From IMG/VR virus record IMGVR_UViG_3300043773_000401, positions 50,818 to 114,817 of that record: a DNA stretch of 64,000 nucleotides. One strand, 5' to 3'. The notes below the pieces were generated by a model. It was not told the DNA's origin, did not search any database, and saw only the letters and a list, made by a program, of their open reading frames with translations. This DNA comes from a virus. The translations under genes were made by a program, and so were the position numbers. Shown here piece after piece: positions 1 to 64,000 of this stretch; positions within the stretch are counted from its first letter, which is position 1, and every line of letters starts with the position of its first letter.

Positions 1-3000
1 CCAGATCTTTTAAGTTCTGTAGGTTCATATCCAGAAGATGCTACTTGGATAAGAGCTTCACCATGAAGTTTAGGTTTAACTAATCTCTTCATGATTAAAG
101 ATGCTATTGCATTTTCTATTTCAGTAGCTTGTAAAGATGCAGATAGATCACGTTGAATACCATTACCATCTGTTGTAGCTGCAATATAGTTTACAATGTG
201 ATTAGGAAGACCTTTATTATCTAAGTGTCTTCTTATCTTAGTTACAAACTTTTCAAAATTACCATCTTTAATATCATATACTTTTTTACCATTCTCATAT
301 GAGATAGTAAAGCCAAATTCTTCAGCAAGATTCTTTTCTAATCTGGCAGCTAATTTGTTAAGTACTTTTAGATAGTTACTGTATAATTTATATTTTTCAA
401 ACTTAAGTTTTTCATTCTCTGCTAAAGCTTCCCATTCATCTATTGTACCAGTATATCCAACAGGTACACCATTCTCCATCAAACCTAATGGTATTAACTT
501 CTTAAGCTGTGTAGATAAAGTTACTTTACCTTTAAACTCACTACCAGTTTCTAACTGATGTTTAAAATACTGAGGATAAACTGGATTTACTGTAAACTTA
601 TAATCAACATTAATAGTAGCTAATTGAGTTGTTTCAGTATCATAGAATTTATCATAAGCTGGTTTACCATTTTCAGTTCTAGAAGTAATAGATACCATCT
701 TAGAACCAGATATATATGTAGAGTAGTGAACATTCTGTTCTACCATTCTATTATGGAATGATTCTAACTTAGTTCCTTTTATTACTGCAGGGTTAAGTGG
801 TGTTAGTGAGAACTTATGAAATCCAAATACTGGGAAACCTTCTGTTGCTAATGGTCCCCACATCTGCATTTTAAGTGTTGGGAAGAAGTAATTAAATGTC
901 TTAGTATCTACATTCTTACCTGATAAGATAAGATCATATATACGTTGATGAGATGGTGTCCAGATACCAAGACCTTCCATAACTATTCTTATACCTGGGA
1001 ATGAGATATAACCTTGACCATCAGCCTCATTCATTTCTTCATAGTTCTTAAGATCTCTTTCAGCTCTTCTTTTAGCTTCCTCTAGCTCAATACCTTGTTC
1101 TAAACTTTCTTTTAGTTTAGCAGCATACATTGTATCATAGTAGATAGATCTTACATTAACATCTTCTACAATAGCTGTATTTATAACACCATTATATGTT
1201 GGAATTGCTGCAGGTCTATTACCAGTAAATACAGGAGAATTTATATAACTTCCAATAACATTCTTATGAACATTGATATAAGTTTCAAAACCAGGATCTG
1301 TTCTCATGAAGTTTCCAGTAGACTGAATACCTGTGTTTCTTTTATGAAACTCATTCTTAGAATGATTATAGTTTATAAAATCACCATAGAAGAAGAATAC
1401 TGATTCTAAGTTATGTATTAATTGGTTAACATAGAAAGCATTTGCAATAGCTTGTTTATTTTCACTATCATTTGATATACCTATTTGTTTACCAAATGAT
1501 TGTGTACGGTATCTATTAAATAAAGTATTAGCAGTCTTATTAGATATACCACCCATTAACTTTGCTATGCCTGTGTTGAACAGACTTAGTTTAGCATCAA
1601 AGTAGGTTAATAAATCCTCAGCTATTAGACCTTGTATATCAGCTCCTTTAGTTGCAAAGAATTTATCTACATCTGCTTGAGCTACATTATTATCTTTGAT
1701 AGCTTTTTTAATAGCTGCCATAGTATCTTCACTAAGCATATCTTTGAAGTCAACAAAGTCAGCACCTACTTCAGATATTCTTTGTCCACCAATAACAGCA
1801 TTGTATTCAGTAAACCTACTTGGATTAGGATCATTATTAATAGCTGTCATATATATAATCCTACTAATCTCATTGTATACTTTAGGTAACATGATATTAG
1901 TTACATTATTTTTCCAGCTTAGATCAGTGTCATCAAGTTTACTTAAGAATCTAGCAGGGTGAATATAAAACTTATCAGTGACTACAGAACCAGATAATTT
2001 ATCTATATCTACATATAGTTTCTCGGGCCCTGTTCTATATGTACTAGACTTATCACCAGCTTGAAGAGTGCTAGTAAATCCTCTTTGCATGAATGTTTCT
2101 ATATCAGATAAAATTCTTGTAGAGTTATCTGCACTAAAAGACTCAATACCCATTAAGAATATATCATGCTCATCAACTAATCTAGCACCAGATAAGTTCT
2201 CAATAACTAGTTTATTATCTCCTCTCTTATTACCGTTCTTCTCAAATAAGCTAGACATCCAAGTATGATTTTTTAACATTGGATTTCTAGACTTATCTAA
2301 GTGTGACATGTGAGGCATGGCTAGTAACTGTGATAAGTTGCTTACAGCATTAACCGGGTTAATCATCATAGTAAGAGACATGTTCTGAGAGTGCACATAC
2401 TGCATATTATTCTCAGCTGTCATAACCATAAAGGATACATTCTTACCAGAGAAATCATTCTCAATATTGGCTATCTCATTGAATGCTGTATTCTCATCTC
2501 TAAATAAAGATGATGCTACATTCTTATCATTTATAAAACGGATAACATCTTTACTTCTATCTAGCTCTTTGTTATAACCTAGAGCTTTACCTAGAGCATA
2601 TGCAATGTTTCTTAATTTCTTAGACTTACTTAGGGCATCTCTAACTTCTCTGCTATCTGTAAGGATTACACCAAAGTTATATAATGTTTGGTATGCATCT
2701 TTAGTAAGAGCTTTTTCTATATCACTTACTGCAGGATATGCAGATCTTAAAGCATTAGTATTAAGGTATCTTCCTTGTGAGTCAATAACTATATAAGGAT
2801 GTCCTGTAGATAAGTAGAAAGCATCATCTATTCTTCTCTTAGTCTGGAATACATTTCTACCAGATGTAGTCACTGTTGATTCAAATGTACCCTCAGCATT
2901 GTTATATGCTAGAGTAGTTCTGATAAGTTGAATATTAGTGATATTAAATGCACTTTGTACTACACTTAATAATGTTTGTTCACTCTGATCAGGGCTATCA

Positions 3001-6000
3001 GGATTACCTAAATAGCTTAAGAACTGTCTTACTTTAGCTCCAAGTCTAGTTTTTTCTTTAGCCTTTTCATTTAAGCGGGTTAAGATATCTGTAAGACCTA
3101 AGTTGTCTTCAAGTAAGTTAGCAAAGTCAAACCAGTTATTACCTAGACTATCTAGTTTTTCAAAACCTAATTCATCAGTAACAACATTACCAGATGCATC
3201 ATAGTCATTAATGAAAGATAGAATCCTATTAATTTCTGGTGCTGCCATATCAGATAATGATTTCTCATTACCTCTTTTATCATATGTAGTACTTTCATCT
3301 TTTGATTCTTCTTCTAGACTTAGTTTCTCATCAGCTGTTAAGAACTTAGTCTTCATTATATAGTAAGGAACTACTCCTTTCTTAGAATCTGCAGGACTCT
3401 CTTCATTTTCACCAAAGTTCTTTACTGTCCAATCTAACAGATCAGCTTTATAGTTTAGAGCTTGTAGTTCTTTAACCTGGTCTATAGTAAGTTTATCTGT
3501 ATCTTTAAACTTAGTTTGTATCTCATATAATACTAAGTTACGGTTAGCTTGAAGTTCTGCTTTTACCCTTTTAAGTACTACATTAAGAGACTCTTTATTA
3601 GATAAAAGTACAGTAGAAAACTTCTTAGTTTGACCAAGTAAGTTATAGCTAGCAACTAACTTAGCAATGATTGAGTTAATAGATGTAACTATCTTTTCTG
3701 AATCTTCATAAGACAGTTCTTCTTTTTCATCTACACTTAGGTTCTCAATAGTCTTATTATAAACTAGAGCTGAGTTAGACTGACGGAATGTATATTGATT
3801 TAGATTACCAACATACAAATTGTCATACATCTCTTTAACCATTGGTATAGAGTAAGGATCTATCATAACATCTTCTATGTTTGTACCATAGAATAATGCT
3901 GTTAAGAAATCCCATATCTTTTGGAACATTGATTTTCTAACTGGTGATTTAATAGTTCTCTTACCACCAGACATAGCAAACTTTCTAAAGTCTTCAGCTA
4001 AGAATTCACTAGGATCTACTGAAGGGAATTGTTTTCTTACTTCAGCATGTAGTGCTTCTTTCTGTGCAGGAGTTAAGAAGCTTTCTTCAAATCCATGCCA
4101 TGCTTCATGATATATATCTGTATAGTCTGATCCTTTGTATAAAGTAATAGCATTAGATACCCATGATGCTACAGCATTAGGGTTACTTGTATTTACTGCA
4201 TTGAATGCTTCTGTTACTGGCCACAAACTATTGAATGTAGTAGTAACAGTTTTAGCTTCACCTGTTTTAGGATCTATCTTTTTAACTGTAACTTTTTTAG
4301 TCTTAGCCCAAGCTTCAGCTGCATTAACTTTTTCTTGTAGTTCTTCTGCTGAGAGTTTTTCATTGAGAGCTTTCTGACTTCCAGTTTTATACTTAATGTT
4401 CTTTAAGATATCTAGGTCATTCTGTAAAGCTTCTACATTTAACTCTATAGGTTTTTCTTCTGCGGCTTCAGGAGTACGGATAGCTTCTACTTCTTCAGTA
4501 AGTGGTATAAATGATAAGTATCCATTAAGAGCCATTAACCTACCATTCTTAACTTCTAGTCTAGTATATGTATTAGCTTTAACCCAATCTTTATAGGGCA
4601 TAAAGTTAGATACAAGTGTTACCTGACCATCAACTGTTTTAAGTGAGAAGTCATTTACACTGATATCAGACTGAGCTAAATATTTACCATTAAGATTTTG
4701 TATTTCTTTTACTAGTAGAGTATACTTACCATCTTTAAATAATAGACCATCAGAAGTATAAGGTTTAATAATCATAGACTTATCTCCTGTCTTAGTAAGT
4801 ACATAGTTAGTATTATCTAGTTTAAATAACATAGACATACCTTTCTTGATACCTAAGGCTTTATCCATCTTAGCATCATAGAAAGTATAACCGTCCCCGG
4901 AGAATAAACTAACATGGTTAGCTTTAATGCTAGCATCTAGTTGATTGTTTATTTCAGGATTTAGAGTAGGTAAAGAAGTTGTCTTATCAAAGCTTTCAAA
5001 TACTGGAAGCTTGCTATATTGTTTAACATTTACTTCTTTAGGATATTGAAACTGTCCTTTTAGACGGTTGTATAAGATATCTCTAGTAGCAGGATCAAAT
5101 CTATTATATGTAGTACCGTCTATTGTGATCTCTGTATCAGTCATGTCATCATAGTTGATACCTTCTTTTCTAGAGAATACAAATAGGTTTAGTAATTTGA
5201 TAATTGCATATGGACTTAACTGTTTACCAGTCTCATCATATACTGGAGTAGTTACTAAAGTAACAATATCATTTATCTTAGCATCAGATAATGGTTGAGT
5301 TTGTACTTCAATAGGTTCATCCATGTATGGTACTTGGATATATACTTTACCTTCAGTGTCTGGAGTAGTAGGATTAAATACTTCTGCAATCTCTGTAAAG
5401 TAAGTTTTCTTATCTGTAAAGTTCCTAAGCCCCTTACTACCACCTATGATTTTAGATTTAACTCTTGCACCTGGGTTCTTAAGAATATGATTAATGATAA
5501 GATCTAATGTTTCTTCATCACGTTGATAAATCTCATTAGCTTCAGCCAGTGCTTGCTCAGGTGTAAGATATGGTTTATCTCTAAGAATAGTCTTAGCAAA
5601 CTCTTGAGGTGTTTGTCTTTTAGTAGGATCTTGTGTTCTTACGTCAAAGAATTCTATGCGGGCAGATGGTTCAGATATATCTACTATCTCATTATTACTA
5701 TTGAAATATAAAGCATTACCATCAACATCAGTTAGTACATTTACTATTCTGTCTTCAGTACCTGCTGGCATTTCATAGTTTGGTATCTCAGATAGCATAC
5801 TCATGGTTAAGTATATACCACCAGGTACAACTTCTGTCTCAGAGCTGTCATTATTAGACTTCTCTATTATACCAAGGATGTTATTGATTACTTTGTATTT
5901 AGGATCTTCAGGATCTGTCTGTGCTCCTGTTGTAGTAAATAAATTACTAGGTCTTCTGCTTAATGGAACTCTTACTATTTTCTTGCCAATAATAGCTTGT

Positions 6001-6368
6001 ACAGATGGGCTTTCTGGTCTTTCTGTAAATACGGGCTCATCTTTTTTAGTAGCAATGTTAAGTATCTTAGATAGAAAGTCAGGATCTTTTTCAATCTTAT
6101 CTCTTAGCTCTATAAGCTTAGCTGCATGTGGGGCAATACTATCGGATATAGTTTTATCACTAAGTAAGCTAATTAATGCAGATGGAGTATTATAGGTATA
6201 GAATAATGCATATTGTGGATTAGTACCAAATTCTATAAAGTTATTATAGACATGTCTTAAGAATGTTTCTGGATTAGTTATCCCTACATTCTTTACAGTC
6301 TTATATATACTGTTACGTAATTTAGCTTTTATCTGAGGTAATTGTTCATCTGAAAATCCACAAAACAT
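1..6368 (-). CDS. Giant virion-packaged RNA polymerase protein (beta-like region plus zincin-like domain); 5' part only, runs off the window
   Basis: Not in the ORF track because it is truncated. ATG at 6368 (MFCGFSDEQLPQ...); sampled segments are in frame down to position 3 (...GYEPTELKRS). Contains YHEAWH...EFLAEDFR (~3985-4115, zincin) and EADGQGYISF (~1010-1030), followed by LKMQMWG, HKFSL, KHQLE...STQLKKL and KPKLHG...IQV, which resemble crAss-like RNAP motifs. Position downstream of the tail and cargo genes fits. Confidence 0.8.
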   Translation of the reverse strand, partial: MFCGFSDEQLPQIKAKLRNSIYKTVKNVGITNPETFLRHVYNNFIEFGTNPQYALFYTYNTPSALISLLSDKTISDSIAPHAAKLIELRDKIEKDPDFLSKILNIATKKDEPVFTERPESPSVQAIIGKKIVRVPLSRRPSNLFTTTGAQTDPEDPKYKVINNILGIIEKSNNDSSETEVVPGGIYLTMSMLSEIPNYEMPAGTEDRIVNVLTDVDGNALYFNSNNEIVDISEPSARIEFFDVRTQDPTKRQTPQEFAKTILRDKPYLTPEQALAEANEIYQRDEETLDLIINHILKNPGARVKSKIIGGSKGLRNFTDKKTYFTEIAEVFNPTTPDTEGKVYIQVPYMDEPIEVQTQPLSDAKINDIVTLVTTPVYDETGKQLSPYAIIKLLNLFVFSRKEGINYDDMTDTEITIDGTTYNRFDPATRDILYNRLKGQFQYPKEVNVKQYSKLPVFESFDKTTSLPTLNPEINNQLDASIKANHVSLFSGDGYTFYDAKMDKALGIKKGMSMLFKLDNTNYVLTKTGDKSMIIKPYTSDGLLFKDGKYTLLVKEIQNLNGKYLAQSDISVNDFSLKTVDGQVTLVSNFMPYKDWVKANTYTRLEVKNGRLMALNGYLSFIPLTEEVEAIRTPEAAEEKPIELNVEALQNDLDILKNIKYKTGSQKALNEKLSAEELQEKVNAAEAWAKTKKVTVKKIDPKTGEAKTVTTTFNSLWPVTEAFNAVNTSNPNAVASWVSNAITLYKGSDYTDIYHEAWHGFEESFLTPAQKEALHAEVRKQFPSVDPSEFLAEDFRKFAMSGGKRTIKSPVRKSMFQKIWDFLTALFYGTNIEDVMIDPYSIPMVKEMYDNLYVGNLNQYTFRQSNSALVYNKTIENLSVDEKEELSYEDSEKIVTSINSIIAKLVASYNLLGQTKKFSTVLLSNKESLNVVLKRVKAELQANRNLVLYEIQTKFKDTDKLTIDQVKELQALNYKADLLDWTVKNFGENEESPADSKKGVVPYYIMKTKFLTADEKLSLEEESKDESTTYDKRGNEKSLSDMAAPEINRILSFINDYDASGNVVTDELGFEKLDSLGNNWFDFANLLEDNLGLTDILTRLNEKAKEKTRLGAKVRQFLSYLGNPDSPDQSEQTLLSVVQSAFNITNIQLIRTTLAYNNAEGTFESTVTTSGRNVFQTKRRIDDAFYLSTGHPYIVIDSQGRYLNTNALRSAYPAVSDIEKALTKDAYQTLYNFGVILTDSREVRDALSKSKKLRNIAYALGKALGYNKELDRSKDVIRFINDKNVASSLFRDENTAFNEIANIENDFSGKNVSFMVMTAENNMQYVHSQNMSLTMMINPVNAVSNLSQLLAMPHMSHLDKSRNPMLKNHTWMSSLFEKNGNKRGDNKLVIENLSGARLVDEHDIFLMGIESFSADNSTRILSDIETFMQRGFTSTLQAGDKSSTYRTGPEKLYVDIDKLSGSVVTDKFYIHPARFLSKLDDTDLSWKNNVTNIMLPKVYNEISRIIYMTAINNDPNPSRFTEYNAVIGGQRISEVGADFVDFKDMLSEDTMAAIKKAIKDNNVAQADVDKFFATKGADIQGLIAEDLLTYFDAKLSLFNTGIAKLMGGISNKTANTLFNRYRTQSFGKQIGISNDSENKQAIANAFYVNQLIHNLESVFFFYGDFINYNHSKNEFHKRNTGIQSTGNFMRTDPGFETYINVHKNVIGSYINSPVFTGNRPAAIPTYNGVINTAIVEDVNVRSIYYDTMYAAKLKESLEQGIELEEAKRRAERDLKNYEEMNEADGQGYISFPGIRIVMEGLGIWTPSHQRIYDLILSGKNVDTKTFNYFFPTLKMQMWGPLATEGFPVFGFHKFSLTPLNPAVIKGTKLESFHNRMVEQNVHYSTYISGSKMVSITSRTENGKPAYDKFYDTETTQLATINVDYKFTVNPVYPQYFKHQLETGSEFKGKVTLSTQLKKLIPLGLMENGVPVGYTGTIDEWEALAENEKLKFEKYKLYSNYLKVLNKLAARLEKNLAEEFGFTISYENGKKVYDIKDGNFEKFVTKIRRHLDNKGLPNHIVNYIAATTDGNGIQRDLSASLQATEIENAIASLIMKRLVKPKLHGEALIQVASSGYEPTELKRS

Positions 6369-6385
6369 ATTCTATAGTATTTTAA

Positions 6386-9300
6386 TTATAAACCACAATC
6401 ACTTGGTAGATCAGAGTCATCTGGATCAGCTGGTCCATTAGGGAAGTCTGAATCATCTTTTGATATACCATCTTTAGTTTCTGAATCAAATTTAATATTT
6501 TTTCCTGAAGCTTGCTTCATTTTAGTCTCAATTAATTCAGAAAGAAACTTAGTATCTATTGTTACCATATTTTTTGCTCTTTCCGCAATGTATTCAGCAA
6601 CCTTATCTTTTATCTCTGTAAGTTTAGCAATATCACCTTCGGCTTCTCTTACTTGTTTAGCAAAGTCAAGTATCATTTGAGAGTCAGCTTTACTAACTTG
6701 CATAGCCTCAGTAACTTCTGCTTGACCAGTTAATACATTAGCTAGGTTATTAGAGCTTGCTACACCACCTATTCTAATTACTTTTTGTTTTTTAGTAGGT
6801 ACAAATACTGATTCAGCTGCTCTATATTTTGCTAGTGTACTAGTAATTTCTTCTGGAGTGTTACCTCTAACAGCCATATGATTCATAAAGTCTTGATCTT
6901 CAGAAGATATAAACAATACATCTAGAGCTTTCTTATATGTAGGAGTATCTATAAAAGCATATGTTCCTGTAAGTATGATCTTATCTGGGTTATCTGCTTT
7001 AAGTTCTTTCATTTTACGGAATGCTTCAGAATAGAAGGTCTTGTTCTTAAGTGCACCAGTGGCAAGTCTATCATAGATAGCTTTACCTATATTATTTCTT
7101 TCTAGGTCAGTAAGTACATCTCCTGTTTGTTCTTCTATCAAGTCAGCTAGTACTTGATCCATATCTATAATAAGACCAGGGAACATTCTTCCTAGTGTAG
7201 TTTTACCAGTACCCGGAGTAGCATATATAATTTTACCTATATACTCTGGCTTAATAGCTACTTCAGTTGTACCTTGAGTACCAGTTACTGGCTTAGTTTC
7301 TAAAGCATCTAGTTCTGCATCATATTTAGCATTGATTTTATTAATTACTTCTTGTTCTGTTTTAGCTTCTATTTTTTCTACAATATTCCAATTAGTAACT
7401 CCATCAAAACTTGGAGGATAATATAACATAGCATATCCTGTAATACGTTTTGCACCTGTTTTAACATCTGTTTTTGTTTGAGGAACTACTTTACTTAAAC
7501 TTCTTTTTTGTCTTAATTTAATACTTTCTTTTAATGTTTCTATTTCAGCTTTTTTATCTTGTATATCAGTAGTAGGAGTAACAGGTACTGGTCCTTTATT
7601 ATATATTTCTAGGATCTGATCACTAGTAAGTGCTGTTACCTGTTCTGCTGTAAGACCATAAGCTTCTGGAGATTTCTCAAGTGCTAGTCTAGCTTCTACT
7701 ACTATTGGGGTTTCTGTAACCTCTGTAACTTCTGGTTTAGGTATACCAAGTATTTGGAAGATATCTCTTGAGCTATCTATAATAATAGTCTTATCATCAG
7801 CTTTATCAGGATTAGAACTTCTTTTAACAGATGTATAAGATCTAGTTTTAATATCAAATGTAGCTTCTAAAGGAAGTACTAATATTCTTTTAACTTCTAT
7901 ACCTGTTCTTTGCTTAAGTAATTCTCTATATGCATTAAGTTGTATCTCATCAGCTTTAGTCTTATCAGGAGTGTTAAATCTGTTTACTCCTTCTTCTGTA
8001 GTTTTAAGGTCAATGATAAATACTTCTCCCTCACTATTTACTGCAAGCATGTCTATAGTACCAGCTCTCTTACCTTTAATCTCACCATATAATGTAGGTA
8101 CATTAGTAAGAAGTACAAATCCTTTTTTCTTTAATGTAACACGGATATCTTTAAGTACTACATATAGTTGTTTATAAAACTCTGGTGTTGTATTAAGGTT
8201 AGAGAAGTCTTCTCTTGTTTCAGGATTAGATGAATTTCTTTTTTGCTCTAATAATTCCATAGCTTTTCTATAGAATTGATCTAGAGATGTAATAGTAGAA
8301 TCTGGATCTAAGTATTCTCTAAGAAGGTCATCTATATGTGTACCTCTAGCAGTAGCTGCTTTAAGTTTGTTGGCTGTACCTTTGAACTCTGGTTTAAGAT
8401 CTGATACTCTACCATACTCATTATCATCTTCATCAACATATACACTTTTAACTTTACCATCAGCATCTGTTATAGTTTTAAGTTGTAAAGGTTTGCTAGT
8501 AAGAGGTAGTAATCTTTTCTTTATATCCATCATGATAACACTTCTCTTTGTAGCTACTTCTGAGCTAGGTTCAAAGATCATATTATCAATAATTGTATTC
8601 TGGTCTTCTTCAGGCATTTTAGATATCTGGTCTTCAGAATATCCTAGATCTTTTAGAAGTTCTACTTTCTCAGCTGGGGTCAGAGAAAGAATCTCACCTG
8701 GTGTAGGTTCTTCCATCTTCTGAGTTCTTAATGCATATCTTTGTAAAAGAGGTGGGATATTAGGAGAGCTCTTATAAAACTCTACATAATCTGAAGCTCC
8801 ATTTGCCATTGCTTCTGCCTGCATCTCTGCAAGTAGATCATTAGGTAAAGTATCAAACTCTTCATTCTTAATAGCATTGGTAAGATTTTCTACAGATGTT
8901 ACATCTAGTTTAGTTACTATTCCACCGGGAGATGGAGCAGCAAATATTCTAGAACTAATAATATCTACAGCTTCTTTTACTAAAGAGCCATCTATATCAC
9001 CTCTTATTAATTCTCTTAGTACTTGTTTAAATGCATCAAATAGTTCTTGGAATAAAGATTTATATGCAGGCTTAGTACTTTTAATTAATGCTAGTAATGC
9101 TTGGAATCTAGGATTAGTCATAGCCTCCGTCATAAACTCTTCAGGAGTAGACAATCCTAATGGTTTTATCTGATATAATGCAGCATATTTTTCTTTGTTT
9201 TCTTCTAAGGCAAACCAGTTATTAGCATTCTCAAACATTCTATCAATCTCTTCTTTAAAAGCAGAGTCTTTAGAATATTCTGTAGTTAATATAGATTTAA

Positions 9301-12300
9301 GAACTTCACGGATAATAACTCTCTCCATAGGAGTATTAGCATTATTAAATTCTGCTGCTCCATATCTTAAGTCTATTTGTATACCAGTTGCAACTCCTGT
9401 AGTTCCTGGTTGTGTTAATCCAGTAACAAAGTTTACAGTTGTATCTGGTCTTACTATAGGTATAAGTAGTCTTGCAAGTAATGCTTCTCCTTCTGTAGCT
9501 TGTGGACTAGCTAGTATTGCAGCTAGTACATCCTTAGCACTTTTAGCAGTAGATACTTTAGGGTCAACACCAAATGTAGCAGCTAACTGAGCTAGAGTTC
9601 TGGTATCTGAAGCATCTTTTGTAGCAAAACTTTCATCAAATTCACCAGCAGGTCTTCTTTCAATAATAGTCTTTTGCATTAAAGGTCTGCCTATTTCACG
9701 TTCATGTTCAGCAATAAGCTCTAATGCTTTATTATATTTTTCAATTATAGCAGGATCATTAGATGCAGCATTTACTTCTACATAATCACCTTTATCTATA
9801 TCTGCTGGTATTAGTAAAAACTTAGGCATTCTACCTGCTCTGAAGTCAGCTACACTATCTGGGTCTAAGAACATTCCATTATCAAATAGTTTCTGGAAAA
9901 ATTTATTAGTAGATAGTATCTTTTTAAATTCTAAGTAGCCTTCTTTAAGATATGTTTTACGATTAGCAGCTACATCTTTTAATATGTTAGATAGTCTTTC
10001 TACATGCTCAGCAAAGTTTCTAGGATTAGATAAAATGTTTACTGCCGTTACAGCAGACCTTTGATCTTGTTTAAGAGCATAGAAGTCAATTAGTTTTTGT
10101 AAGCTTTCTTCTAGGTTATCATCTAGTAATGACTCATCTTCTTTAGCTGCCAATTCTTTCATGTAACCAAAGTAAGCTTCTTTTAAATTGGCTACTGAGT
10201 TATTAAGAAGCTCATTATCTTTTTCTGTTTCATAGTCTAAGAATTCTTCTCTTGTCATAGAAAGAATCTTATCATATTCTTGAGTCTGCTCAGTTAGTCT
10301 TTGCTCTAATGCACTAATATAGCTTTTATTAGCTTCAATAGCATCTTCTATTTCTTTTCTTTTAACTGGATCAGTTTCTGTTTCTAAGTCTACTTCTAAC
10401 TCATCAATTATAAGATTAGCTTGATCTATATCCTGAGTAATTTCTTTTGATGTAGTTTCTCTTTGTTCAGATAGTTTTGTTCTGAATTCTTCATCTGTTT
10501 TATATTTCTCAGATAATTCAGCAGCACGGGTATCTTTTGATTCTAATCTAGCTCTTATATCAGATAGTGATTTGATAGAGTTATACATTTTAGATAATCT
10601 ATCATACTTAGCTTGTTTTTCTTTAGCTTGTTTTTTCTGTTCAGCTGTAGCTTCCTTAGATGAATAAGCACTTATCTCTGAAGATAGAATACCTAGTTCA
10701 TTAGATATGAAACCTAAATCAAAAAGAATACTTACATCGGTAGCTTTAATTTTTTTACCACCAGGACTAGCAACTACTTCATTAAGCATTGTTTCCATCC
10801 TATCAGCTATTCTTTCAATATTATAGTTATTGAATGTAAAGTGTAATCTAGCTATATCATATGCTCTTCCTGTTATATTATCTTTAGGAAAATCATATCT
10901 ACCATATTTGTTATTAAAGTAGTTCCAGTTACTTATATACTTCTCAGCATTAGTAATAGTATTTTCTAATCTTTTTCTAACATTAGCACCATCTTCTTGT
11001 TCTGGTTTTGCTTCAATTGCTTGTAAGAGTTCATCATCAGTTAGATCTCTTAAACTTTTGAGCTGATCTAAGATTATATCTGCTTTATCATTAGCTAGTA
11101 ATGTATGTATATGAAGTGCAAGAGAAGCATCTTTACCATCATGGAATCTTTTTGCATCACCTAGTTCTGCAGCTGTCTGCATTTCTAATGCTAGATTCCT
11201 TTGTTCTAAAGCATTCTGTTCTATAAGAGAGAAGATCTCTTGAGGTGTTGAGCCACTCTTTTGCATCTCAACAGCATTCATTGCTTCTATAAGATTATCT
11301 AAAGCTTTATCTCTAGCTTCTTTTTCTTTCTTAAGAGCTTCTTTGTTTTGTATTTCTACTCCTAAAATCTTATCAGGTCCATACTTTTGATAAATAGAAA
11401 CAGGTGCTTCAAAAACTACTTTTTGAGTAACTTGTGATAAACCACCCATTAATAAACCAGATAGGAATACATCTAATCCTTGTGCAGACATTTGACTTTC
11501 TACACCAGCACCAAATGCTTTTAACATAATTTCTTTATTACCAGCTAGCTGAGGATTCTTGTATATAGATGAGTAGTAATCTTTTATTGCTACTGATACT
11601 CCTTCTTGATAAAGTTCTTGTACACCCTCAATATAATTAGCTGCACCATATCTTAATAGTCCACCAGTTCCAGCTAATCCAGCTTGTTTATAAAAAGCTC
11701 TTTTAGTTAAAAGTCCTAATCCTCTTTCATATGCTTTATAGGCATCAGTACCTAGTTTTTTCCAATCATTATTTTTAAGAATTATTTTACCAGCTGTTTG
11801 TAATCTAGTAAAGTTAAATCCTTTTAATGCTTTATCTAATACAAGCTTATTGCTATATAAGATAGCAGGTATATTGGCTAGTGTTGTTTTATCACCAGCA
11901 GTCTTAGCATTTTGATATATTTCTTTTGCAGCATCACTTTCAGCATCTGGTATTCTTCCATTCTGTTGATAGTATTCATGCATGAGTTTATCAAACTGAT
12001 CTTTTTGTACAAATCCACCTTCTAGTTTAGCTTCATCAAAAGCAGCATTAATCATCCTCATATCTCTATAGAATGCACCAAAGCCTTTTCTTAACATTGC
12101 TGCATCAGATAGTTTATCTACATGTTTTAGTTGATTAAAACCTCTTATATAATCTGTTGTTTGTTCTAAAGGGTTAAAAAAGTCTAGAGCAGCTCTACCA
12201 GCTCCTGCTCCAAATGCTTTAGCTCCTGCAAAAAAGTTTCTAGCAGTAGATACATCTCTAAGAGTATGTACAGTTTGTTTTAAGGACTTAACTCCTTTTA

Positions 12301-13117
12301 CATAATCTAATACTTTAGATATTTCATTACCTAATCTAAATACATTTTGTCCAGTTTTAGCTGCTGCAAATCCACTAGCTCCACCACCAGTAGCAAAAGA
12401 CACACCCATTAAAGCTACTTCTTCAAGAAGTATTTCTGTTAATATACCAGCTGTATATGCAAAGTTACCTACTAAGTTAGTAAAGAAAGCACCTGTCCCT
12501 CCTCTTGATGAGTTAGCTATGGACATTGCTTTTTCCATCTTCTCAGCATTTTTGATATCACCAGCTAAACTATAGTCTCCCCAGTTTTCAAAGTTACCTA
12601 CAATTGCATCTTGCCATAGGGTACCCCATTGACCAGTCATTCTAGAAAAATCATCTGCCCAGCTAGAGTTAGCATTATATAATGATTCATTATCTCTGAA
12701 TGGTGAAAAGCCAAGTTCTTTAAACTTTGGATGATGATAATATCTATTATAATTCAAACCATACATTGAGCCATTAAAGCTTATTGGTTTGAAAGCTGCC
12801 ATCTCATCTTGATAAGCAGCACCATTTCTTAACTTATCTGCAAATAAAGATACACGTTTATCAGCAGGCATATTTAATGATCTAGCTGGATTAGGACCAG
12901 TCATTACATTACCTGATAAATAATTTTGAATATTTACTGATTTCTCAAACCCATTTGGTACAGCATTTTTTAATGCAGAGGTAAGAGCATAAGTATTTTT
13001 CTCATTTTCATATTGCTGATTAAACTCACTAGTTACATCCTGAACTATCTTAGTAGCTTCATCCTTATTTTTGTAATATGAATTCCAGTCAAAATTTTGT
13101 AAAGGATTTTCTGGCAT
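6386..13117 (-). CDS. Large multidomain putative cargo/ejection protein (2243 aa): hydrophobic Gly/Ala N-region, coiled coil, degenerate zincin, PD-(D/E)XK nuclease, P-loop kinase-like domain
   Basis: Motifs IIREVLK...EEFMTEAMTNPRF; ARGTHID...AGTIDML...IIDLKT...QLNAY; IIYATPGTGKTT...IIDMD. Lies next to the RNAP gene. Confidence 0.7.
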   Translation of the reverse strand: MPENPLQNFDWNSYYKNKDEATKIVQDVTSEFNQQYENEKNTYALTSALKNAVPNGFEKSVNIQNYLSGNVMTGPNPARSLNMPADKRVSLFADKLRNGAAYQDEMAAFKPISFNGSMYGLNYNRYYHHPKFKELGFSPFRDNESLYNANSSWADDFSRMTGQWGTLWQDAIVGNFENWGDYSLAGDIKNAEKMEKAMSIANSSRGGTGAFFTNLVGNFAYTAGILTEILLEEVALMGVSFATGGGASGFAAAKTGQNVFRLGNEISKVLDYVKGVKSLKQTVHTLRDVSTARNFFAGAKAFGAGAGRAALDFFNPLEQTTDYIRGFNQLKHVDKLSDAAMLRKGFGAFYRDMRMINAAFDEAKLEGGFVQKDQFDKLMHEYYQQNGRIPDAESDAAKEIYQNAKTAGDKTTLANIPAILYSNKLVLDKALKGFNFTRLQTAGKIILKNNDWKKLGTDAYKAYERGLGLLTKRAFYKQAGLAGTGGLLRYGAANYIEGVQELYQEGVSVAIKDYYSSIYKNPQLAGNKEIMLKAFGAGVESQMSAQGLDVFLSGLLMGGLSQVTQKVVFEAPVSIYQKYGPDKILGVEIQNKEALKKEKEARDKALDNLIEAMNAVEMQKSGSTPQEIFSLIEQNALEQRNLALEMQTAAELGDAKRFHDGKDASLALHIHTLLANDKADIILDQLKSLRDLTDDELLQAIEAKPEQEDGANVRKRLENTITNAEKYISNWNYFNNKYGRYDFPKDNITGRAYDIARLHFTFNNYNIERIADRMETMLNEVVASPGGKKIKATDVSILFDLGFISNELGILSSEISAYSSKEATAEQKKQAKEKQAKYDRLSKMYNSIKSLSDIRARLESKDTRAAELSEKYKTDEEFRTKLSEQRETTSKEITQDIDQANLIIDELEVDLETETDPVKRKEIEDAIEANKSYISALEQRLTEQTQEYDKILSMTREEFLDYETEKDNELLNNSVANLKEAYFGYMKELAAKEDESLLDDNLEESLQKLIDFYALKQDQRSAVTAVNILSNPRNFAEHVERLSNILKDVAANRKTYLKEGYLEFKKILSTNKFFQKLFDNGMFLDPDSVADFRAGRMPKFLLIPADIDKGDYVEVNAASNDPAIIEKYNKALELIAEHEREIGRPLMQKTIIERRPAGEFDESFATKDASDTRTLAQLAATFGVDPKVSTAKSAKDVLAAILASPQATEGEALLARLLIPIVRPDTTVNFVTGLTQPGTTGVATGIQIDLRYGAAEFNNANTPMERVIIREVLKSILTTEYSKDSAFKEEIDRMFENANNWFALEENKEKYAALYQIKPLGLSTPEEFMTEAMTNPRFQALLALIKSTKPAYKSLFQELFDAFKQVLRELIRGDIDGSLVKEAVDIISSRIFAAPSPGGIVTKLDVTSVENLTNAIKNEEFDTLPNDLLAEMQAEAMANGASDYVEFYKSSPNIPPLLQRYALRTQKMEEPTPGEILSLTPAEKVELLKDLGYSEDQISKMPEEDQNTIIDNMIFEPSSEVATKRSVIMMDIKKRLLPLTSKPLQLKTITDADGKVKSVYVDEDDNEYGRVSDLKPEFKGTANKLKAATARGTHIDDLLREYLDPDSTITSLDQFYRKAMELLEQKRNSSNPETREDFSNLNTTPEFYKQLYVVLKDIRVTLKKKGFVLLTNVPTLYGEIKGKRAGTIDMLAVNSEGEVFIIDLKTTEEGVNRFNTPDKTKADEIQLNAYRELLKQRTGIEVKRILVLPLEATFDIKTRSYTSVKRSSNPDKADDKTIIIDSSRDIFQILGIPKPEVTEVTETPIVVEARLALEKSPEAYGLTAEQVTALTSDQILEIYNKGPVPVTPTTDIQDKKAEIETLKESIKLRQKRSLSKVVPQTKTDVKTGAKRITGYAMLYYPPSFDGVTNWNIVEKIEAKTEQEVINKINAKYDAELDALETKPVTGTQGTTEVAIKPEYIGKIIYATPGTGKTTLGRMFPGLIIDMDQVLADLIEEQTGDVLTDLERNNIGKAIYDRLATGALKNKTFYSEAFRKMKELKADNPDKIILTGTYAFIDTPTYKKALDVLFISSEDQDFMNHMAVRGNTPEEITSTLAKYRAAESVFVPTKKQKVIRIGGVASSNNLANVLTGQAEVTEAMQVSKADSQMILDFAKQVREAEGDIAKLTEIKDKVAEYIAERAKNMVTIDTKFLSELIETKMKQASGKNIKFDSETKDGISKDDSDFPNGPADPDDSDLPSDCGL

Positions 13118-13119
13118 GA

Positions 13120-16100
13120 TTACTTATTTAAGTATTGGTTTATATCATATGAAACATTCTTATTATTTCTAAGAGCCATCTTAGTCATAAGGTTCTGAGC
13201 ATAGATCTTTTGTGTTTCTCCTTGGAAGTCAGCAATAATATCATCTATAGCAGGCATTCCTTTAACAAAGATAGGTCCATCATTATCAAGATTAACTACT
13301 TGAGGTGCTCCATTTATAGGATTAGTATATATAAAACTACCTGTTATTTTGGCACCAGTACCAGTTCTTGTTATATCTATGCTACCAGATTCTGGATCAT
13401 TAATAGATACTTTACCATTCATTTTGTACTGTAGTTCATATGGACTTTCTGTTGTTCTATTAAACCATAGATTGTTTGTATTTTTTCTAGGAATAACTAT
13501 AGTAAACTCACCATCTATACCAGTATCATCTAAATAGTCATACATATTCTTTTCTGCATCTGTAGCTGAAGACTTATTATTTTTAATATAGTCATCAACA
13601 TTTAAGATTTTAAAAGTATAAGCTGTTAGATCTCCTTTGTTATACCCTATAGATGATGGATAAAATTGAACAAAAGGTCTATTAGCATTATCTTCTTTCC
13701 AATCAGTATAGAAGAATTTAGTTAAGAAAGCTTTAGCTGCAGCATCTGCTCTATCAAGTTTTTCTGGATCTAATTCAGTAGAGATAATATTTTTAGCAGG
13801 ACCGTATATAATTCTAGCTTCTGGATTTATACCTTCTACATCTCTTAAATTATCAAATACTGATAAACCATCTGCCCAAGCTTGAGACTCAAATTTAGCA
13901 GGATCTATTGTAGCAACACCAGCTCTAACAAATATACTTTGTCCACCTGGTACTTGATCTATAGATTTAACACCTACTGCTTGATTACCTGAGTTATATA
14001 CTTCTTTAATAGATGATGCAAAATCATCATACTCTTCACCTATACTTTTATTTATTCTAGATATAATAGAAGCATCTTTATTATTTATCCAATAACCTAG
14101 ATTTTCTTTTACAGTTTCTAAATCTTTATAGGTATTATAAACACCTTTACCAATACGTTCTGCTAGTTGATTACTTATTTCATATTGATCTCCTGTAATA
14201 GGATCTTTAACATAAGCTATATTGGCATCAATATTAACATCTAACTCAATAGGTTTATTTGCAACTTGTTTTTTATATATTTCATTGATATATGAACTCT
14301 TAGGTCTCATAGTTTTATCTGGACCCATCATATAATCTATCCTTAATCTTTTTGGAGCTTTGGGATCTTTTTCAACTAACATTTTATCTTTTAACATATC
14401 TTCTAATTCTTTAGTTGTACCATTACCTGGCATCATTGAATCAGGTGTTAACCAAGAATAAACTGTAGCTGTAATATCTGCTAATGTAGATCTTATACCT
14501 CCTTCGTATTCATCACTAAGTTGAATACCTTTAATATAGTTAACTGCATTTTCAAAATTTTCTGTATGTGCAGTTTTTATAAGTTTGTTAGTTTCACTAT
14601 ACACATCATAATCAGTCTTGGTTCTTTTTAAGTTGTTAAGTACCTCTAGTCTTCTAGGATTATTAAAAAGAATCTTCTGATTGTCTTTGTCTGCTATTAC
14701 TTCATATGCTTTATCAACAGTGTTATTCATATTAGGCATATTGTCTAATATCCACTTAACACCATAGTCATTTAGGTTACCATTAGAATCCATTCCTCTG
14801 CCTTTTTCTTTTAAGTGATTAATCAGAGGGGCACCAAAAATTGATAATATTTGTTCATTAGCATACTCACCTAGCTTATTACCTTTATTATTAACAGCTA
14901 TGTGGTTAAGTTCTGCATATACATCGGTTAAGAAGTTCTTACCTTTATCATAAGCAGCATCAGAATAATTTCTTAGAATAGCGTTAAAGTTTCCTTGTAG
15001 ATCAATATCAGTTTCTGGAGCTACATAGTTAGCATCTTCTGTTGCTGCATAATCATTACCTGTAATAGACTTAGTAATAAGATCTTTGGTAGAACCAGAT
15101 CCTTTAGCTCTTTCTTTAGTAATGTCCATTATGGTCTTATACTCTTCTAACTTCATTGCAAGGTCATTCTGATATTTAGCTAATGCATAAGGATCAGGTT
15201 TAATATCTTCTTGCTTTTTAGTCATCATTGAGTAAGAATATGCAGCATTATATAAGTCACCTAATAATAAGGAACTTGCTAATGCACTATCTGCTCTATA
15301 TCTTAAACTAGAAATATCTTGGTCAGCTATAGCATCATCATTTACTATTTGTAGATTAGTAGAAGCTATATTAACATTTGTTCTTGCTACTTGCTCTTGT
15401 TGATTTAGATTAGAGATCATTTCAGCAATACTAGGGTCATCCATATCAACCCCATCTTGTTTAACTGATTCTGCCAATGCTTGTTTCTTATCTATGATTT
15501 TACCTAGATGTTGATTGTTAAGATCTTCTAGAGCTTTCTGTTGTTTTTTAACTGCATCAAACACAGTACCTAAGAATTCTCTTTCTGCAGCTTCTTCTCC
15601 TATTTCAGGAGCTTTACTCATTATATAATCTTTTCTAGCTAAAGCTCCTTTAACTTCGTATACATCTTTTACTCTTGGATCATTACCATATACACTAACA
15701 AAGTAATCAGTTAATGTAGGAATTAATTTCTCACCATTAGTAGTTGTTATAAGATACTTACCATCATTATCTATATATTGTATAGATACTCCCATTTCTT
15801 TTGCAAACTTGGTAGCATCTTTTACTACATTAACATAAGGAACATATCTAGGAGACTGAAACATCATTGCTTCATCATCAGTAGCTTTAGAGAAATCATT
15901 TCTCATATAGTTAAGATACCTTACTCCATCTGACCAGTATTGGTCTTTACATTCTTCACTAGTACAATTCTTAAAGTATTCAGACTTACCTAGTGCTTTA
16001 TTATATGTTTTAGTCCATGCCATATCTTTAACAACATTCTTGTCATTAATAAAAGGCTTGAATACATTATATGCAGCATCTACATTTTGTTCTAAGGATA

Positions 16101-16347
16101 GATCTAGTGAAGATATCTTTTTAATATCATTACCAATCTGTTGAAAAAACTTGTTTCTTCGTTCTATGTTAATATCTCTGGATAGTTCAGAGTTAAGAAG
16201 AGTATCATATAACTTACTTAGTTTATCATAACCAGCTTGATACTGTGATTCTTTAGTTTGTAATACAGCATTATAAAAATTGAAGTCTGGCTGAAACGGT
16301 TGTATCTGTGGTATGTAATCTCTAGAACCTTTTAGATATGTTGCCAT
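13120..16347 (-). CDS. Large putative virion cargo protein (1075 aa)
   Basis: Long helical ORF in the cargo block, with its own promoter-like element upstream. Confidence 0.55.
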   Translation of the reverse strand: MATYLKGSRDYIPQIQPFQPDFNFYNAVLQTKESQYQAGYDKLSKLYDTLLNSELSRDINIERRNKFFQQIGNDIKKISSLDLSLEQNVDAAYNVFKPFINDKNVVKDMAWTKTYNKALGKSEYFKNCTSEECKDQYWSDGVRYLNYMRNDFSKATDDEAMMFQSPRYVPYVNVVKDATKFAKEMGVSIQYIDNDGKYLITTTNGEKLIPTLTDYFVSVYGNDPRVKDVYEVKGALARKDYIMSKAPEIGEEAAEREFLGTVFDAVKKQQKALEDLNNQHLGKIIDKKQALAESVKQDGVDMDDPSIAEMISNLNQQEQVARTNVNIASTNLQIVNDDAIADQDISSLRYRADSALASSLLLGDLYNAAYSYSMMTKKQEDIKPDPYALAKYQNDLAMKLEEYKTIMDITKERAKGSGSTKDLITKSITGNDYAATEDANYVAPETDIDLQGNFNAILRNYSDAAYDKGKNFLTDVYAELNHIAVNNKGNKLGEYANEQILSIFGAPLINHLKEKGRGMDSNGNLNDYGVKWILDNMPNMNNTVDKAYEVIADKDNQKILFNNPRRLEVLNNLKRTKTDYDVYSETNKLIKTAHTENFENAVNYIKGIQLSDEYEGGIRSTLADITATVYSWLTPDSMMPGNGTTKELEDMLKDKMLVEKDPKAPKRLRIDYMMGPDKTMRPKSSYINEIYKKQVANKPIELDVNIDANIAYVKDPITGDQYEISNQLAERIGKGVYNTYKDLETVKENLGYWINNKDASIISRINKSIGEEYDDFASSIKEVYNSGNQAVGVKSIDQVPGGQSIFVRAGVATIDPAKFESQAWADGLSVFDNLRDVEGINPEARIIYGPAKNIISTELDPEKLDRADAAAKAFLTKFFYTDWKEDNANRPFVQFYPSSIGYNKGDLTAYTFKILNVDDYIKNNKSSATDAEKNMYDYLDDTGIDGEFTIVIPRKNTNNLWFNRTTESPYELQYKMNGKVSINDPESGSIDITRTGTGAKITGSFIYTNPINGAPQVVNLDNDGPIFVKGMPAIDDIIADFQGETQKIYAQNLMTKMALRNNKNVSYDINQYLNK

Positions 16348-16363
16348 AGTGTCATTTATAGAG

Positions 16364-16395
16364 TAAATATAAGCATTTAAAATCTAAATATAAAA
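16364..16395 (-). promoter_or_regulatory. Putative promoter (TATATTTA box) for the large cargo/RNAP operon
   Basis: The TATATTTACT box is the same as at 60719; the -33 element is degenerate. Confidence 0.45.
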
Positions 16396-16432
16396 TTAAT
16401 TTTAAAAGTTAATTTGTACTTAGAAACTTAAT

Positions 16433-19018
16433 CTATTGCTTATTTTGTGGATTAGAAGCTGTTGGATAACTATAATAATCAGGAAGTTCATATTCATCTT
16501 GTGGTTGATTTTTTGAACTTGCTGTTATAAGTTTAATAAGCTCTGCATTAGATAAATCAGAATAGTTTGGATCTGATCTATATATGTCATATAGCTCAAG
16601 TGGTGTTTTAGCAGAACCTGCACTTGGTTTCATTGTAGAACCTCTAGTAAATATAACATTACCTGTAACAGGATCTGTTTGAAAGTGAGGATACATTGCA
16701 TTCATAGCTGCTGTCTTACCAGCATTAGTAAGACCTGTAATATAGTTTTGTCTTGCAGCAACTCTTAATGCTCTTGTAGTATCATCATAGTTTTGATTAG
16801 TAGCTACAGTTTCATCATAGAAGTTTTTCATAATAGCAGCATTCTGTCTATTCTGCTCATTAGATATTTGTTTTCTAGTAAGCTCAAATGTATTAGCAAT
16901 ACCAACATTCTGTTTATTTACTTGATCCATAATGTTAGCTGCATTAGCTGCTGCCTTTCCTTGTACACTAGATACTCTAGATGATAAAGCTTGTGGTCCT
17001 GCAAATGCTCCTAATGCTTGTGATGCTATAGCTGCTTGTTCAGCATTAGCTGCAAGAGCTCTTTCTGGAGATATAAAAGTAGGACTAGGTAACTCATAGT
17101 TAACTGTCTGTAGTGTTGGGTAGTATCTGTTAACTGAATAGATATCACCTATTGATCCTAAAGTATTTGCTACATCTTGTGTCCACCATCTAGCTGGAGT
17201 AACACCAGTTTCAGTAGCATCTAATGGTTCAACATCATAAGGTTCTACTTTATCTTCTTCTTTTTCTTCTTCTAAATCTAATAGATTATAAGCTGCATCT
17301 TTAGGAAGAATAATTTCACCTGCTGTAGTATTTCCATAGATAGCATCTATTGGAGAAATTGGTCTTCCTTTTTCATCTGTTTGATCTTTTTTACCTATAG
17401 GTGTAACATCAAAGTTAGCAAGAACATCTTTATACTTAGGATCATCAGCTAGCTCTTGTATAGATTTAAAAATTCCTTGGAATGCTCTGATTTTAGTATC
17501 ATCAAAAGCATCAAACCCTAGTTGAGACATTACTTCTTTATATCTTTTATTTCTTGGGTATGTATCCCAGGATGGATCACCAACTACTTTAGTACCAGAT
17601 GCATTAATAGCATAGTTCTGTTTTTGTCCTTCTAAGAATATCTCAGTTACTTCTTCAGGTGTAAGTTTTAAAAGCTCATCTTTTTGACCTTGACTTAGTC
17701 CACTTCTAAAACCTTTAATTTTTTCTTGAAACTGTTTATATAAATCTTGTTGTAAATTTTTATTGTTTCTGAAAAGATAATCTAACTGACCATACTGAGT
17801 TTGTAGTTTACCTAATCTAGGATCATCAATTTTAGTTGAAGGCATTACAACACCTTTAAGCAACTGATATCCTCCACCTGGTTTTTCTACAAATATTTTT
17901 TGGTCTTTAGTAGCTATCTTTTGAGTTTGTTGTAGTCTTGCTTGGAAGTCTATATCGGATTCTCCTTTTATTCTAGATACAATAAGATCTTTACCTTCTC
18001 TTGGTCCATTCTTATATTTCTTAGTAACTTGTTCTCCATCTTGGTATTTTTTTAAACTACCTCCTTGTTTCATCATTGCTTGGCCTTGCATATAAGCTGG
18101 TTCTTCAAACATGACTTGTTCTTCCATAGGAGCTTCCATTGTCATAGGTTGCTGCAATGCTTCAGCCATTTGTTGAATAGTAACCATCTGATCTTCTTCT
18201 GGTAGTTCTTGAAGCTGCATCATTATTTGTTTAGCATCTCCACCAGTAAGTTGTGCAAACTGTGATATAATATTACTAATAACATCATAGTCTAATTCTG
18301 TGTCTTCTTCCATTTCTGGTGATCCCCCATATTGCATAGGTGGTACCATTTCATATTGTGCTTCTGATTGAGCCATTGCATTTTGTTGTGGCATACCTTG
18401 TTGCATTTGTTGAGGTGCCATCTGTGGTAAAATAGACTCTGCTGTAGTACCTACTTTATCCATATAAGGTAAAGCTACTATTGGAACTCCTTGAGGAAAT
18501 CCTTTTTTAGCTTCTTGTACTAATGCTAGCTTTCCTAACTTAATGTTATAGTTCTTAATCATTAGTTCAGCAGTTTTCTTAGCAAACTTATCAGAGTCTG
18601 GACTAGCAAGAATCTTTACATATTCATTAATGTCATATTTATTAGCAAGCTCTGCAGGTGTATAACCTTTAACTCCTTTCTTTTTAGTTTTACCAAATTG
18701 TTCTAAGAGTTCTTTTTCTTTGATCTTCATACTGTTGGTATCACTGTATATAAAAGAATCATTAGGAGCTTTTAAAGGTGTGCCTCCCTCATAATGTCTT
18801 TTACCTCCAATCTTATATGTTGCAGGAATACCACCAAACTTAGAAGGTATCATAATAATTTCACCTTTCTCAGCTTCTAGATCAGCTTCTTCTCTAGGTA
18901 CACCAGGAAGACTTTTATTTACCTTAAGCTTTGGTTCAGATAATTTATCAGGAATAAACTGGGGAGCCATCTGATTATACCAGATACCACCATTTTTAAA
19001 TATGAATTTCTTACTCAT
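16433..19018 (-). CDS. Putative cargo protein (~861 aa) with an EAEKGE...GKRHYEGG domain, a Q/M-rich linker and an Ala/Asn/Gln-rich C-terminal helical region
   Basis: ORF track gives 16433..19033; a start at ATG 19018 (MSKKF) leaves a shorter overlap with the upstream gene. Contains xKxGG motifs. Confidence 0.55.
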   Translation of the reverse strand: MSKKFIFKNGGIWYNQMAPQFIPDKLSEPKLKVNKSLPGVPREEADLEAEKGEIIMIPSKFGGIPATYKIGGKRHYEGGTPLKAPNDSFIYSDTNSMKIKEKELLEQFGKTKKKGVKGYTPAELANKYDINEYVKILASPDSDKFAKKTAELMIKNYNIKLGKLALVQEAKKGFPQGVPIVALPYMDKVGTTAESILPQMAPQQMQQGMPQQNAMAQSEAQYEMVPPMQYGGSPEMEEDTELDYDVISNIISQFAQLTGGDAKQIMMQLQELPEEDQMVTIQQMAEALQQPMTMEAPMEEQVMFEEPAYMQGQAMMKQGGSLKKYQDGEQVTKKYKNGPREGKDLIVSRIKGESDIDFQARLQQTQKIATKDQKIFVEKPGGGYQLLKGVVMPSTKIDDPRLGKLQTQYGQLDYLFRNNKNLQQDLYKQFQEKIKGFRSGLSQGQKDELLKLTPEEVTEIFLEGQKQNYAINASGTKVVGDPSWDTYPRNKRYKEVMSQLGFDAFDDTKIRAFQGIFKSIQELADDPKYKDVLANFDVTPIGKKDQTDEKGRPISPIDAIYGNTTAGEIILPKDAAYNLLDLEEEKEEDKVEPYDVEPLDATETGVTPARWWTQDVANTLGSIGDIYSVNRYYPTLQTVNYELPSPTFISPERALAANAEQAAIASQALGAFAGPQALSSRVSSVQGKAAANAANIMDQVNKQNVGIANTFELTRKQISNEQNRQNAAIMKNFYDETVATNQNYDDTTRALRVAARQNYITGLTNAGKTAAMNAMYPHFQTDPVTGNVIFTRGSTMKPSAGSAKTPLELYDIYRSDPNYSDLSNAELIKLITASSKNQPQDEYELPDYYSYPTASNPQNKQ

Positions 19019-21623
19019 ATGTATTACCTCCAATATTTTTGATTTTTCTTATAACAGGGCTAGTTAAGAATTGTGTCATACCATTTACAAATACACCACC
19101 TTGTTGTGCATATGGTCCAGTATATACTAGTTCATTAGGTCTAAATGAATTCCAGTTAGTAGAATAATCTCCACGGTTAGTATCATAGTTTTGCATAAAC
19201 AAAGAAGTAGGGTCTTGCATCTTCTTTCTAAAGTCTTGCTTTCTTTTATTAGCTTCTAGATCTTTTCCTATACCTGTAAGCATATTAACACCCATCAATG
19301 ATAGATCTGCTATAGATTGATTAGTAGGTCTTAGACCTTCTTTAATATCAGCTTCTACAGAATTATTTAATAGGTTTTTAAATTTGAATGTTTTATTAAA
19401 TCCAGATCCATCTGCATATTTAGGCATACCTCCATATCTTCTATAAGTCATATCATATAACTTAGTACCTGGTTGTCCTTCACCTTGTCCAGTAGTATTA
19501 TCCATAGTAGGAGCTGGAGTATTATAATTATTAGCAGCAGTATTTGTAGCTGTTGAAGGTGTTGTATTAGTATTAGTAAGATTACTAGTAGTTGTATTAG
19601 ATGTGTTAGTTGTATTGGCAGTATTACTTGTTGCTGTACCTGGACCAAAGTTTAATATCCCTTTGAATCTTTTAAGTGAAGGAGATCCCCAGAATATAGG
19701 ATTTCTAGTTTTTAGTTCATTAACAACTATTTGATTTAAAGGACCAGCAAATCCTGTAAAACCACCAGGGAAATTACCTTTAAGTTTAACATTAGAATAT
19801 GGTTGCCAGTTAATAGGTAGTAAATCAAATAAACCACCTGTAGGTCTTGGACTTGTTTGTACATTAGTTTTAGAACTTACATCTACCCAAGTTGTACCAT
19901 CCCATCTTTTATATTTACCATCTATTACTCTTATATCTCCTTTTTCTAGTCCACTTGTTTTACCATCTGTCCCAGTATTAGCTTTACTATCTGTTCCACC
20001 AGAAGGTCCAGCAACATTAACACCTGTTGGAAGATTACTAGTAGTAGCTGATCCTGCATTAGAACTATAATATTTCTTAGCATAATCTTTTGTTTCATTT
20101 ACTCTATTTGTCCATTCAGCTAGTTTAGAAGGAGTAACACCTGAAGTATTAGTATAACTTCTAATTTTTTCTGCAGCAAAAGGATCACCTAAAGCATCTC
20201 CCATTGCCATAACATCTTTACCATATTTTTGCCAAGCTGCATCTACAGCAGTAGGATCTAATTTTCCTGACTTATACATAGCAACTTTTTCTGCAGGTGT
20301 TAATTTACCAGCAGCTACCATCATAGAAGCTCTAGGATCTTCACTATTAAAAGCAAAGTCAAAACCCATAGCTTGTTGGGATAGTGGAAGTTCATAAAGT
20401 CCATACTTATTATAGTACTTATCTATAGCATCTTTAATAGCTTCATCTCTTCCTCCTGTATATGGTGAATATGATTTTTCTGGATCTTGTGTAAATCCAT
20501 AATTGTCATAACCTAATCTAGTCTCACGATCTATTGTATTAGCAACAATATCATATGCTTTATTATACTCAGGTGTACCAGGTTGAACAGCTTTTCCTAC
20601 TTGAGCTTGTTCTAATGCTTCATCTTCTTTTTCTAGCTCTTCTTGATTCTTTAAGTATTGACTAAATGGAGTAAACTGATCAGATCTCATATTATCAAAT
20701 CTACCACCAAAGAATGCTGATAACCCTTCTCTAAATCCTGGTTCTGTTTCAGAAGCTTCATAAGCATCTTGAAAAGATTCCCAGTTACTAAATGGATCAA
20801 AGTTAAGTTCATTAGTATTACCACCATCTGCCATCTTTTTCATTCCTCCATTCTTCATTAAGAAAGGATATGTTTCTTTAAGATTAGCCATGGCAGCTGT
20901 ACTTCTTAGATAATTGATAAAGTTAGTTGTCTTACCTAAATAACTATCTGGTCCTTCTGAGTATCCTGCCATACCACCATCTTGTGCCATTGGCATAGCC
21001 TCTTCTTGCATTTCTCCCATTTGTTGGGGTTGCATTTGTTGAGCTTGCATTTCTTGTTCCATCATCTGTTGATCCATAGGAGCTTCAGTTTGTGGTGAAG
21101 AAGATTGAGCTTCCATAATAGGTCTTACTTCTTCAATGATCTGCATTAAAGCTTGTTCTTGTTCTTCAGGACTAAGTTGCTGTAGTTGTGCTATTACATC
21201 TTCTACACTTGAGTTTATAGATTCAGCATATATAGCAAGTACTTGAGCTATCATATCTTGTTGACTCTGACCACCATCTTGTCTTTTTCTTAATCCTCCC
21301 CCACATTCAAAACATGGCTGACCACCTTTCATGAACATCATCATATTAGGAGCAGGTATACCATAGCTAAACATTTGAGCTGCAGTAGGAGCTGCATAAT
21401 AAGGAGACCCCCCATTCTTCATGGTAACAGTACTAAACTGCATAGGAGCACCAAAGTTATAAAACTCTGCTTCTGTTCTAGCTTGGGGAAAAGCTGTAGT
21501 ACCACCAAACTTCATCTGAAATTTTTCTGGGGTATCATACTCTCTATAAAATGCTGCTTCTCCTTCTGGGGTGTTTGGATACCCTGCCATGCTTAGGTAG
21601 TCTTCTTTTCTCATAGAATACAT
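19011..21623 (-). CDS. Putative cargo protein (870 aa) with many xKxGG motifs and a GH108-like lysozyme module
   Basis: RETRLGYDNYGFTQ...YY...LPLSQQAMGFDFAFNS resembles Glyco_hydro_108 (EGG..T.YGIT...LP...FD.AVNSG). Has Q/M-rich and T/N-rich linkers. Confidence 0.55.
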   Translation of the reverse strand: MYSMRKEDYLSMAGYPNTPEGEAAFYREYDTPEKFQMKFGGTTAFPQARTEAEFYNFGAPMQFSTVTMKNGGSPYYAAPTAAQMFSYGIPAPNMMMFMKGGQPCFECGGGLRKRQDGGQSQQDMIAQVLAIYAESINSSVEDVIAQLQQLSPEEQEQALMQIIEEVRPIMEAQSSSPQTEAPMDQQMMEQEMQAQQMQPQQMGEMQEEAMPMAQDGGMAGYSEGPDSYLGKTTNFINYLRSTAAMANLKETYPFLMKNGGMKKMADGGNTNELNFDPFSNWESFQDAYEASETEPGFREGLSAFFGGRFDNMRSDQFTPFSQYLKNQEELEKEDEALEQAQVGKAVQPGTPEYNKAYDIVANTIDRETRLGYDNYGFTQDPEKSYSPYTGGRDEAIKDAIDKYYNKYGLYELPLSQQAMGFDFAFNSEDPRASMMVAAGKLTPAEKVAMYKSGKLDPTAVDAAWQKYGKDVMAMGDALGDPFAAEKIRSYTNTSGVTPSKLAEWTNRVNETKDYAKKYYSSNAGSATTSNLPTGVNVAGPSGGTDSKANTGTDGKTSGLEKGDIRVIDGKYKRWDGTTWVDVSSKTNVQTSPRPTGGLFDLLPINWQPYSNVKLKGNFPGGFTGFAGPLNQIVVNELKTRNPIFWGSPSLKRFKGILNFGPGTATSNTANTTNTSNTTTSNLTNTNTTPSTATNTAANNYNTPAPTMDNTTGQGEGQPGTKLYDMTYRRYGGMPKYADGSGFNKTFKFKNLLNNSVEADIKEGLRPTNQSIADLSLMGVNMLTGIGKDLEANKRKQDFRKKMQDPTSLFMQNYDTNRGDYSTNWNSFRPNELVYTGPYAQQGGVFVNGMTQFLTSPVIRKIKNIGGNTYE

Positions 21624-21632
21624 ATTAATATA

Positions 21633-21664
21633 CTAATATACAAATATAATGTTAATTATTCAAA
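21633..21664 (-). promoter_or_regulatory. Putative promoter TTTG-N20-TATATTAG
   Basis: Exact 20-nt spacer, upstream of the 870-aa gene. Confidence 0.6.
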
Positions 21665-24600
21665 TTATCTAGCCAGCCTCTCTTTTGTCCTCCATATTTA
21701 TTCATTTGACCAGTAGTAAATCCTAAAGGCACATTAATAGCTTTTCCTGTATTTTGAAATGGAAGAATTATTGCAGGACGTTCATTTACCCATCTATCAC
21801 TATAACTTGGATCTCTTCCTATACTTTGTAAAAAATTAAAAAGTTTTGCTGAATATCTTCTTTCATTTCCTGCAGCATAATCACTTAATCTAGATCTTTT
21901 TGAAATATCTAATCCTGTATCTGCAGGTTTAAATAATTTATTAATTTTTCTTGCTTGTTCAGGAGTAAGTTCTTTATCTCTAAAACTATGATTTATTTTC
22001 ATTATATCTTCCCATTCCTTTTTTAAATTTGGATATATTTCATTTATATCATTAGGAGTTTTATTAGGATCTATTTTACCATATTTATCATAAATAGCAT
22101 CTATTCTTTTTAAATATTCTTTATTATTTTTTATAAGTTGATTGATTTCAGCATTTGTATAAAAATCTTTTTCTGTTAAAAGAGGTTCTTTAGTAGCTAG
22201 ACTTTTTGCCTCATTTACTAGATTTTTTTTATTAGTTAGTTGTTCTTTTTTCCATTTCCTAGCATAGTCTTTTACATCTTTAATAGCCTCATCGTAATAT
22301 TTTCTTTGAGTAAAATTTTGATAATCTTCAGGATCTGCTTTGTATACAAGTCTTCCAGAAGCATCTCTATATTCTAACTTCTTAGGATTTACATATGTAG
22401 GTTTACCTTTACCTCTAGTAAATTGTGGTTGACCAGCAAATGAAGAAAGTATACCTTCAGCACCAGTTAATGCCATTTTAGTATAATCTACTTCTCCAGT
22501 ATTAGGATCCACAAATGGAGCCGATATATCTGTAGAAGGTAGATTAATAGACCCTTGATTCATTGGTCCATATCCTGATGTTCCTTGCTCTGTATAAAAT
22601 AATTGAGGTAGTCTATTTCTAAATTCTTTAATAAACTTATTAGGTTCTTTACCAAAGAATGCTCCTTGATTTATTAATGCTCTAGGATCTGCTTTATCAG
22701 ATATTTCTATAGCTGGTAAATCTATAGGTCCTATAGTAGGAACTTCTTCACCTACTTGTGCTTTAGGTAGATTATCTAACCATCCTCCTTTTTTATACAT
22801 TGTATTATTATTTAATTGATTATATCCTGCAGCACCTAATCCAGTTAAACCTATTGCTGGTATTAAAGCTGGAGCATTATTTAACTGTTCTGTTAAGAAT
22901 CTAAGATTAATAGGACTCTTTTTTATAAAACTACCTATTCTGTCTCCTTTAGTACTATTAAAATAATCTATTACCATATCTTTAGTAATACGATCTTCTA
23001 AGTTTTTAATAATGCCTTTATTCATCATATTCTGTCTTAACTCTCTTAAATGAGGTAATCTTTCAACATCTCCTTTCTCAAGGTGGTGCCAATAATCTAA
23101 AGATTCTGCTGCTCTTGTAAGTTCAGGTGTATTTGTCATTGTTCTAGATGAGCCTTCAATATTAGCTAATTGTTGTATAGCTTCAGGTTTAGCTTCTAAT
23201 GTTTTTAAAGCTTCATCTATTTTAGTAGGTTTACTTAATAATGTTGGTCCTGTTGGTTCAGGATCATATAACCAATTATATATATTACGTTTAAATGGAT
23301 TGGTAGTTTTTTTAGCTTCAATTTGTCTTTGTTTCCATTCAGCTAATTCATCTTGAAATTTTTTAATATCTTTCAAGTATTCATTCATTCTATAATATTC
23401 TCTTTGTAAATGGTGACCTGTTTCATGTTCTAATGCAGTTCTAGGAGTTAAATCTAAACCTCGTTGTTTTTTTAAGTTATTTAATTCTCTAAAGTCTATA
23501 TTAACTGTAGCTGTTGGAGAAAAATACTTGGTCTTTTCACCTGATCTAAATGTTAAATTATAAGGTATCATTTTGTCAGGTGTAATACCAATATCTTCTA
23601 ATCTTCTTCTACCTTCTGGTGTTTTCCAAAACTCTGCTGATTTATTAGAATATTCTTTAAGATCTTTAATCTCTTTTCTAAATTGTAAAGGGGTTATAAG
23701 CTTATTATCTAAGTTATTCTTAAGCTTAGTAGTAAGTTCTTTAAAAAAGTTTTTTAACTCTTCAGAACTAAGATCTCTATATCGTAATGCATTAACAGCA
23801 TTTGATAATGGTTTTTTAGTTAATGATCCTATTCCTCCTAACATAGGAGTTACCTCAGCCATATTAAGTGATCTTTCTACATCAGCTTCATCTAAAATAG
23901 GAGTAGCACCATATGCCCCAGCAACTAGGTTAAGGAAAGTTTTACCATACTTAGTAGGATTATTATAGATATCTCTAGCAGCATTAATAGGTGATGATAA
24001 TATTTCTGCCATGTATTGTCCAGAAGGATCTAGTTTAGGTCCTAGATCTATATCTGGTAAGTTTTGTCTAAAACCAGCTACTCTAGTTGCATCTTGTGCT
24101 CTATTAGCTTCAAGAGCTTCTTGTTTAGATAAACCTTTATTATTAAACTCATACATACTAGGTTTAGGCTTAGTAGCTTCTTTAAGAAATGTACCTAAAT
24201 CTTTATTTTTACTATATTGAAATTTAGGTTTAACTTCACCTCTATCCTGATAAGTATCTAACCACCCACCTTTACCAAATCTATAACTTACTCCTGTAGT
24301 TATATTGGGTTGATTATAATATGATCCTGCAGAAAAGTTTACATTACCTCTACCTTTATTAAAGGGTATATTAGCACTTATACTAGGACTAATATATTGA
24401 CTTAATTCAGGGTCAGATTCTATATTAAATCTATTAGCTAAGTCAAAATTTATATTACCAAAATCTACATTAGCTCCAAAGTCTCCTTCTATACCTGTAT
24501 CTCCAGACCATGTTGGATAACCACCAATGTAACCATATGGACTAACTTGAATTCTTCCTTTTTGTGCTCTATCTAACCATCCTCCTGTTTTCTTTTTATT

Positions 24601-25833
24601 TATAAATTGCTTATAAGATTCTGATTGTTTTAGTATATCATATTCTTTAGGTGATAATGTTTGTGTTTTAGTATTTTTATTTGTAGGATCACCATAATAT
24701 ATTGTGTATGTATCACCTATTCCTTGAGTCCAATCTTTTGATATGTGATTTATAGGTTTAGGTTTTTGGTTCTTTACAGTAATTATTTCTTTTTTTGGTT
24801 CTTCTTTTTTTACAGAATTTTTATTTTTCTGATATTCTTCCCAAGCAGCTTGTGATTTTTTACCCCATATACCATCTACTTCACCAATATTAAATCCAGC
24901 ATTTACTAATTCTTCTTGTTTAGCTCTTATTTCTGGATTTCTATACACTACAGGTTGTACTGGTTTTTTATATACAGGAACAAATGCTGTTCCTGCTCCA
25001 TTATATCCAGAAGTATATTGATCTATTCTTGTAGGTTTAATTTTATTTTTATCAATACCATACAAAGGAAGTAAATCAGATATTAATGGGTCATTTATAT
25101 TAAATCTTCTTTCTACACTTTCACTTCCTCTAGTAGCTAAATCTTTTTTATATTTATTATATAAACTTAAACTATCATTATAATCCTGTAGTCTAGGATC
25201 ATTAGGGTTATCTACATAGATAGTTCCTCTTTGAGCTTTAGGTATATTATCTAGCCACCCTCCATTTTTCTTTATACCTAGTTCTTTTTTCCAAGATCCT
25301 TTATCTGCAAAATTTATAGCAGCTTCTTCATCTTCTCCAAAGTTATATACCTCACCTCTTTTTTGAGCTTCCTTATATATCTTCATCCAGTCTTTTTCAT
25401 CAGACATATTAACCCATGAGTTATCTGGATTTTGAAATATACTAGGAAATGCTACCCATCCTGTAGGTCCGTATTCTCTCATCATGTAATGAGTAGAAGG
25501 TTCAGTTTGTCCTTTTAATGTTATTGATCCAACTCTAGGTTTTACATTATATCCTTTCTGAGCCATAGGTATCTCATATACTTTGTTACCTGGATAGAGA
25601 TAGTCTTGTTCTGGATACATCATCTGTGAGTTACCTAAATCATCCATTCCAAATACTGGATAAGGAACTCCTTTCATAGTTATACTATTACTATTAATTA
25701 GTGTAGGTTCTCCGGGGAATTCCCATTGACCATAATCAGATTCTATAAAACCTGATGTAGTTCTTTTAACATAATTAGGACCTCCTTTAAGACCTTCAGT
25801 AGCTTTCTTCTGATAGTATAACTTCTTCTTCAT
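21652..25833 (-). CDS. Modular polyprotein-like putative cargo protein (1393 aa) with GGWLD linkers, a peptidoglycan-binding motif, a beta-rich module and an HExxH metallopeptidase
   Basis: Four GGWLD linkers plus a terminal RGWLD; QEELVNAGFNIGEVDGIWGKKSQAAWEEYQ (PG_binding_1-like); ALEHETGHH. Confidence 0.65.
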   Translation of the reverse strand: MKKKLYYQKKATEGLKGGPNYVKRTTSGFIESDYGQWEFPGEPTLINSNSITMKGVPYPVFGMDDLGNSQMMYPEQDYLYPGNKVYEIPMAQKGYNVKPRVGSITLKGQTEPSTHYMMREYGPTGWVAFPSIFQNPDNSWVNMSDEKDWMKIYKEAQKRGEVYNFGEDEEAAINFADKGSWKKELGIKKNGGWLDNIPKAQRGTIYVDNPNDPRLQDYNDSLSLYNKYKKDLATRGSESVERRFNINDPLISDLLPLYGIDKNKIKPTRIDQYTSGYNGAGTAFVPVYKKPVQPVVYRNPEIRAKQEELVNAGFNIGEVDGIWGKKSQAAWEEYQKNKNSVKKEEPKKEIITVKNQKPKPINHISKDWTQGIGDTYTIYYGDPTNKNTKTQTLSPKEYDILKQSESYKQFINKKKTGGWLDRAQKGRIQVSPYGYIGGYPTWSGDTGIEGDFGANVDFGNINFDLANRFNIESDPELSQYISPSISANIPFNKGRGNVNFSAGSYYNQPNITTGVSYRFGKGGWLDTYQDRGEVKPKFQYSKNKDLGTFLKEATKPKPSMYEFNNKGLSKQEALEANRAQDATRVAGFRQNLPDIDLGPKLDPSGQYMAEILSSPINAARDIYNNPTKYGKTFLNLVAGAYGATPILDEADVERSLNMAEVTPMLGGIGSLTKKPLSNAVNALRYRDLSSEELKNFFKELTTKLKNNLDNKLITPLQFRKEIKDLKEYSNKSAEFWKTPEGRRRLEDIGITPDKMIPYNLTFRSGEKTKYFSPTATVNIDFRELNNLKKQRGLDLTPRTALEHETGHHLQREYYRMNEYLKDIKKFQDELAEWKQRQIEAKKTTNPFKRNIYNWLYDPEPTGPTLLSKPTKIDEALKTLEAKPEAIQQLANIEGSSRTMTNTPELTRAAESLDYWHHLEKGDVERLPHLRELRQNMMNKGIIKNLEDRITKDMVIDYFNSTKGDRIGSFIKKSPINLRFLTEQLNNAPALIPAIGLTGLGAAGYNQLNNNTMYKKGGWLDNLPKAQVGEEVPTIGPIDLPAIEISDKADPRALINQGAFFGKEPNKFIKEFRNRLPQLFYTEQGTSGYGPMNQGSINLPSTDISAPFVDPNTGEVDYTKMALTGAEGILSSFAGQPQFTRGKGKPTYVNPKKLEYRDASGRLVYKADPEDYQNFTQRKYYDEAIKDVKDYARKWKKEQLTNKKNLVNEAKSLATKEPLLTEKDFYTNAEINQLIKNNKEYLKRIDAIYDKYGKIDPNKTPNDINEIYPNLKKEWEDIMKINHSFRDKELTPEQARKINKLFKPADTGLDISKRSRLSDYAAGNERRYSAKLFNFLQSIGRDPSYSDRWVNERPAIILPFQNTGKAINVPLGFTTGQMNKYGGQKRGWLDNLNN

Positions 25834-28800
25834 CGTGGTGACAGTAAGTTTTTAGTATTAGATATCTTGAATATCATTTTAACATTTCCAGATTTTTCTC
25901 TATATAGATTTATAAAGTTAAGATAATGTCTAAACTTCTTTCTCTGTAATGGATCTTTGCTATAGTTTAAGTTGTTCTGGTTAAGAACTCTATCATAACC
26001 ATTTTCTGATGTATCCCATATAGCTCTTTGAGCATAACCAGGAATAGTAGGATTTAAGAACTCTCCTCTATCTGCAGTAATATCCCAGAACTGATTGAAT
26101 CTATATTTGTTTTCTTCTTTAGAAAATAGTACTTCTATATTGTTAAGATTGATAATAGGATATTGTAGTCTTCCTATGATATCATTCTTAGGTGTACCTC
26201 TAAGTATTAACTGTCCTGATACTTGTTCAGGATTGTAAATAACGGCATGATCAAAGTTAAAGTCTAGTCCTGTGTTAGGATCTGTAAGAACATTAAACTG
26301 ATCTATACCATTAGTAGAGTAAATATAGTTTTCTAGAATATACTCTACACTTCTTATAGTATTTACTGTTTGACCGGTAGGTATTGCATACTCTACTTCA
26401 AATCTGTAATCTTGATTATAGAAGTTACAGAAGCTATCTGTTCTAAAGTTATGTCTCCAAATACCAGTATCTTTTGTAGTATAGAAGTTTCTTCTACTAG
26501 GTATAACCATATCAGGGTGCCAGTCATGGTAAGATATCCAAGCTTCTGATTTAGCATCATAACTTACTGTCCAAGATGCATCTTCAAAGATTTCATTTTC
26601 TTCTAGTTTATACTCACCACCTCTGTAAATAAATAGGTTTACTTCAGTTTCTTTACCAGTTACTGGATCTGTTTGGTATCTTACAAATCTAACTTCTTCC
26701 TTAGGAACCTTAAGTTTAAAGTCTTTCTTACAGAAGTATACTAACTGATCAGAGTTATCATATATAGTTTGACATCCTACACCAGATATTGGATTATCAG
26801 TAAATGGATATTCTGGAAAATCTTGTGTTAGTCTATAAGGTAAATACCAATCAAACCACCATCTTAATCCTGAAGCAGATATTTCTTTTAATCCACCAAA
26901 GTATCTAAAGATTTTACCTTGACTTTGACTTATCCAATATACTCCAGTAGGTGTGCTTATTATTGAGTATCTGTCTTGGCATGATCCATATTCAAATGCT
27001 ATATCTGCATTTACAATTGACTGTTGTGGTTGTGAGAATAGACCTCCATCACCAATAGTTACCTTAGTACCAAGTTCTGTTTCTAGAACATCTACTCCTT
27101 GGAACATTAATGGACTATCAGTTTCAAATGTTATAATAGCACCATTCTTAGCAATACCATTAATAGAGTTAGGTTTGTTTAAGAACTCTTTATAGTTATT
27201 AGCTAGGAATGCATACCAGAAATCTTTCTTAGCTTCCAAGTTTTGAGGAAGAGAATAAAGAACTCTGTTTGGATAATAAGTATAACAAAACTCAGATACA
27301 TTAGGGTCATAACCTCTATCTTGCATATTACCCCATGAGATATAGTTATTAAATAACTTAGTTATACTTAGTGAGTAATCATACTTATAGTAGTTATCAG
27401 CTTTTATAATCTCAGTATCAAACAATGCTTGTAGATCTGTATATCTAAATGGATCATAGAATCTTTCTTGTGGTTCTTCATCCCAGTCTCTTTGATCTAC
27501 ATTAATCTCTGACTCTACAATGAAGTCTCTTACTCCTGTATTAAATAAATAGAAGAATCCATTAAGTACATTAAATAGTCCACTGCTACCTGCAAATGGT
27601 ACAGCTGTACAATGTCCTCTATCTAGATGATGAAAATTACTTGGGAATAAAGGATTAGATACTGGATCAGGTTCAGTAAATGTTGATCCATTAAATAGTG
27701 TATTTAAGAAACTACCTAAATCAAAGCCTGTAAAATTTGCCCAGAATCTAGGATACTGAATCATATACTTAAGTGTATAGTCTAGTTCAGTACCATCTGG
27801 TAAATTATATAACCAGTCATAGAAATAGAAGAACTTATTTTTTTCTGTATATCTACCAACATATGTATCTCCACCAAACATTAATCCTGTAGAATATTTT
27901 TTATCAAACTCACAAGGATTAGCTAGTTGTTCATTAGTAATTCTACCAATCTTAAACATACATGGAGAAGCTACTACTTGTTTAACTTGATCTAGTTGAC
28001 CATACAAGTTTCTTATCCTATACTTAAGAGCTCCATAATAAACTGCTGTTTTAGTTCTAAACTGAGCAGTGTAATTATCAAACCATACTTTATCTTGTGA
28101 ATTAGCAGATAGGTTATTACCTAAGTTATCAGCACCTGTTGGAAATAAAGCAGGGAAACTCGTAGCAGCTTGAACAGATCCTAAAGTTTGTATAGTATTA
28201 TCTGTAAATAAATATTGTGAATTAGGATTAGTAATACAAGTACCTATAGCATTAAGTATTTTATCTTGTAGAGTTATAGGTTTATCTAGATCTAGTACTA
28301 CACATTTATTTCTAAATAAGTTATTTATAGTATACTCTTTAGGATTTAATGGGAAGTTTTCTACCTGTATAGTTTGTAGATTAGTATCTAAGTATAATGA
28401 TTGATTTATAAGTTTTCTTTGATTACCTATAGCACAAGCTCTTCCTGGATCAAATACTGTATAAGCTCCATGAGATCTATACATAAGAGCATACTGTTCA
28501 TATGATAAGAAAGCTTCTATAAGTTTAAGTACAGAGTCTGCTGCTTGTGTCCAATAATATATAAGTGTAGTAATAGCACCAACCGGCATAATAGAATTAC
28601 TATTTTGAAAAGCAGTCTCTTCAAATTCATATTCTGTTTCTGGTCCTAATGATGCAGGCTGACCTGTAGCTGTTGTAAAACTTATTGTAGCACCAACATC
28701 AGCTGAACCAATTAATGGTACAAGAGAATTTAATAATTCTGCTATTGGAGTTTGAGCTGCTAAAGCACCATTTACAGATCCTGTAATTATTCCTGCTGAT

Positions 28801-31193
28801 GTAGCAGCTGCTGCAGTTATTGGTTGATCTACTATACCTGTTATAACTCCACCATTAGGTCCTCCTAATACTAAATTGTATTGAGCTCCTCCTATGTTTA
28901 ATGTTCTTGCAGATGTTACTCTTTTCTTTTTACCACCGGATATAGCTAAAGCAGCAATACCAATACCTGCTATAGCTGATACAGTAAATGCAAAATCAGA
29001 AACTAGTTTATGTTTAGGATGTCCTGGTACATCATCAAAATTACCATATACATCACCAAATAATTCACCATATAACTTAAGTTCTGTCTCAGCTAAGAAT
29101 GGTTCTCTAAATGTAGTATCAGGAGAATGAAAAGTAAACTGTTGAGTTTTAACATTTGAGGATGTTACTTGAGCATCATTATAATTTGAACATCCTAAAG
29201 GAGGATAACTTAATTCATCAGTAGCAAGAGAAAAATCAGTACCTAGTGGATTATATGGATAGTTCTGATATAATGCAGATCTTACTCCATTACCATCATC
29301 ATCTATAGTATACTCTCTCATGTTATTAAGAATACCTTTAGCAACAATAGTTTTGTTACCTTCACGAGTACCTCTTAATATTTCATAACCAACAATACCA
29401 GGTATACCTATACCATCATTATCAACCGGGTATCTTATATTGTCAAACTCAACACCTAGTAATACATAACCATCAGCAATACCATACTGATGACCAATCT
29501 GGTTACTACTGTTATTGTTTACACCACCTGTTGTTGTAAAGTGAGGTATACATTTATTATCTGGCATCTTATGATGTCTAATAAACTCACTACATAGATT
29601 AACTTCAGGTTCTTCAGTACATGCTTCATTAGACCAAGGATGAGCACAAGTATTCCATACATTAGGTTTATTAGGATATACTTCAGTTGACTGCCAGTAT
29701 CCCATATCTCCTCTTGCTAATACTTCTCCACCATCATCTGAAAACTCTGTACCTGGAAGAACTAATTGTGTTACTGATGCTGTGTTATATACTTCAAAGA
29801 AATATTTATCAAAATAGATGTTATCTTCTACAGGGAAAGACTGACTAAGATCTCCATAACCTTGAGGTACACAATTACCTAAATCTAATTGTTCTTTAGG
29901 TGGTCTACCAGGAATATGATAGCTAGCTGATTTTTCTCCTGTTTCATATACCCATCTAATCCAGAATGAATATATCTCATCTCTTAAGTATCCAGTTTTG
30001 TTACCACCTTTACGGTAATAGTCTGCCGGATATTTAACTGCTACCCATTTAGCTTTAATTCTATTTGCTAAAGGTTGATAGTTAAAGTCTAATCTTGTGG
30101 TAGGACTAAGTCTTAATAAGTAGTCATTAACACTAGAGATAATCTCAGACTTCTCATATATAGGAGTTCTGATAGGAATAAACTCTAGTGGTACAGTAGG
30201 AAGCTCAAGATTAAATATATCTAGAGTAATAGATCCTACACGTGTATTATAATAACCTACTCTTTTAGCTATAGTATTCTGAGCAATGTTAGATACAAGT
30301 ACTAATTCAAATTCATCAAAGAAGTCTTGATCTATATCTTCTATAGTAATATCTAATGATCCCGCAAGATTATTATGAGCAAATAGAGATTGAGTATTAG
30401 AAGGACTAAAATAGTCTGTTACTTTTTGTCCATTAATAGAATAAGCTAGTACTACATAATAACTACCATTAGGTAAAGTACCACCGGCAATTCCTTTGCT
30501 TACTTTAACACATGGTGTCTTAACTAATCTAGCTAATCTTATTTTATCACAATCTAAAGCAAGAGGAAGTTTATTTACACATACTTCACAACCAATACCA
30601 GAATCAGAAGGAATAGGATTAGTTTTACAGTCAGGATCTATAAAAGAACAATCTTGTTCATAAGGAAGACCAGGCCATTCTCCAGTATATTCACATCCTT
30701 GATTTGCAGCAGGCCATAATTGGGGATCTCCTATATTCATAGATCTATCTGGATTCTTACCATCAGCCCAATATATTTGCCAAGAACAATCAAAGTTCTT
30801 TTTAGCTTTACCTGTAATAGGATATAGTGTACTAAAGTTTAAGCAAGTATCTCTAGTAATAGGTATATAAGTACAATTCTTTTCATTGAACAAACCTATC
30901 TCAGAAGATTGTGTAAAGTCATTAGCTGCAAAGATTACCCAGTTGCTATCAAACAAATGTATTCTACCATGAATTCTACCACCAGGTGTACATATAGAAG
31001 CACAAAGTAAGTTAGACTGTTCATTACTTAATGTACCTAAGTCTCCTTCACTAGTTGCATTAACTGTATTTACTGCATGTGACCAAGCATTATCTGGAAA
31101 GTATGAATCATTATAATCTTTTATAAGACCTTTGACAAAACTCTGTGTTTTAACAGAGCTGCTTCCTGATGAAGGTGTTTGCTTCTTACCCAT
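25830..31193 (-). CDS. Tail stabilization / muzzle protein (P22 gp10-like, crAss Tstab)
   Basis: 1787 aa. N-terminal FVKGLIKD...NAVN-like start, GYLRDEIYSF, C-terminal WTVSYD...WISYHDWHP. Directly follows the tail tubular gene. Confidence 0.8.
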   Translation of the reverse strand: MGKKQTPSSGSSSVKTQSFVKGLIKDYNDSYFPDNAWSHAVNTVNATSEGDLGTLSNEQSNLLCASICTPGGRIHGRIHLFDSNWVIFAANDFTQSSEIGLFNEKNCTYIPITRDTCLNFSTLYPITGKAKKNFDCSWQIYWADGKNPDRSMNIGDPQLWPAANQGCEYTGEWPGLPYEQDCSFIDPDCKTNPIPSDSGIGCEVCVNKLPLALDCDKIRLARLVKTPCVKVSKGIAGGTLPNGSYYVVLAYSINGQKVTDYFSPSNTQSLFAHNNLAGSLDITIEDIDQDFFDEFELVLVSNIAQNTIAKRVGYYNTRVGSITLDIFNLELPTVPLEFIPIRTPIYEKSEIISSVNDYLLRLSPTTRLDFNYQPLANRIKAKWVAVKYPADYYRKGGNKTGYLRDEIYSFWIRWVYETGEKSASYHIPGRPPKEQLDLGNCVPQGYGDLSQSFPVEDNIYFDKYFFEVYNTASVTQLVLPGTEFSDDGGEVLARGDMGYWQSTEVYPNKPNVWNTCAHPWSNEACTEEPEVNLCSEFIRHHKMPDNKCIPHFTTTGGVNNNSSNQIGHQYGIADGYVLLGVEFDNIRYPVDNDGIGIPGIVGYEILRGTREGNKTIVAKGILNNMREYTIDDDGNGVRSALYQNYPYNPLGTDFSLATDELSYPPLGCSNYNDAQVTSSNVKTQQFTFHSPDTTFREPFLAETELKLYGELFGDVYGNFDDVPGHPKHKLVSDFAFTVSAIAGIGIAALAISGGKKKRVTSARTLNIGGAQYNLVLGGPNGGVITGIVDQPITAAAATSAGIITGSVNGALAAQTPIAELLNSLVPLIGSADVGATISFTTATGQPASLGPETEYEFEETAFQNSNSIMPVGAITTLIYYWTQAADSVLKLIEAFLSYEQYALMYRSHGAYTVFDPGRACAIGNQRKLINQSLYLDTNLQTIQVENFPLNPKEYTINNLFRNKCVVLDLDKPITLQDKILNAIGTCITNPNSQYLFTDNTIQTLGSVQAATSFPALFPTGADNLGNNLSANSQDKVWFDNYTAQFRTKTAVYYGALKYRIRNLYGQLDQVKQVVASPCMFKIGRITNEQLANPCEFDKKYSTGLMFGGDTYVGRYTEKNKFFYFYDWLYNLPDGTELDYTLKYMIQYPRFWANFTGFDLGSFLNTLFNGSTFTEPDPVSNPLFPSNFHHLDRGHCTAVPFAGSSGLFNVLNGFFYLFNTGVRDFIVESEINVDQRDWDEEPQERFYDPFRYTDLQALFDTEIIKADNYYKYDYSLSITKLFNNYISWGNMQDRGYDPNVSEFCYTYYPNRVLYSLPQNLEAKKDFWYAFLANNYKEFLNKPNSINGIAKNGAIITFETDSPLMFQGVDVLETELGTKVTIGDGGLFSQPQQSIVNADIAFEYGSCQDRYSIISTPTGVYWISQSQGKIFRYFGGLKEISASGLRWWFDWYLPYRLTQDFPEYPFTDNPISGVGCQTIYDNSDQLVYFCKKDFKLKVPKEEVRFVRYQTDPVTGKETEVNLFIYRGGEYKLEENEIFEDASWTVSYDAKSEAWISYHDWHPDMVIPSRRNFYTTKDTGIWRHNFRTDSFCNFYNQDYRFEVEYAIPTGQTVNTIRSVEYILENYIYSTNGIDQFNVLTDPNTGLDFNFDHAVIYNPEQVSGQLILRGTPKNDIIGRLQYPIINLNNIEVLFSKEENKYRFNQFWDITADRGEFLNPTIPGYAQRAIWDTSENGYDRVLNQNNLNYSKDPLQRKKFRHYLNFINLYREKSGNVKMIFKISNTKNLLSPR

Positions 31194-32233
31194 TACACAA
31201 CATTATTTACTCTCAAAGTAGGATTATAAAAGTAGCTCTTAAACATATCATAGTATCTAGAATACTGTGCTTTTCTATTCATTAACCATACCTTCTGCAT
31301 TTCAGAGAAGTTAGGAGTATTAACTATAGATAAAGCATTATTTCTAGCTGCCCTTAATTCTTGTTGTATATATTGAAGTTGGCCTACAACATTGTCTCCA
31401 GACATTAATAAATTCTCAAGTACTCTTTTCTTCATAGCATACTCATAATATTCATTAATCATTGGATGATCTACTACCATTAAGTTACCATCATCATCTT
31501 CCATCATTCCTTGGTAGTTAATATATAGATGACCACATTCCATTGTAGTATGTACAAAACCATCTTTTATCCAAGCTTCATCTGCAGCAGCCATATTTAC
31601 GTTAGGACAGTCACAGTCTGTAAACATGGAGTTTCTAAACTTAATAGGAAAGAAATGTCTCCATACTCTAGTTTCTGTATTGATAACTTGTACCATCTCA
31701 TATGCTTCTCCTTGTTTACAGTTAACCACTAGTCTAGGTTTGATACAAGTATCACCTTGTGGTTCTGCTGGGTTATATACTGGAGCAGGCATTGTACAAG
31801 AACAAACTCTAGGAGCTAAGCAAGATGCATTAGCACAACCACATACTGTTGTATTACATTTACTACAGTTGACAGTAGGACTAGAACATATATTTATAGT
31901 TGCTGGATACTCTTTATATTGAGGTACATAATCAATCTGCTGTATATTAGTTCCCTGTGGTGTAGCATAAGTAGTAGTCATCTCTCCACATAGAGTAGCA
32001 AAGTTCATTACAAAGAAGTCATCTGGTAACTTAGCTTTATTCTTTTCTATTTCAAGAACTACTTCTTTAGTTACATATATCCTTAGACCAAGGTCATAAT
32101 TAACCTTCATTGCTATCTTAACAAGTTGAGCAGGATCTACTTTACCTTCTAAAGATTGGGTATATAGATCTAACCTGACATCATCTAATAGACTGTCAAA
32201 GGTTCTGTATTTGAGGGTATAGTTATAATTCAT
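31193..32233 (-). CDS. Tail tubular / ring protein (P22 gp4-like, crAss Ttub) with a Cys-rich insertion
   Basis: KAKLPDDF, INYQG...DDDGNLMVVDHP...YYEY pattern; lies between the ring gene and Tstab. Confidence 0.7.
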   Translation of the reverse strand: MNYNYTLKYRTFDSLLDDVRLDLYTQSLEGKVDPAQLVKIAMKVNYDLGLRIYVTKEVVLEIEKNKAKLPDDFFVMNFATLCGEMTTTYATPQGTNIQQIDYVPQYKEYPATINICSSPTVNCSKCNTTVCGCANASCLAPRVCSCTMPAPVYNPAEPQGDTCIKPRLVVNCKQGEAYEMVQVINTETRVWRHFFPIKFRNSMFTDCDCPNVNMAAADEAWIKDGFVHTTMECGHLYINYQGMMEDDDGNLMVVDHPMINEYYEYAMKKRVLENLLMSGDNVVGQLQYIQQELRAARNNALSIVNTPNFSEMQKVWLMNRKAQYSRYYDMFKSYFYNPTLRVNNVV

Positions 32234-32910
32234 TATCTAAGAACATTTTGTTTGTCATCTGCGGCCATGTCTACAGGTACCTGCATATTAATAGACATAT
32301 CTTTTACCACCATTTGTTCAATCTCAGCAAGTAAGAAGTCTGGTATTTGTAAAGCCTGGCTTTGACGAATAGCACACTTCTGCTCCTCAGTTGTACACTG
32401 ATAAATAGATATATCATCTTCAAAGATACCTTCAATACTAAGTGCATCCCAATCTACATTTGGTACATATATATAATCATTAATATACCAATAATATTTC
32501 TTTTTATCATACTTAGCACCTGATGTATTTCTAGATGCTTGAAAAATAGCAGGTTGTGTAATGTATACATTCTCAGATCCATCTATAGAACTGATTGTTC
32601 TAAACAATGGACCAAAAGGACCTTCCATAATCCTAGGAAGCTTATCTTTAGTTCTCTTAAATGTAACATTAGATTTTACTCCAGCACAACATGCTTCTAC
32701 TCTATCTACATCTATAAGTTCTACACAAGGTAAAGTTTTAAAGAAGCTCTGAAACTTTAAGATCTGGTTTAAAGAATCTTGTCTCTTAATAAGTAGTTTA
32801 CCATACTTAATTATCTCACTGTAGATAAATCTATCTGTAAGAAATGGATCTTCCTTTACAGCTTTAAGAATGTTTCTAACACGTGATATTGCTTCTCCTA
32901 TTGTTGTCAT
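32233..32910 (-). CDS. Tail ring protein (crAss-like)
   Basis: 225 aa; FKRTKDKLP, YYWYINDYIY, IEGIFED; conserved position between the IHF-like gene and Ttub. Confidence 0.6.
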   Translation of the reverse strand: MTTIGEAISRVRNILKAVKEDPFLTDRFIYSEIIKYGKLLIKRQDSLNQILKFQSFFKTLPCVELIDVDRVEACCAGVKSNVTFKRTKDKLPRIMEGPFGPLFRTISSIDGSENVYITQPAIFQASRNTSGAKYDKKKYYWYINDYIYVPNVDWDALSIEGIFEDDISIYQCTTEEQKCAIRQSQALQIPDFLLAEIEQMVVKDMSINMQVPVDMAADDKQNVLR

Positions 32911-33476
32911 ATTTCAAATTCATTATAGTCTTCTAAGGATTGATTTTCTCTTCTTTCCTTTAGAATACTTTTGGTGTATAAGTTAGATATAGTTCTGTAA
33001 TTATCCACTACTACATATTTTTCCCAGTTTTCTTTAAATGCTCTTGAGACAGATCTCTTAAACTCCCTTGTTCCTTTGAATCCCCAGATTTCCCGATTCT
33101 CAAGTTTATATTTAGGGCTATAGTTAGTATAGATAATCTTAGAGATATTTCCATCAGTTTCCCAGTTTTTAGCTAATATACGTTTACCATACTTGATAGA
33201 TTTTGTAACATCTACAATATCTCTGCTTATCTTATGTCTACCTATAAATATGTATCCTAACCCCTCTGGTAACTCTATTCCATCTCTATTCTCTATTACC
33301 TGCTCCCACATATAAGTAGAAAACTTCTTCACTATATTAGAGAATTCTTTATTGCTTAGGTCTTTATATTTAGGATTCTTTTTTATGAATGCTTTATGTG
33401 CATCATCATTAAGTAGGTATTTAACCTTTTTCCTAAATCTAGGTCCCTTCACATCTGGTTTATTAAACTCTGCCAT
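32907..33476 (-). CDS. IHF/HU-like protein (crAss IHF-like gene of the tail module)
   Basis: Basic 189-aa protein; GIELPEGLGYIFI and F...REFKRSVS; typical position. Confidence 0.6.
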   Translation of the reverse strand: MAEFNKPDVKGPRFRKKVKYLLNDDAHKAFIKKNPKYKDLSNKEFSNIVKKFSTYMWEQVIENRDGIELPEGLGYIFIGRHKISRDIVDVTKSIKYGKRILAKNWETDGNISKIIYTNYSPKYKLENREIWGFKGTREFKRSVSRAFKENWEKYVVVDNYRTISNLYTKSILKERRENQSLEDYNEFEI

Positions 33477-33483
33477 AGATATA

Positions 33484-33515
33484 CTAATTTACAAATTTTT
33501 TTCAAAGAATAAAAA
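33484..33515 (-). promoter_or_regulatory. Putative promoter TTTT-N20-TAAATTAG
   Basis: Near match to the repeated intergenic motif; lies immediately after a terminator. Confidence 0.5.
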
Positions 33516-33542
33516 TAATTCTTTTACTAGTAACTACCAAAT

Positions 33543-33575
33543 AAAAAGACCCAGGGATTAGCCTGGGCCTCTTTT
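33543..33575 (-). terminator. Intrinsic terminator
   Basis: AAAAGAGGCCCAGG-CTAATC-CCTGGGTCTTTTT hairpin with U-tract. Confidence 0.8.
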
Positions 33576-33612
33576 GTCAGTCAGGGAAACCAACAAACCA
33601 TGACTTATTATT

Positions 33613-34800
33613 TTAGATACAATCTGCTTCAGTTAATGTAAGATTAGCATTAAATCCTGGAGCAGTTGCAAATGATCCCTCTTGTATCTGGAATGTACCT
33701 AAGTTTACTCCACCTGGGTTAAGAGCAATAGGTCCTGCTACATATATAACATTTTTAGTTAAATAGTCAGTGTAATAGTAGTATGGTAATACAGTTCCTA
33801 AGTCTCCAGTTACAATAGCCGTAACTCTTTTACAGTTACAACATGTTCCTATAGGAGTAACATTATAAGCAGGGTCCAATACTGGTGCTCCAGTGCTTTC
33901 ACAGAAGATAACTGGTACAGCAATTTCACCTTCTACATTCTGTACTGCTCCACATGAAGGAGAAGCAAATGTAGGACATGGATCCATTGCTACTACAATA
34001 GCTCCTTGTACTTCTGGAGTACCTCCTACAAACTGTGCTTGTACTGGACCAGAACATCCTGTACCTAATGTACCTACAGTAATAGTTTCTACTTGATAGT
34101 TTATATTAAATGTTGCTCCAGTTCCACCTGCTGGTGCTACTGTTGATGCTACATTTGTTGTACCTGGTAAGGTTGTATATGATCCATTATTAAGTACTGT
34201 AAATGTTTGAATGCTTCCACCACCATCTACTGTATCTACTCTAATAGTTATAGGTGTTCCTGCTCCACCAGTAATTGTTATTACATTTAATGGAGAGTAT
34301 CCTGTACTTACATTAGGAAATGAAGATTGTACATTAAATGCTTCCATTGTAGTAACTGTTGCTGCTGAAGAAACAGAACAAGGACCTCCTGTAAATGTTA
34401 TAGTAGGAAAAGATAAATAAGCTTCTCCTGCAGAGTCAAGAGCTATACTTGCTACATCTGTAGTAATACATTCTACTTCATAACTTAAACATGTAGGTAC
34501 TTGAGTAAATGATACTGTAAAAGGTGTTCTAGCATCTAGTGAATCAATAGTTTCACAGATAGGTTGAACATATCCTTCATATTCATAAGGTCCGCAATCA
34601 GATACTACTGGAGTAGTTACTTGATTAGCTGTACCAAAACAATAATCTGCAGGTACTGAAAAATCAATAGTAAATGTCTGTGGTCCAATTGCAGCTACTG
34701 TATCTAGTAAACAACAATAGTTAGTTGTTCCTACTTGACGGTAGCAGATTCGGTGGTTACCACCATAGTTTGCTGTGTAATTAATTGTAATTGTGCTCAT
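33613..34800 (-). CDS. Putative fibre/decoration protein, Gly/Thr/Cys-rich beta protein
   Basis: Likely start MSTITINY at 34800, just after the upstream stop and preceded by AAACCAA. Has G.xY..P.ITF.GG-type repeats. Confidence 0.5.
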   Translation of the reverse strand: MSTITINYTANYGGNHRICYRQVGTTNYCCLLDTVAAIGPQTFTIDFSVPADYCFGTANQVTTPVVSDCGPYEYEGYVQPICETIDSLDARTPFTVSFTQVPTCLSYEVECITTDVASIALDSAGEAYLSFPTITFTGGPCSVSSAATVTTMEAFNVQSSFPNVSTGYSPLNVITITGGAGTPITIRVDTVDGGGSIQTFTVLNNGSYTTLPGTTNVASTVAPAGGTGATFNINYQVETITVGTLGTGCSGPVQAQFVGGTPEVQGAIVVAMDPCPTFASPSCGAVQNVEGEIAVPVIFCESTGAPVLDPAYNVTPIGTCCNCKRVTAIVTGDLGTVLPYYYYTDYLTKNVIYVAGPIALNPGGVNLGTFQIQEGSFATAPGFNANLTLTEADCI

Positions 34801-34802
34801 AT

Positions 34803-35348
34803 TTATGCTTTGGTTTTTATACTTAAGGTTACTGAATAACAAATACTAGGAGGAGAAATACAGTTTGATGCTACTCTAACTAAGTAAGTTGTGTTAGGTG
34901 TTAAGTTAGGAATAGTAGCAATTGTATTAGTTTGATTAGGAAATGTAGACCAAGTTGGTGCACTAGGTAGTTTATATTCTAATGTATATGAGTTTGCACC
35001 TGAAGATGCCCAACCCATTGTTATATACGTTTGTCCTATCTCAGAAGGAAATAAGTTAAATGTAGATTTACAATTACCTGTAGCACAAGCTGTATTAGTT
35101 AAATAAATAGTCAACATTTGAATCATTGACTGCATACTCATATCAGCTGTAAAAGGTAGATCTGTAATAACAGCATCTTGATAAGTAATACATCTAGAGT
35201 TAAATATCTCATCACATACTGGTGGTTCTGGACAATCTCCAGGAGGACAAGTATATGTTGGTATAGTAGTAAGAGCAGTATCTTTACATCCACATCTTCC
35301 TGTTTGTGGACTTGTTGACTGACTGCATGTTTTACAATAGTGTGCCAT
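34803..35348 (-). CDS. Cys-rich structural protein with a C-terminal fibronectin type III domain
   Basis: ITMGW...YTLEYK...W...LTPNTTYLVRVASNC is an FN3 signature; 12 Cys. Confidence 0.7.
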   Translation of the reverse strand: MAHYCKTCSQSTSPQTGRCGCKDTALTTIPTYTCPPGDCPEPPVCDEIFNSRCITYQDAVITDLPFTADMSMQSMIQMLTIYLTNTACATGNCKSTFNLFPSEIGQTYITMGWASSGANSYTLEYKLPSAPTWSTFPNQTNTIATIPNLTPNTTYLVRVASNCISPPSICYSVTLSIKTKA

Positions 35349-35350
35349 AA

Positions 35351-36274
35351 TTAGTATGATGCTGATGCGTTAAACATTGTAGGAGCTGGACATGATGCTG
35401 CAGAACAACAATCTTGAAGATTACTTACAGCAGCTCTAAGATCACAGATAGTAATCCACATATTAGTAATACTATCTGCAAGTGTATTATAATTAGCATC
35501 TGGTACCCATCCTGCTAAACTTCCCATATTAGTTGCTGGGAAAGCAAGTGATGGACTAGCTGCTAAGTTAGGACACTGATATCCAATAGCTGTTAATATT
35601 TCTGTAGGACCACCTGTAGCATTTTGTAATGCACAGAAAGCAGTTTCTAAGTTAGTAAGTACTGTTTGTATTAACCATCCATTAGGAGGATTAGTTCCTA
35701 ATAAACAACTATTTAAGATATAAATTTGTTGTGGTGTAGGAGGATTGCAACAGTTAGCTTCTATATAACTTATTCTTGTTTCGTGATTAGCAAGAGTAAT
35801 ATTAATAGTTTGAATCTCACTTACTAATGTACATACCTTAGTAGCTATTGCTTTAACATAATCTGTTAATTGCATTGTAGTAACCAGGTCTCCTGTTTGA
35901 TTTACATATTGAAAACATGGAGCTATGTTAATAAAGCAATTAGTGGGACAATCAGAGTTAAAACTTTTAGGATCTACCTGACTAGGGGTAGTAGTACCTT
36001 CACAACAATCACAATACTTATTAATAAGTAATTGTATAAGATCATGAATATTTTGAGGAGCAGGACATATTGTAGATAAACAGTTAAGGTCAAATGTAGA
36101 TACATCTAATTGACCTAATAGATCACATAATTCCTGGGCTAATTTAGCTACCACATCTGATACAGAATCTCCCTTACATAATTGAATGCATGGGATATCT
36201 GGTCCTTGCCAAACTACACAGTTTGAGGATAGTGGCACACAGCCTTCTTGATTGTCTTTATTTGTTGGTATCAT
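35351..36274 (-). CDS. Cys-rich putative fibre/structural protein with a trimeric coiled coil
   Basis: 23 Cys in 307 aa; IQTINITLANHETRISYIE heptads. Confidence 0.5.
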   Translation of the reverse strand: MIPTNKDNQEGCVPLSSNCVVWQGPDIPCIQLCKGDSVSDVVAKLAQELCDLLGQLDVSTFDLNCLSTICPAPQNIHDLIQLLINKYCDCCEGTTTPSQVDPKSFNSDCPTNCFINIAPCFQYVNQTGDLVTTMQLTDYVKAIATKVCTLVSEIQTINITLANHETRISYIEANCCNPPTPQQIYILNSCLLGTNPPNGWLIQTVLTNLETAFCALQNATGGPTEILTAIGYQCPNLAASPSLAFPATNMGSLAGWVPDANYNTLADSITNMWITICDLRAAVSNLQDCCSAASCPAPTMFNASASY

Positions 36275-36280
36275 ACCTTT

Positions 36281-36312
36281 TTAATATACAAAAATTATTT
36301 AACTAAATCAAA
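36281..36312 (-). promoter_or_regulatory. Putative promoter TTTG-N20-TATATTAA
   Basis: Bacteroidota-like -33/-7 geometry in a short intergenic gap. Confidence 0.6.
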
Positions 36313-36313
36313 T

Positions 36314-36763
36314 TCATATTTCACCATAAGATGCAAATGTTGTTACTAAAGTAGCTGGTTCACAAAGTAAAGGTGTTGGTGTAGGATATACACATACAGG
36401 TTCTGCCTCTGTAGATACTGTAACAGGAACACATAGTGTTGGATCAAATAACATTGATAAATCAGATAGCTGTTTCTTAATCCATATCTTATCAAAGTTT
36501 ACTGGACAAGAAGCTTCTATACCATATCTTAATTGTTTTACTTGTTCATAGTATGCATTACCAAACTTTACATTAGCTTCTATATCACATCTAGATCTTG
36601 TAATTCTATAAAACTCTTTACTATACTTAGGTATAGATCTAATAGGTGGTGGAGCTGGAACAGGTTCTGGTTCTACACAACACTCACATAGGTCTATTAA
36701 CCAACCATCAGCTTGTGGTGGAGGACATGTACATTCTTCTATTAACCAGCCTATAAAATTCAT
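36314..36763 (-). CDS. Cys/Pro-rich hypothetical structural protein
   Basis: 149 aa; located in the tail/fibre cluster. Confidence 0.5.
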   Translation of the reverse strand: MNFIGWLIEECTCPPPQADGWLIDLCECCVEPEPVPAPPPIRSIPKYSKEFYRITRSRCDIEANVKFGNAYYEQVKQLRYGIEASCPVNFDKIWIKKQLSDLSMLFDPTLCVPVTVSTEAEPVCVYPTPTPLLCEPATLVTTFASYGEI

Positions 36764-36767
36764 AATA

Positions 36768-38090
36768 TTATGGTATTACTTCTTCACAAATTGCTTCCAT
36801 ATCACAGTCTTGTATAATTTCTTCTATAGTCCAACATATAGATGGAAGATAATCAGAAACTGCTAAACAAGGTGATACAGAGTTACCTCCACTCCAATTA
36901 ATTGTAACACTAGCACCTACACCATAAGATGATAATAATGTATTTGTACCAACATTATATATATCTTTTATAATTACTTCTCTAGTGCCATTACACTCTT
37001 TAAGTCTAACACATAAAGTGTTTTCATACTCTGTCCATACTGCATAAAATTCAGGTTCAGGTACTTCAGGATCAGCTATTTGCGGAGCATCAGCAATTGC
37101 AGTAGGTGCAAGATTTGCAGGAAATGTTAAAGGAATATCTGATGTATTTTGTGTAGTTATACTATAGTGTAATCCTGGAGGTGTACCATTAAAGTTAGTA
37201 CATAAGAATCCTAAAAATTCAGTAACTGGTGATGGAGTAGATGTAACTATTTTATAGAAATGAGCACCTCTTACATTATCAGGACTAAAGAGAACAGTAG
37301 GTGATGCAATACCCCATGTAGTTCCATATGTTTCTGAAAATAAAATACCACCATTTAAGTCTGTTGCCCAGAAGTTACTGTCACCAAACCAAGTTAAATG
37401 TTCTCCAATTCTTATTCCATAGTCATGTCTAGTTAAGAAATTAACTCCTGAATCTAATGATTGAGCTATACCTTGATCAGCAAGTACAGTAATTCTATAA
37501 CTACCAGATCCTTGTTGTGCTATATGAATACCTTTTATTAATACACAGTTTTGTCCATTAATAGCAATAGGTAAATCAAAGTTTGTAGATATCCATGTAT
37601 TTGTACTATCAGTAGTATAATATACTTTATTACCTATAGCCACAACTCCAAGATTAGGAGTAGGAAAATGTACTGCCATTGCTGGAGATTGAGTAGAAGC
37701 AGTAGATGGTAATGTCCTACTTTCAAATGTAGCACCTCCATTTATAGATCTTAAAATTACCGGATTACCTGTAACTTCATCTTGACCTACTGCATATACA
37801 AATGTTGCACTCTGTACCCATACTTCATAGATTACTGTTGGTATACTACCAGGTCCTACAATATTAGAAGGTGTCCATGTTGATCCTCCATTAGAACTAA
37901 ACCAAACAGATGCAGTTCCAGGAGTAGTATGTCTACCTACTGCAATTACTCTTATAGAGTTACCTGGAAATGCCATAATATCATATAGAGTATCTACATT
38001 TGCTATACTGGCATTAGACCAGGTAGAAGTACTATGATCATACTTTCTAGCATATCCGTAATTTCCACAGTAGTATGTTAATGTTGCCAT
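36768..38090 (-). CDS. Asp-box/BNR beta-propeller protein (Ycf48/sialidase-like fold), putative tail appendage
   Basis: Repeats SSNGGSTW, SINGGATF, TTDSTNTW, SLDSGVNF, SETYGTTW. Confidence 0.7.
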   Translation of the reverse strand: MATLTYYCGNYGYARKYDHSTSTWSNASIANVDTLYDIMAFPGNSIRVIAVGRHTTPGTASVWFSSNGGSTWTPSNIVGPGSIPTVIYEVWVQSATFVYAVGQDEVTGNPVILRSINGGATFESRTLPSTASTQSPAMAVHFPTPNLGVVAIGNKVYYTTDSTNTWISTNFDLPIAINGQNCVLIKGIHIAQQGSGSYRITVLADQGIAQSLDSGVNFLTRHDYGIRIGEHLTWFGDSNFWATDLNGGILFSETYGTTWGIASPTVLFSPDNVRGAHFYKIVTSTPSPVTEFLGFLCTNFNGTPPGLHYSITTQNTSDIPLTFPANLAPTAIADAPQIADPEVPEPEFYAVWTEYENTLCVRLKECNGTREVIIKDIYNVGTNTLLSSYGVGASVTINWSGGNSVSPCLAVSDYLPSICWTIEEIIQDCDMEAICEEVIP

Positions 38091-38275
38091 TACTTTTTAT
38101 AATTTATTGAATTAATTGTAGCTGCTAAATGAGTATTACTAGGTTTTGCTGTTGGTAAGTTTGCTGCTGTTCTATTATAAGATGCAACACAATTACTACA
38201 TACTATTTTACCATCTGCTGCTGTTCTCTTTTGGCATCCACAACTTAATTGAGATTTACAATTTACACATGTCAT
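38090..38275 (-). CDS. Small Cys-rich (zinc-finger-like) protein
   Basis: CxxC-x5-CGC-x11-CxxC in 61 aa. Confidence 0.6.
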   Translation of the reverse strand: MTCVNCKSQLSCGCQKRTAADGKIVCSNCVASYNRTAANLPTAKPSNTHLAATINSINYKK

Positions 38276-38297
38276 ATTCTTTGGTTTTTATTTGTTA

Positions 38298-38858
38298 CTA
38301 ACATAAGTCATTGCATCCACATCCACAAGCTAGTTTCTTAAGTTTTTTGTAAACATAGTTGTACATATCCATACCTTTAGTAGGATGATGACAATATTCT
38401 ACTTCTACTTTAGCAGCTTGTAATTGTGTTTGCAGTAATTGAAGCTCTCTAACCTTATCTTTAATAGGTTTTTGAGGTTCACATGCAGCTAAGTCCATAC
38501 AGCAAAGTATCTGATTAATCAGATTTAAAGCATTAGTAATCCTAAGATGATTATATTCTACATACACATATTCATTAGGAGATACAGAATATCTTACTAC
38601 ATATACACCATCTGGTAGATCTTGAATAATCTGACCACAGTTATATATCTGTAATCCCATATCACATGCTGTAATATTCTCAGTAAAGTTCTCAGTTAGA
38701 TCTGGTACTTCATAAGATTGATAGAATCCAGGAGGTGTTATCTGTAATTTAGGACATTCTACTGGAACATCTTCACTGTATATACTAGTGTCTATAACTC
38801 TTATAATACACTTATTTAAAGTATCAGGAATTTCTAAGCTTAATGTATGCTTTGCCAT
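38298..38858 (-). CDS. Putative tail hub/structural protein
   Basis: LPDGVYVVRYSVSP; C-terminal CGCGC; structural context. Confidence 0.5.
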   Translation of the reverse strand: MAKHTLSLEIPDTLNKCIIRVIDTSIYSEDVPVECPKLQITPPGFYQSYEVPDLTENFTENITACDMGLQIYNCGQIIQDLPDGVYVVRYSVSPNEYVYVEYNHLRITNALNLINQILCCMDLAACEPQKPIKDKVRELQLLQTQLQAAKVEVEYCHHPTKGMDMYNYVYKKLKKLACGCGCNDLC

Positions 38859-38862
38859 AGTA

Positions 38863-38894
38863 CTAATTTACATATAATAATTGAAAAAGAAAAA
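38863..38894 (-). promoter_or_regulatory. Putative promoter TTTT-N20-TAAATTAG
   Basis: Same -7 box as at 33484; overlaps the terminator U-tract. Confidence 0.5.
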
Positions 38895-38925
38895 GGGAGA
38901 GGAGAGATTTTACTCCCACTCTCCC
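38883..38925 (-). terminator. Intrinsic terminator
   Basis: GGGAGAGTGGGAG-TAAAAT-CTCTCCTCTCCC followed by TTTTTCTTTTT. Confidence 0.75.
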
Positions 38926-38954
38926 AATTTTCTATAAGTTATACTAGTGTGAGA

Positions 38955-40343
38955 TTATGCTAATACTCCAGGAATGATTGCTACACCACGGCAGTCAAAA
39001 CATCCTACATACTCAACACCTTTGCAAGGACCATTACATGCAGCTAACCAAGCATCCATGAATGTTTCAAATGCTGTAGCTCCAGGAGCAATGTTTAATC
39101 CACCAGCAAAGTTAGATAAGTTAGGAACAACAATCTCTAACAAGTACTGATCATTATCAAATACTCCAGTTGGGTTATTGAAACGAGGTACATTGTGCTG
39201 TACATAGAAACGGCTATAGAAAGCATTTCTGTTAGGTATAGCTAAGTTAAAGTCATAACCTTGAGTTACTTCACGGATACGAAGATCAGAGTTAGTAGCA
39301 AAGTAGTTCTGCTGATAAGACTCAGATAAAATTAAACTCTTAAGAGCTGTATCACCAAATCCAGTACCTTGACGTGGAGCACATTCTTCTACTACACAGA
39401 TACCTGTAAATAAACAAGGATCTCCAGTGTAATCTACTTCAGAAGGAAGAATCTTAACTAATTCTTTTTCATAGAAGTCATTAGGATAGAATGTACAGTT
39501 TCCAAATACTGTATCTACATAAGCTCCAGTAAATGTCATACCAGCACATTCTCCTTCGAATGGACCAGCAGGAGATACGTAAAGATCCCAAGCTAAAGTA
39601 CCAGCAGCAACTGCAGCATTATAAGTATCAATTGTATAAGATGGACCTACAGGAGCACCAGTTGTATCATAAATACGGATAGCAATGAATGGAGCAATCA
39701 ACGGACTGTTGAAGAATTGCTTAGCCCATCCAATGTAAACTAATGTAGGATCTACTGCTACAGGAGCTGTATCATCAACACAACATCCAGTGTAGTAATC
39801 TGCAGTATAGTATGAGTTACGAGTTAAGAAACGTAATGCTGGAGATCCTTTGATGTCAAGACGTAAATAGTAAGTCTCATCACACAAGAAATCTTTGCAA
39901 CATCCTGTATTCTCAACAGTGTAAGGTGTAGAACCTACGTGCACAATATTCTGAATAGGAGCACAAGGGTCAACACGGTAAGCACGTGATACATACTTAG
40001 CATTGATTACTTTAGATTTAGTAGTCTCTTTATAACCACCAGCAAAAGGTCCAATCTTGTCATTGTGAAAGATAGGAGAGCTAGCAATGATAATAGGACA
40101 ACAATCTTCTGGAGTAGATAAAGGTGCTAATGAAGTGTAAGTTTCTGAATTAAATACACCATAAACTCCATAAGGATTTGGATCAGGTACAGTGTTGTAA
40201 GTACCATTAGATAATTCTACGGTAGCAACACCTGAAGACAACAACATACCAGTATTATCAATACCAGCAACTGTTGGAGATGCAACTTGAGCAGGGTGCC
40301 CACCCAAGAAGACCTTGTTAAACGCATGATTAAAATAAGCCAT
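38955..40343 (-). CDS. Putative high-copy structural (auxiliary capsid/decoration) protein, 462 aa
   Basis: Has its own promoter and terminator, codon usage like the MCP gene, and a position matching the crAss structural gene after the ring protein. Confidence 0.55.
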   Translation of the reverse strand: MAYFNHAFNKVFLGGHPAQVASPTVAGIDNTGMLLSSGVATVELSNGTYNTVPDPNPYGVYGVFNSETYTSLAPLSTPEDCCPIIIASSPIFHNDKIGPFAGGYKETTKSKVINAKYVSRAYRVDPCAPIQNIVHVGSTPYTVENTGCCKDFLCDETYYLRLDIKGSPALRFLTRNSYYTADYYTGCCVDDTAPVAVDPTLVYIGWAKQFFNSPLIAPFIAIRIYDTTGAPVGPSYTIDTYNAAVAAGTLAWDLYVSPAGPFEGECAGMTFTGAYVDTVFGNCTFYPNDFYEKELVKILPSEVDYTGDPCLFTGICVVEECAPRQGTGFGDTALKSLILSESYQQNYFATNSDLRIREVTQGYDFNLAIPNRNAFYSRFYVQHNVPRFNNPTGVFDNDQYLLEIVVPNLSNFAGGLNIAPGATAFETFMDAWLAACNGPCKGVEYVGCFDCRGVAIIPGVLA

Positions 40344-40381
40344 TGTTTTTTGTTTTAAAAGTTATACAAATAAATAATAAT

Positions 40382-40413
40382 ATAATATAAGTAATAGTTT
40401 ACTAATATCCAAA
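40382..40413 (-). promoter_or_regulatory. Putative promoter TTTG-N20-TATATTAT
   Basis: Exact 20-nt spacer match. Confidence 0.6.
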
Positions 40414-40414
40414 T

Positions 40415-41008
40415 TTACCCCATCATTTCATCATCTAGCAGACGGAGAGCTATCTTGTCTGTACCAAATGCTTCTAGACGGTCCATCCAGTTTTGCATCT
40501 TGCCCATCTCTTCTACTTGTTCTTTAAGATAACCTAATGCTAGTTCATACATAATATGATCACCTCTCATTAAAGCTTTAGAAGCTAGATCTTTAATTTG
40601 AGAACTAATCTCAATCTCATGATCATATGACTTCTGAATAATCTCAGGTAATCCACCTGGATAGTTTTGTTCTGGTTGATCAAGTACAGGAGTTAATGGT
40701 TGTAAACCAAATGATAAGACATACTTACGTGCTATATCAGCATGACCCATTTCTTCTGCAGAATATCCATTCCATTGTTTAGCAGCACCTAGATAACCTT
40801 TGTCATCTAACCACATTGCCATAGACTTATATATTCTAGCAGAATATTCTTCCTGTTGTATACGGTAGTTAAGATAATCTAAACCTTCTTGTGAGATTAA
40901 AGGATTGTCTGTCTTAAGTGGAGGAGCTCCTTTTAAACCTGAAACACCAACTACTTTTGGTGCTGAGCTTGCATCTCCTGTTCTTTTAAGCATTCTATTG
41001 TTTTCCAT
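40415..41008 (-). CDS. ftnA: Non-haem ferritin (FtnA-like) with an N-terminal extension
   Basis: LNYRIQQEEYSARIYKSMAMW...EEMGHA...HEIEIS...EQVEE: ferroxidase ligands appear intact. Confidence 0.88.
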   Translation of the reverse strand: MENNRMLKRTGDASSAPKVVGVSGLKGAPPLKTDNPLISQEGLDYLNYRIQQEEYSARIYKSMAMWLDDKGYLGAAKQWNGYSAEEMGHADIARKYVLSFGLQPLTPVLDQPEQNYPGGLPEIIQKSYDHEIEISSQIKDLASKALMRGDHIMYELALGYLKEQVEEMGKMQNWMDRLEAFGTDKIALRLLDDEMMG

Positions 41009-41019
41009 TTATATAAAAA

Positions 41020-41724
41020 TTAATTGTTCTGTTCTCCTGATTGAGCATTAATCTGTACTTGAGCAATAGATTCTATATCACCTGCTATAATAGCACAAGC
41101 CTCATCAATAAGAACTTCAGTAATGTCATCCTTGAATTCACATTCTACATTAGTAGTACTAATTAGACCTGTGTATGGATCAACACAACCTTCAATCTGT
41201 ATATTGATAGGCTTTCTATAGAAGTATAAATCTATATTTTCTAGATCAAACTCATTGTTTGTATATATCCTAAGTTTATTATTAATAAGGGTCATAAAAG
41301 TTTCTCCCCATTCAAAACTAGGTTTCTTAAGATAATCTCTAAGTAAGTTAGGTACGTTAGCTTCTTCTGCTAAATATACTACCATTTCTTTGTTAGTACA
41401 GCATTCTGAAAAAGCTGATAGATGAACTCTCTTAAACTCCATATAGTTTTCTGGAAGATCCAGAGTAGTTTCATAATAACCATCAAACTTACTTAGATCT
41501 AGGGTAGACTTATTTAACAATATCTGTAAGTCATCTACTCTTCTCTTAGATTGTTCATCTCCTTGTTTAAGAATATTAGTACCAACAAGCTGTCTACGGC
41601 ACCATTGAATCATGCCTTTATTGAATGCTTCTATTATTTGCCAACATTCAATATTGTCATAATCCTGGCTATCTAACTTGTTTAGCCTTTGCTTAACCTT
41701 TATTTGGAGTGTTGAATTTAACAT
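41020..41724 (-). CDS. Head-tail ring/adaptor protein (crAss-like)
   Basis: RLNKLDSQ...QSKRRVDDLQIL, LPENYM, YFYRKP, CEF...EVLIDEA pattern. Confidence 0.65.
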   Translation of the reverse strand: MLNSTLQIKVKQRLNKLDSQDYDNIECWQIIEAFNKGMIQWCRRQLVGTNILKQGDEQSKRRVDDLQILLNKSTLDLSKFDGYYETTLDLPENYMEFKRVHLSAFSECCTNKEMVVYLAEEANVPNLLRDYLKKPSFEWGETFMTLINNKLRIYTNNEFDLENIDLYFYRKPINIQIEGCVDPYTGLISTTNVECEFKDDITEVLIDEACAIIAGDIESIAQVQINAQSGEQNN

Positions 41725-42128
41725 TATCCTTTCTTGCTACGCATTTTACCTAGAGTTTTAGCTAAGTTAGCTTGTCTCTTAGTTGTTGTACTTGCTTTAG
41801 ATCCTGGTTTAGTTACCTTAGCAGCATAAGCAGCAGTAGACATACCAGCAGCTTTAGCTTTAGCAGAGAATGCACCTGGGTTTTTAATAGCACCCTTGAT
41901 CCAATTTTTCTTAGCTCCACCAGCTTTAAATACTCCACGTCCTTTAAGGATGTCTGCTTGAGTTACTTTACCATCACCTGTAAGATCTGGAAACTTTGAT
42001 CCTCCCATCTTATAGTTCTTACTTTCCATCTTCTGATAATCAGCATTAAGTTTATTTACCTTACTCTTTTTATCTTGAGGACGGGTAACATACCCTGGAT
42101 TCATGTTTAATTTAGTAGTCTTTTTCAT
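41724..42128 (-). CDS. Small basic modular protein with an EF-hand-like DLTGDGKVTQAD loop
   Basis: 134 aa, Lys/Ala-rich; segments separated by YKMGG and FKAGG. Confidence 0.65.
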   Translation of the reverse strand: MKKTTKLNMNPGYVTRPQDKKSKVNKLNADYQKMESKNYKMGGSKFPDLTGDGKVTQADILKGRGVFKAGGAKKNWIKGAIKNPGAFSAKAKAAGMSTAAYAAKVTKPGSKASTTTKRQANLAKTLGKMRSKKG

Positions 42129-42138
42129 ATATAAATAA

Positions 42139-42498
42139 TTAGCAGTTCCATTTTCTTAATGACTTATTAATCCTAGAGTTAGGATCATTTGCAGTCTTAG
42201 ATGAAGTAAGCTTCTTCTTCATACCAGACATTCTAGCACAAAAAGACTTTCTTCTATTAGCAGCTTCACTACCTTTCTTTAACTTAGAAGGTTCTGTAGT
42301 AACAGCTGTCTTAAGTTTAGATCCAGGGTTTTCTCTACGGTAAGAAGCAACACCTTTAGCATTAAGACCACCAGAAGGATTCTTACCTTCTTTTCTCTGC
42401 CATGCAGGAGTAGATCCTCCCTTCTTCATCTGAGGAGTCTTACCAGCTTTCTTCATTGAGATAGCTATTGCTGCTTGTTGTTTTGCATTCTTTGTCAT
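42139..42498 (-). CDS. Small basic protein (DUF6321-like)
   Basis: AWQRKEGKNPSGGLNAKG...RRKSFCARMSGM...SRINKSLRKWNC. Confidence 0.65.
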   Translation of the reverse strand: MTKNAKQQAAIAISMKKAGKTPQMKKGGSTPAWQRKEGKNPSGGLNAKGVASYRRENPGSKLKTAVTTEPSKLKKGSEAANRRKSFCARMSGMKKKLTSSKTANDPNSRINKSLRKWNC

Positions 42499-42507
42499 AG
42501 TAATATT

Positions 42508-42642
42508 TTATCTACCTTGACCTCTATATCTTTTAGGTTTCTGTTCCTTAGGACCAAACTTCTTTTTAAGCTTGCCTGTAGTTTTAACACCAAAGGTTAC
42601 TTTACCTCTTTCTACTTTACCTTTACCACCTGCTTTTGCCAT
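42508..42642 (-). CDS. 44-aa basic mini-protein ending KRYRGQGR (below the ORF-track cut-off)
   Basis: MAKAGGKGKVERGKVTFGVKTTGKLKKKFGPKEQKPKRYRGQGR; exactly fills the gap between its neighbours. Confidence 0.7.
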   Translation of the reverse strand: MAKAGGKGKVERGKVTFGVKTTGKLKKKFGPKEQKPKRYRGQGR

Positions 42643-42644
42643 AA

Positions 42645-42914
42645 CTATCTATATTTACTAGCTTTATTAGCTATTGATTTAGGTTGTTTTACAAATTGTT
42701 TACCCTTCCTATTACCTTCAGCTTTAACCTTATTAGTAGCAGCTTTTTCTCCTGCTGACATAGCAGACCAGGCAGCTTCAGGAAGATACCTTTTAGTACC
42801 CTTAGATTTTACTTCTTTACTCAAGCCTTTCTTTTTATTAGCATGAGTACCAGAAGTCATCCATTTCTGAGCTGTCCAGTCTTTTAAACTCTTCTGTGAT
42901 TTAGCTAGTGCCAT
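42645..42914 (-). CDS. Small basic protein resembling the C-terminal half of DUF5872
   Basis: SQKSLKDWTAQKW...RYLPEAAW...GKQFVKQP. Confidence 0.6.
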   Translation of the reverse strand: MALAKSQKSLKDWTAQKWMTSGTHANKKKGLSKEVKSKGTKRYLPEAAWSAMSAGEKAATNKVKAEGNRKGKQFVKQPKSIANKASKYR

Positions 42915-42932
42915 TCTTTTTCTAATTTAAAC

Positions 42933-43388
42933 TTATTCTCCATAATAACCAAACATCTTTAAATAATCAATTGCATTCTGTAATATAATAGGACTATCTT
43001 CAAACATACCTAATGCCCTATTACACTTCTTACACAACAGACCTCTAAATTCATCTGTCTTATGATTATGATCAATTGCGCTTTCACTTATTAATATATG
43101 TTTATTACATATGGCACAACATTCTTCTTGCCTTTCATAAACATCTATTAATTCTTCAGGTGTTATTCCTCTTCTTTGACATCTTTTTGCTAGAGTCCAC
43201 GAGTCTTTCTCTCTATATTCTCTAACTTTATCTGGATTATTTTCAGTCCAGTTTCTATGTTCATTATATAAACATTTATTACATTTACTTTTTAATAAAT
43301 GTTTTTGTGATCCACCTCTACTTCTAAACTCAGAAGTATCTTTAGATTTTTTACAACTTGAACATATTTTAGTTTCTATATCCACCAC
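42933..43388 (-). CDS. Endonuclease VII-type HNH (putative free-standing homing endonuclease)
   Basis: N-terminal CxxC...CxxC zinc ribbon; CAIC...IDHNH...RGLLCKKCNRALG...D...AIDYL. Confidence 0.85.
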   Translation of the reverse strand: MVDIETKICSSCKKSKDTSEFRSRGGSQKHLLKSKCNKCLYNEHRNWTENNPDKVREYREKDSWTLAKRCQRRGITPEELIDVYERQEECCAICNKHILISESAIDHNHKTDEFRGLLCKKCNRALGMFEDSPIILQNAIDYLKMFGYYGE

Positions 43389-43734
43389 CTTTACTTTTGT
43401 ACTCTTTAGCTAACAACTGACTTTTTCTAGCTGACCATTCTCCAGGATCTCCACCTTTAGTACCAGCCTTTATCTTGTTGAATAATGATTTACGCATACC
43501 AGGCTTGGTATAATTACCTGCCTGGTTTACCTTAGACTTAGTAGAACCACCTTTTTTCATAGTCTCAGCTATTCTGATTTTACGGTCTTGAACTTTAGCT
43601 GCTCTACCTAATAGTCTATTAGCTTTTTGTTCTCTACCTTCATCAACAGCTTTATTGCCTTTATAAACTAGACGTTCTTCTCTTTTCTGAAGTCTTGCTA
43701 GTTTTCTTGCTTTATCACCAGGTGTTTTCATCAT
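43369..43734 (-). CDS. Small basic protein whose C-terminal part resembles the N-terminal half of DUF5872
   Basis: NYTKPGMRK...KGGDPGEWSARKSQLLAKEYKSKGGGY, located after an MKKGG linker. Confidence 0.6.
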   Translation of the reverse strand: MMKTPGDKARKLARLQKREERLVYKGNKAVDEGREQKANRLLGRAAKVQDRKIRIAETMKKGGSTKSKVNQAGNYTKPGMRKSLFNKIKAGTKGGDPGEWSARKSQLLAKEYKSKGGGYRN

Positions 43735-43735
43735 A

Positions 43736-44041
43736 TTATTTCTTTTTACCCATTTTCTTCATGCCACCCTTCTTCATCATACCACCATATTTTAATGGAG
43801 ATACAGTAGCTTTAGGATTAACATTAGTCATAACTCCACTAGATCCAGGAACTTTTTGTACAGTAGCTCCTTTATTAACTCCTACCATAACTCCTCTTGA
43901 GCTAGGTACTTTAGTTACTTGGAAGTCACTTTGTGGATTAGGGTTATTCATAGCACCAGTCTTAGCCTTAGGTAAAGACTTCATACCACCTTTCTTCATC
44001 ATTGAGGCAGTAGATGCTTTTTTGGTCATAGATTTTTTCAT
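43736..44041 (-). CDS. Small Lys/Met/Gly-rich protein with an internal repeat
   Basis: Two MKKGG and one KYGG; repeat VxKVPxSxGVMxxVN. Confidence 0.65.
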   Translation of the reverse strand: MKKSMTKKASTASMMKKGGMKSLPKAKTGAMNNPNPQSDFQVTKVPSSRGVMVGVNKGATVQKVPGSSGVMTNVNPKATVSPLKYGGMMKKGGMKKMGKKK

Positions 44042-44066
44042 TTTACAAAAATATTAAAGTGTTATA

Positions 44067-44098
44067 CTAATATACTATTTATTCCAATAAGGTTCAAC
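44067..44098 (-). promoter_or_regulatory. Putative promoter GTTG-N20-TATATTAG for the mini-protein cluster
   Basis: -7 box identical to the one at 21633. Confidence 0.55.
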
Positions 44099-45091
44099 TT
44101 TTTTTAGAAGTTTTGTAAGAATTTCATCATTAAGAGGATTCTTAAGATACTCAACCACATCAGTTTGGTTTCTACCCATCATAGTATTACTATCTGTTTC
44201 ATAGATAAAACCATCAGACTTTAATGTGATAAACTTATAATAAGTACAGTCTTTTACTAAAGATCTGATCTTTAAAGTTTCCATATCTAGTTCAGCAGTC
44301 TTAAGGAAAGTTTCTACTGCTCTCTTAGGATTAGTCTCTGTACCATCTCCATTAATATACTTATCTGCATTATCATAAAGTACATCATTAGGAGTAGACT
44401 TCTTATACTGCACACTGTTAAGATCAATTACCTTTAAGATATACATAAGCTTGTTAGTATTCTTATTGAATAACTTATCTAGTTCAGCAAGTGCTTTATT
44501 TTTAATTTTCTTGAATTCAGTTTTAGTAGTAATGGTATCTTCATACTTGTCTAAGAAAAACTTAGTAGGTACTGCTCTTGATCTAGCATCCTCATAGTTC
44601 TTAGCTACAATAGAAAACCCACCTGCCTGAATAGCATAAAACTTAATAAGATCATAAGGATCATTAAGTGGATCAATGAATAAAGGTTCATTACCACAAC
44701 GGATAGTGATCTTCTGCCAGAACTCATCATTATCTGGTCTTAGAAGTTTTACCTTATTCCAGAAATCAGGATCTTCTGGATCAATAACATTAGCTACTAG
44801 TTCTTTCTCTAACTGAGAAACAACAGCTCTAATTTCATTAATCTTAGCCTGTTTTTCTTCTGGGTCCTTAATAAGTTTAATTTCAGGAGCAAATTCATTA
44901 AGACCTGATAAGTATCTCTTGATACCATTGTGCTCAATGCATGCTAATTGTTCTTCATGGAATACACCATCATAAAGAGCTAGTCCATATTTTTCTAGAC
45001 CCATGTTAGATACTGAAGGGTCAAAAAAAGCTTTAATAGCAATAGGCCCGGACTTAAGAGCCTGATGCTTTTCAATCATTGTGTAAGACAT
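44075..45091 (-). CDS. Conserved crAss-like protein downstream of MCP (338 aa)
   Basis: Position after MCP; DFWNK...FWQKITI...DPYDLIK and YLKNPLN patterns. Confidence 0.6.
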   Translation of the reverse strand: MSYTMIEKHQALKSGPIAIKAFFDPSVSNMGLEKYGLALYDGVFHEEQLACIEHNGIKRYLSGLNEFAPEIKLIKDPEEKQAKINEIRAVVSQLEKELVANVIDPEDPDFWNKVKLLRPDNDEFWQKITIRCGNEPLFIDPLNDPYDLIKFYAIQAGGFSIVAKNYEDARSRAVPTKFFLDKYEDTITTKTEFKKIKNKALAELDKLFNKNTNKLMYILKVIDLNSVQYKKSTPNDVLYDNADKYINGDGTETNPKRAVETFLKTAELDMETLKIRSLVKDCTYYKFITLKSDGFIYETDSNTMMGRNQTDVVEYLKNPLNDEILTKLLKKVEPYWNK

Positions 45092-45129
45092 AATTTATTT
45101 GGTTTTTAAAGTTAATGTACAAAGTTAGT

Positions 45130-45160
45130 AAAAAAGGGGAGAATAAAAACTCTCCCCTTA
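45130..45160 (-). terminator. Intrinsic terminator after MCP
   Basis: AAGGGGAGA-GTTTTTAT-TCTCCCCTT followed by a U-tract; a canonical Bacteroidota -7 box TAACTTTG comes right after. Confidence 0.8.
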
Positions 45161-45177
45161 GATACTTATTTTAGAGA

Positions 45178-46803
45178 TTAGAATGATCCTCCAGTAATTG
45201 GGTTTCTCATCACAATCTTCAATACCTTACTTGGGTCTTTTACCCAGATAGCAGGCATAGTTTGTGTCATGTATACACGGTAACCATTGAATTGACCAGA
45301 AGACTGGAATCCTTGAGTACGTCCCATGTAGTCCATAGTACCATTCTGATACCACCACTTCAACTGGTTATCCCAGCTAAGTTTCAACAAGAAGATGTTG
45401 TCATTAGTGTTATCAGTGATATCAAAGATAATGAATGAATAAGAAGACAATGGGAAACCATCAATGATTGGGTTTTCAATGTCATTAGTATTCAAGTTAT
45501 CAAATGCAGGGTTAAGAACAAACTTCACATTAGCTAAGAATGGAATTACATAGCTAGTGAAAGAGTATCCAAATCCTAAATCCATAGGCTCTCCTTGGAT
45601 AGCATTGATAGAGTTAGCTCCAGCAGCCTGGATAACTAGACCTGAACCAAATGCTTCTTGCTTGATAGCTTCATTGATAAGACGCATACCTCCCATACCA
45701 GTCTGTACAATAAGTTGACGCTTAGGATCTGGTCCTTTGAATTCAACCTTACCAGCATAGAAGTTATAGATCTCAGAACGGAATAAGTCTAAGTTAAATC
45801 CAGACTTGTTGTATACTCTCTTGAAAGAGTTATCCAACTGCTTCCATAATCCGACAGATAGACGGATATCATCTGGACCATCTTGCTTAACACGTCCACC
45901 TTGTCCCCACATTAAGTAGGTCTCAATGTCAGTTGCTACTTTAGTTAAGTGAGCAGCTTCCATAGTAGTTAAGAAAGTACGTGATAATGTACCATTGTTC
46001 ATAGCTCTCTTAACATAATCTTTACCCATACGAGATACCATAGTCTCCATATCAGCAATTGCTGGGTCTAAAGACTTATCAAAGTTTCTCCAGATTTCTG
46101 TTACAGGTACAGTACCATCAGCATTCAATCCACCTTTGATCATAAGATCTGCACGGCTAGAGATAGAATAATGTACGTGTGCTTCAGCTCCTCCAACAAA
46201 GTTGTAGAACTCACGGTATCCTGAACGAGTCTGAATATCAGAGAATCTTTCTCCATACTCACCACGTGCAGAACCCTTACGGAATACTTTAGTACCACCA
46301 GCTAAGAATTTATTATCCAAGAAACGGTAGTTATCAGTGTTCACTAATTGAACAGTGTAGATAAAACCATCAGCTACTGGAAGAATATCATCTTGAGTGA
46401 TGTACAATTCAACTCCATTGTATTTGTCATAAGTGATAATATCACCATGTCCAAATTCACGTTTGTTGATCTTAATCTTGAAAGTAGTACCATCTACACC
46501 TTTAGTCAAGTTTGCAGGTTCAATGTCTTCAATGATATAAGCTAAATCTTGTACTACTGGTATTTGCCACTTGTACTCTCCTCTAGCATTATCTACATTG
46601 ATAACATTCTTTCCTCCAAATGATGACATCTGGTAAAGAGGCATTTCTACTTTTTGAGCCATAGCCCAAAGATCTACTGGACCTAAATCCATAGGTTCAG
46701 CTGTTCTTAGCATATTTACTAAGTGATAGGAGTCAACATGTGAACTAGCTTGGTAGTTAGTGTCACGCAAGAAGACCCCATTGTTTAAAACTGGTGTTGC
46801 CAT
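45178..46803 (-). CDS. Major capsid protein (HK97 fold, crAss-like)
   Basis: 541 aa; gene order TerL-portal-scaffold-MCP; EYKW, LMWG, GLWKQL, TGMGGM; strong codon bias and a downstream terminator. Confidence 0.85.
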   Translation of the reverse strand: MATPVLNNGVFLRDTNYQASSHVDSYHLVNMLRTAEPMDLGPVDLWAMAQKVEMPLYQMSSFGGKNVINVDNARGEYKWQIPVVQDLAYIIEDIEPANLTKGVDGTTFKIKINKREFGHGDIITYDKYNGVELYITQDDILPVADGFIYTVQLVNTDNYRFLDNKFLAGGTKVFRKGSARGEYGERFSDIQTRSGYREFYNFVGGAEAHVHYSISSRADLMIKGGLNADGTVPVTEIWRNFDKSLDPAIADMETMVSRMGKDYVKRAMNNGTLSRTFLTTMEAAHLTKVATDIETYLMWGQGGRVKQDGPDDIRLSVGLWKQLDNSFKRVYNKSGFNLDLFRSEIYNFYAGKVEFKGPDPKRQLIVQTGMGGMRLINEAIKQEAFGSGLVIQAAGANSINAIQGEPMDLGFGYSFTSYVIPFLANVKFVLNPAFDNLNTNDIENPIIDGFPLSSYSFIIFDITDNTNDNIFLLKLSWDNQLKWWYQNGTMDYMGRTQGFQSSGQFNGYRVYMTQTMPAIWVKDPSKVLKIVMRNPITGGSF

Positions 46804-46824
46804 TTTTTATTGAGATTTAATTGT

Positions 46825-48033
46825 TTACCGTTTAAAAAAATTATTGTTTCTAGGTAACCTCTTGGTTACTGTTTCTTCTTTCTCTATCACAGGTGTTCCA
46901 GTAGTTCTTTTAACTTGTTCAGTCTTTAACTGTCTTGCTGTTTTCTCTACTGCCTGTGATTTACCTACTTCTGCAATTCTTGATTTATAACTGTCTGGGT
47001 CAGATAATAACCACAGAGCTTCTGCTATAAGACCATGATTAGGTTCAATAAACTGGTATTTCTCCAGTAAGTGACCTAACAGATTTGTAGGTTGTCCTGA
47101 TATAGAAGGATAAGAAGGCTGTGTTAAACCATTGTATAGTAAGGATTGAGTTTTCTTATCTAACTTAATACCATTTACTTCTCCTGGTTTTAATGTTTCA
47201 TATACACTATGCATATAAAACTGAGCAGCTTCTTCTTGCTTCTTTCTATAGTCTTCCTGCTGAGCTATCTTTCTAGCAACTTGTTCTTTTTCCTTTTGTT
47301 CTAATTTTGGTTTAAACTTAAGTGCTTTCTTTTCTAGCTCATCTCTATCTCTTAAAGATTCTATCTCTTCCTCAATCTCTTCTGCTGAACCATACTTAGT
47401 AAAAGTAAGATACTCTCTTACAATTCTTTCTTGGTCAGAAGGACTATTAGGATCTAGAGACTTAACTTCTTCTACTTGAGATAAAGCTCTGAATACACTT
47501 TTAAGATCAGTACCACCTTCCATTACATAAGCTGCAGCAGCTTGTAACTCTTCTGGTAGAGATCCAAAGAATTCAGATGGAAGTTTTTCTGCTAGACTTC
47601 TCTCTCTATCTTGAATGTTTGCTTCAAGTAGTTCTTCAAAGTCTTTAATGCTGTATTCTTCTAGTGGTTTGTCATCATCAAAAGGTACTAATTGACCTTT
47701 CTCTATAAGCTTATTCATAAGCTCTACAACTCCACTCTTCTCTACTTTAGGTCTTCCTGTTGTCTTAGTTTCTTCTTCACCAGTCTTAGGAGCAGATGCT
47801 TCTAATGGATCAATTTCAGCTAGTACATCAGAAAGAGCTTCTTTAGCAGATTCTGAAGAATCTTCATCTTCTTTACTGTCAAGGAACGTGGTGTCAACTT
47901 TACCTTTTGTAAATACTGAGGGCTTAGTCTCTTGTGGTAGCATTATGTTTTCTGCTCCTGGAGTCCCTAGTAAATCATCTAGGTTGATGTCAACTTGTTC
48001 TACTACTGTAGAATTTTGGTTTTCTGTACTCAT
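46825..48033 (-). CDS. Acidic scaffold-like protein
   Basis: E/D/K-rich and helical, between portal and MCP. ATG at 48033 is preferred over TTG at 48039. Confidence 0.65.
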   Translation of the reverse strand: MSTENQNSTVVEQVDINLDDLLGTPGAENIMLPQETKPSVFTKGKVDTTFLDSKEDEDSSESAKEALSDVLAEIDPLEASAPKTGEEETKTTGRPKVEKSGVVELMNKLIEKGQLVPFDDDKPLEEYSIKDFEELLEANIQDRERSLAEKLPSEFFGSLPEELQAAAAYVMEGGTDLKSVFRALSQVEEVKSLDPNSPSDQERIVREYLTFTKYGSAEEIEEEIESLRDRDELEKKALKFKPKLEQKEKEQVARKIAQQEDYRKKQEEAAQFYMHSVYETLKPGEVNGIKLDKKTQSLLYNGLTQPSYPSISGQPTNLLGHLLEKYQFIEPNHGLIAEALWLLSDPDSYKSRIAEVGKSQAVEKTARQLKTEQVKRTTGTPVIEKEETVTKRLPRNNNFFKR

Positions 48034-48133
48034 ATTCAATTTGGTTTCATTAATAATATACTCAAAATTATATATTTTAATTTATATAATTAAAGTTTAA
48101 GACTAAATTTGATGCACTATATGGCTAACCACA

Positions 48134-50896
48134 TTATTTCTTTTTCTTATTTGTGGTAGATTTATCCTTTTTAACATCATATTTATTCTTATTCTCCTGT
48201 GCAATTTGCAATTGTGTTTGTGCTATCTGCTGCTGTGTTGCTAGCTTTTGTCTTTCAATAGACATTTTATCAGCATGAGATTGTCTCTGCATATTAATCT
48301 TTTCCTGATCTATTGTAGCTGCAGCTTGATATTCTTGAGTTTGCTGTAAGTCTCTAATAGCATCTTGGAAGTCAGATACTTCATTCTTATTAATATCCTG
48401 CATAGCACCATAACCAGCAGCTTGAATTTGTCTCTCAACAATTCTAGTCTGTCTGTCTTTCTCATTCTCAGCAGCTTCAAATTCCATCTTCATTTTTTCT
48501 TCTTGTGCCTTAGCCTGAAGAGCTTGTTCTTGCATCTGCTGTTGCTGTTGCATTTCTTCTCTTCTAGCATTATTAGTCTTTTCTTCTACATCTTTAAGTA
48601 CATGAGTAATCTCAGACATAGAAGTAGCTTTAATAATATTACCTAGATCATAGATAGAAGCACCAGAAGTATTATTAGATAATGCTAATTGCTTAAGTTG
48701 TTCTACTATATTTCTTTGATCTGCTCTTGTTACACAGAATACATTGATATCTCTTAGTAATAGATCAGTACCATTTATCTCAAAATTCTTTTTCTCATCT
48801 AGACTTGTGATATATTGAAGTCTTAAAGATGGTTTAGTAGAATGATAATACTGAGCTAAGTCTGTTCTCATAGAGTGTACTCTAGGCATTAGGTAATCTG
48901 AATGCTGTATAAAATACATTTCTGTCTGAGCATAACTAGATGATACAGCTTGTTCAATACCTTTAGCAGTATCTGATTGAGCTATTTGTTGACCCATCCT
49001 TTGTGGAGTAATACCTATAGTTTCAAATGCCTGCATCTTAAAGTAGCTAGCAAGTTGAATTCTAGATAGTAATCTTTCTGTTTGAGATAAGTCTAGTTTC
49101 TGATAATGCTGGAATGATAATGCATTTTCTGTATTAGTTATAGATGTATCCAATGGAAGCATCTGGAAGTTCTTCATAGCAACATATGCTTTTGCTAGAT
49201 TATTCTTTCCCCAGTCTTCTCCCAATGAATGTCTTGGTAATGCATTTTGATCTAACATGATTACAGTACCTAATTCATCTACTAGGATATCTGCAATTTG
49301 ATTATTTACAATATTGTAAGCTATCTGGAATGGCTTCATTAAGTCTACTAAAGATGTAGATCTAGTATTTCTATCTGAGAATACTGATCCTTCTACAGGA
49401 AGTTTACATCCATATAGTGAGTCATCTCCTTTAAATTGAAACTTAAGAGGCTTAATTCTATTCTGGTTAATACCTAAGTATAATGGTTGGATACCACCTG
49501 GGCTTTTAGTACCCCAGAAAGTTGGATGGTGTGGACCTATCTTTACTCCACCCCATACTTGGTTAATCCATATCCAATCTATGTGTTCTCCAAATACTAG
49601 ATTATCTTTAGTCTTGTTAGTAAATAAATCTGTATTGTAAATAGGTTTATCTGTAACCTTGTAAGCTTCTGTTACAATATCTTGTGTTACTAATCCTGTT
49701 TCATCTATCTTAGTTAAGTGTCCTACCTTTCTCTGTGATTTCCAGTATACAGTAGTAACTCTTAACATGTCAGTCATACCTAAGTCAAAATAGTCTTCAT
49801 TCTCTGACATAATCCAGTTAACAATGTCTCCACCCCGAAGACTATTATCCCACATAGAAGTAAACTGGCGGTAAGCCAAAGAAGGCATTTGAGTATTCCA
49901 CTCATGTGATTTAGTAGCATCATAATAAGATCCATCATTTTGATAACCCTGTATTGGGTAACCAGCAGATCTTACAGGATAAATCTGCTCTAGTGATAAC
50001 ATTTGTTCTTCAGTAAGTAACCATCCATATCTATCAATAACATCTGCTACTGACATCATATCAAACTTACCTACCCAAGATCCATCAGAAACATATCTTA
50101 CTTCTGGTGACTTATGATAGAATGATACTACAGGATTCCATAGTTCTACATCATAGTCATCTTCCATCATACGAAAGTGCCAGAATTCTCTATCTGTAAT
50201 AAGCATATCACGGAAGCCTCTTTCTTCAAGCTCTTCCATTTTAAATCTTTCTTGATCAACATGGGTTTGATGTTCTGCCCATTGTTCTACCATAGATCTA
50301 TAATCTTTTTTAAAGTACTTCTCTATTTCTGGAAGACTTTTAAGATTCTCAGGTTGCATTTGTTGTTGATACTCTTCTGATTCAGGATCTAATCCAGCTT
50401 CCATAAGATTAATCATCATCTTCTCATATGCATCAGATAATAATACTTCTTCTACTTGCTGTCTTTTAGCCTCTAGTAATTCATTATATGAGTTCTCATC
50501 AACAGTTCTAAATGTTATCTTAGAAGTTCTTTTAGCAAACTCTGCCACCATAGTATTGATGACATTAGGAATAATAGGATAAAACTTAAGTTCTAGTGCT
50601 GAGTTATCTTGTTTAGTAAGTACCTCAATAAGATCAGCATATTCATTATCTTCTTCAATAATGTAATCTGTTTTATCTATAATACCTTTTGCTAGTTTAT
50701 AATTCTTCATTAATCTTCTAGCATTTCTTCTTACCTGCTTTAGACCTTCCCACTCTAGCCAGTCTAAGTTCCATGCTCCCCACTCTTCATCCTTTTTCTT
50801 TTCTGGTAAAAATTGAATAGGCTGATTCAGAGTACCCATCCGGTTATACTCTGCCTTAGCTCCATTCTTTAATTGCATTGCGTTATATATCTGCAT
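48134..50896 (-). CDS. Portal protein
   Basis: 920 aa directly after TerL; YPIIPNVIN, SLVDLMKPFQIAYNIVNNQ, GITPQRMGQ; Q-rich C-terminal coiled coil. Confidence 0.88.
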   Translation of the reverse strand: MQIYNAMQLKNGAKAEYNRMGTLNQPIQFLPEKKKDEEWGAWNLDWLEWEGLKQVRRNARRLMKNYKLAKGIIDKTDYIIEEDNEYADLIEVLTKQDNSALELKFYPIIPNVINTMVAEFAKRTSKITFRTVDENSYNELLEAKRQQVEEVLLSDAYEKMMINLMEAGLDPESEEYQQQMQPENLKSLPEIEKYFKKDYRSMVEQWAEHQTHVDQERFKMEELEERGFRDMLITDREFWHFRMMEDDYDVELWNPVVSFYHKSPEVRYVSDGSWVGKFDMMSVADVIDRYGWLLTEEQMLSLEQIYPVRSAGYPIQGYQNDGSYYDATKSHEWNTQMPSLAYRQFTSMWDNSLRGGDIVNWIMSENEDYFDLGMTDMLRVTTVYWKSQRKVGHLTKIDETGLVTQDIVTEAYKVTDKPIYNTDLFTNKTKDNLVFGEHIDWIWINQVWGGVKIGPHHPTFWGTKSPGGIQPLYLGINQNRIKPLKFQFKGDDSLYGCKLPVEGSVFSDRNTRSTSLVDLMKPFQIAYNIVNNQIADILVDELGTVIMLDQNALPRHSLGEDWGKNNLAKAYVAMKNFQMLPLDTSITNTENALSFQHYQKLDLSQTERLLSRIQLASYFKMQAFETIGITPQRMGQQIAQSDTAKGIEQAVSSSYAQTEMYFIQHSDYLMPRVHSMRTDLAQYYHSTKPSLRLQYITSLDEKKNFEINGTDLLLRDINVFCVTRADQRNIVEQLKQLALSNNTSGASIYDLGNIIKATSMSEITHVLKDVEEKTNNARREEMQQQQQMQEQALQAKAQEEKMKMEFEAAENEKDRQTRIVERQIQAAGYGAMQDINKNEVSDFQDAIRDLQQTQEYQAAATIDQEKINMQRQSHADKMSIERQKLATQQQIAQTQLQIAQENKNKYDVKKDKSTTNKKKK

Positions 50897-50897
50897 A

Positions 50898-53093
50898 CTA
50901 TTTAAAGTTCTTAAAAGGTGATTTTGGTATCTTCATGTTACTAAAAGGACTACTAGACCTACCTAGATGTCTAAAAGGTCCTCCCGTAAATGTACTAATT
51001 TTTTTAGAATTATCCAATTTTTGGGTACCAGTGTTTTCATATCTCTTCCTAAACCCTCTATTAGATTCTTGTATTCTTACAAAAGCTACTAATGCACAGA
51101 ATGCTACAAGTCTATCCACGTTAACACCATCTTGGTAAGCTTCCATCTCTACAAGTAACATATCATCAGGTATTCTTTCAATACCATATTTTGTTTTAAC
51201 TATGGTACCATCTGTTTTAGTTTCTACATCTAGCTCTTCTTTAAGAAATTCTATGGCATAAGATAATAAGTGAGTCTTAAATATAGTACCTGTATTTTTC
51301 CATCCATAGTCCTGGTATACATTTTTATTTGCTCCAAGGTCTTTAAGAAACATAATCTGATCCTTAGGAACCAGATACTTTTGTTTTCTTTTAGCAATCA
51401 TATGTTGTAAGAACAAGCTAATGTTATTTTCTACAATAGCCCAGGCATTATAAATCTCAATAAGTAACTCTAGTCTTTCATGAGTTCTGTTTATATCATC
51501 AAACCTACCACACCAGCATGCTACAATCTTACCTTGTTCTATAAAGTTTTCTATCTGTTCTCCATTATTTCTTGTTACTTCTATAGAGTTTTTATAGATA
51601 TAAATAGAACAAAGAGACTCAGAAGTAGTTGTCTTACCTTCAGCCACTGGGTCAATAGAAGCATAATACATAGCAAACTCAGGACTAGCAACAGGTCTTT
51701 CCCATACAATAATTGCTCCTTCTTTATCTTCCATATTTTTCTTAACTGGAAAATCTCTAATAGGTAGCTTATTAGTAGTCTTAAATTCAGGTTTACCTGA
51801 TGCATCTTTTTGTATATCCAATAACTCATAACCATATTCTTTATCAGCTATCCTTTGTCTTTGAGCTTTAACTAAGTTCATAGGAAACTTAGATACTTTT
51901 CTATAAGCAAAAGCTTCTTCTATATTTCTAGGATGCTGTGATATTCTTAACTGATATGTTTCTGGACCTAGGTCTTTCTTCCATTGTTCAAACTGAGAAT
52001 TAAGTGCTTCTAATGCTTCTTCTACTTTAGAGTTACCATATTCATCTATGTATGGTGGCATAGACCATTGTTCAGGTATAAATAATGCAGATCTTCCTTG
52101 AGTACCTTTAGAATCTATTAAGTTAGTTTCTATATCAAATATATCATTAGCAGCAGGATTAAGCACCATTTCTTTTAATGGTTCACATTGATCTAAGTCT
52201 CCGACAGATCCTGCAGCAATAAACATACCTGTAGTAATCATACCAGACTTCATAGCAGGTTTAATATACTCATATGTCTGATCCATCTTAGGAGCAATAC
52301 CAGCCTCTTCATGAAAGAAGTATTTACAAGGACCTCCTACTCCATTTGTAGGATCTTTCTCAAAAGACATACCTTGTATAGTACCTTTTAATCCTAGTTC
52401 TGTTTTACGGTTACCTTTTCTTACCTCAATCTTCTGCTGCCACATCATTACTTTATCTGGTGACATAGGTCTATACCATGCAGTGTGTTGATTAAGAAAG
52501 GCTGCATATTCATTTAAGAACTTCCAGGTACCTTTCTCATTGATATAATCTTTAAGACTAGCTCCCATCTTTAGAGTAATACCCTCTTCAAACCATATCT
52601 GATTTATAAGTTTACCACCATGAAAGTATGAGCTAGCTATCTGACGTTTTTTTAATATAGCTGAATGTTTAAAATGTAATTCTGCTAGTATTTCATATAG
52701 AGCCATATGATACTGAGCATCCCTTACTTTAGCAAATCCATATAACTGTTCTTCTTTATCAAAGATAGGTAAGAAGTTAAGCCACATGTAATAGTCTCTT
52801 GTAAGATACCAGATTTTATCTTTAGACTTAACTATTATACCTAATCTGCATTTATTCTTTTGATCATTCCAGTAAGCTATAAAGTCTTTAGATTTAATTG
52901 GTGCAGCACAATAAAACTTCTGTTGATTAAATATTCTAGCTTGTTCATTAAAGATAAGAGTATCTTCATTAAACTCATACTTACCTGGTTCTTTAAATAA
53001 GGGTATAAGAAAATCTCTAAACTCATCTTTAGAATCAAAAGATGTAGTAGTCCAAGTACCATTATCCCAAGTAGGTATTATAAGATTACTCAT
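50898..53093 (-). CDS. terL: Terminase large subunit
   Basis: ILKKRQIASSY (Walker A variant), YFFHEEAG (Walker B), YYASIDP and ENN (RNase H-like nuclease), NVDR. Confidence 0.92.
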   Translation of the reverse strand: MSNLIIPTWDNGTWTTTSFDSKDEFRDFLIPLFKEPGKYEFNEDTLIFNEQARIFNQQKFYCAAPIKSKDFIAYWNDQKNKCRLGIIVKSKDKIWYLTRDYYMWLNFLPIFDKEEQLYGFAKVRDAQYHMALYEILAELHFKHSAILKKRQIASSYFHGGKLINQIWFEEGITLKMGASLKDYINEKGTWKFLNEYAAFLNQHTAWYRPMSPDKVMMWQQKIEVRKGNRKTELGLKGTIQGMSFEKDPTNGVGGPCKYFFHEEAGIAPKMDQTYEYIKPAMKSGMITTGMFIAAGSVGDLDQCEPLKEMVLNPAANDIFDIETNLIDSKGTQGRSALFIPEQWSMPPYIDEYGNSKVEEALEALNSQFEQWKKDLGPETYQLRISQHPRNIEEAFAYRKVSKFPMNLVKAQRQRIADKEYGYELLDIQKDASGKPEFKTTNKLPIRDFPVKKNMEDKEGAIIVWERPVASPEFAMYYASIDPVAEGKTTTSESLCSIYIYKNSIEVTRNNGEQIENFIEQGKIVACWCGRFDDINRTHERLELLIEIYNAWAIVENNISLFLQHMIAKRKQKYLVPKDQIMFLKDLGANKNVYQDYGWKNTGTIFKTHLLSYAIEFLKEELDVETKTDGTIVKTKYGIERIPDDMLLVEMEAYQDGVNVDRLVAFCALVAFVRIQESNRGFRKRYENTGTQKLDNSKKISTFTGGPFRHLGRSSSPFSNMKIPKSPFKNFK

Positions 53094-53278
53094 TCTTCAA
53101 ATATCTCTCCTTGATTCTGTACTAAGTAGAAGTATAAGTCTTCTATTCTAGGACCATGTAAAACAAACTCTCTATCACCATTGAAGAATGCTGCAGAGTG
53201 TTCTCTTTTAAATGCATACCATAAACTGGTATAAGGACTGAAGTGAAACACCCAGTCATGTAAAAATTCATTTTTCAT
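53090..53278 (-). CDS. Hypothetical protein (62 aa)
   Basis: Tightly packed ORF coupled to TerL. Confidence 0.55.
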   Translation of the reverse strand: MKNEFLHDWVFHFSPYTSLWYAFKREHSAAFFNGDREFVLHGPRIEDLYFYLVQNQGEIFEE

Positions 53279-53283
53279 ATCTA

Positions 53284-53805
53284 TTAATATTGATCATATG
53301 CTAAATCTTGACCTCCTCTGATTTTACTATTCTGTTCATCTTGGAGATCTTTAAATACTCCTTTATAACTCTGTCTTACTTCATTAAACTGTTTAGCTAA
53401 TGCTAGTATCTGAGTTATATTACCATCTTTACCATCTCTCATATGAGCTGTTTCTAGATAGTAAGCCATATTATCTAGTGCCTTCTTAATACCATTATAA
53501 GCTCTTGATGTTTCTGTCTCATACATTTTAGTACAAAAAATAATAGCTTCTGGTATACCATCATCTTCTGTAGAAAAATCAGCATCTATTTCTTTAAGTA
53601 TTAACTCTTCTTTTTCTGATTGTATAAGATGAAAGAAAGGGTTAAAGTCTGGATTAGGGCAGGTCATATAGAATATATACTGGTATATCTTAAGATAGTT
53701 ATCAGGATAATCATCCATAATCTTCTTAAGTGTACCTAGAGTGTGACAATGTTCTGTAGGTATTACTTTACCGTTTTGTATATCAAATAGTCTTATCATC
53801 TTCAA
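53284..53805 (-). CDS. Conserved helical protein, possible terminase small subunit
   Basis: 173 aa, upstream of TerL, C-terminal helical hairpin. Function inferred from position only. Confidence 0.4.
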   Translation of the reverse strand: MKMIRLFDIQNGKVIPTEHCHTLGTLKKIMDDYPDNYLKIYQYIFYMTCPNPDFNPFFHLIQSEKEELILKEIDADFSTEDDGIPEAIIFCTKMYETETSRAYNGIKKALDNMAYYLETAHMRDGKDGNITQILALAKQFNEVRQSYKGVFKDLQDEQNSKIRGGQDLAYDQY

Positions 53806-54421
53806 TTTTCTTTATTTCATAATAGTAACTGTTAGAGTCTTCAGATACCCATTTATCAGATTGTGCTTCTACAGATTCTATGTGTGTATCTACTTTAAAT
53901 GTAGAAGGATCTACAGGAAATTGCTTAGTTACCCAGTTAGAATCTTTCCAGTATATTCTATTATTAGGTTGACATAATAAGTAACCATCATCAGCTATTA
54001 GAATATGACCACATTTATAATCTGATGCTTCATCTGAATAAGGATTTCTATACCAGTCTACAGTCATTAAATATGTAGCCCATACTTTAGTTCCATCTTT
54101 TAGAACTACTTGACATCTCTTTTCATATAGATAATCATAAGTAATAACTGATACATTTTCTGAGAAACAATCCCATAGTTGTTTATAATGAAAAGGTATA
54201 TCATTTTCTGGTATTTCTATAAATATTTCTGATATAGGTACTCTAGATCTTAGCATACCATAATCAGTCATAATATGAAAGGTTAGTATCTTACCAGCTA
54301 AAGATTGTACAGCAAAAGCATAAGCTTTATGATATGTATCATTATCAGCTTCATTTTTAGTAAAGTGAGATGCTCTTACATAACACTTAAACAATTCTAT
54401 ATTCTCATTTAGTTTGGCCAT
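53783..54421 (-). CDS. Conserved aquatic-phage hypothetical protein
   Basis: QLWDCFS, YLMTVDW, KCGHIL, QPNNRI.W.D motifs. Confidence 0.55.
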   Translation of the reverse strand: MAKLNENIELFKCYVRASHFTKNEADNDTYHKAYAFAVQSLAGKILTFHIMTDYGMLRSRVPISEIFIEIPENDIPFHYKQLWDCFSENVSVITYDYLYEKRCQVVLKDGTKVWATYLMTVDWYRNPYSDEASDYKCGHILIADDGYLLCQPNNRIYWKDSNWVTKQFPVDPSTFKVDTHIESVEAQSDKWVSEDSNSYYYEIKKIEDDKTI

Positions 54422-55229
54422 TCTCTTTAAGATAATTAATTAAAGTTATAACTTCTTCTTTTAAGTAAGGTACATCATAGGTTACTACATCTTCTATAAT
54501 AGGATCATGATTAGCATCAAATCTTAGTATACGATTATGATACTCATCTGTTCCATCTGTAGCAAAAATAATATGTTCTATAGTCATACTACCATACTTA
54601 AGTTTAGGATTATGTTTAAGTATGATGTACATATAGATAGAAAGTTGCAAAGCATAATGATAAAAGTTACAATCATCTAAGTGTTGTAATGGTGACTGCA
54701 TCTTTTTACTTATACCTTCCCAGTTAGTATAACTCTCAGTCTTAATCTCTTTGTTAGTCTTATAGTCAGATACATGTACAAAACCATCAATAACTTCTAC
54801 TCTATCTGATTGACCACAGATACCTGCAGACTTTAAGTATACCATGTGTTCAGGATATACTCCATCAGTTAGTTTTTGATTAGGTGCATACTTAACACCA
54901 TCTTTAGTTATAGGTCTTATAATAGGTACTTCTTTACCCTTTCTAGATATTGTACTAAACTCAAGTAGATCTGCTTCTCTTTGATCATGATACCAAGATC
55001 CTAGATTGATAGCTTTTTGAGCTTCTCCTTCCCAGGCTAACATAATATCATTAGCAGTCATACCATACCACTTAGACTTCTTATTCTTAGAAGACTTAGC
55101 AGCTATAGCTTCTGCATCAAACTTTTCTTTAAACTTGGATACTACAGAAGTAACACTGGTCCATTCAATGTTTTCACTGTCTTCTATACTTTTATAAGTA
55201 TGTGACTGAGGTATAAAAATTACTGACAT
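54405..55229 (-). CDS. PD-(D/E)XK exonuclease-like protein
   Basis: SVTSVV, GSWYH, PEH...GICGQSD...SDYKT, HYALQLSIY. Confidence 0.8.
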   Translation of the reverse strand: MSVIFIPQSHTYKSIEDSENIEWTSVTSVVSKFKEKFDAEAIAAKSSKNKKSKWYGMTANDIMLAWEGEAQKAINLGSWYHDQREADLLEFSTISRKGKEVPIIRPITKDGVKYAPNQKLTDGVYPEHMVYLKSAGICGQSDRVEVIDGFVHVSDYKTNKEIKTESYTNWEGISKKMQSPLQHLDDCNFYHYALQLSIYMYIILKHNPKLKYGSMTIEHIIFATDGTDEYHNRILRFDANHDPIIEDVVTYDVPYLKEEVITLINYLKENGQTK

Positions 55230-55231
55230 AT

Positions 55232-55525
55232 TTATAGAGTTAAATTATCTTCTTCATCTTGAGTTAGGTAGGCATCCCATTTATTCTCAGGACAGCTAGA
55301 TGATAATGATCTAACCTTATATGATAACTTACATCCACATAAACCACAGCAAGGTTGAGATCCAGGAAGTTCACATTTACTTCCCACTGTATCTAGATTA
55401 GGACAATGATTACATATACCCAACCTTTGTTCAGCTATAACCTCAACATCTTCTTTCTTAAATACAGAGTTCTTGATACCCTCAAGAATCTGTTCCCGGT
55501 TGCTCCAAATCTTTTTTAAGTTCAT
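55232..55525 (-). CDS. Small Cys-cluster (metal-binding) protein
   Basis: RLGICNHC...C...CCGLCGC...K...CPENKW. Confidence 0.6.
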   Translation of the reverse strand: MNLKKIWSNREQILEGIKNSVFKKEDVEVIAEQRLGICNHCPNLDTVGSKCELPGSQPCCGLCGCKLSYKVRSLSSSCPENKWDAYLTQDEEDNLTL

Positions 55526-55880
55526 CTCTTTTTTTATAATACTCTACCATTTTTGTATAGTCTTCTGTGTAGTACTCCTTAGTCTTTACTAACTTCTCTA
55601 ATACCTTTTTAGTATGATCATACTTAGCAAAGTTACTAAATGAATTAGGTGGAGTATTATCCAGATAAGACACGTATTTATTTATATACTTATCTAGCTT
55701 GTTTAAAGATACTACAAATGTTCCAAAGTTATTAAGGTATAACCTAGGATATGTTATATCTTTCATATTAGCTCTAACATTTTTCCAATAAGAAGTAATA
55801 ACTGCTTCCACTAGATCTTTATTAAGATCATTCTCCTTACTAAATTCTTCTATAAGTTTACTTACCTTCTTGGGGTTCAA
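55482..55880 (-). CDS. HU/IHF-like DNA-binding protein
   Basis: LIEEFSKENDLNKDLVEAVI...LYLNNFGTFVV. Confidence 0.55.
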   Translation of the reverse strand: MNPKKVSKLIEEFSKENDLNKDLVEAVITSYWKNVRANMKDITYPRLYLNNFGTFVVSLNKLDKYINKYVSYLDNTPPNSFSNFAKYDHTKKVLEKLVKTKEYYTEDYTKMVEYYKKRDELKKDLEQPGTDS

Positions 55881-56238
55881 TTCTAATAATTTTTAAGTCC
55901 AACAATATATTTCCTGAACTCTGTATGATAACTGCAGGATTAAGTTTCAATCTTTTTTTTGATCTACCAATTTTAAATGTATTAATTAATCCTTTCTTTT
56001 CTAAGGTAGCTAATGCACTTCTGGCAGACTGACTATTAGCAAAGATTTTTTGATCTGCAGCTTTATCACAGAATTCACCTATCTCATCTTCTGATCTAAG
56101 TGCCAAGAGAGTAAGACACTCAAGATTCTGATCTGTGACCAGGATCTTGTTAAGATAACAGTAAAGATGGATCTGGAACCTTACAATGTCCCAGAGCTCC
56201 ATCCTTATGTTTTTCTTCACTTGATTAACTAAAGCCAT
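55858..56238 (-). CDS. Winged-helix DNA-binding protein
   Basis: SQSARSALATLEKKGLI...LKLNP. Confidence 0.55.
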   Translation of the reverse strand: MALVNQVKKNIRMELWDIVRFQIHLYCYLNKILVTDQNLECLTLLALRSEDEIGEFCDKAADQKIFANSQSARSALATLEKKGLINTFKIGRSKKRLKLNPAVIIQSSGNILLDLKIIRIEPQEGK

Positions 56239-56255
56239 ATGTTGGTTTTACCAGC

Positions 56256-56519
56256 TTAGTCTTTCTTTAGTTTTCTTTTGTTATCTGCAGGTTCTTCATC
56301 TCCTTCCTCTGATGGTGGAGGAGCCATGATCTGTGCTTTTCTAGCCATCACAGTCATACTCTTTAATTCCTGCTCTTCAATGTTAGCTACAAGTGTTTCA
56401 TACTCTAGCTTAGTTTTTAAGAATGGTATCATCTTTTCATAATACTCATTATCAGATTGGATTCTTTCTAGAAACTTGTCATATACATTGCCAGTTTCTG
56501 TTTTGGTTTCTTCAGACAT
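56256..56519 (-). CDS. Small coiled-coil hypothetical protein (87 aa)
   Basis: True start is likely MSEETK at 56519; the longer ORF-track start runs through the promoter. Confidence 0.6.
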   Translation of the reverse strand: MSEETKTETGNVYDKFLERIQSDNEYYEKMIPFLKTKLEYETLVANIEEQELKSMTVMARKAQIMAPPPSEEGDEEPADNKRKLKKD

Positions 56520-56542
56520 AAATTTAATTTTAAAATTTAAAG

Positions 56543-56574
56543 CTAAAGTATATAAATTAATTTTAAAAAACAAA
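56543..56574 (-). promoter_or_regulatory. Putative promoter TTTG-N20-TACTTTAG
   Basis: Exact 20-nt spacer; directly after a terminator. Confidence 0.6.
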
Positions 56575-56582
56575 ATATAAAC

Positions 56583-56608
56583 AAAAAATCCCAGGTTACC
56601 CCAGGATC
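56583..56608 (-). terminator. Intrinsic terminator
   Basis: ATCCTGGG-GTAA-CCTGGGAT (with G-U pairs and a GNRA loop) followed by a U-tract. Confidence 0.7.
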
Positions 56609-56642
56609 TCTTGCATCAAAAAACACATTTAGAGCGAATATC

Positions 56643-56879
56643 TTATGATTTAAACCATGTTATTAATCCACTTACAATAAGTGAAACTACAGCAGAAATA
56701 CTTGTACCCACCTTAGTAAGACTAGACTTAAACTTTTTAAGTTCTCCCATATCTTTAATAACTCCAGGGAAACCATTATCAGTATCTCCATACATACCTC
56801 TTTCAACCTTCTCAACTCTATTTTCTATATGGTCTAGTTTTCTAAATAGTCTATCTTTTTCTTCAACTGTTAGGCTCAT
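56643..56879 (-). CDS. Small coiled-coil protein with a C-terminal TM helix (lysis-associated, holin/XhlA-like)
   Basis: LDHIENRVEKVE followed by VGTSISAVVSLIVSGLITWF. Confidence 0.5.
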   Translation of the reverse strand: MSLTVEEKDRLFRKLDHIENRVEKVERGMYGDTDNGFPGVIKDMGELKKFKSSLTKVGTSISAVVSLIVSGLITWFKS

Positions 56880-57099
56880 GATTATCAGTTTTATCTTCTA
56901 CTGCAAAAAAGTTTGTTAGGAACTTTCCGGCTACACCTGTAATTAGAGCTACTATAGCAATCCATTTAGACCAGTCTTCCATTAATGTAAAGCCTACTAA
57001 AAAGGTAGAGATTGCAAGACTAGTATCTCCAATCTTTCTCCACTTCTTAGGTGTAGGTAATGCATAATAGTTACAGACCTTCTTAAATTTCTTTCTCAT
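56863..57099 (-). CDS. Putative holin (2 TM)
   Basis: PTPKKWRKIGD, two hydrophobic helices, GKFLTNFF. Confidence 0.6.
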   Translation of the reverse strand: MRKKFKKVCNYYALPTPKKWRKIGDTSLAISTFLVGFTLMEDWSKWIAIVALITGVAGKFLTNFFAVEDKTDNHEPNS

Positions 57100-57101
57100 A
57101 T

Positions 57102-57563
57102 TTACAAAAATTTGAAGCCAGACTTCACTATTAATATAGCAATTTTATACATACCAACCAAGGCTGGTACTAAAATAATTCCTAAAAAAATCCATACCCA
57201 GGCAGGTATATATTTCTCTTTAACAGTGTTTATCTTTTCAGTGTAATCTTTTATCTGTTGTTCAAACCAGGTAATATCAATATCCTTAGCTTGACATTCT
57301 GCTATTAGTCTACCATATGCATCTTTGTATAGTCTTAGTTCTGCCCTACCAGTAGTATCTTTTATGATCTTTACATCTTTAAGATACTGTATAGATTCTA
57401 ATGTAAGAGTATCACGGATAATAGCTCCAGGTATAACTGAATCTCTTTTTACATAAGTAGTTTCCCGGATTTCTTTAATCTGTGGAGGAAATCTTTTAGT
57501 ACATTCTTCTTGAGTAATACAAGACTGTAGTATAACTATTAATATGATTAGGATATATTTCAT
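57102..57563 (-). CDS. Putative unimolecular spanin (lipoprotein)
   Basis: Signal peptide with lipobox LQSC and a C-terminal TM helix. Confidence 0.65.
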   Translation of the reverse strand: MKYILIILIVILQSCITQEECTKRFPPQIKEIRETTYVKRDSVIPGAIIRDTLTLESIQYLKDVKIIKDTTGRAELRLYKDAYGRLIAECQAKDIDITWFEQQIKDYTEKINTVKEKYIPAWVWIFLGIILVPALVGMYKIAILIVKSGFKFL

Positions 57564-57769
57564 GGTATTTCTGGTCTTGGTTTATAATCTATAATAGGTA
57601 AATTTTTTACCCAGATAAACTCAGAATTAGTACAATACTCCATTTCTTCAAGAGATATAATCCAGTTATCATCTATATCTTGGATAGGGTTAAAATAAGA
57701 ATCATAGGTATATTGTTGACCTATTAATAAATCTTTTTCCTGTACTGTTAAAAGTCCTACTTGTGTCAT
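57560..57769 (-). CDS. Small acidic fibre-associated protein
   Basis: GLLT...DSYFNPIQD..NWIISLEE; coupled to the upstream fibre-like gene. Confidence 0.55.
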   Translation of the reverse strand: MTQVGLLTVQEKDLLIGQQYTYDSYFNPIQDIDDNWIISLEEMEYCTNSEFIWVKNLPIIDYKPRPEIP

Positions 57770-59349
57770 ATTTGTCTACTTAATGCTGTTTGATAAGCTT
57801 GTATTACTGTATAAAAGTTAGTTGCTTCTGTGTCAGATAAACCTAAACCTATAGAAGCAAAAGCAAAATTTCTATTTGAAAAGAATTGATATGCAATACC
57901 ATTATCGGCACCTATGATAATTACTTTAGGTGGAAATGTAGAAACTCTTAAATTTGTATTGGTAGTTAACTTAGTTGAATTTCTCCACAGATTAAATACT
58001 ACATTAGATGTTCTATTAGCAACAAATAATCCAGTAGATGCTGTTGAAGACATATTATATGTTATTCTGTTAGTTCCAGTATCATACATATCATAATAAC
58101 CATTATTATCATTCCACTTTAAGTGCATTCTTATATCATTTGCTCCAAATGCACAGCCCATATCTACAGCAGCTATAGCATTATTAGTTCTAGAATATAA
58201 TGAGGTATGAGTATTGTCTAAAGTTAATACTGTATTTACGGGCATCTTTGTGTCCGCCCACCCATTTGTTCCGTTAAATGTAACTCCATTAGCATTATGA
58301 GTAATACCTCCATTAAATATTAATCTAAATGCTGCATCTGAATCAACAGGGTTTTTTAAGTTCCATTTATGTGTACTTGATGTACCACCTACAAACGGAT
58401 ATATAGCAATCATTTTTGACCATATATTATTAGTTTTTAATCCTATTGTAAGATTATTAACTGCATCTGCCTGTACCTGATCCTGTATATCAGCAGCAGT
58501 AACAAAAGCCTGAGCATCAGCATCTGATACTGTTTGTGTACCTATAGATCTACCTAAAGTTGTTTGGAAAGTCTGTATAGCATTATACAAACAAATTTCT
58601 TCTGCATCTGTTAGTCCATCTCCAATAGTAGAAAATGCTATTTCCCTATCTGAATATACTCCTTCTGTCTTAGCTCTTCTACCAAATATAAAAGTATCAT
58701 TTACTTTACCTGTTACTGTAGATGCTACTGTATATTTAGTTGTAGTTTTGTATACAAAAACATCATTAGCATTAGTTCTATTAGCTACATAAAAACCTCT
58801 TGAGTCTGTATTAGCTGCTGCTATTCCAGATGTAGCATGAATTCTTCCATATAAAGCATCACTAAATCTAGGTAGAATATTACTTTGGAATGTAGCTGTA
58901 TTAAATGCTCCTATATCACCTGCTAATGTAGCTGTATTAGTTCTAAGATAAATACTTATATGTTCATCATTAAGATTAAGTGTAGTATTTTCATTTAAAA
59001 ATGTATCAGCTGTACCATTAACTCCATTAGGTGTAGCACCTGTTAAGGAATGTGTCCAACCCCCAGAGAATACTATTCTGAAAGCAGCATTAGTATCTAA
59101 AGGATTCTTTAGATTAAACTTATGGGTTGTAGATGTACCTCCAACAAATGGATAAATGGCCTTCATCTTAGTCCAGATCTGACAATTTTTAAGATCTGTC
59201 ACTAGTGTATTGATAGCTTCCTGTTGTGTAGGATTTGTAATACCTGCTGCATCTATAAATGCTTGAGCATCTGGATCAATTAAAGGTAGGTATATACTTG
59301 TTTTTTTTACTATACCTGATATTTTTCTAAAGTTAATCTCAGTTGCCAT
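57766..59349 (-). CDS. Putative receptor-binding/fibre protein with two tandem homologous ConA/LamG-like domains
   Basis: Both halves begin DxDAQAF...IWxKMxAIYPFVGGTSxTHKxNLKNP and end Y..IQ.(F/Y)QT.L.R.I. Confidence 0.6.
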   Translation of the reverse strand: MATEINFRKISGIVKKTSIYLPLIDPDAQAFIDAAGITNPTQQEAINTLVTDLKNCQIWTKMKAIYPFVGGTSTTHKFNLKNPLDTNAAFRIVFSGGWTHSLTGATPNGVNGTADTFLNENTTLNLNDEHISIYLRTNTATLAGDIGAFNTATFQSNILPRFSDALYGRIHATSGIAAANTDSRGFYVANRTNANDVFVYKTTTKYTVASTVTGKVNDTFIFGRRAKTEGVYSDREIAFSTIGDGLTDAEEICLYNAIQTFQTTLGRSIGTQTVSDADAQAFVTAADIQDQVQADAVNNLTIGLKTNNIWSKMIAIYPFVGGTSSTHKWNLKNPVDSDAAFRLIFNGGITHNANGVTFNGTNGWADTKMPVNTVLTLDNTHTSLYSRTNNAIAAVDMGCAFGANDIRMHLKWNDNNGYYDMYDTGTNRITYNMSSTASTGLFVANRTSNVVFNLWRNSTKLTTNTNLRVSTFPPKVIIIGADNGIAYQFFSNRNFAFASIGLGLSDTEATNFYTVIQAYQTALSRQI

Positions 59350-59903
59350 TAGTATACTTTATTTAAAATAAAGATATCACTATAGATACTATTACCTGCA
59401 TTGTTACTACCCCATTGAACTGTTATGTCTAATGTATTAGGAATCGTTGTATTAAATGTAGTATTATTAACCACATTAAATGCAAAACCTTCAGTTACAC
59501 CATTCACTGTTTTAACATAATGGAATGTACCTAATGAAACTATCGATGCAGTACCTGTACCTCCAATCTGCCTAATGGTAAAATTTATATTTAAAGAAAA
59601 TACGTTATTAGTAATATTATTTATATTTTGAATACCACTATCCAAAAGTATAACAGATCCGGTCTTTACTTTTACTCTTATAGTCTGGTTATTAGCAGCA
59701 TTTAATATTCCTGCCATTATAGCAGTAAAACTATCTCCTATTTGAAAACCGTTTGCAGGTACAGATAGAGTACCTACACCACCATTGATTAATGATGTTT
59801 CTACAGTAGTACCTGTAATTGGAGTACTATTAGCTGTCTGTGCAAATAGCCCATAATTAGTAGCTGGAATTATATCCGGTACTATCTGTATTAATGTTTT
59901 CAT
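59349..59903 (-). CDS. Beta-rich putative fibre/structural protein
   Basis: Thr/Asn/Gly-rich, 184 aa, in the fibre cluster. Confidence 0.45.
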   Translation of the reverse strand: MKTLIQIVPDIIPATNYGLFAQTANSTPITGTTVETSLINGGVGTLSVPANGFQIGDSFTAIMAGILNAANNQTIRVKVKTGSVILLDSGIQNINNITNNVFSLNINFTIRQIGGTGTASIVSLGTFHYVKTVNGVTEGFAFNVVNNTTFNTTIPNTLDITVQWGSNNAGNSIYSDIFILNKVY

Positions 59904-59905
59904 AC

Positions 59906-60241
59906 TTACACTACTGCTGTTACAAGAAGATCTGTTCCTGTTCCGACAATCTGTATAGTTCCTGCTGCAAAGTAGTTATTATTACCAGCATCAAAGTTTA
60001 CAACTTCACCTGGTTTAAGTATAGTTCCTTCTACAGTACCATTAACAGATCCTGTATTTGCTACAGAAAATGAATATGTATCTACACCTAAAGATGTACT
60101 AGAACTTATTCTAGTAATTAATACAGATCTGGTAACCCCGATATTAATATTAAGAAGATCTCCTAAAGTACGGAGCATCTTATATTGCCATGTCCAGTTA
60201 TTACCTTTCTGGCCTGATGTTTTTAGATTACCTACTGACAT
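59906..60241 (-). CDS. Hypothetical structural protein
   Basis: 111 aa; GQKGNNWTWQYKML N-terminus. Confidence 0.45.
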   Translation of the reverse strand: MSVGNLKTSGQKGNNWTWQYKMLRTLGDLLNINIGVTRSVLITRISSSTSLGVDTYSFSVANTGSVNGTVEGTILKPGEVVNFDAGNNNYFAAGTIQIVGTGTDLLVTAVV

Positions 60242-60243
60242 AG

Positions 60244-60690
60244 TTATCCTATTTTATGGACATTATACCAAATTTTTAATACTAATGAACCGTTACCTAC
60301 TGTAATAGGACCTGTTTCTTGAATTGTTACATTTTCTCCAAAAGGTACTTCTTCTTCATCAGAAGATATAAGAGATACTAAACTAGTAGCAGATGTTGTT
60401 GTTATACCATCTACAAGTTCTGTACCATAGAAAATTTCTGTATCACCATCATAAGCTACTAATCCTGCAGTAAATTCTGCATTAATCTTAAAGCTATAAT
60501 ACTGATTAGTTGGTAATGAAGGAAGAAGTTCTACTGTACCTAGACCAATTAAAGAATTAAGTTTTACTTCTTTATATCGGCTGTAGGCTCCCATATATAT
60601 ACCTAACTTTAATGCAAATTTTTCTAATGTTAAAGCAACATTCTGCCATACATAATTCATTTTAGATGAGTATTCAGGATACTGTCCCAT
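60244..60690 (-). CDS. Hypothetical protein
   Basis: 148 aa, preceded by a promoter motif. Confidence 0.5.
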   Translation of the reverse strand: MGQYPEYSSKMNYVWQNVALTLEKFALKLGIYMGAYSRYKEVKLNSLIGLGTVELLPSLPTNQYYSFKINAEFTAGLVAYDGDTEIFYGTELVDGITTTSATSLVSLISSDEEEVPFGENVTIQETGPITVGNGSLVLKIWYNVHKIG

Positions 60691-60718
60691 AATAATAAAA
60701 ATTTAATTGTTTATACAG

Positions 60719-60750
60719 TAAATATAGTAAATCTTTTGAATAATACCAAA
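60719..60750 (-). promoter_or_regulatory. Putative promoter TTTG-N20-TATATTTA
   Basis: Exact 20-nt spacer. Confidence 0.6.
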
Positions 60751-60751
60751 A

Positions 60752-61339
60752 TTAAAATTCTTTAATTAGTACTAGACTAACAAAAGAATCATCTTTAACT
60801 TTATGTATTAGATTAACATAATCAGGTTCATTGTTTAATACTACACAACCGGCAGACCATGACCCTATAAGTTTCTTAATAGTATTGTTTATCTTATCAA
60901 ATACATCGTAGCTATTAAAGTGTATATTGGTGTTATAGATATCAGTGTAAATAGTACCTGATTCATCTATCATCCGGTTATTATTGTTATCCCGGAAGTA
61001 CTTCATTTTCTTTACTTGCCTAAGTGCTAGCATTTTACCATTATGTAACCCGTATCTATAGGCATCATAGTACCATTCATTAGACTTAATAACTGCTGCT
61101 CCTAAAGCATTATGTTTTTTCCAGCCTCCTAATAATATAGGACCGCCAGGGTTTGTAGTACAACTAGTTACCATGATAAACTTCTCTCCTTTAAAAAGAT
61201 AGAGCTTGTCATCAAAGGTATCAAATTCATCTTCTTCACTTCTTATTGCTACAATCCAGTGACCTTCTGGTATCTCTTTATAGCTGGATAATGACTTAAC
61301 CTTGTCTAGTAACTGTTTTGTTTTGTAGTTCTTTACCAT
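60752..61339 (-). CDS. Putative endolysin, L,D-transpeptidase (YkuD)-like Cys peptidase
   Basis: FDD...TTNPG...GLH...RDNN...NIH...WSAGCVV, a His...SxGC catalytic pattern. Confidence 0.6.
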   Translation of the reverse strand: MVKNYKTKQLLDKVKSLSSYKEIPEGHWIVAIRSEEDEFDTFDDKLYLFKGEKFIMVTSCTTNPGGPILLGGWKKHNALGAAVIKSNEWYYDAYRYGLHNGKMLALRQVKKMKYFRDNNNNRMIDESGTIYTDIYNTNIHFNSYDVFDKINNTIKKLIGSWSAGCVVLNNEPDYVNLIHKVKDDSFVSLVLIKEF

Positions 61340-61340
61340 A

Positions 61341-61520
61341 TTATTGATTTTCTAAATTTTCATTGGGGTGTTTATCATACCAGTACCATCCGTCTATAGG
61401 ATAGTTATACTCATCTTTCTTTTCCCTAACTAGTTCATATGTAGATGAATATACAAAGTTAGGTGCATATAACCATTCTCCTTCTTCATTCTGTTTATAA
61501 AATCCTGATGTATCTTCCAT
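61341..61520 (-). CDS. 59-aa acidic/aromatic protein (below the ORF-track cut-off)
   Basis: MEDTSGFYKQNEEGEWLYAPNFVYSSTYELVREKKDEYNYPIDGWYWYDKHPNENLENQ; fills the gap exactly. Confidence 0.7.
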   Translation of the reverse strand: MEDTSGFYKQNEEGEWLYAPNFVYSSTYELVREKKDEYNYPIDGWYWYDKHPNENLENQ

Positions 61521-61523
61521 AGT

Positions 61524-63722
61524 TTATCCTATTATTGTCCAACCTATTGATGTAATAATTGCTCTTTCACCAGCTGTTAATGCTGCTGCTCCTGTAGCTA
61601 ATGTTATATTTATTGTCTTAGCTGTTACTGGTCCTTGTGCTGCCATATCATTAAATAACTGTACTAAGTTAGCTTGAGACATATTAGTGTAAGAAACATT
61701 TATTTGTGGAGATGTTCCTGTCCATTGTCCAGCAGATGTATTTAGTAATCTAACAGATTGAACATCAGTTCTTCCTGCTGTGTTAGGTGGACCATTTAAT
61801 GCAAGTAAAGATAATGGTCCTCTAAAAGAAATAGATGTAAGTCTATTATATTGATTACCTCCTGCATTTATTAATGGAGTAGCTGTTAATGATCCTATAA
61901 AGTTAAAGTTATTTATAGTTGTTAAGTTAGAACAACTTGAAAACATAGTATTTAAAGTATTAACCAAAGATAACTGAGCTGCTCCAGGGAATGTAACTGT
62001 TTTAAGAGAATTACAGTTATTAAAAGCTGATGAAAATGTTGTAGTAGATGCAGATACAGTATTAGGTAAAGTTACAGTCTGAATTCTTTTACAATTGCTA
62101 AACATAATAGAAAAATCTGTGCAAGAACTCATTGATGTAGGAAGTGTTACAGAAACTAAATCATCACATCCTGAAAATAAACCAGATACAGTAGTAACAG
62201 CATTTAGTGATGCTGGAAAAGTAACTGTTTGTAATTGTCTACAGAAACCAAATGCACTAGACAAATTAGTTAATGCTGTCATACTAGTAGGCAAATTAAC
62301 TGATACCAATGAATAACAACCATTAAATGCATTGTTTAAAGTTGTTAAAGAGTTCTGTGCTCCAGGTGTCCAGTTTATTGTTTTTAGTGATAAGCAACTA
62401 GTAAAAGTACTTTGCATATTAGTAATAAGATATGAATTAGGTATTGTTACTTCTTCAAGTTTATAACAGCTACCAAACATAAAACTTAATGTTACTCCAG
62501 ATGCTGAAACCGTAGTTGGTAGTACTACTGTTTTCAGTGTAGAACAACCAAAAAACATGTTACTAAAATTTGTACAACTTGTAGTTGTTGTTGGTAAAAT
62601 ACAAGATATTAAAGATGAACATATATTAAATGCTCCTGTAAAAGTGCTTGCATTTATATTACTAGGGAATACAATATTTTTTAATTGTGCACATGATGAA
62701 AATACATTTGTAAAATCATATACACTACTAGCAGTACCTGTAGCAGGAAAATATACTGTTTGTAAATTTGCACAATTTGAAAAAGCAGAGGTAAAATTTA
62801 TAGATGCTACAGTAGGCATACTAGTAAACTTAACCCATTCTAACTGATAACAATTAATAAAAGTATTATTAAAAAAACTAGCTGTATTTATAGAAGGAAA
62901 AGTTATATTTTTTAATGTAAAACAACCACTAAATGTGCTTGAAAAATTAGTACAACTATTTAATGTTGTTGGGAATGTAACAGATCTTAAGTTTACACAA
63001 GCCTGAAAAGTATTAGCTAAAGAAGTTATACCAGTAGCATTAGCTGGAAATGTTAATTCTTCTAAATTAAAACAATCTTGAAACGTATTTGCTAGTGATC
63101 CTAAACTAGATGCAGATGTAGGCATTACTACTTTAGCTAATGCATTACATCCATTAAACATATTACCTATACCTCCCCAACTTACAGTAGCTGGTAACTT
63201 TACATACTGTAGCCAGTTAAACATACTAAGTGAAGAAGAGCTTCCTGGAGTTGAATAAAAACTTGGAAAGTTAGATCCTACTGTTCCATCTCCATAATAT
63301 GCTTCTAATACTCCACAACTTTGAGTACTAAAAGTATTGCCTGATATAAATAACGCTGTTATTCTGCAAGAATTAAGTACAGATACTCCAACTCCTGTAA
63401 AGTAAACTCTTACTACAAAAGTAGTATAACCTAATGAACAAGGCGTTCCTGTCCCTGGTGTATATGTTTTAGTTGAAACTGTAGAAGCTGTAGTAGTAAC
63501 TGTTGTTGTTGTGGCATCTCCCCAGTCTATAATAATATTTTGTGTACCTGATGTTCTAGTAAAAATAGTTGTTATTTGACATGAAGCATCACCTAAATCT
63601 GACATTAAAAACTGTACTTCATTAGCTGTATCTGTAATAACTGGCCAGTCAACAGGTCTAGTCCATAAAGTAGGACCAGCTGCTCTAGTAAAATAATTCT
63701 GTACTGGTAAGTTAAATGCCAT
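61524..63722 (-). CDS. BspA-type leucine-rich-repeat protein, putative receptor-binding/adhesion protein
   Basis: About 17 repeats of FxxCxxLxx(V/I)x(L/F)P at ~25-aa spacing; N-terminal WTRPVDWP and IIDWGD (PKD-like). Confidence 0.8.
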   Translation of the reverse strand: MAFNLPVQNYFTRAAGPTLWTRPVDWPVITDTANEVQFLMSDLGDASCQITTIFTRTSGTQNIIIDWGDATTTTVTTTASTVSTKTYTPGTGTPCSLGYTTFVVRVYFTGVGVSVLNSCRITALFISGNTFSTQSCGVLEAYYGDGTVGSNFPSFYSTPGSSSSLSMFNWLQYVKLPATVSWGGIGNMFNGCNALAKVVMPTSASSLGSLANTFQDCFNLEELTFPANATGITSLANTFQACVNLRSVTFPTTLNSCTNFSSTFSGCFTLKNITFPSINTASFFNNTFINCYQLEWVKFTSMPTVASINFTSAFSNCANLQTVYFPATGTASSVYDFTNVFSSCAQLKNIVFPSNINASTFTGAFNICSSLISCILPTTTTSCTNFSNMFFGCSTLKTVVLPTTVSASGVTLSFMFGSCYKLEEVTIPNSYLITNMQSTFTSCLSLKTINWTPGAQNSLTTLNNAFNGCYSLVSVNLPTSMTALTNLSSAFGFCRQLQTVTFPASLNAVTTVSGLFSGCDDLVSVTLPTSMSSCTDFSIMFSNCKRIQTVTLPNTVSASTTTFSSAFNNCNSLKTVTFPGAAQLSLVNTLNTMFSSCSNLTTINNFNFIGSLTATPLINAGGNQYNRLTSISFRGPLSLLALNGPPNTAGRTDVQSVRLLNTSAGQWTGTSPQINVSYTNMSQANLVQLFNDMAAQGPVTAKTINITLATGAAALTAGERAIITSIGWTIIG

Positions 63723-63724
63723 AA

Positions 63725-64000
63725 TTATATTGTTGGGAATATAGTTACTTCTCCTGTTATATTAGTTTGGGGTGGGAATAAAGAAAAGAATGTACAACTA
63801 CCTGCTGCTACAGTTACTTGGGTTTGCATACCACAAGTAGTAACTTCTAAATAACTTGTATTATCTGGAGTAAAGTCTACCCTAGTATTAACAGTTATGT
63901 TTACATTAGAAAAGGTATATGTGTAATAACCAGATACTAGTGTCCAACTAGATGCAGTTAATGTCTGACCTGTAAGTCTAACTATAGAAGCTCCACCACC
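63725..64000 (-). CDS. 3' end of a fibre-like gene (partial)
   Basis: Open frame GGGASIVRLTGQTLTASSWTLVSGYYTYTF...IFPTI*. Confidence 0.6.
   Translation of the reverse strand, partial: GGGASIVRLTGQTLTASSWTLVSGYYTYTFSNVNITVNTRVDFTPDNTSYLEVTTCGMQTQVTVAAGSCTFFSLFPPQTNITGEVTIFPTI

What the first reader, a model, noticed from the sequence alone, without database searches (positions are those of the whole stretch)
16433..44041. A shared xKxGG / AQxG peptide tag links putative cargo polyproteins and capsid-adjacent mini-proteins: a candidate virion packaging or processing code
Seen: the short motif [M/F/Y/K/A]-[K/Q/A]-x-G-G, often followed by K-[A/Y]-[Q/A/K]-x-G, recurs more than 20 times in two separate loci. 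Locus 1 is three consecutive large proteins: 1393 aa (KKNGG, KKTGG, FGKGG, YKKGG, NKYGG); 870 aa (MKFGG, MKNGG twice, RQDGG, AQDGG, MADGG, RRYGGMPKYADG, AQQGG); 861 aa (FKNGG, MQYGG, MKQGGSLKKYQDG). Locus 2 is the tiny basic genes after MCP (MKKGGMKSLPKAKTG, LKYGG, MKKGG, YKMGG, FKAGG, AKAGG). The motif falls at boundaries between unrelated mini-domains and is essentially absent from portal, TerL and tail proteins. The mini-protein cluster and the 870-aa gene also share the identical TATATTAG promoter box. Inference: it is a portable tag for loading proteins into the capsid, or a di-Gly protease site that releases modules, letting the phage shuffle effectors as cassettes.
Basis: partly seen in the sequence, partly recalled or inferred. 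Interest (0 to 1): 0.85.

Follow-up and report, generated by a model that had tools for sequence, protein, structure and literature searches.

The report
Gly-Gly junction motif in phage cargo
A six-residue peptide ending in two glycines marks the joints and ends of small basic head-module proteins and of three large proteins next to the tail-tip gene of an uncultured marine crAss-like phage; it sits exactly where T4-like phages carry their head-protease cut site in the same modules, so it is most likely a processing site, though its protease is unknown and no cutting has been shown.

Summary
The motif [MFYL]-[KQ]-x-G-G, usually followed by S/T/A/M, occurs 15 times in eight proteins (3,693 aa). 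It is absent from the other 17,245 aa of the window and occurs once in the rest of the 114.8-kb phage genome. Shuffles give 0.7. It recurs in 80 related contigs: 204 observed against 8.9 expected.

It lies in low-confidence linkers at the edges of mini-modules. These modules also exist as stand-alone genes.

The key new result concerns fused homologues from other phages. In these, the same module boundary carries either this Gly-Gly motif, or a T4 gp21-type hydrophobic-x-Glu site, or a start codon. The two junction types are mutually exclusive between proteins. The one T4-type genome tested encodes the gp21 (S77) protease, and all eight Gly-Gly genomes tested lack it.

Best reading (about 45%): a cleavage site that turns bead-string precursors into small basic head proteins and cuts three cargo-position proteins. 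No protease was found. Three unrelated phage lineages share the junction, so an uncleaved docking motif or linker remains a serious rival.

A universal packaging tag is not supported, because the largest cargo candidates lack the motif. Earlier scan reports describe similar protease-type linkers on other DNA: Glu-type in T4-like phages, Gly-Gly in a giant virus.

The parts
21652..25833 (-). 1393-aa first protein after the muzzle gene (position of crAss001 cargo gp45). It has four K-x-G-G instances at aa 188, 414, 1013 and 1378, plus FGKGG. Each is followed by W-L-D (the last by G-W-L-D at the C-terminus) and mostly by P-K-A-Q-x-G. HETGH lies at aa 803 and a weak peptidoglycan-binding match at aa 299-338.
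   Evidence: synteny with the muzzle gene and PMC10172136
19011..21623 (-). 870-aa second protein after the muzzle. MKFGG (aa 37) follows a ~35-aa N-terminal module that is conserved in relatives. Further motifs lie at aa 68, 114, 213, 256, 264 and 839, mostly in Met/Gln/Pro-rich low-complexity stretches.
16433..19033 (-). 866-aa third protein after the muzzle (861 aa from the ATG). It has an N-terminal leader ending in FKNGG. MQYGG and MKQGG (the latter followed by S-L-K-K-Y-Q-D-G) lie in the variable linker after a conserved ~230-aa N-domain. YKIGG lies inside that domain.
43736..44041 (-). 101-aa Lys-rich protein. A leader with MKKGG and L-P-K-A-K-T-G is followed by a repeat module that stands alone in relatives, then LKYGG and MKKGG six residues apart, then an 8-residue Lys tail.
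43369..43734 (-). 121-aa protein. A helical N-part and MKKGG (aa 59) are followed directly by the phrog_17747 module (aa 63-120).
42645..42914 (-). 89-aa stand-alone basic module (phrog_14910) without the motif. It shows that modules can function without it.
42508..42642 (-). 44-aa basic ORF that begins M-AKAGG.
42139..42498 (-). 119-aa protein. A 22-aa 'QQAAIA' module and MKKGG (aa 24) are followed directly by DUF6321 (aa 38-117 by Pfam). In some relatives the two halves are separate genes.
41724..42128 (-). 134-aa protein. From N to C: an N-peptide, YKMGG, an EF-hand/dockerin-like loop module, FKAGG, and a four-helix C-module (phrog_20603). Both motifs lie in pLDDT<50 linkers.
45178..46803 (-). 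Major capsid protein (context). No core motif.
25830..31193 (-). Crassvirus muzzle protein (context). It fixes the three large proteins at the cargo position.
   Evidence: PF25731, 8.6e-30
44063..44075 (-). 13-nt box GTATATTAGTATA upstream of the small-protein operon. An identical copy lies at 21629-21641 (-) upstream of the 870-aa gene. A copy with one mismatch lies at 33480-33492 (-) upstream of a gene that has no motif.

Best explanation
The motif hydrophobic(M/F/Y/L)-K/Q-x-G-G, followed by a small residue (S/T/A/M), is the recognition and cleavage site of a protease that acts on virion-internal proteins of this crAss-like phage.

The small Lys-rich genes after the capsid gene encode bead-string precursors. 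Cutting after Gly-Gly would release mini-modules of about 20 to 90 residues (DUF6321, a four-helix basic module, an EF-hand-like loop and others). It would also remove short basic leaders and 5-8-residue Lys tails. The released pieces probably act as small basic proteins and peptides packed with the DNA.

The three proteins after the muzzle gene stand where crAss001 has its cargo proteins. They would be cut in their low-complexity linkers into separate domains.

Shown: the motif, its enrichment, its position at module edges, its conservation, and its equivalence in position to gp21-type sites.

Inferred: cleavage itself, its timing (in the head or after ejection), virion residence, and the existence of a protease, which is not identified.
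For: 1. Specificity profile. P5, P4, P2, P1 and P1' are constrained while P3 is free. S/T/A/M make up 75% of P1' against 28% expected. Lys is depleted fourfold at P1' in proteins that are 19% Lys.

2. Position. The motif abuts the N-edge of conserved modules and falls in pLDDT<50 linkers between confident helices. Stand-alone versions of the same modules start 2-3 residues from where the post-GG residue lies in fused versions.

3. Junction equivalence. In 118 fused DUF6321 proteins the 2-5 residues before the module carry hydrophobic-x-E in 94 cases (L/I in 70%), the Gly-Gly motif in 22, and a start Met in 1. gp21 is known to cut after L/I-X-E (PMC9026906). A second module shows the same two classes. 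The strict motif occurs 36 times per 5,891 aa in GG-class proteins and once per 28,097 aa in xE-class proteins.

4. Protease co-variation. Peptidase_S77 is present in the xE-class cyanophage ACG-2014f. It is absent from this genome, from four complete relatives, from the 48-kb lineage and from pelagiphage HTVC027P.

5. Persistence through turnover. The motif persists in cargo-position proteins of relatives although their sequences have diverged almost beyond recognition.

6. Leaders and tails. Short N-terminal leaders end in the motif, and short tails follow it, peaking 5-7 residues before the stop. This resembles propeptides and the capped last unit of polyubiquitin.
Against: No protease was found.
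- There is no Pfam C48, C5, S78 or S77 match at E<=1.
- There is no peptidase family among 75 further ORFs, in the giants or by PDB sequence search.
- The only peptidase-like gene, DUF2201_N+VWA, is missing from relative G004 and from the 48-kb lineage.
- The HExxH sites have no family support, and the fold attempt failed.

Three unrelated lineages share the junction but share no gene other than the mini-modules. This fits a host or common protease, or no protease at all.

Neither the capsid, the scaffold-like protein nor the portal carries a site, so this would not be a classical prohead protease.

Residues after Gly-Gly are also conserved in the large proteins (W-L-D, P-K-A-Q-x-G). Motifs often come as doublets 8-10 residues apart. 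Both features fit a binding element at least as well as a cut site.

The hydrophobic residue is at P5, not P4 as in adenain or PLpro sites.
Confidence: 0.45

Rival explanations
1. The motif is an uncleaved short linear docking element. It, or its bipartite form with W-L-D and P-K-A-Q-x-G, would bind a virion component (portal, tail-barrel rings, inner capsid surface or scaffold) or another cargo protein. This would tether flexible proteins inside the particle, much as encapsulin cargo-loading peptides or the bound segments of crAss001 gp45 do.
For: The residues after Gly-Gly are conserved in the large proteins, and the motif is conserved at the very C-terminus of the first cargo-position protein in three of five genomes. 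Motifs come as doublets and multiple copies per protein, which would raise avidity. No protease was found. In crAss001, short segments of gp45 are held by the portal, the barrel rings and the muzzle (PMC10172136). The phage has the Crass ring proteins.
Against: Many modules exist as free genes without the motif, and the largest cargo candidates lack it, so it cannot be a general loading requirement. The same junction is used by phages with unrelated virion proteins, which a specific docking partner does not explain. A docking motif also does not explain its replacement by a protease site at identical boundaries in T4-like phages.
Confidence: 0.27
2. The motif is a passive or DNA-contacting linker that travels with the cassettes. 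A Gly-Gly hinge flanked by Lys and a hydrophobic wedge would join modules in Lys-rich DNA-condensing proteins, needing neither an enzyme nor a protein partner. It would be shared between lineages because the cassettes are exchanged horizontally.
For: It lies in disordered, Lys/Gly-rich context. It is shared by three unrelated marine phage lineages that exchange the same modules at 63-91% identity. No cognate enzyme was found.
Against: A hinge needs no fixed P5/P4/P1' residues, yet these are kept while the surrounding linker varies. The motif also arises in lineage-specific large proteins that are not exchanged cassettes, within acidic Met/Gln/Pro-rich linkers rather than Lys-rich ones. Short leaders and tails bounded by the motif have no role as linkers.
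Confidence: 0.2
3. The motif is chance, a compositional effect, or a nucleotide-level signal. Examples would be a Shine-Dalgarno-like AAGGAGG, an internal start codon, or a recombination linker.
For: M-K-K-G-G can be encoded by ATGAAAAAAGGAGG, and the proteins are Lys/Gly-rich.
Against: Shuffles that keep composition give 0.7 against 15 observed, and 8.9 against 204 observed. GGT and GGA are used as in the genome at large, and the Lys codons vary. In 39% of instances the first residue is F, Y or L, which are not start codons.
Confidence: 0.01

Closest known systems
T4 internal proteins and core proteins processed by prohead protease gp21 (MEROPS S77): capsid-targeting leaders and L/I-x-E sites. 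The same applies to phiKZ and SPN3US head and ejection proteins cut at x-E.
   Same: There are short N-terminal leaders and small basic head-internal products. Large ejection proteins are cut in linkers. The very same mini-modules (DUF6321, phrog_17747 type, the 'QQAAIA' module) are joined by L/I-x-E in T4-like cyanophage proteins at the boundaries where this phage has the Gly-Gly motif (PMC9026906).
   Different: No S77 or S78 protease gene is present. The site ends in Gly-Gly instead of Glu. The capsid and scaffold-like proteins carry no site. Cleavage is not shown.
Adenovirus core maturation by adenain (clan CE, C5), with (M/L/I)-x-G-G|x sites in pVI, pVII, pre-Mu, pTP and others. Related Gly-Gly proteases include ASFV pS273R, Ulp1 and coronavirus PLpro.
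   Same: Sites end in Gly-Gly with an upstream hydrophobic residue and a small P1'. The substrates are highly basic, presumably DNA-bound proteins plus larger internal proteins. Sites occur in tandem near N-termini, and short C-terminal peptides are released. This comparison rests on my own knowledge of adenain.
   Different: The hydrophobic residue is one position further out (P5), with Lys/Gln at P4. No clan CE family matches anywhere in the genome. The resemblance is one of logic, not of membership.
Polyvalent proteins of phages and conjugative elements (Iyer et al. 2017, PMC5512222)
   Same: They are multi-module proteins encoded among late or virion genes. They are predicted to be delivered with the DNA and processed into units by an embedded zincin peptidase. 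The 1393-aa protein and the giants carry HExxH.
   Different: That work defines no junction motif. Here many modules are only 20-60 residues long, no MPTase family match was obtained, and the proteins that carry most motifs are small operon-encoded chains rather than giants.
crAss001 cargo proteins gp45 (C1) and gp46 (C2) (PMC10172136)
   Same: The gene position directly after the muzzle gene is the same. The sizes are similar. The proteins are partly unfolded or low-complexity, and the virion machinery is crAss-type (muzzle, ring 1, ring 2).
   Different: No sequence similarity was detected. The paper reports no protease or cleavage. crAss001 is not known to have the cluster of small basic proteins.
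Encapsulin cargo-loading peptides
   Same: These are short Gly-rich peptides at protein termini that direct cargo to the inside of an HK97-fold shell. A ferritin-like gene lies in the same head module.
   Different: The motif is mostly internal and repeated, and is absent from the ferritin-like protein. The one co-folding trial gave no verdict.

Membership tests
T4-type gp21 (S77) processed head-internal proteins | The genome encodes an S77 (or S78) prohead protease | tested here: not met
   PF03420 and PF04586 give no match at E<=1 in the own genome. A positive control rang in cyanophage ACG-2014f.
T4-type gp21 (S77) processed head-internal proteins | Junctions and leaders end in L/I-x-E | tested here: not met
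   Junctions here end in K/Q-x-G-G. The L/I-x-E class is confined to other lineages.
T4-type gp21 (S77) processed head-internal proteins | Substrates are small head-internal proteins or modules encoded in the head module | tested here: inconclusive
   The modules are homologous and lie in the head module. Virion residence has not been measured for this phage.
Adenain / clan CE Gly-Gly maturation system | A clan CE cysteine protease gene (C5, C48 and relatives) | tested here: not met
   PF00770 and PF02902 give no match at E<=1. Pfam and PHROG scans of the other ORFs found none.
Adenain / clan CE Gly-Gly maturation system | Site consensus (M/L/I)-x-G-G|x with the hydrophobic residue at P4 | tested here: not met
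   The hydrophobic residue is at P5, and P4 is K (77%) or Q.
Adenain / clan CE Gly-Gly maturation system | Cleavage after Gly-Gly demonstrated | not testable with these tools
   This needs virion mass spectrometry or N-terminal sequencing.
Polyvalent proteins (Iyer et al. 2017) | Several unrelated effector or binding domains in one late-gene polypeptide | tested here: met
   The 1393-aa protein is divided into at least five segments by its repeats. Small proteins hold 2-6 modules.
Polyvalent proteins (Iyer et al. 2017) | An embedded zincin-like MPTase domain | tested here: inconclusive
   HETGH lies at aa 803 of the 1393-aa protein, and HExxH occurs in the giants. There is no Pfam or PDB sequence match, and the single-sequence fold had pLDDT 37.
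Crassvirus cargo proteins C1/C2 | Encoded directly downstream of the muzzle gene in a crAss-type virion module | tested here: met
   crAss_MUZ at 25830-31193; CrAss_Ring_1 and CrAss_Ring_2 are present; gene order as in PMC10172136.
Crassvirus cargo proteins C1/C2 | Sequence or fold similarity to gp45/gp46 | tested here: not met
   There is no PHROG family for the 870- and 866-aa proteins, and only endolysin-type hits for the 1393-aa protein. tblastn against 50,697 phage records gave no match. Fold was not tested.
Encapsulin-type cargo-loading peptide | The peptide binds the luminal face of the HK97-fold shell protein | not testable with these tools
   One co-folding job gave no verdict, which is evidence neither for nor against.

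The most novel reading that the evidence does not exclude
Crass-like and at least two other marine phage lineages use a Gly-Gly-specific protease of an unrecognised family, or one borrowed from the host. It would mature a swappable kit of basic polyproteins into DNA-associated peptides and cut their injected cargo proteins. This would be a phage counterpart of adenovirus core maturation, running alongside the Glu-specific gp21 system and interchangeable with it at the same module boundaries.
Probability: 0.3. Interest if true: 0.8.

Novelty: new variant of a known kind. Interest (0 to 1): 0.6.

Why it matters
Crassviruses and their marine relatives are abundant, and what they pack and inject besides DNA is largely unknown. 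No maturation protease or processing step has been described for them.

A six-residue motif that marks both the small basic head-module proteins and the cargo-position proteins gives a concrete, cheap test. Peptide ends at ...G-G in virion or viral-fraction proteomes would reveal a new processing system and define the mature cargo.

The junction swap is a natural experiment. The same modules are joined by a gp21-type Glu site in T4-like phages and by Gly-Gly here. This shows how phages re-fit exchanged cassettes to their own assembly line. It could be used to predict protease specificity from genomes alone.

If the motif proves to be a docking element instead, it would still be a usable handle for loading foreign proteins into such capsids.

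Tried and rejected
**Co-folding.** The capsid protein (30-row alignment) was co-folded with the 101-aa motif protein. The result was no verdict, with a score of 0.00. This is not evidence either way.

**Zincin region.** A fold of aa 632-1026 of the 1393-aa protein without an alignment had pLDDT 37 and is unusable.

**Foldseek.** The 134-aa model was searched against the PDB with no match at E<=0.001.

**Protease hunt.**
- Pfam C48, C5, S78 and S77 were searched on the genome.
- Pfam or PHROGs were run on nearly all ORFs.
- The three largest candidates were searched against PDB sequences.
- The ESM Atlas was queried for the 338-aa and 404-aa proteins that flank the capsid gene; the only named clusters were scaffold-like leads at chance level.
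- The 338-aa protein is homologous to the post-capsid protein of Leptolyngbya phage Lbo-JY46, but its Cys and His residues are not conserved, so a cysteine protease there was rejected.

**Shared-gene search.** The three Gly-Gly lineages were compared for shared genes. Only the mini-modules are shared.

**DUF2201_N as the protease.** It is present in 3 of 4 relatives and absent from G004 and G007, which makes it a weak candidate.

**Nucleotide-level readings.** A Shine-Dalgarno-like signal, internal starts and a recombination linker were rejected on codon usage and on F/Y/L at the first position.

**TATATTAG as a shared promoter.** The 8-mer occurs at chance frequency.

**Autoproteolysis at Gly|Ser/Thr.** This was rejected because Ala and Met are common at P1'.

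**Ubiquitin-like conjugation.** No E1, JAB or Ubl family appeared in the scans.

**Literature.** A search for the motif strings and for DUF6321 found nothing relevant.

**Isolates.** Distant isolates (Cellulophaga phage phi4:1, Lbo-JY46) lack both the small-protein cluster and the motif. No cultured relative with proteomics is therefore available.

Full report
**What the window is**

The window is the late half of a complete 114,817-bp phage genome with a 177-bp end overlap and 32% G+C. All late genes lie on the minus strand.

The virion module is crAss-like. In order it holds:
- large terminase (50898-53093)
- portal (48134-50896)
- a 404-aa scaffold-like protein
- major capsid protein (45178-46803)
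- a conserved 338-aa protein
- a cluster of tiny Lys-rich genes (41724-44041)
- tail genes that include Crass ring proteins 1 and 2
- the muzzle protein (25830-31193; PF25731, 8.6e-30)
- six large proteins of 1393, 870, 866, 1075, 2243 and 3777 aa, followed by a 2584-aa one outside the window

In crAss001 the genes after the muzzle gene encode cargo proteins gp45 and gp46 and then the virion RNA-polymerase proteins (PMC10172136). By position, the 1393/870/866-aa proteins are therefore cargo candidates. This is an inference from synteny, since no sequence similarity was found.

The lineage is uncultured but common. More than 594 IMG/VR stretches encode a capsid protein of 82-88% identity, on genomes of about 118-126 kb. 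The nearest isolates, Leptolyngbya phage Lbo-JY46 and Cellulophaga phages phi4:1 and phi17:2, have capsid proteins only 27-29% identical.

**The observation**

- The core pattern [MFYL][KQ]xGG occurs 15 times in the eight named proteins (3,693 aa). It does not occur in the other 17,245 aa of the window. Fisher p = 5e-12.
- Shuffling each protein gives a mean of 0.71 and never more than 5 in 5,000 trials.
- The other 50.8 kb of the genome holds a single match. The giants of 1075, 2243, 3777 and 2584 aa hold none.
- Gly and Lys codons in the motif vary as in the genome at large, so the constraint is on the peptide.

The pattern replicates outside the window. In 80 related loci there are 221 matches downstream of the capsid gene against 6 in 246,363 aa upstream. 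In the small Lys-rich proteins there are 204 against 8.9 +/- 3.2 in shuffles. In four complete relatives the first three post-muzzle proteins carry three to six [x][KQ]xGG each, and the later giants carry almost none.

The logo extends to the next residue. S, T, A or M follow Gly-Gly in 75% of 240 distinct contexts (28% expected). Lys, Gly, Leu, Pro and charged residues are depleted.

**Where the motif sits**

In the small proteins it abuts the N-edge of conserved modules:
- MKKGG at aa 24-28 comes before DUF6321 (Pfam 38-117).
- MKKGG at aa 59-63 comes before the phrog_17747 module (63-120).
- FKAGG at aa 67-71 comes before the phrog_20603 module (75-132).

An AlphaFold model of the 134-aa protein, built with 52 homologues, puts both motifs in pLDDT<50 segments between helices. 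Its C-terminal module is a confident four-helix unit with pLDDT 80-91.

Relatives show the same modules either as free genes that start M-A-K... or fused behind the motif. The spacing between Gly-Gly and the module is only 0-6 residues. Some modules are only about 22 residues long.

About a fifth of the instances lie 4-8 residues before the stop codon, followed by a Lys tail. Several proteins start with a short basic leader that ends in the motif.

In the 866-aa family (25-37% identity between genomes) the motifs lie in a variable Met/Gln/Pro-rich linker after a conserved ~230-aa N-domain. In the 870-aa family a ~35-aa N-terminal module is followed by M-x-x-G-G in three genomes. The boundary claim therefore holds. 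One instance, YKIGG in the 866-aa N-domain, lies inside a conserved domain.

**The comparative test**

DUF6321 is widespread in marine phages, with 527 phage records. These are mostly T4-like cyanophages, where it ends a multi-module protein annotated as a T4-like structural protein.

Among 120 fused DUF6321 proteins of 210-849 aa from metagenomes, 118 module starts could be placed. The 2-5 residues before the start carried:
- hydrophobic-x-Glu in 94 cases (60 distinct strings; L or I in 70%)
- hydrophobic-K/S/A-x-Gly-Gly in 22 cases (19 distinct)
- the start Met in 1 case
- A-K-T-G in 1 case

T4 gp21 cuts its substrates after L/I-X-E (PMC9026906). The two junction types do not mix. The strict Gly-Gly motif occurs 36 times in 5,891 aa of GG-class proteins and once in 28,097 aa of xE-class proteins.

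The neighbouring 'QQAAIA' module plus DUF6321 pair is joined by an acidic stretch ending L-D-E in the T4-like class. In this window it is joined by M-K-K-G-G. A second, unrelated module (the phrog_17747 type) shows the same two classes before its start.

The xE-class cyanophage ACG-2014f encodes Peptidase_S77 (4.4e-34). This genome, four complete relatives, a 48-kb phage lineage with the Gly-Gly junction and pelagiphage HTVC027P do not. This is one genome against eight.

The Gly-Gly motif thus occupies the slot that a known head-protease site occupies in another lineage. This is the strongest argument for a cleavage site, and it is indirect.

**What argues against cleavage**

No protease was found.
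- Clan CE (C48, C5), S78 and S77 give nothing at E<=1.
- Pfam and PHROGs on the remaining ORFs give no peptidase except a DUF2201_N metallopeptidase-like/VWA protein with a MoxR partner in the replication region.
- That gene is absent from relative G004 and from the 48-kb lineage.
- The HExxH sites in the 1393-aa protein and the giants have no family or PDB support, and the one fold attempt failed.

Three unrelated lineages use the same junction: this one, the 48-kb lineage with the motif proteins between terminase and portal, and HTVC027P. They share nothing detectable except the mini-modules. Either a host or common enzyme cuts, or an unrecognised protease travels with the cassettes, or nothing cuts.

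The capsid, scaffold-like and portal proteins have no site.

The conserved W-L-D and P-K-A-Q-x-G after Gly-Gly look more like a binding element. So do the conserved C-terminal K-K-L-G-G...W-L-x-K-Y of the first cargo-position protein and the doublets 8-10 residues apart.

**Weighing**

I put a protease site at about 0.45. An uncleaved docking motif gets about 0.27, and a passive or DNA-contacting linker inherited with the cassettes about 0.2. Chance or a nucleotide-level signal gets about 0.01. The small remainder is left for something not considered.

The 'universal packaging tag' reading fails, because the largest cargo candidates and many free modules lack the motif.

The depletion of Lys, Arg, Leu, Phe, Tyr and Trp at the residue after Gly-Gly would leave N-end-rule-stable termini on released products. 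This is an attractive but unproven point. The phage also encodes a ClpS adaptor.

**Relation to what is known**

In logic the system is closest to two known systems. One is T4 internal-protein processing: leaders, small basic products and cargo cut in linkers. The other is adenovirus core maturation: Gly-Gly sites in basic DNA-associated precursors and in larger internal proteins.

It fails the membership tests for both. There is no S77/S78 or clan CE protease, the hydrophobic residue is at P5, and the site does not end in Glu.

It fits the polyvalent-protein concept, in which modules are delivered together and processed (PMC5512222). That work gives no junction motif.

Earlier reports of this scan describe bead-string polyproteins with protease-type linkers in T4-like phages, and Gly-Gly-fenced basic tags in a giant virus. 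They prompted the junction comparison, which I then ran myself.

What is new here is a Gly-Gly junction class in crass-like and other marine phages without a known protease, and its one-for-one exchange with the gp21-type site.

**Not done**

No proteomic data could be consulted.

Noticed in passing
window 40415-41008 (-): A ferritin-like protein (PF00210, 5.9e-21) is encoded inside the head module next to the small basic genes, and relatives keep it. A metagenomic protein (P0258) fuses a ferritin domain to the phrog_17747 mini-module through an L-E-E junction. Ferritin may therefore belong to the same pool of packaged modules.
   Followed up: partly
window 42933-43388 (-): An endonuclease VII / HNH-type gene (phrog_2633, 1.6e-32) sits in the middle of the small-protein operon. 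It overlaps the 121-aa gene by 20 nt and looks like a homing-endonuclease insertion.
   Followed up: no
window 44063-44075, 21629-21641, 33480-33492 (all -): The 13-nt box GTATATTAGTATA (two exact copies and one with a single mismatch) lies 4-35 nt upstream of the start codons of three operon-initial late genes. It is a candidate late promoter or regulatory box. The 8-mer core alone occurs at chance frequency.
   Followed up: partly
G000:C1:12185-12496 (+), outside the window: The phage encodes a ClpS N-degron adaptor (PF02617, 1.6e-17) among its early genes.
   Followed up: partly
G000:C1:27604-29965 (+), outside the window: A DUF2201_N metallopeptidase-like/VWA protein is paired with a MoxR-type AAA+ ATPase. 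The pair is present in 3 of 4 complete relatives.
   Followed up: partly
L084-L087 second post-muzzle proteins; window 19011-19040: The second post-muzzle protein ends in a conserved acidic stretch plus N-G-G-x-hydrophobic-E-Y-(L) in four relatives. The window's 870-aa protein ends with a similar I-G-G-N-T-Y-E. This is a separate C-terminal signature.
   Followed up: no
window 41916-42014 (aa 45-66 of the 134-aa protein): The mini-module F-P-D-L-T-G-D-G-K-V-T-Q-A-D looks like an EF-hand/dockerin calcium loop. A homologue (P0063) matches Dockerin_1 weakly. The same module occurs in pelagiphage HTVC027P gp44.
   Followed up: partly
window 6386-13117 (-) and L088:116-7870 (-): The 2243-aa giant carries a PD-(D/E)XK nuclease domain (aa 1583-1739). 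The 2584-aa giant outside the window carries a GHKL ATPase domain (aa 116-225). Neither has the Gly-Gly motif.
   Followed up: no
L094 and L100 (IMG/VR contigs of 29 and 48 kb): A different, roughly 48-kb phage lineage places Lys-rich multi-module proteins with the same motif between the small terminase, large terminase and portal genes. One 684-aa chain combines DUF6321, the phrog_17747 module and a peptidoglycan-binding domain.
   Followed up: partly
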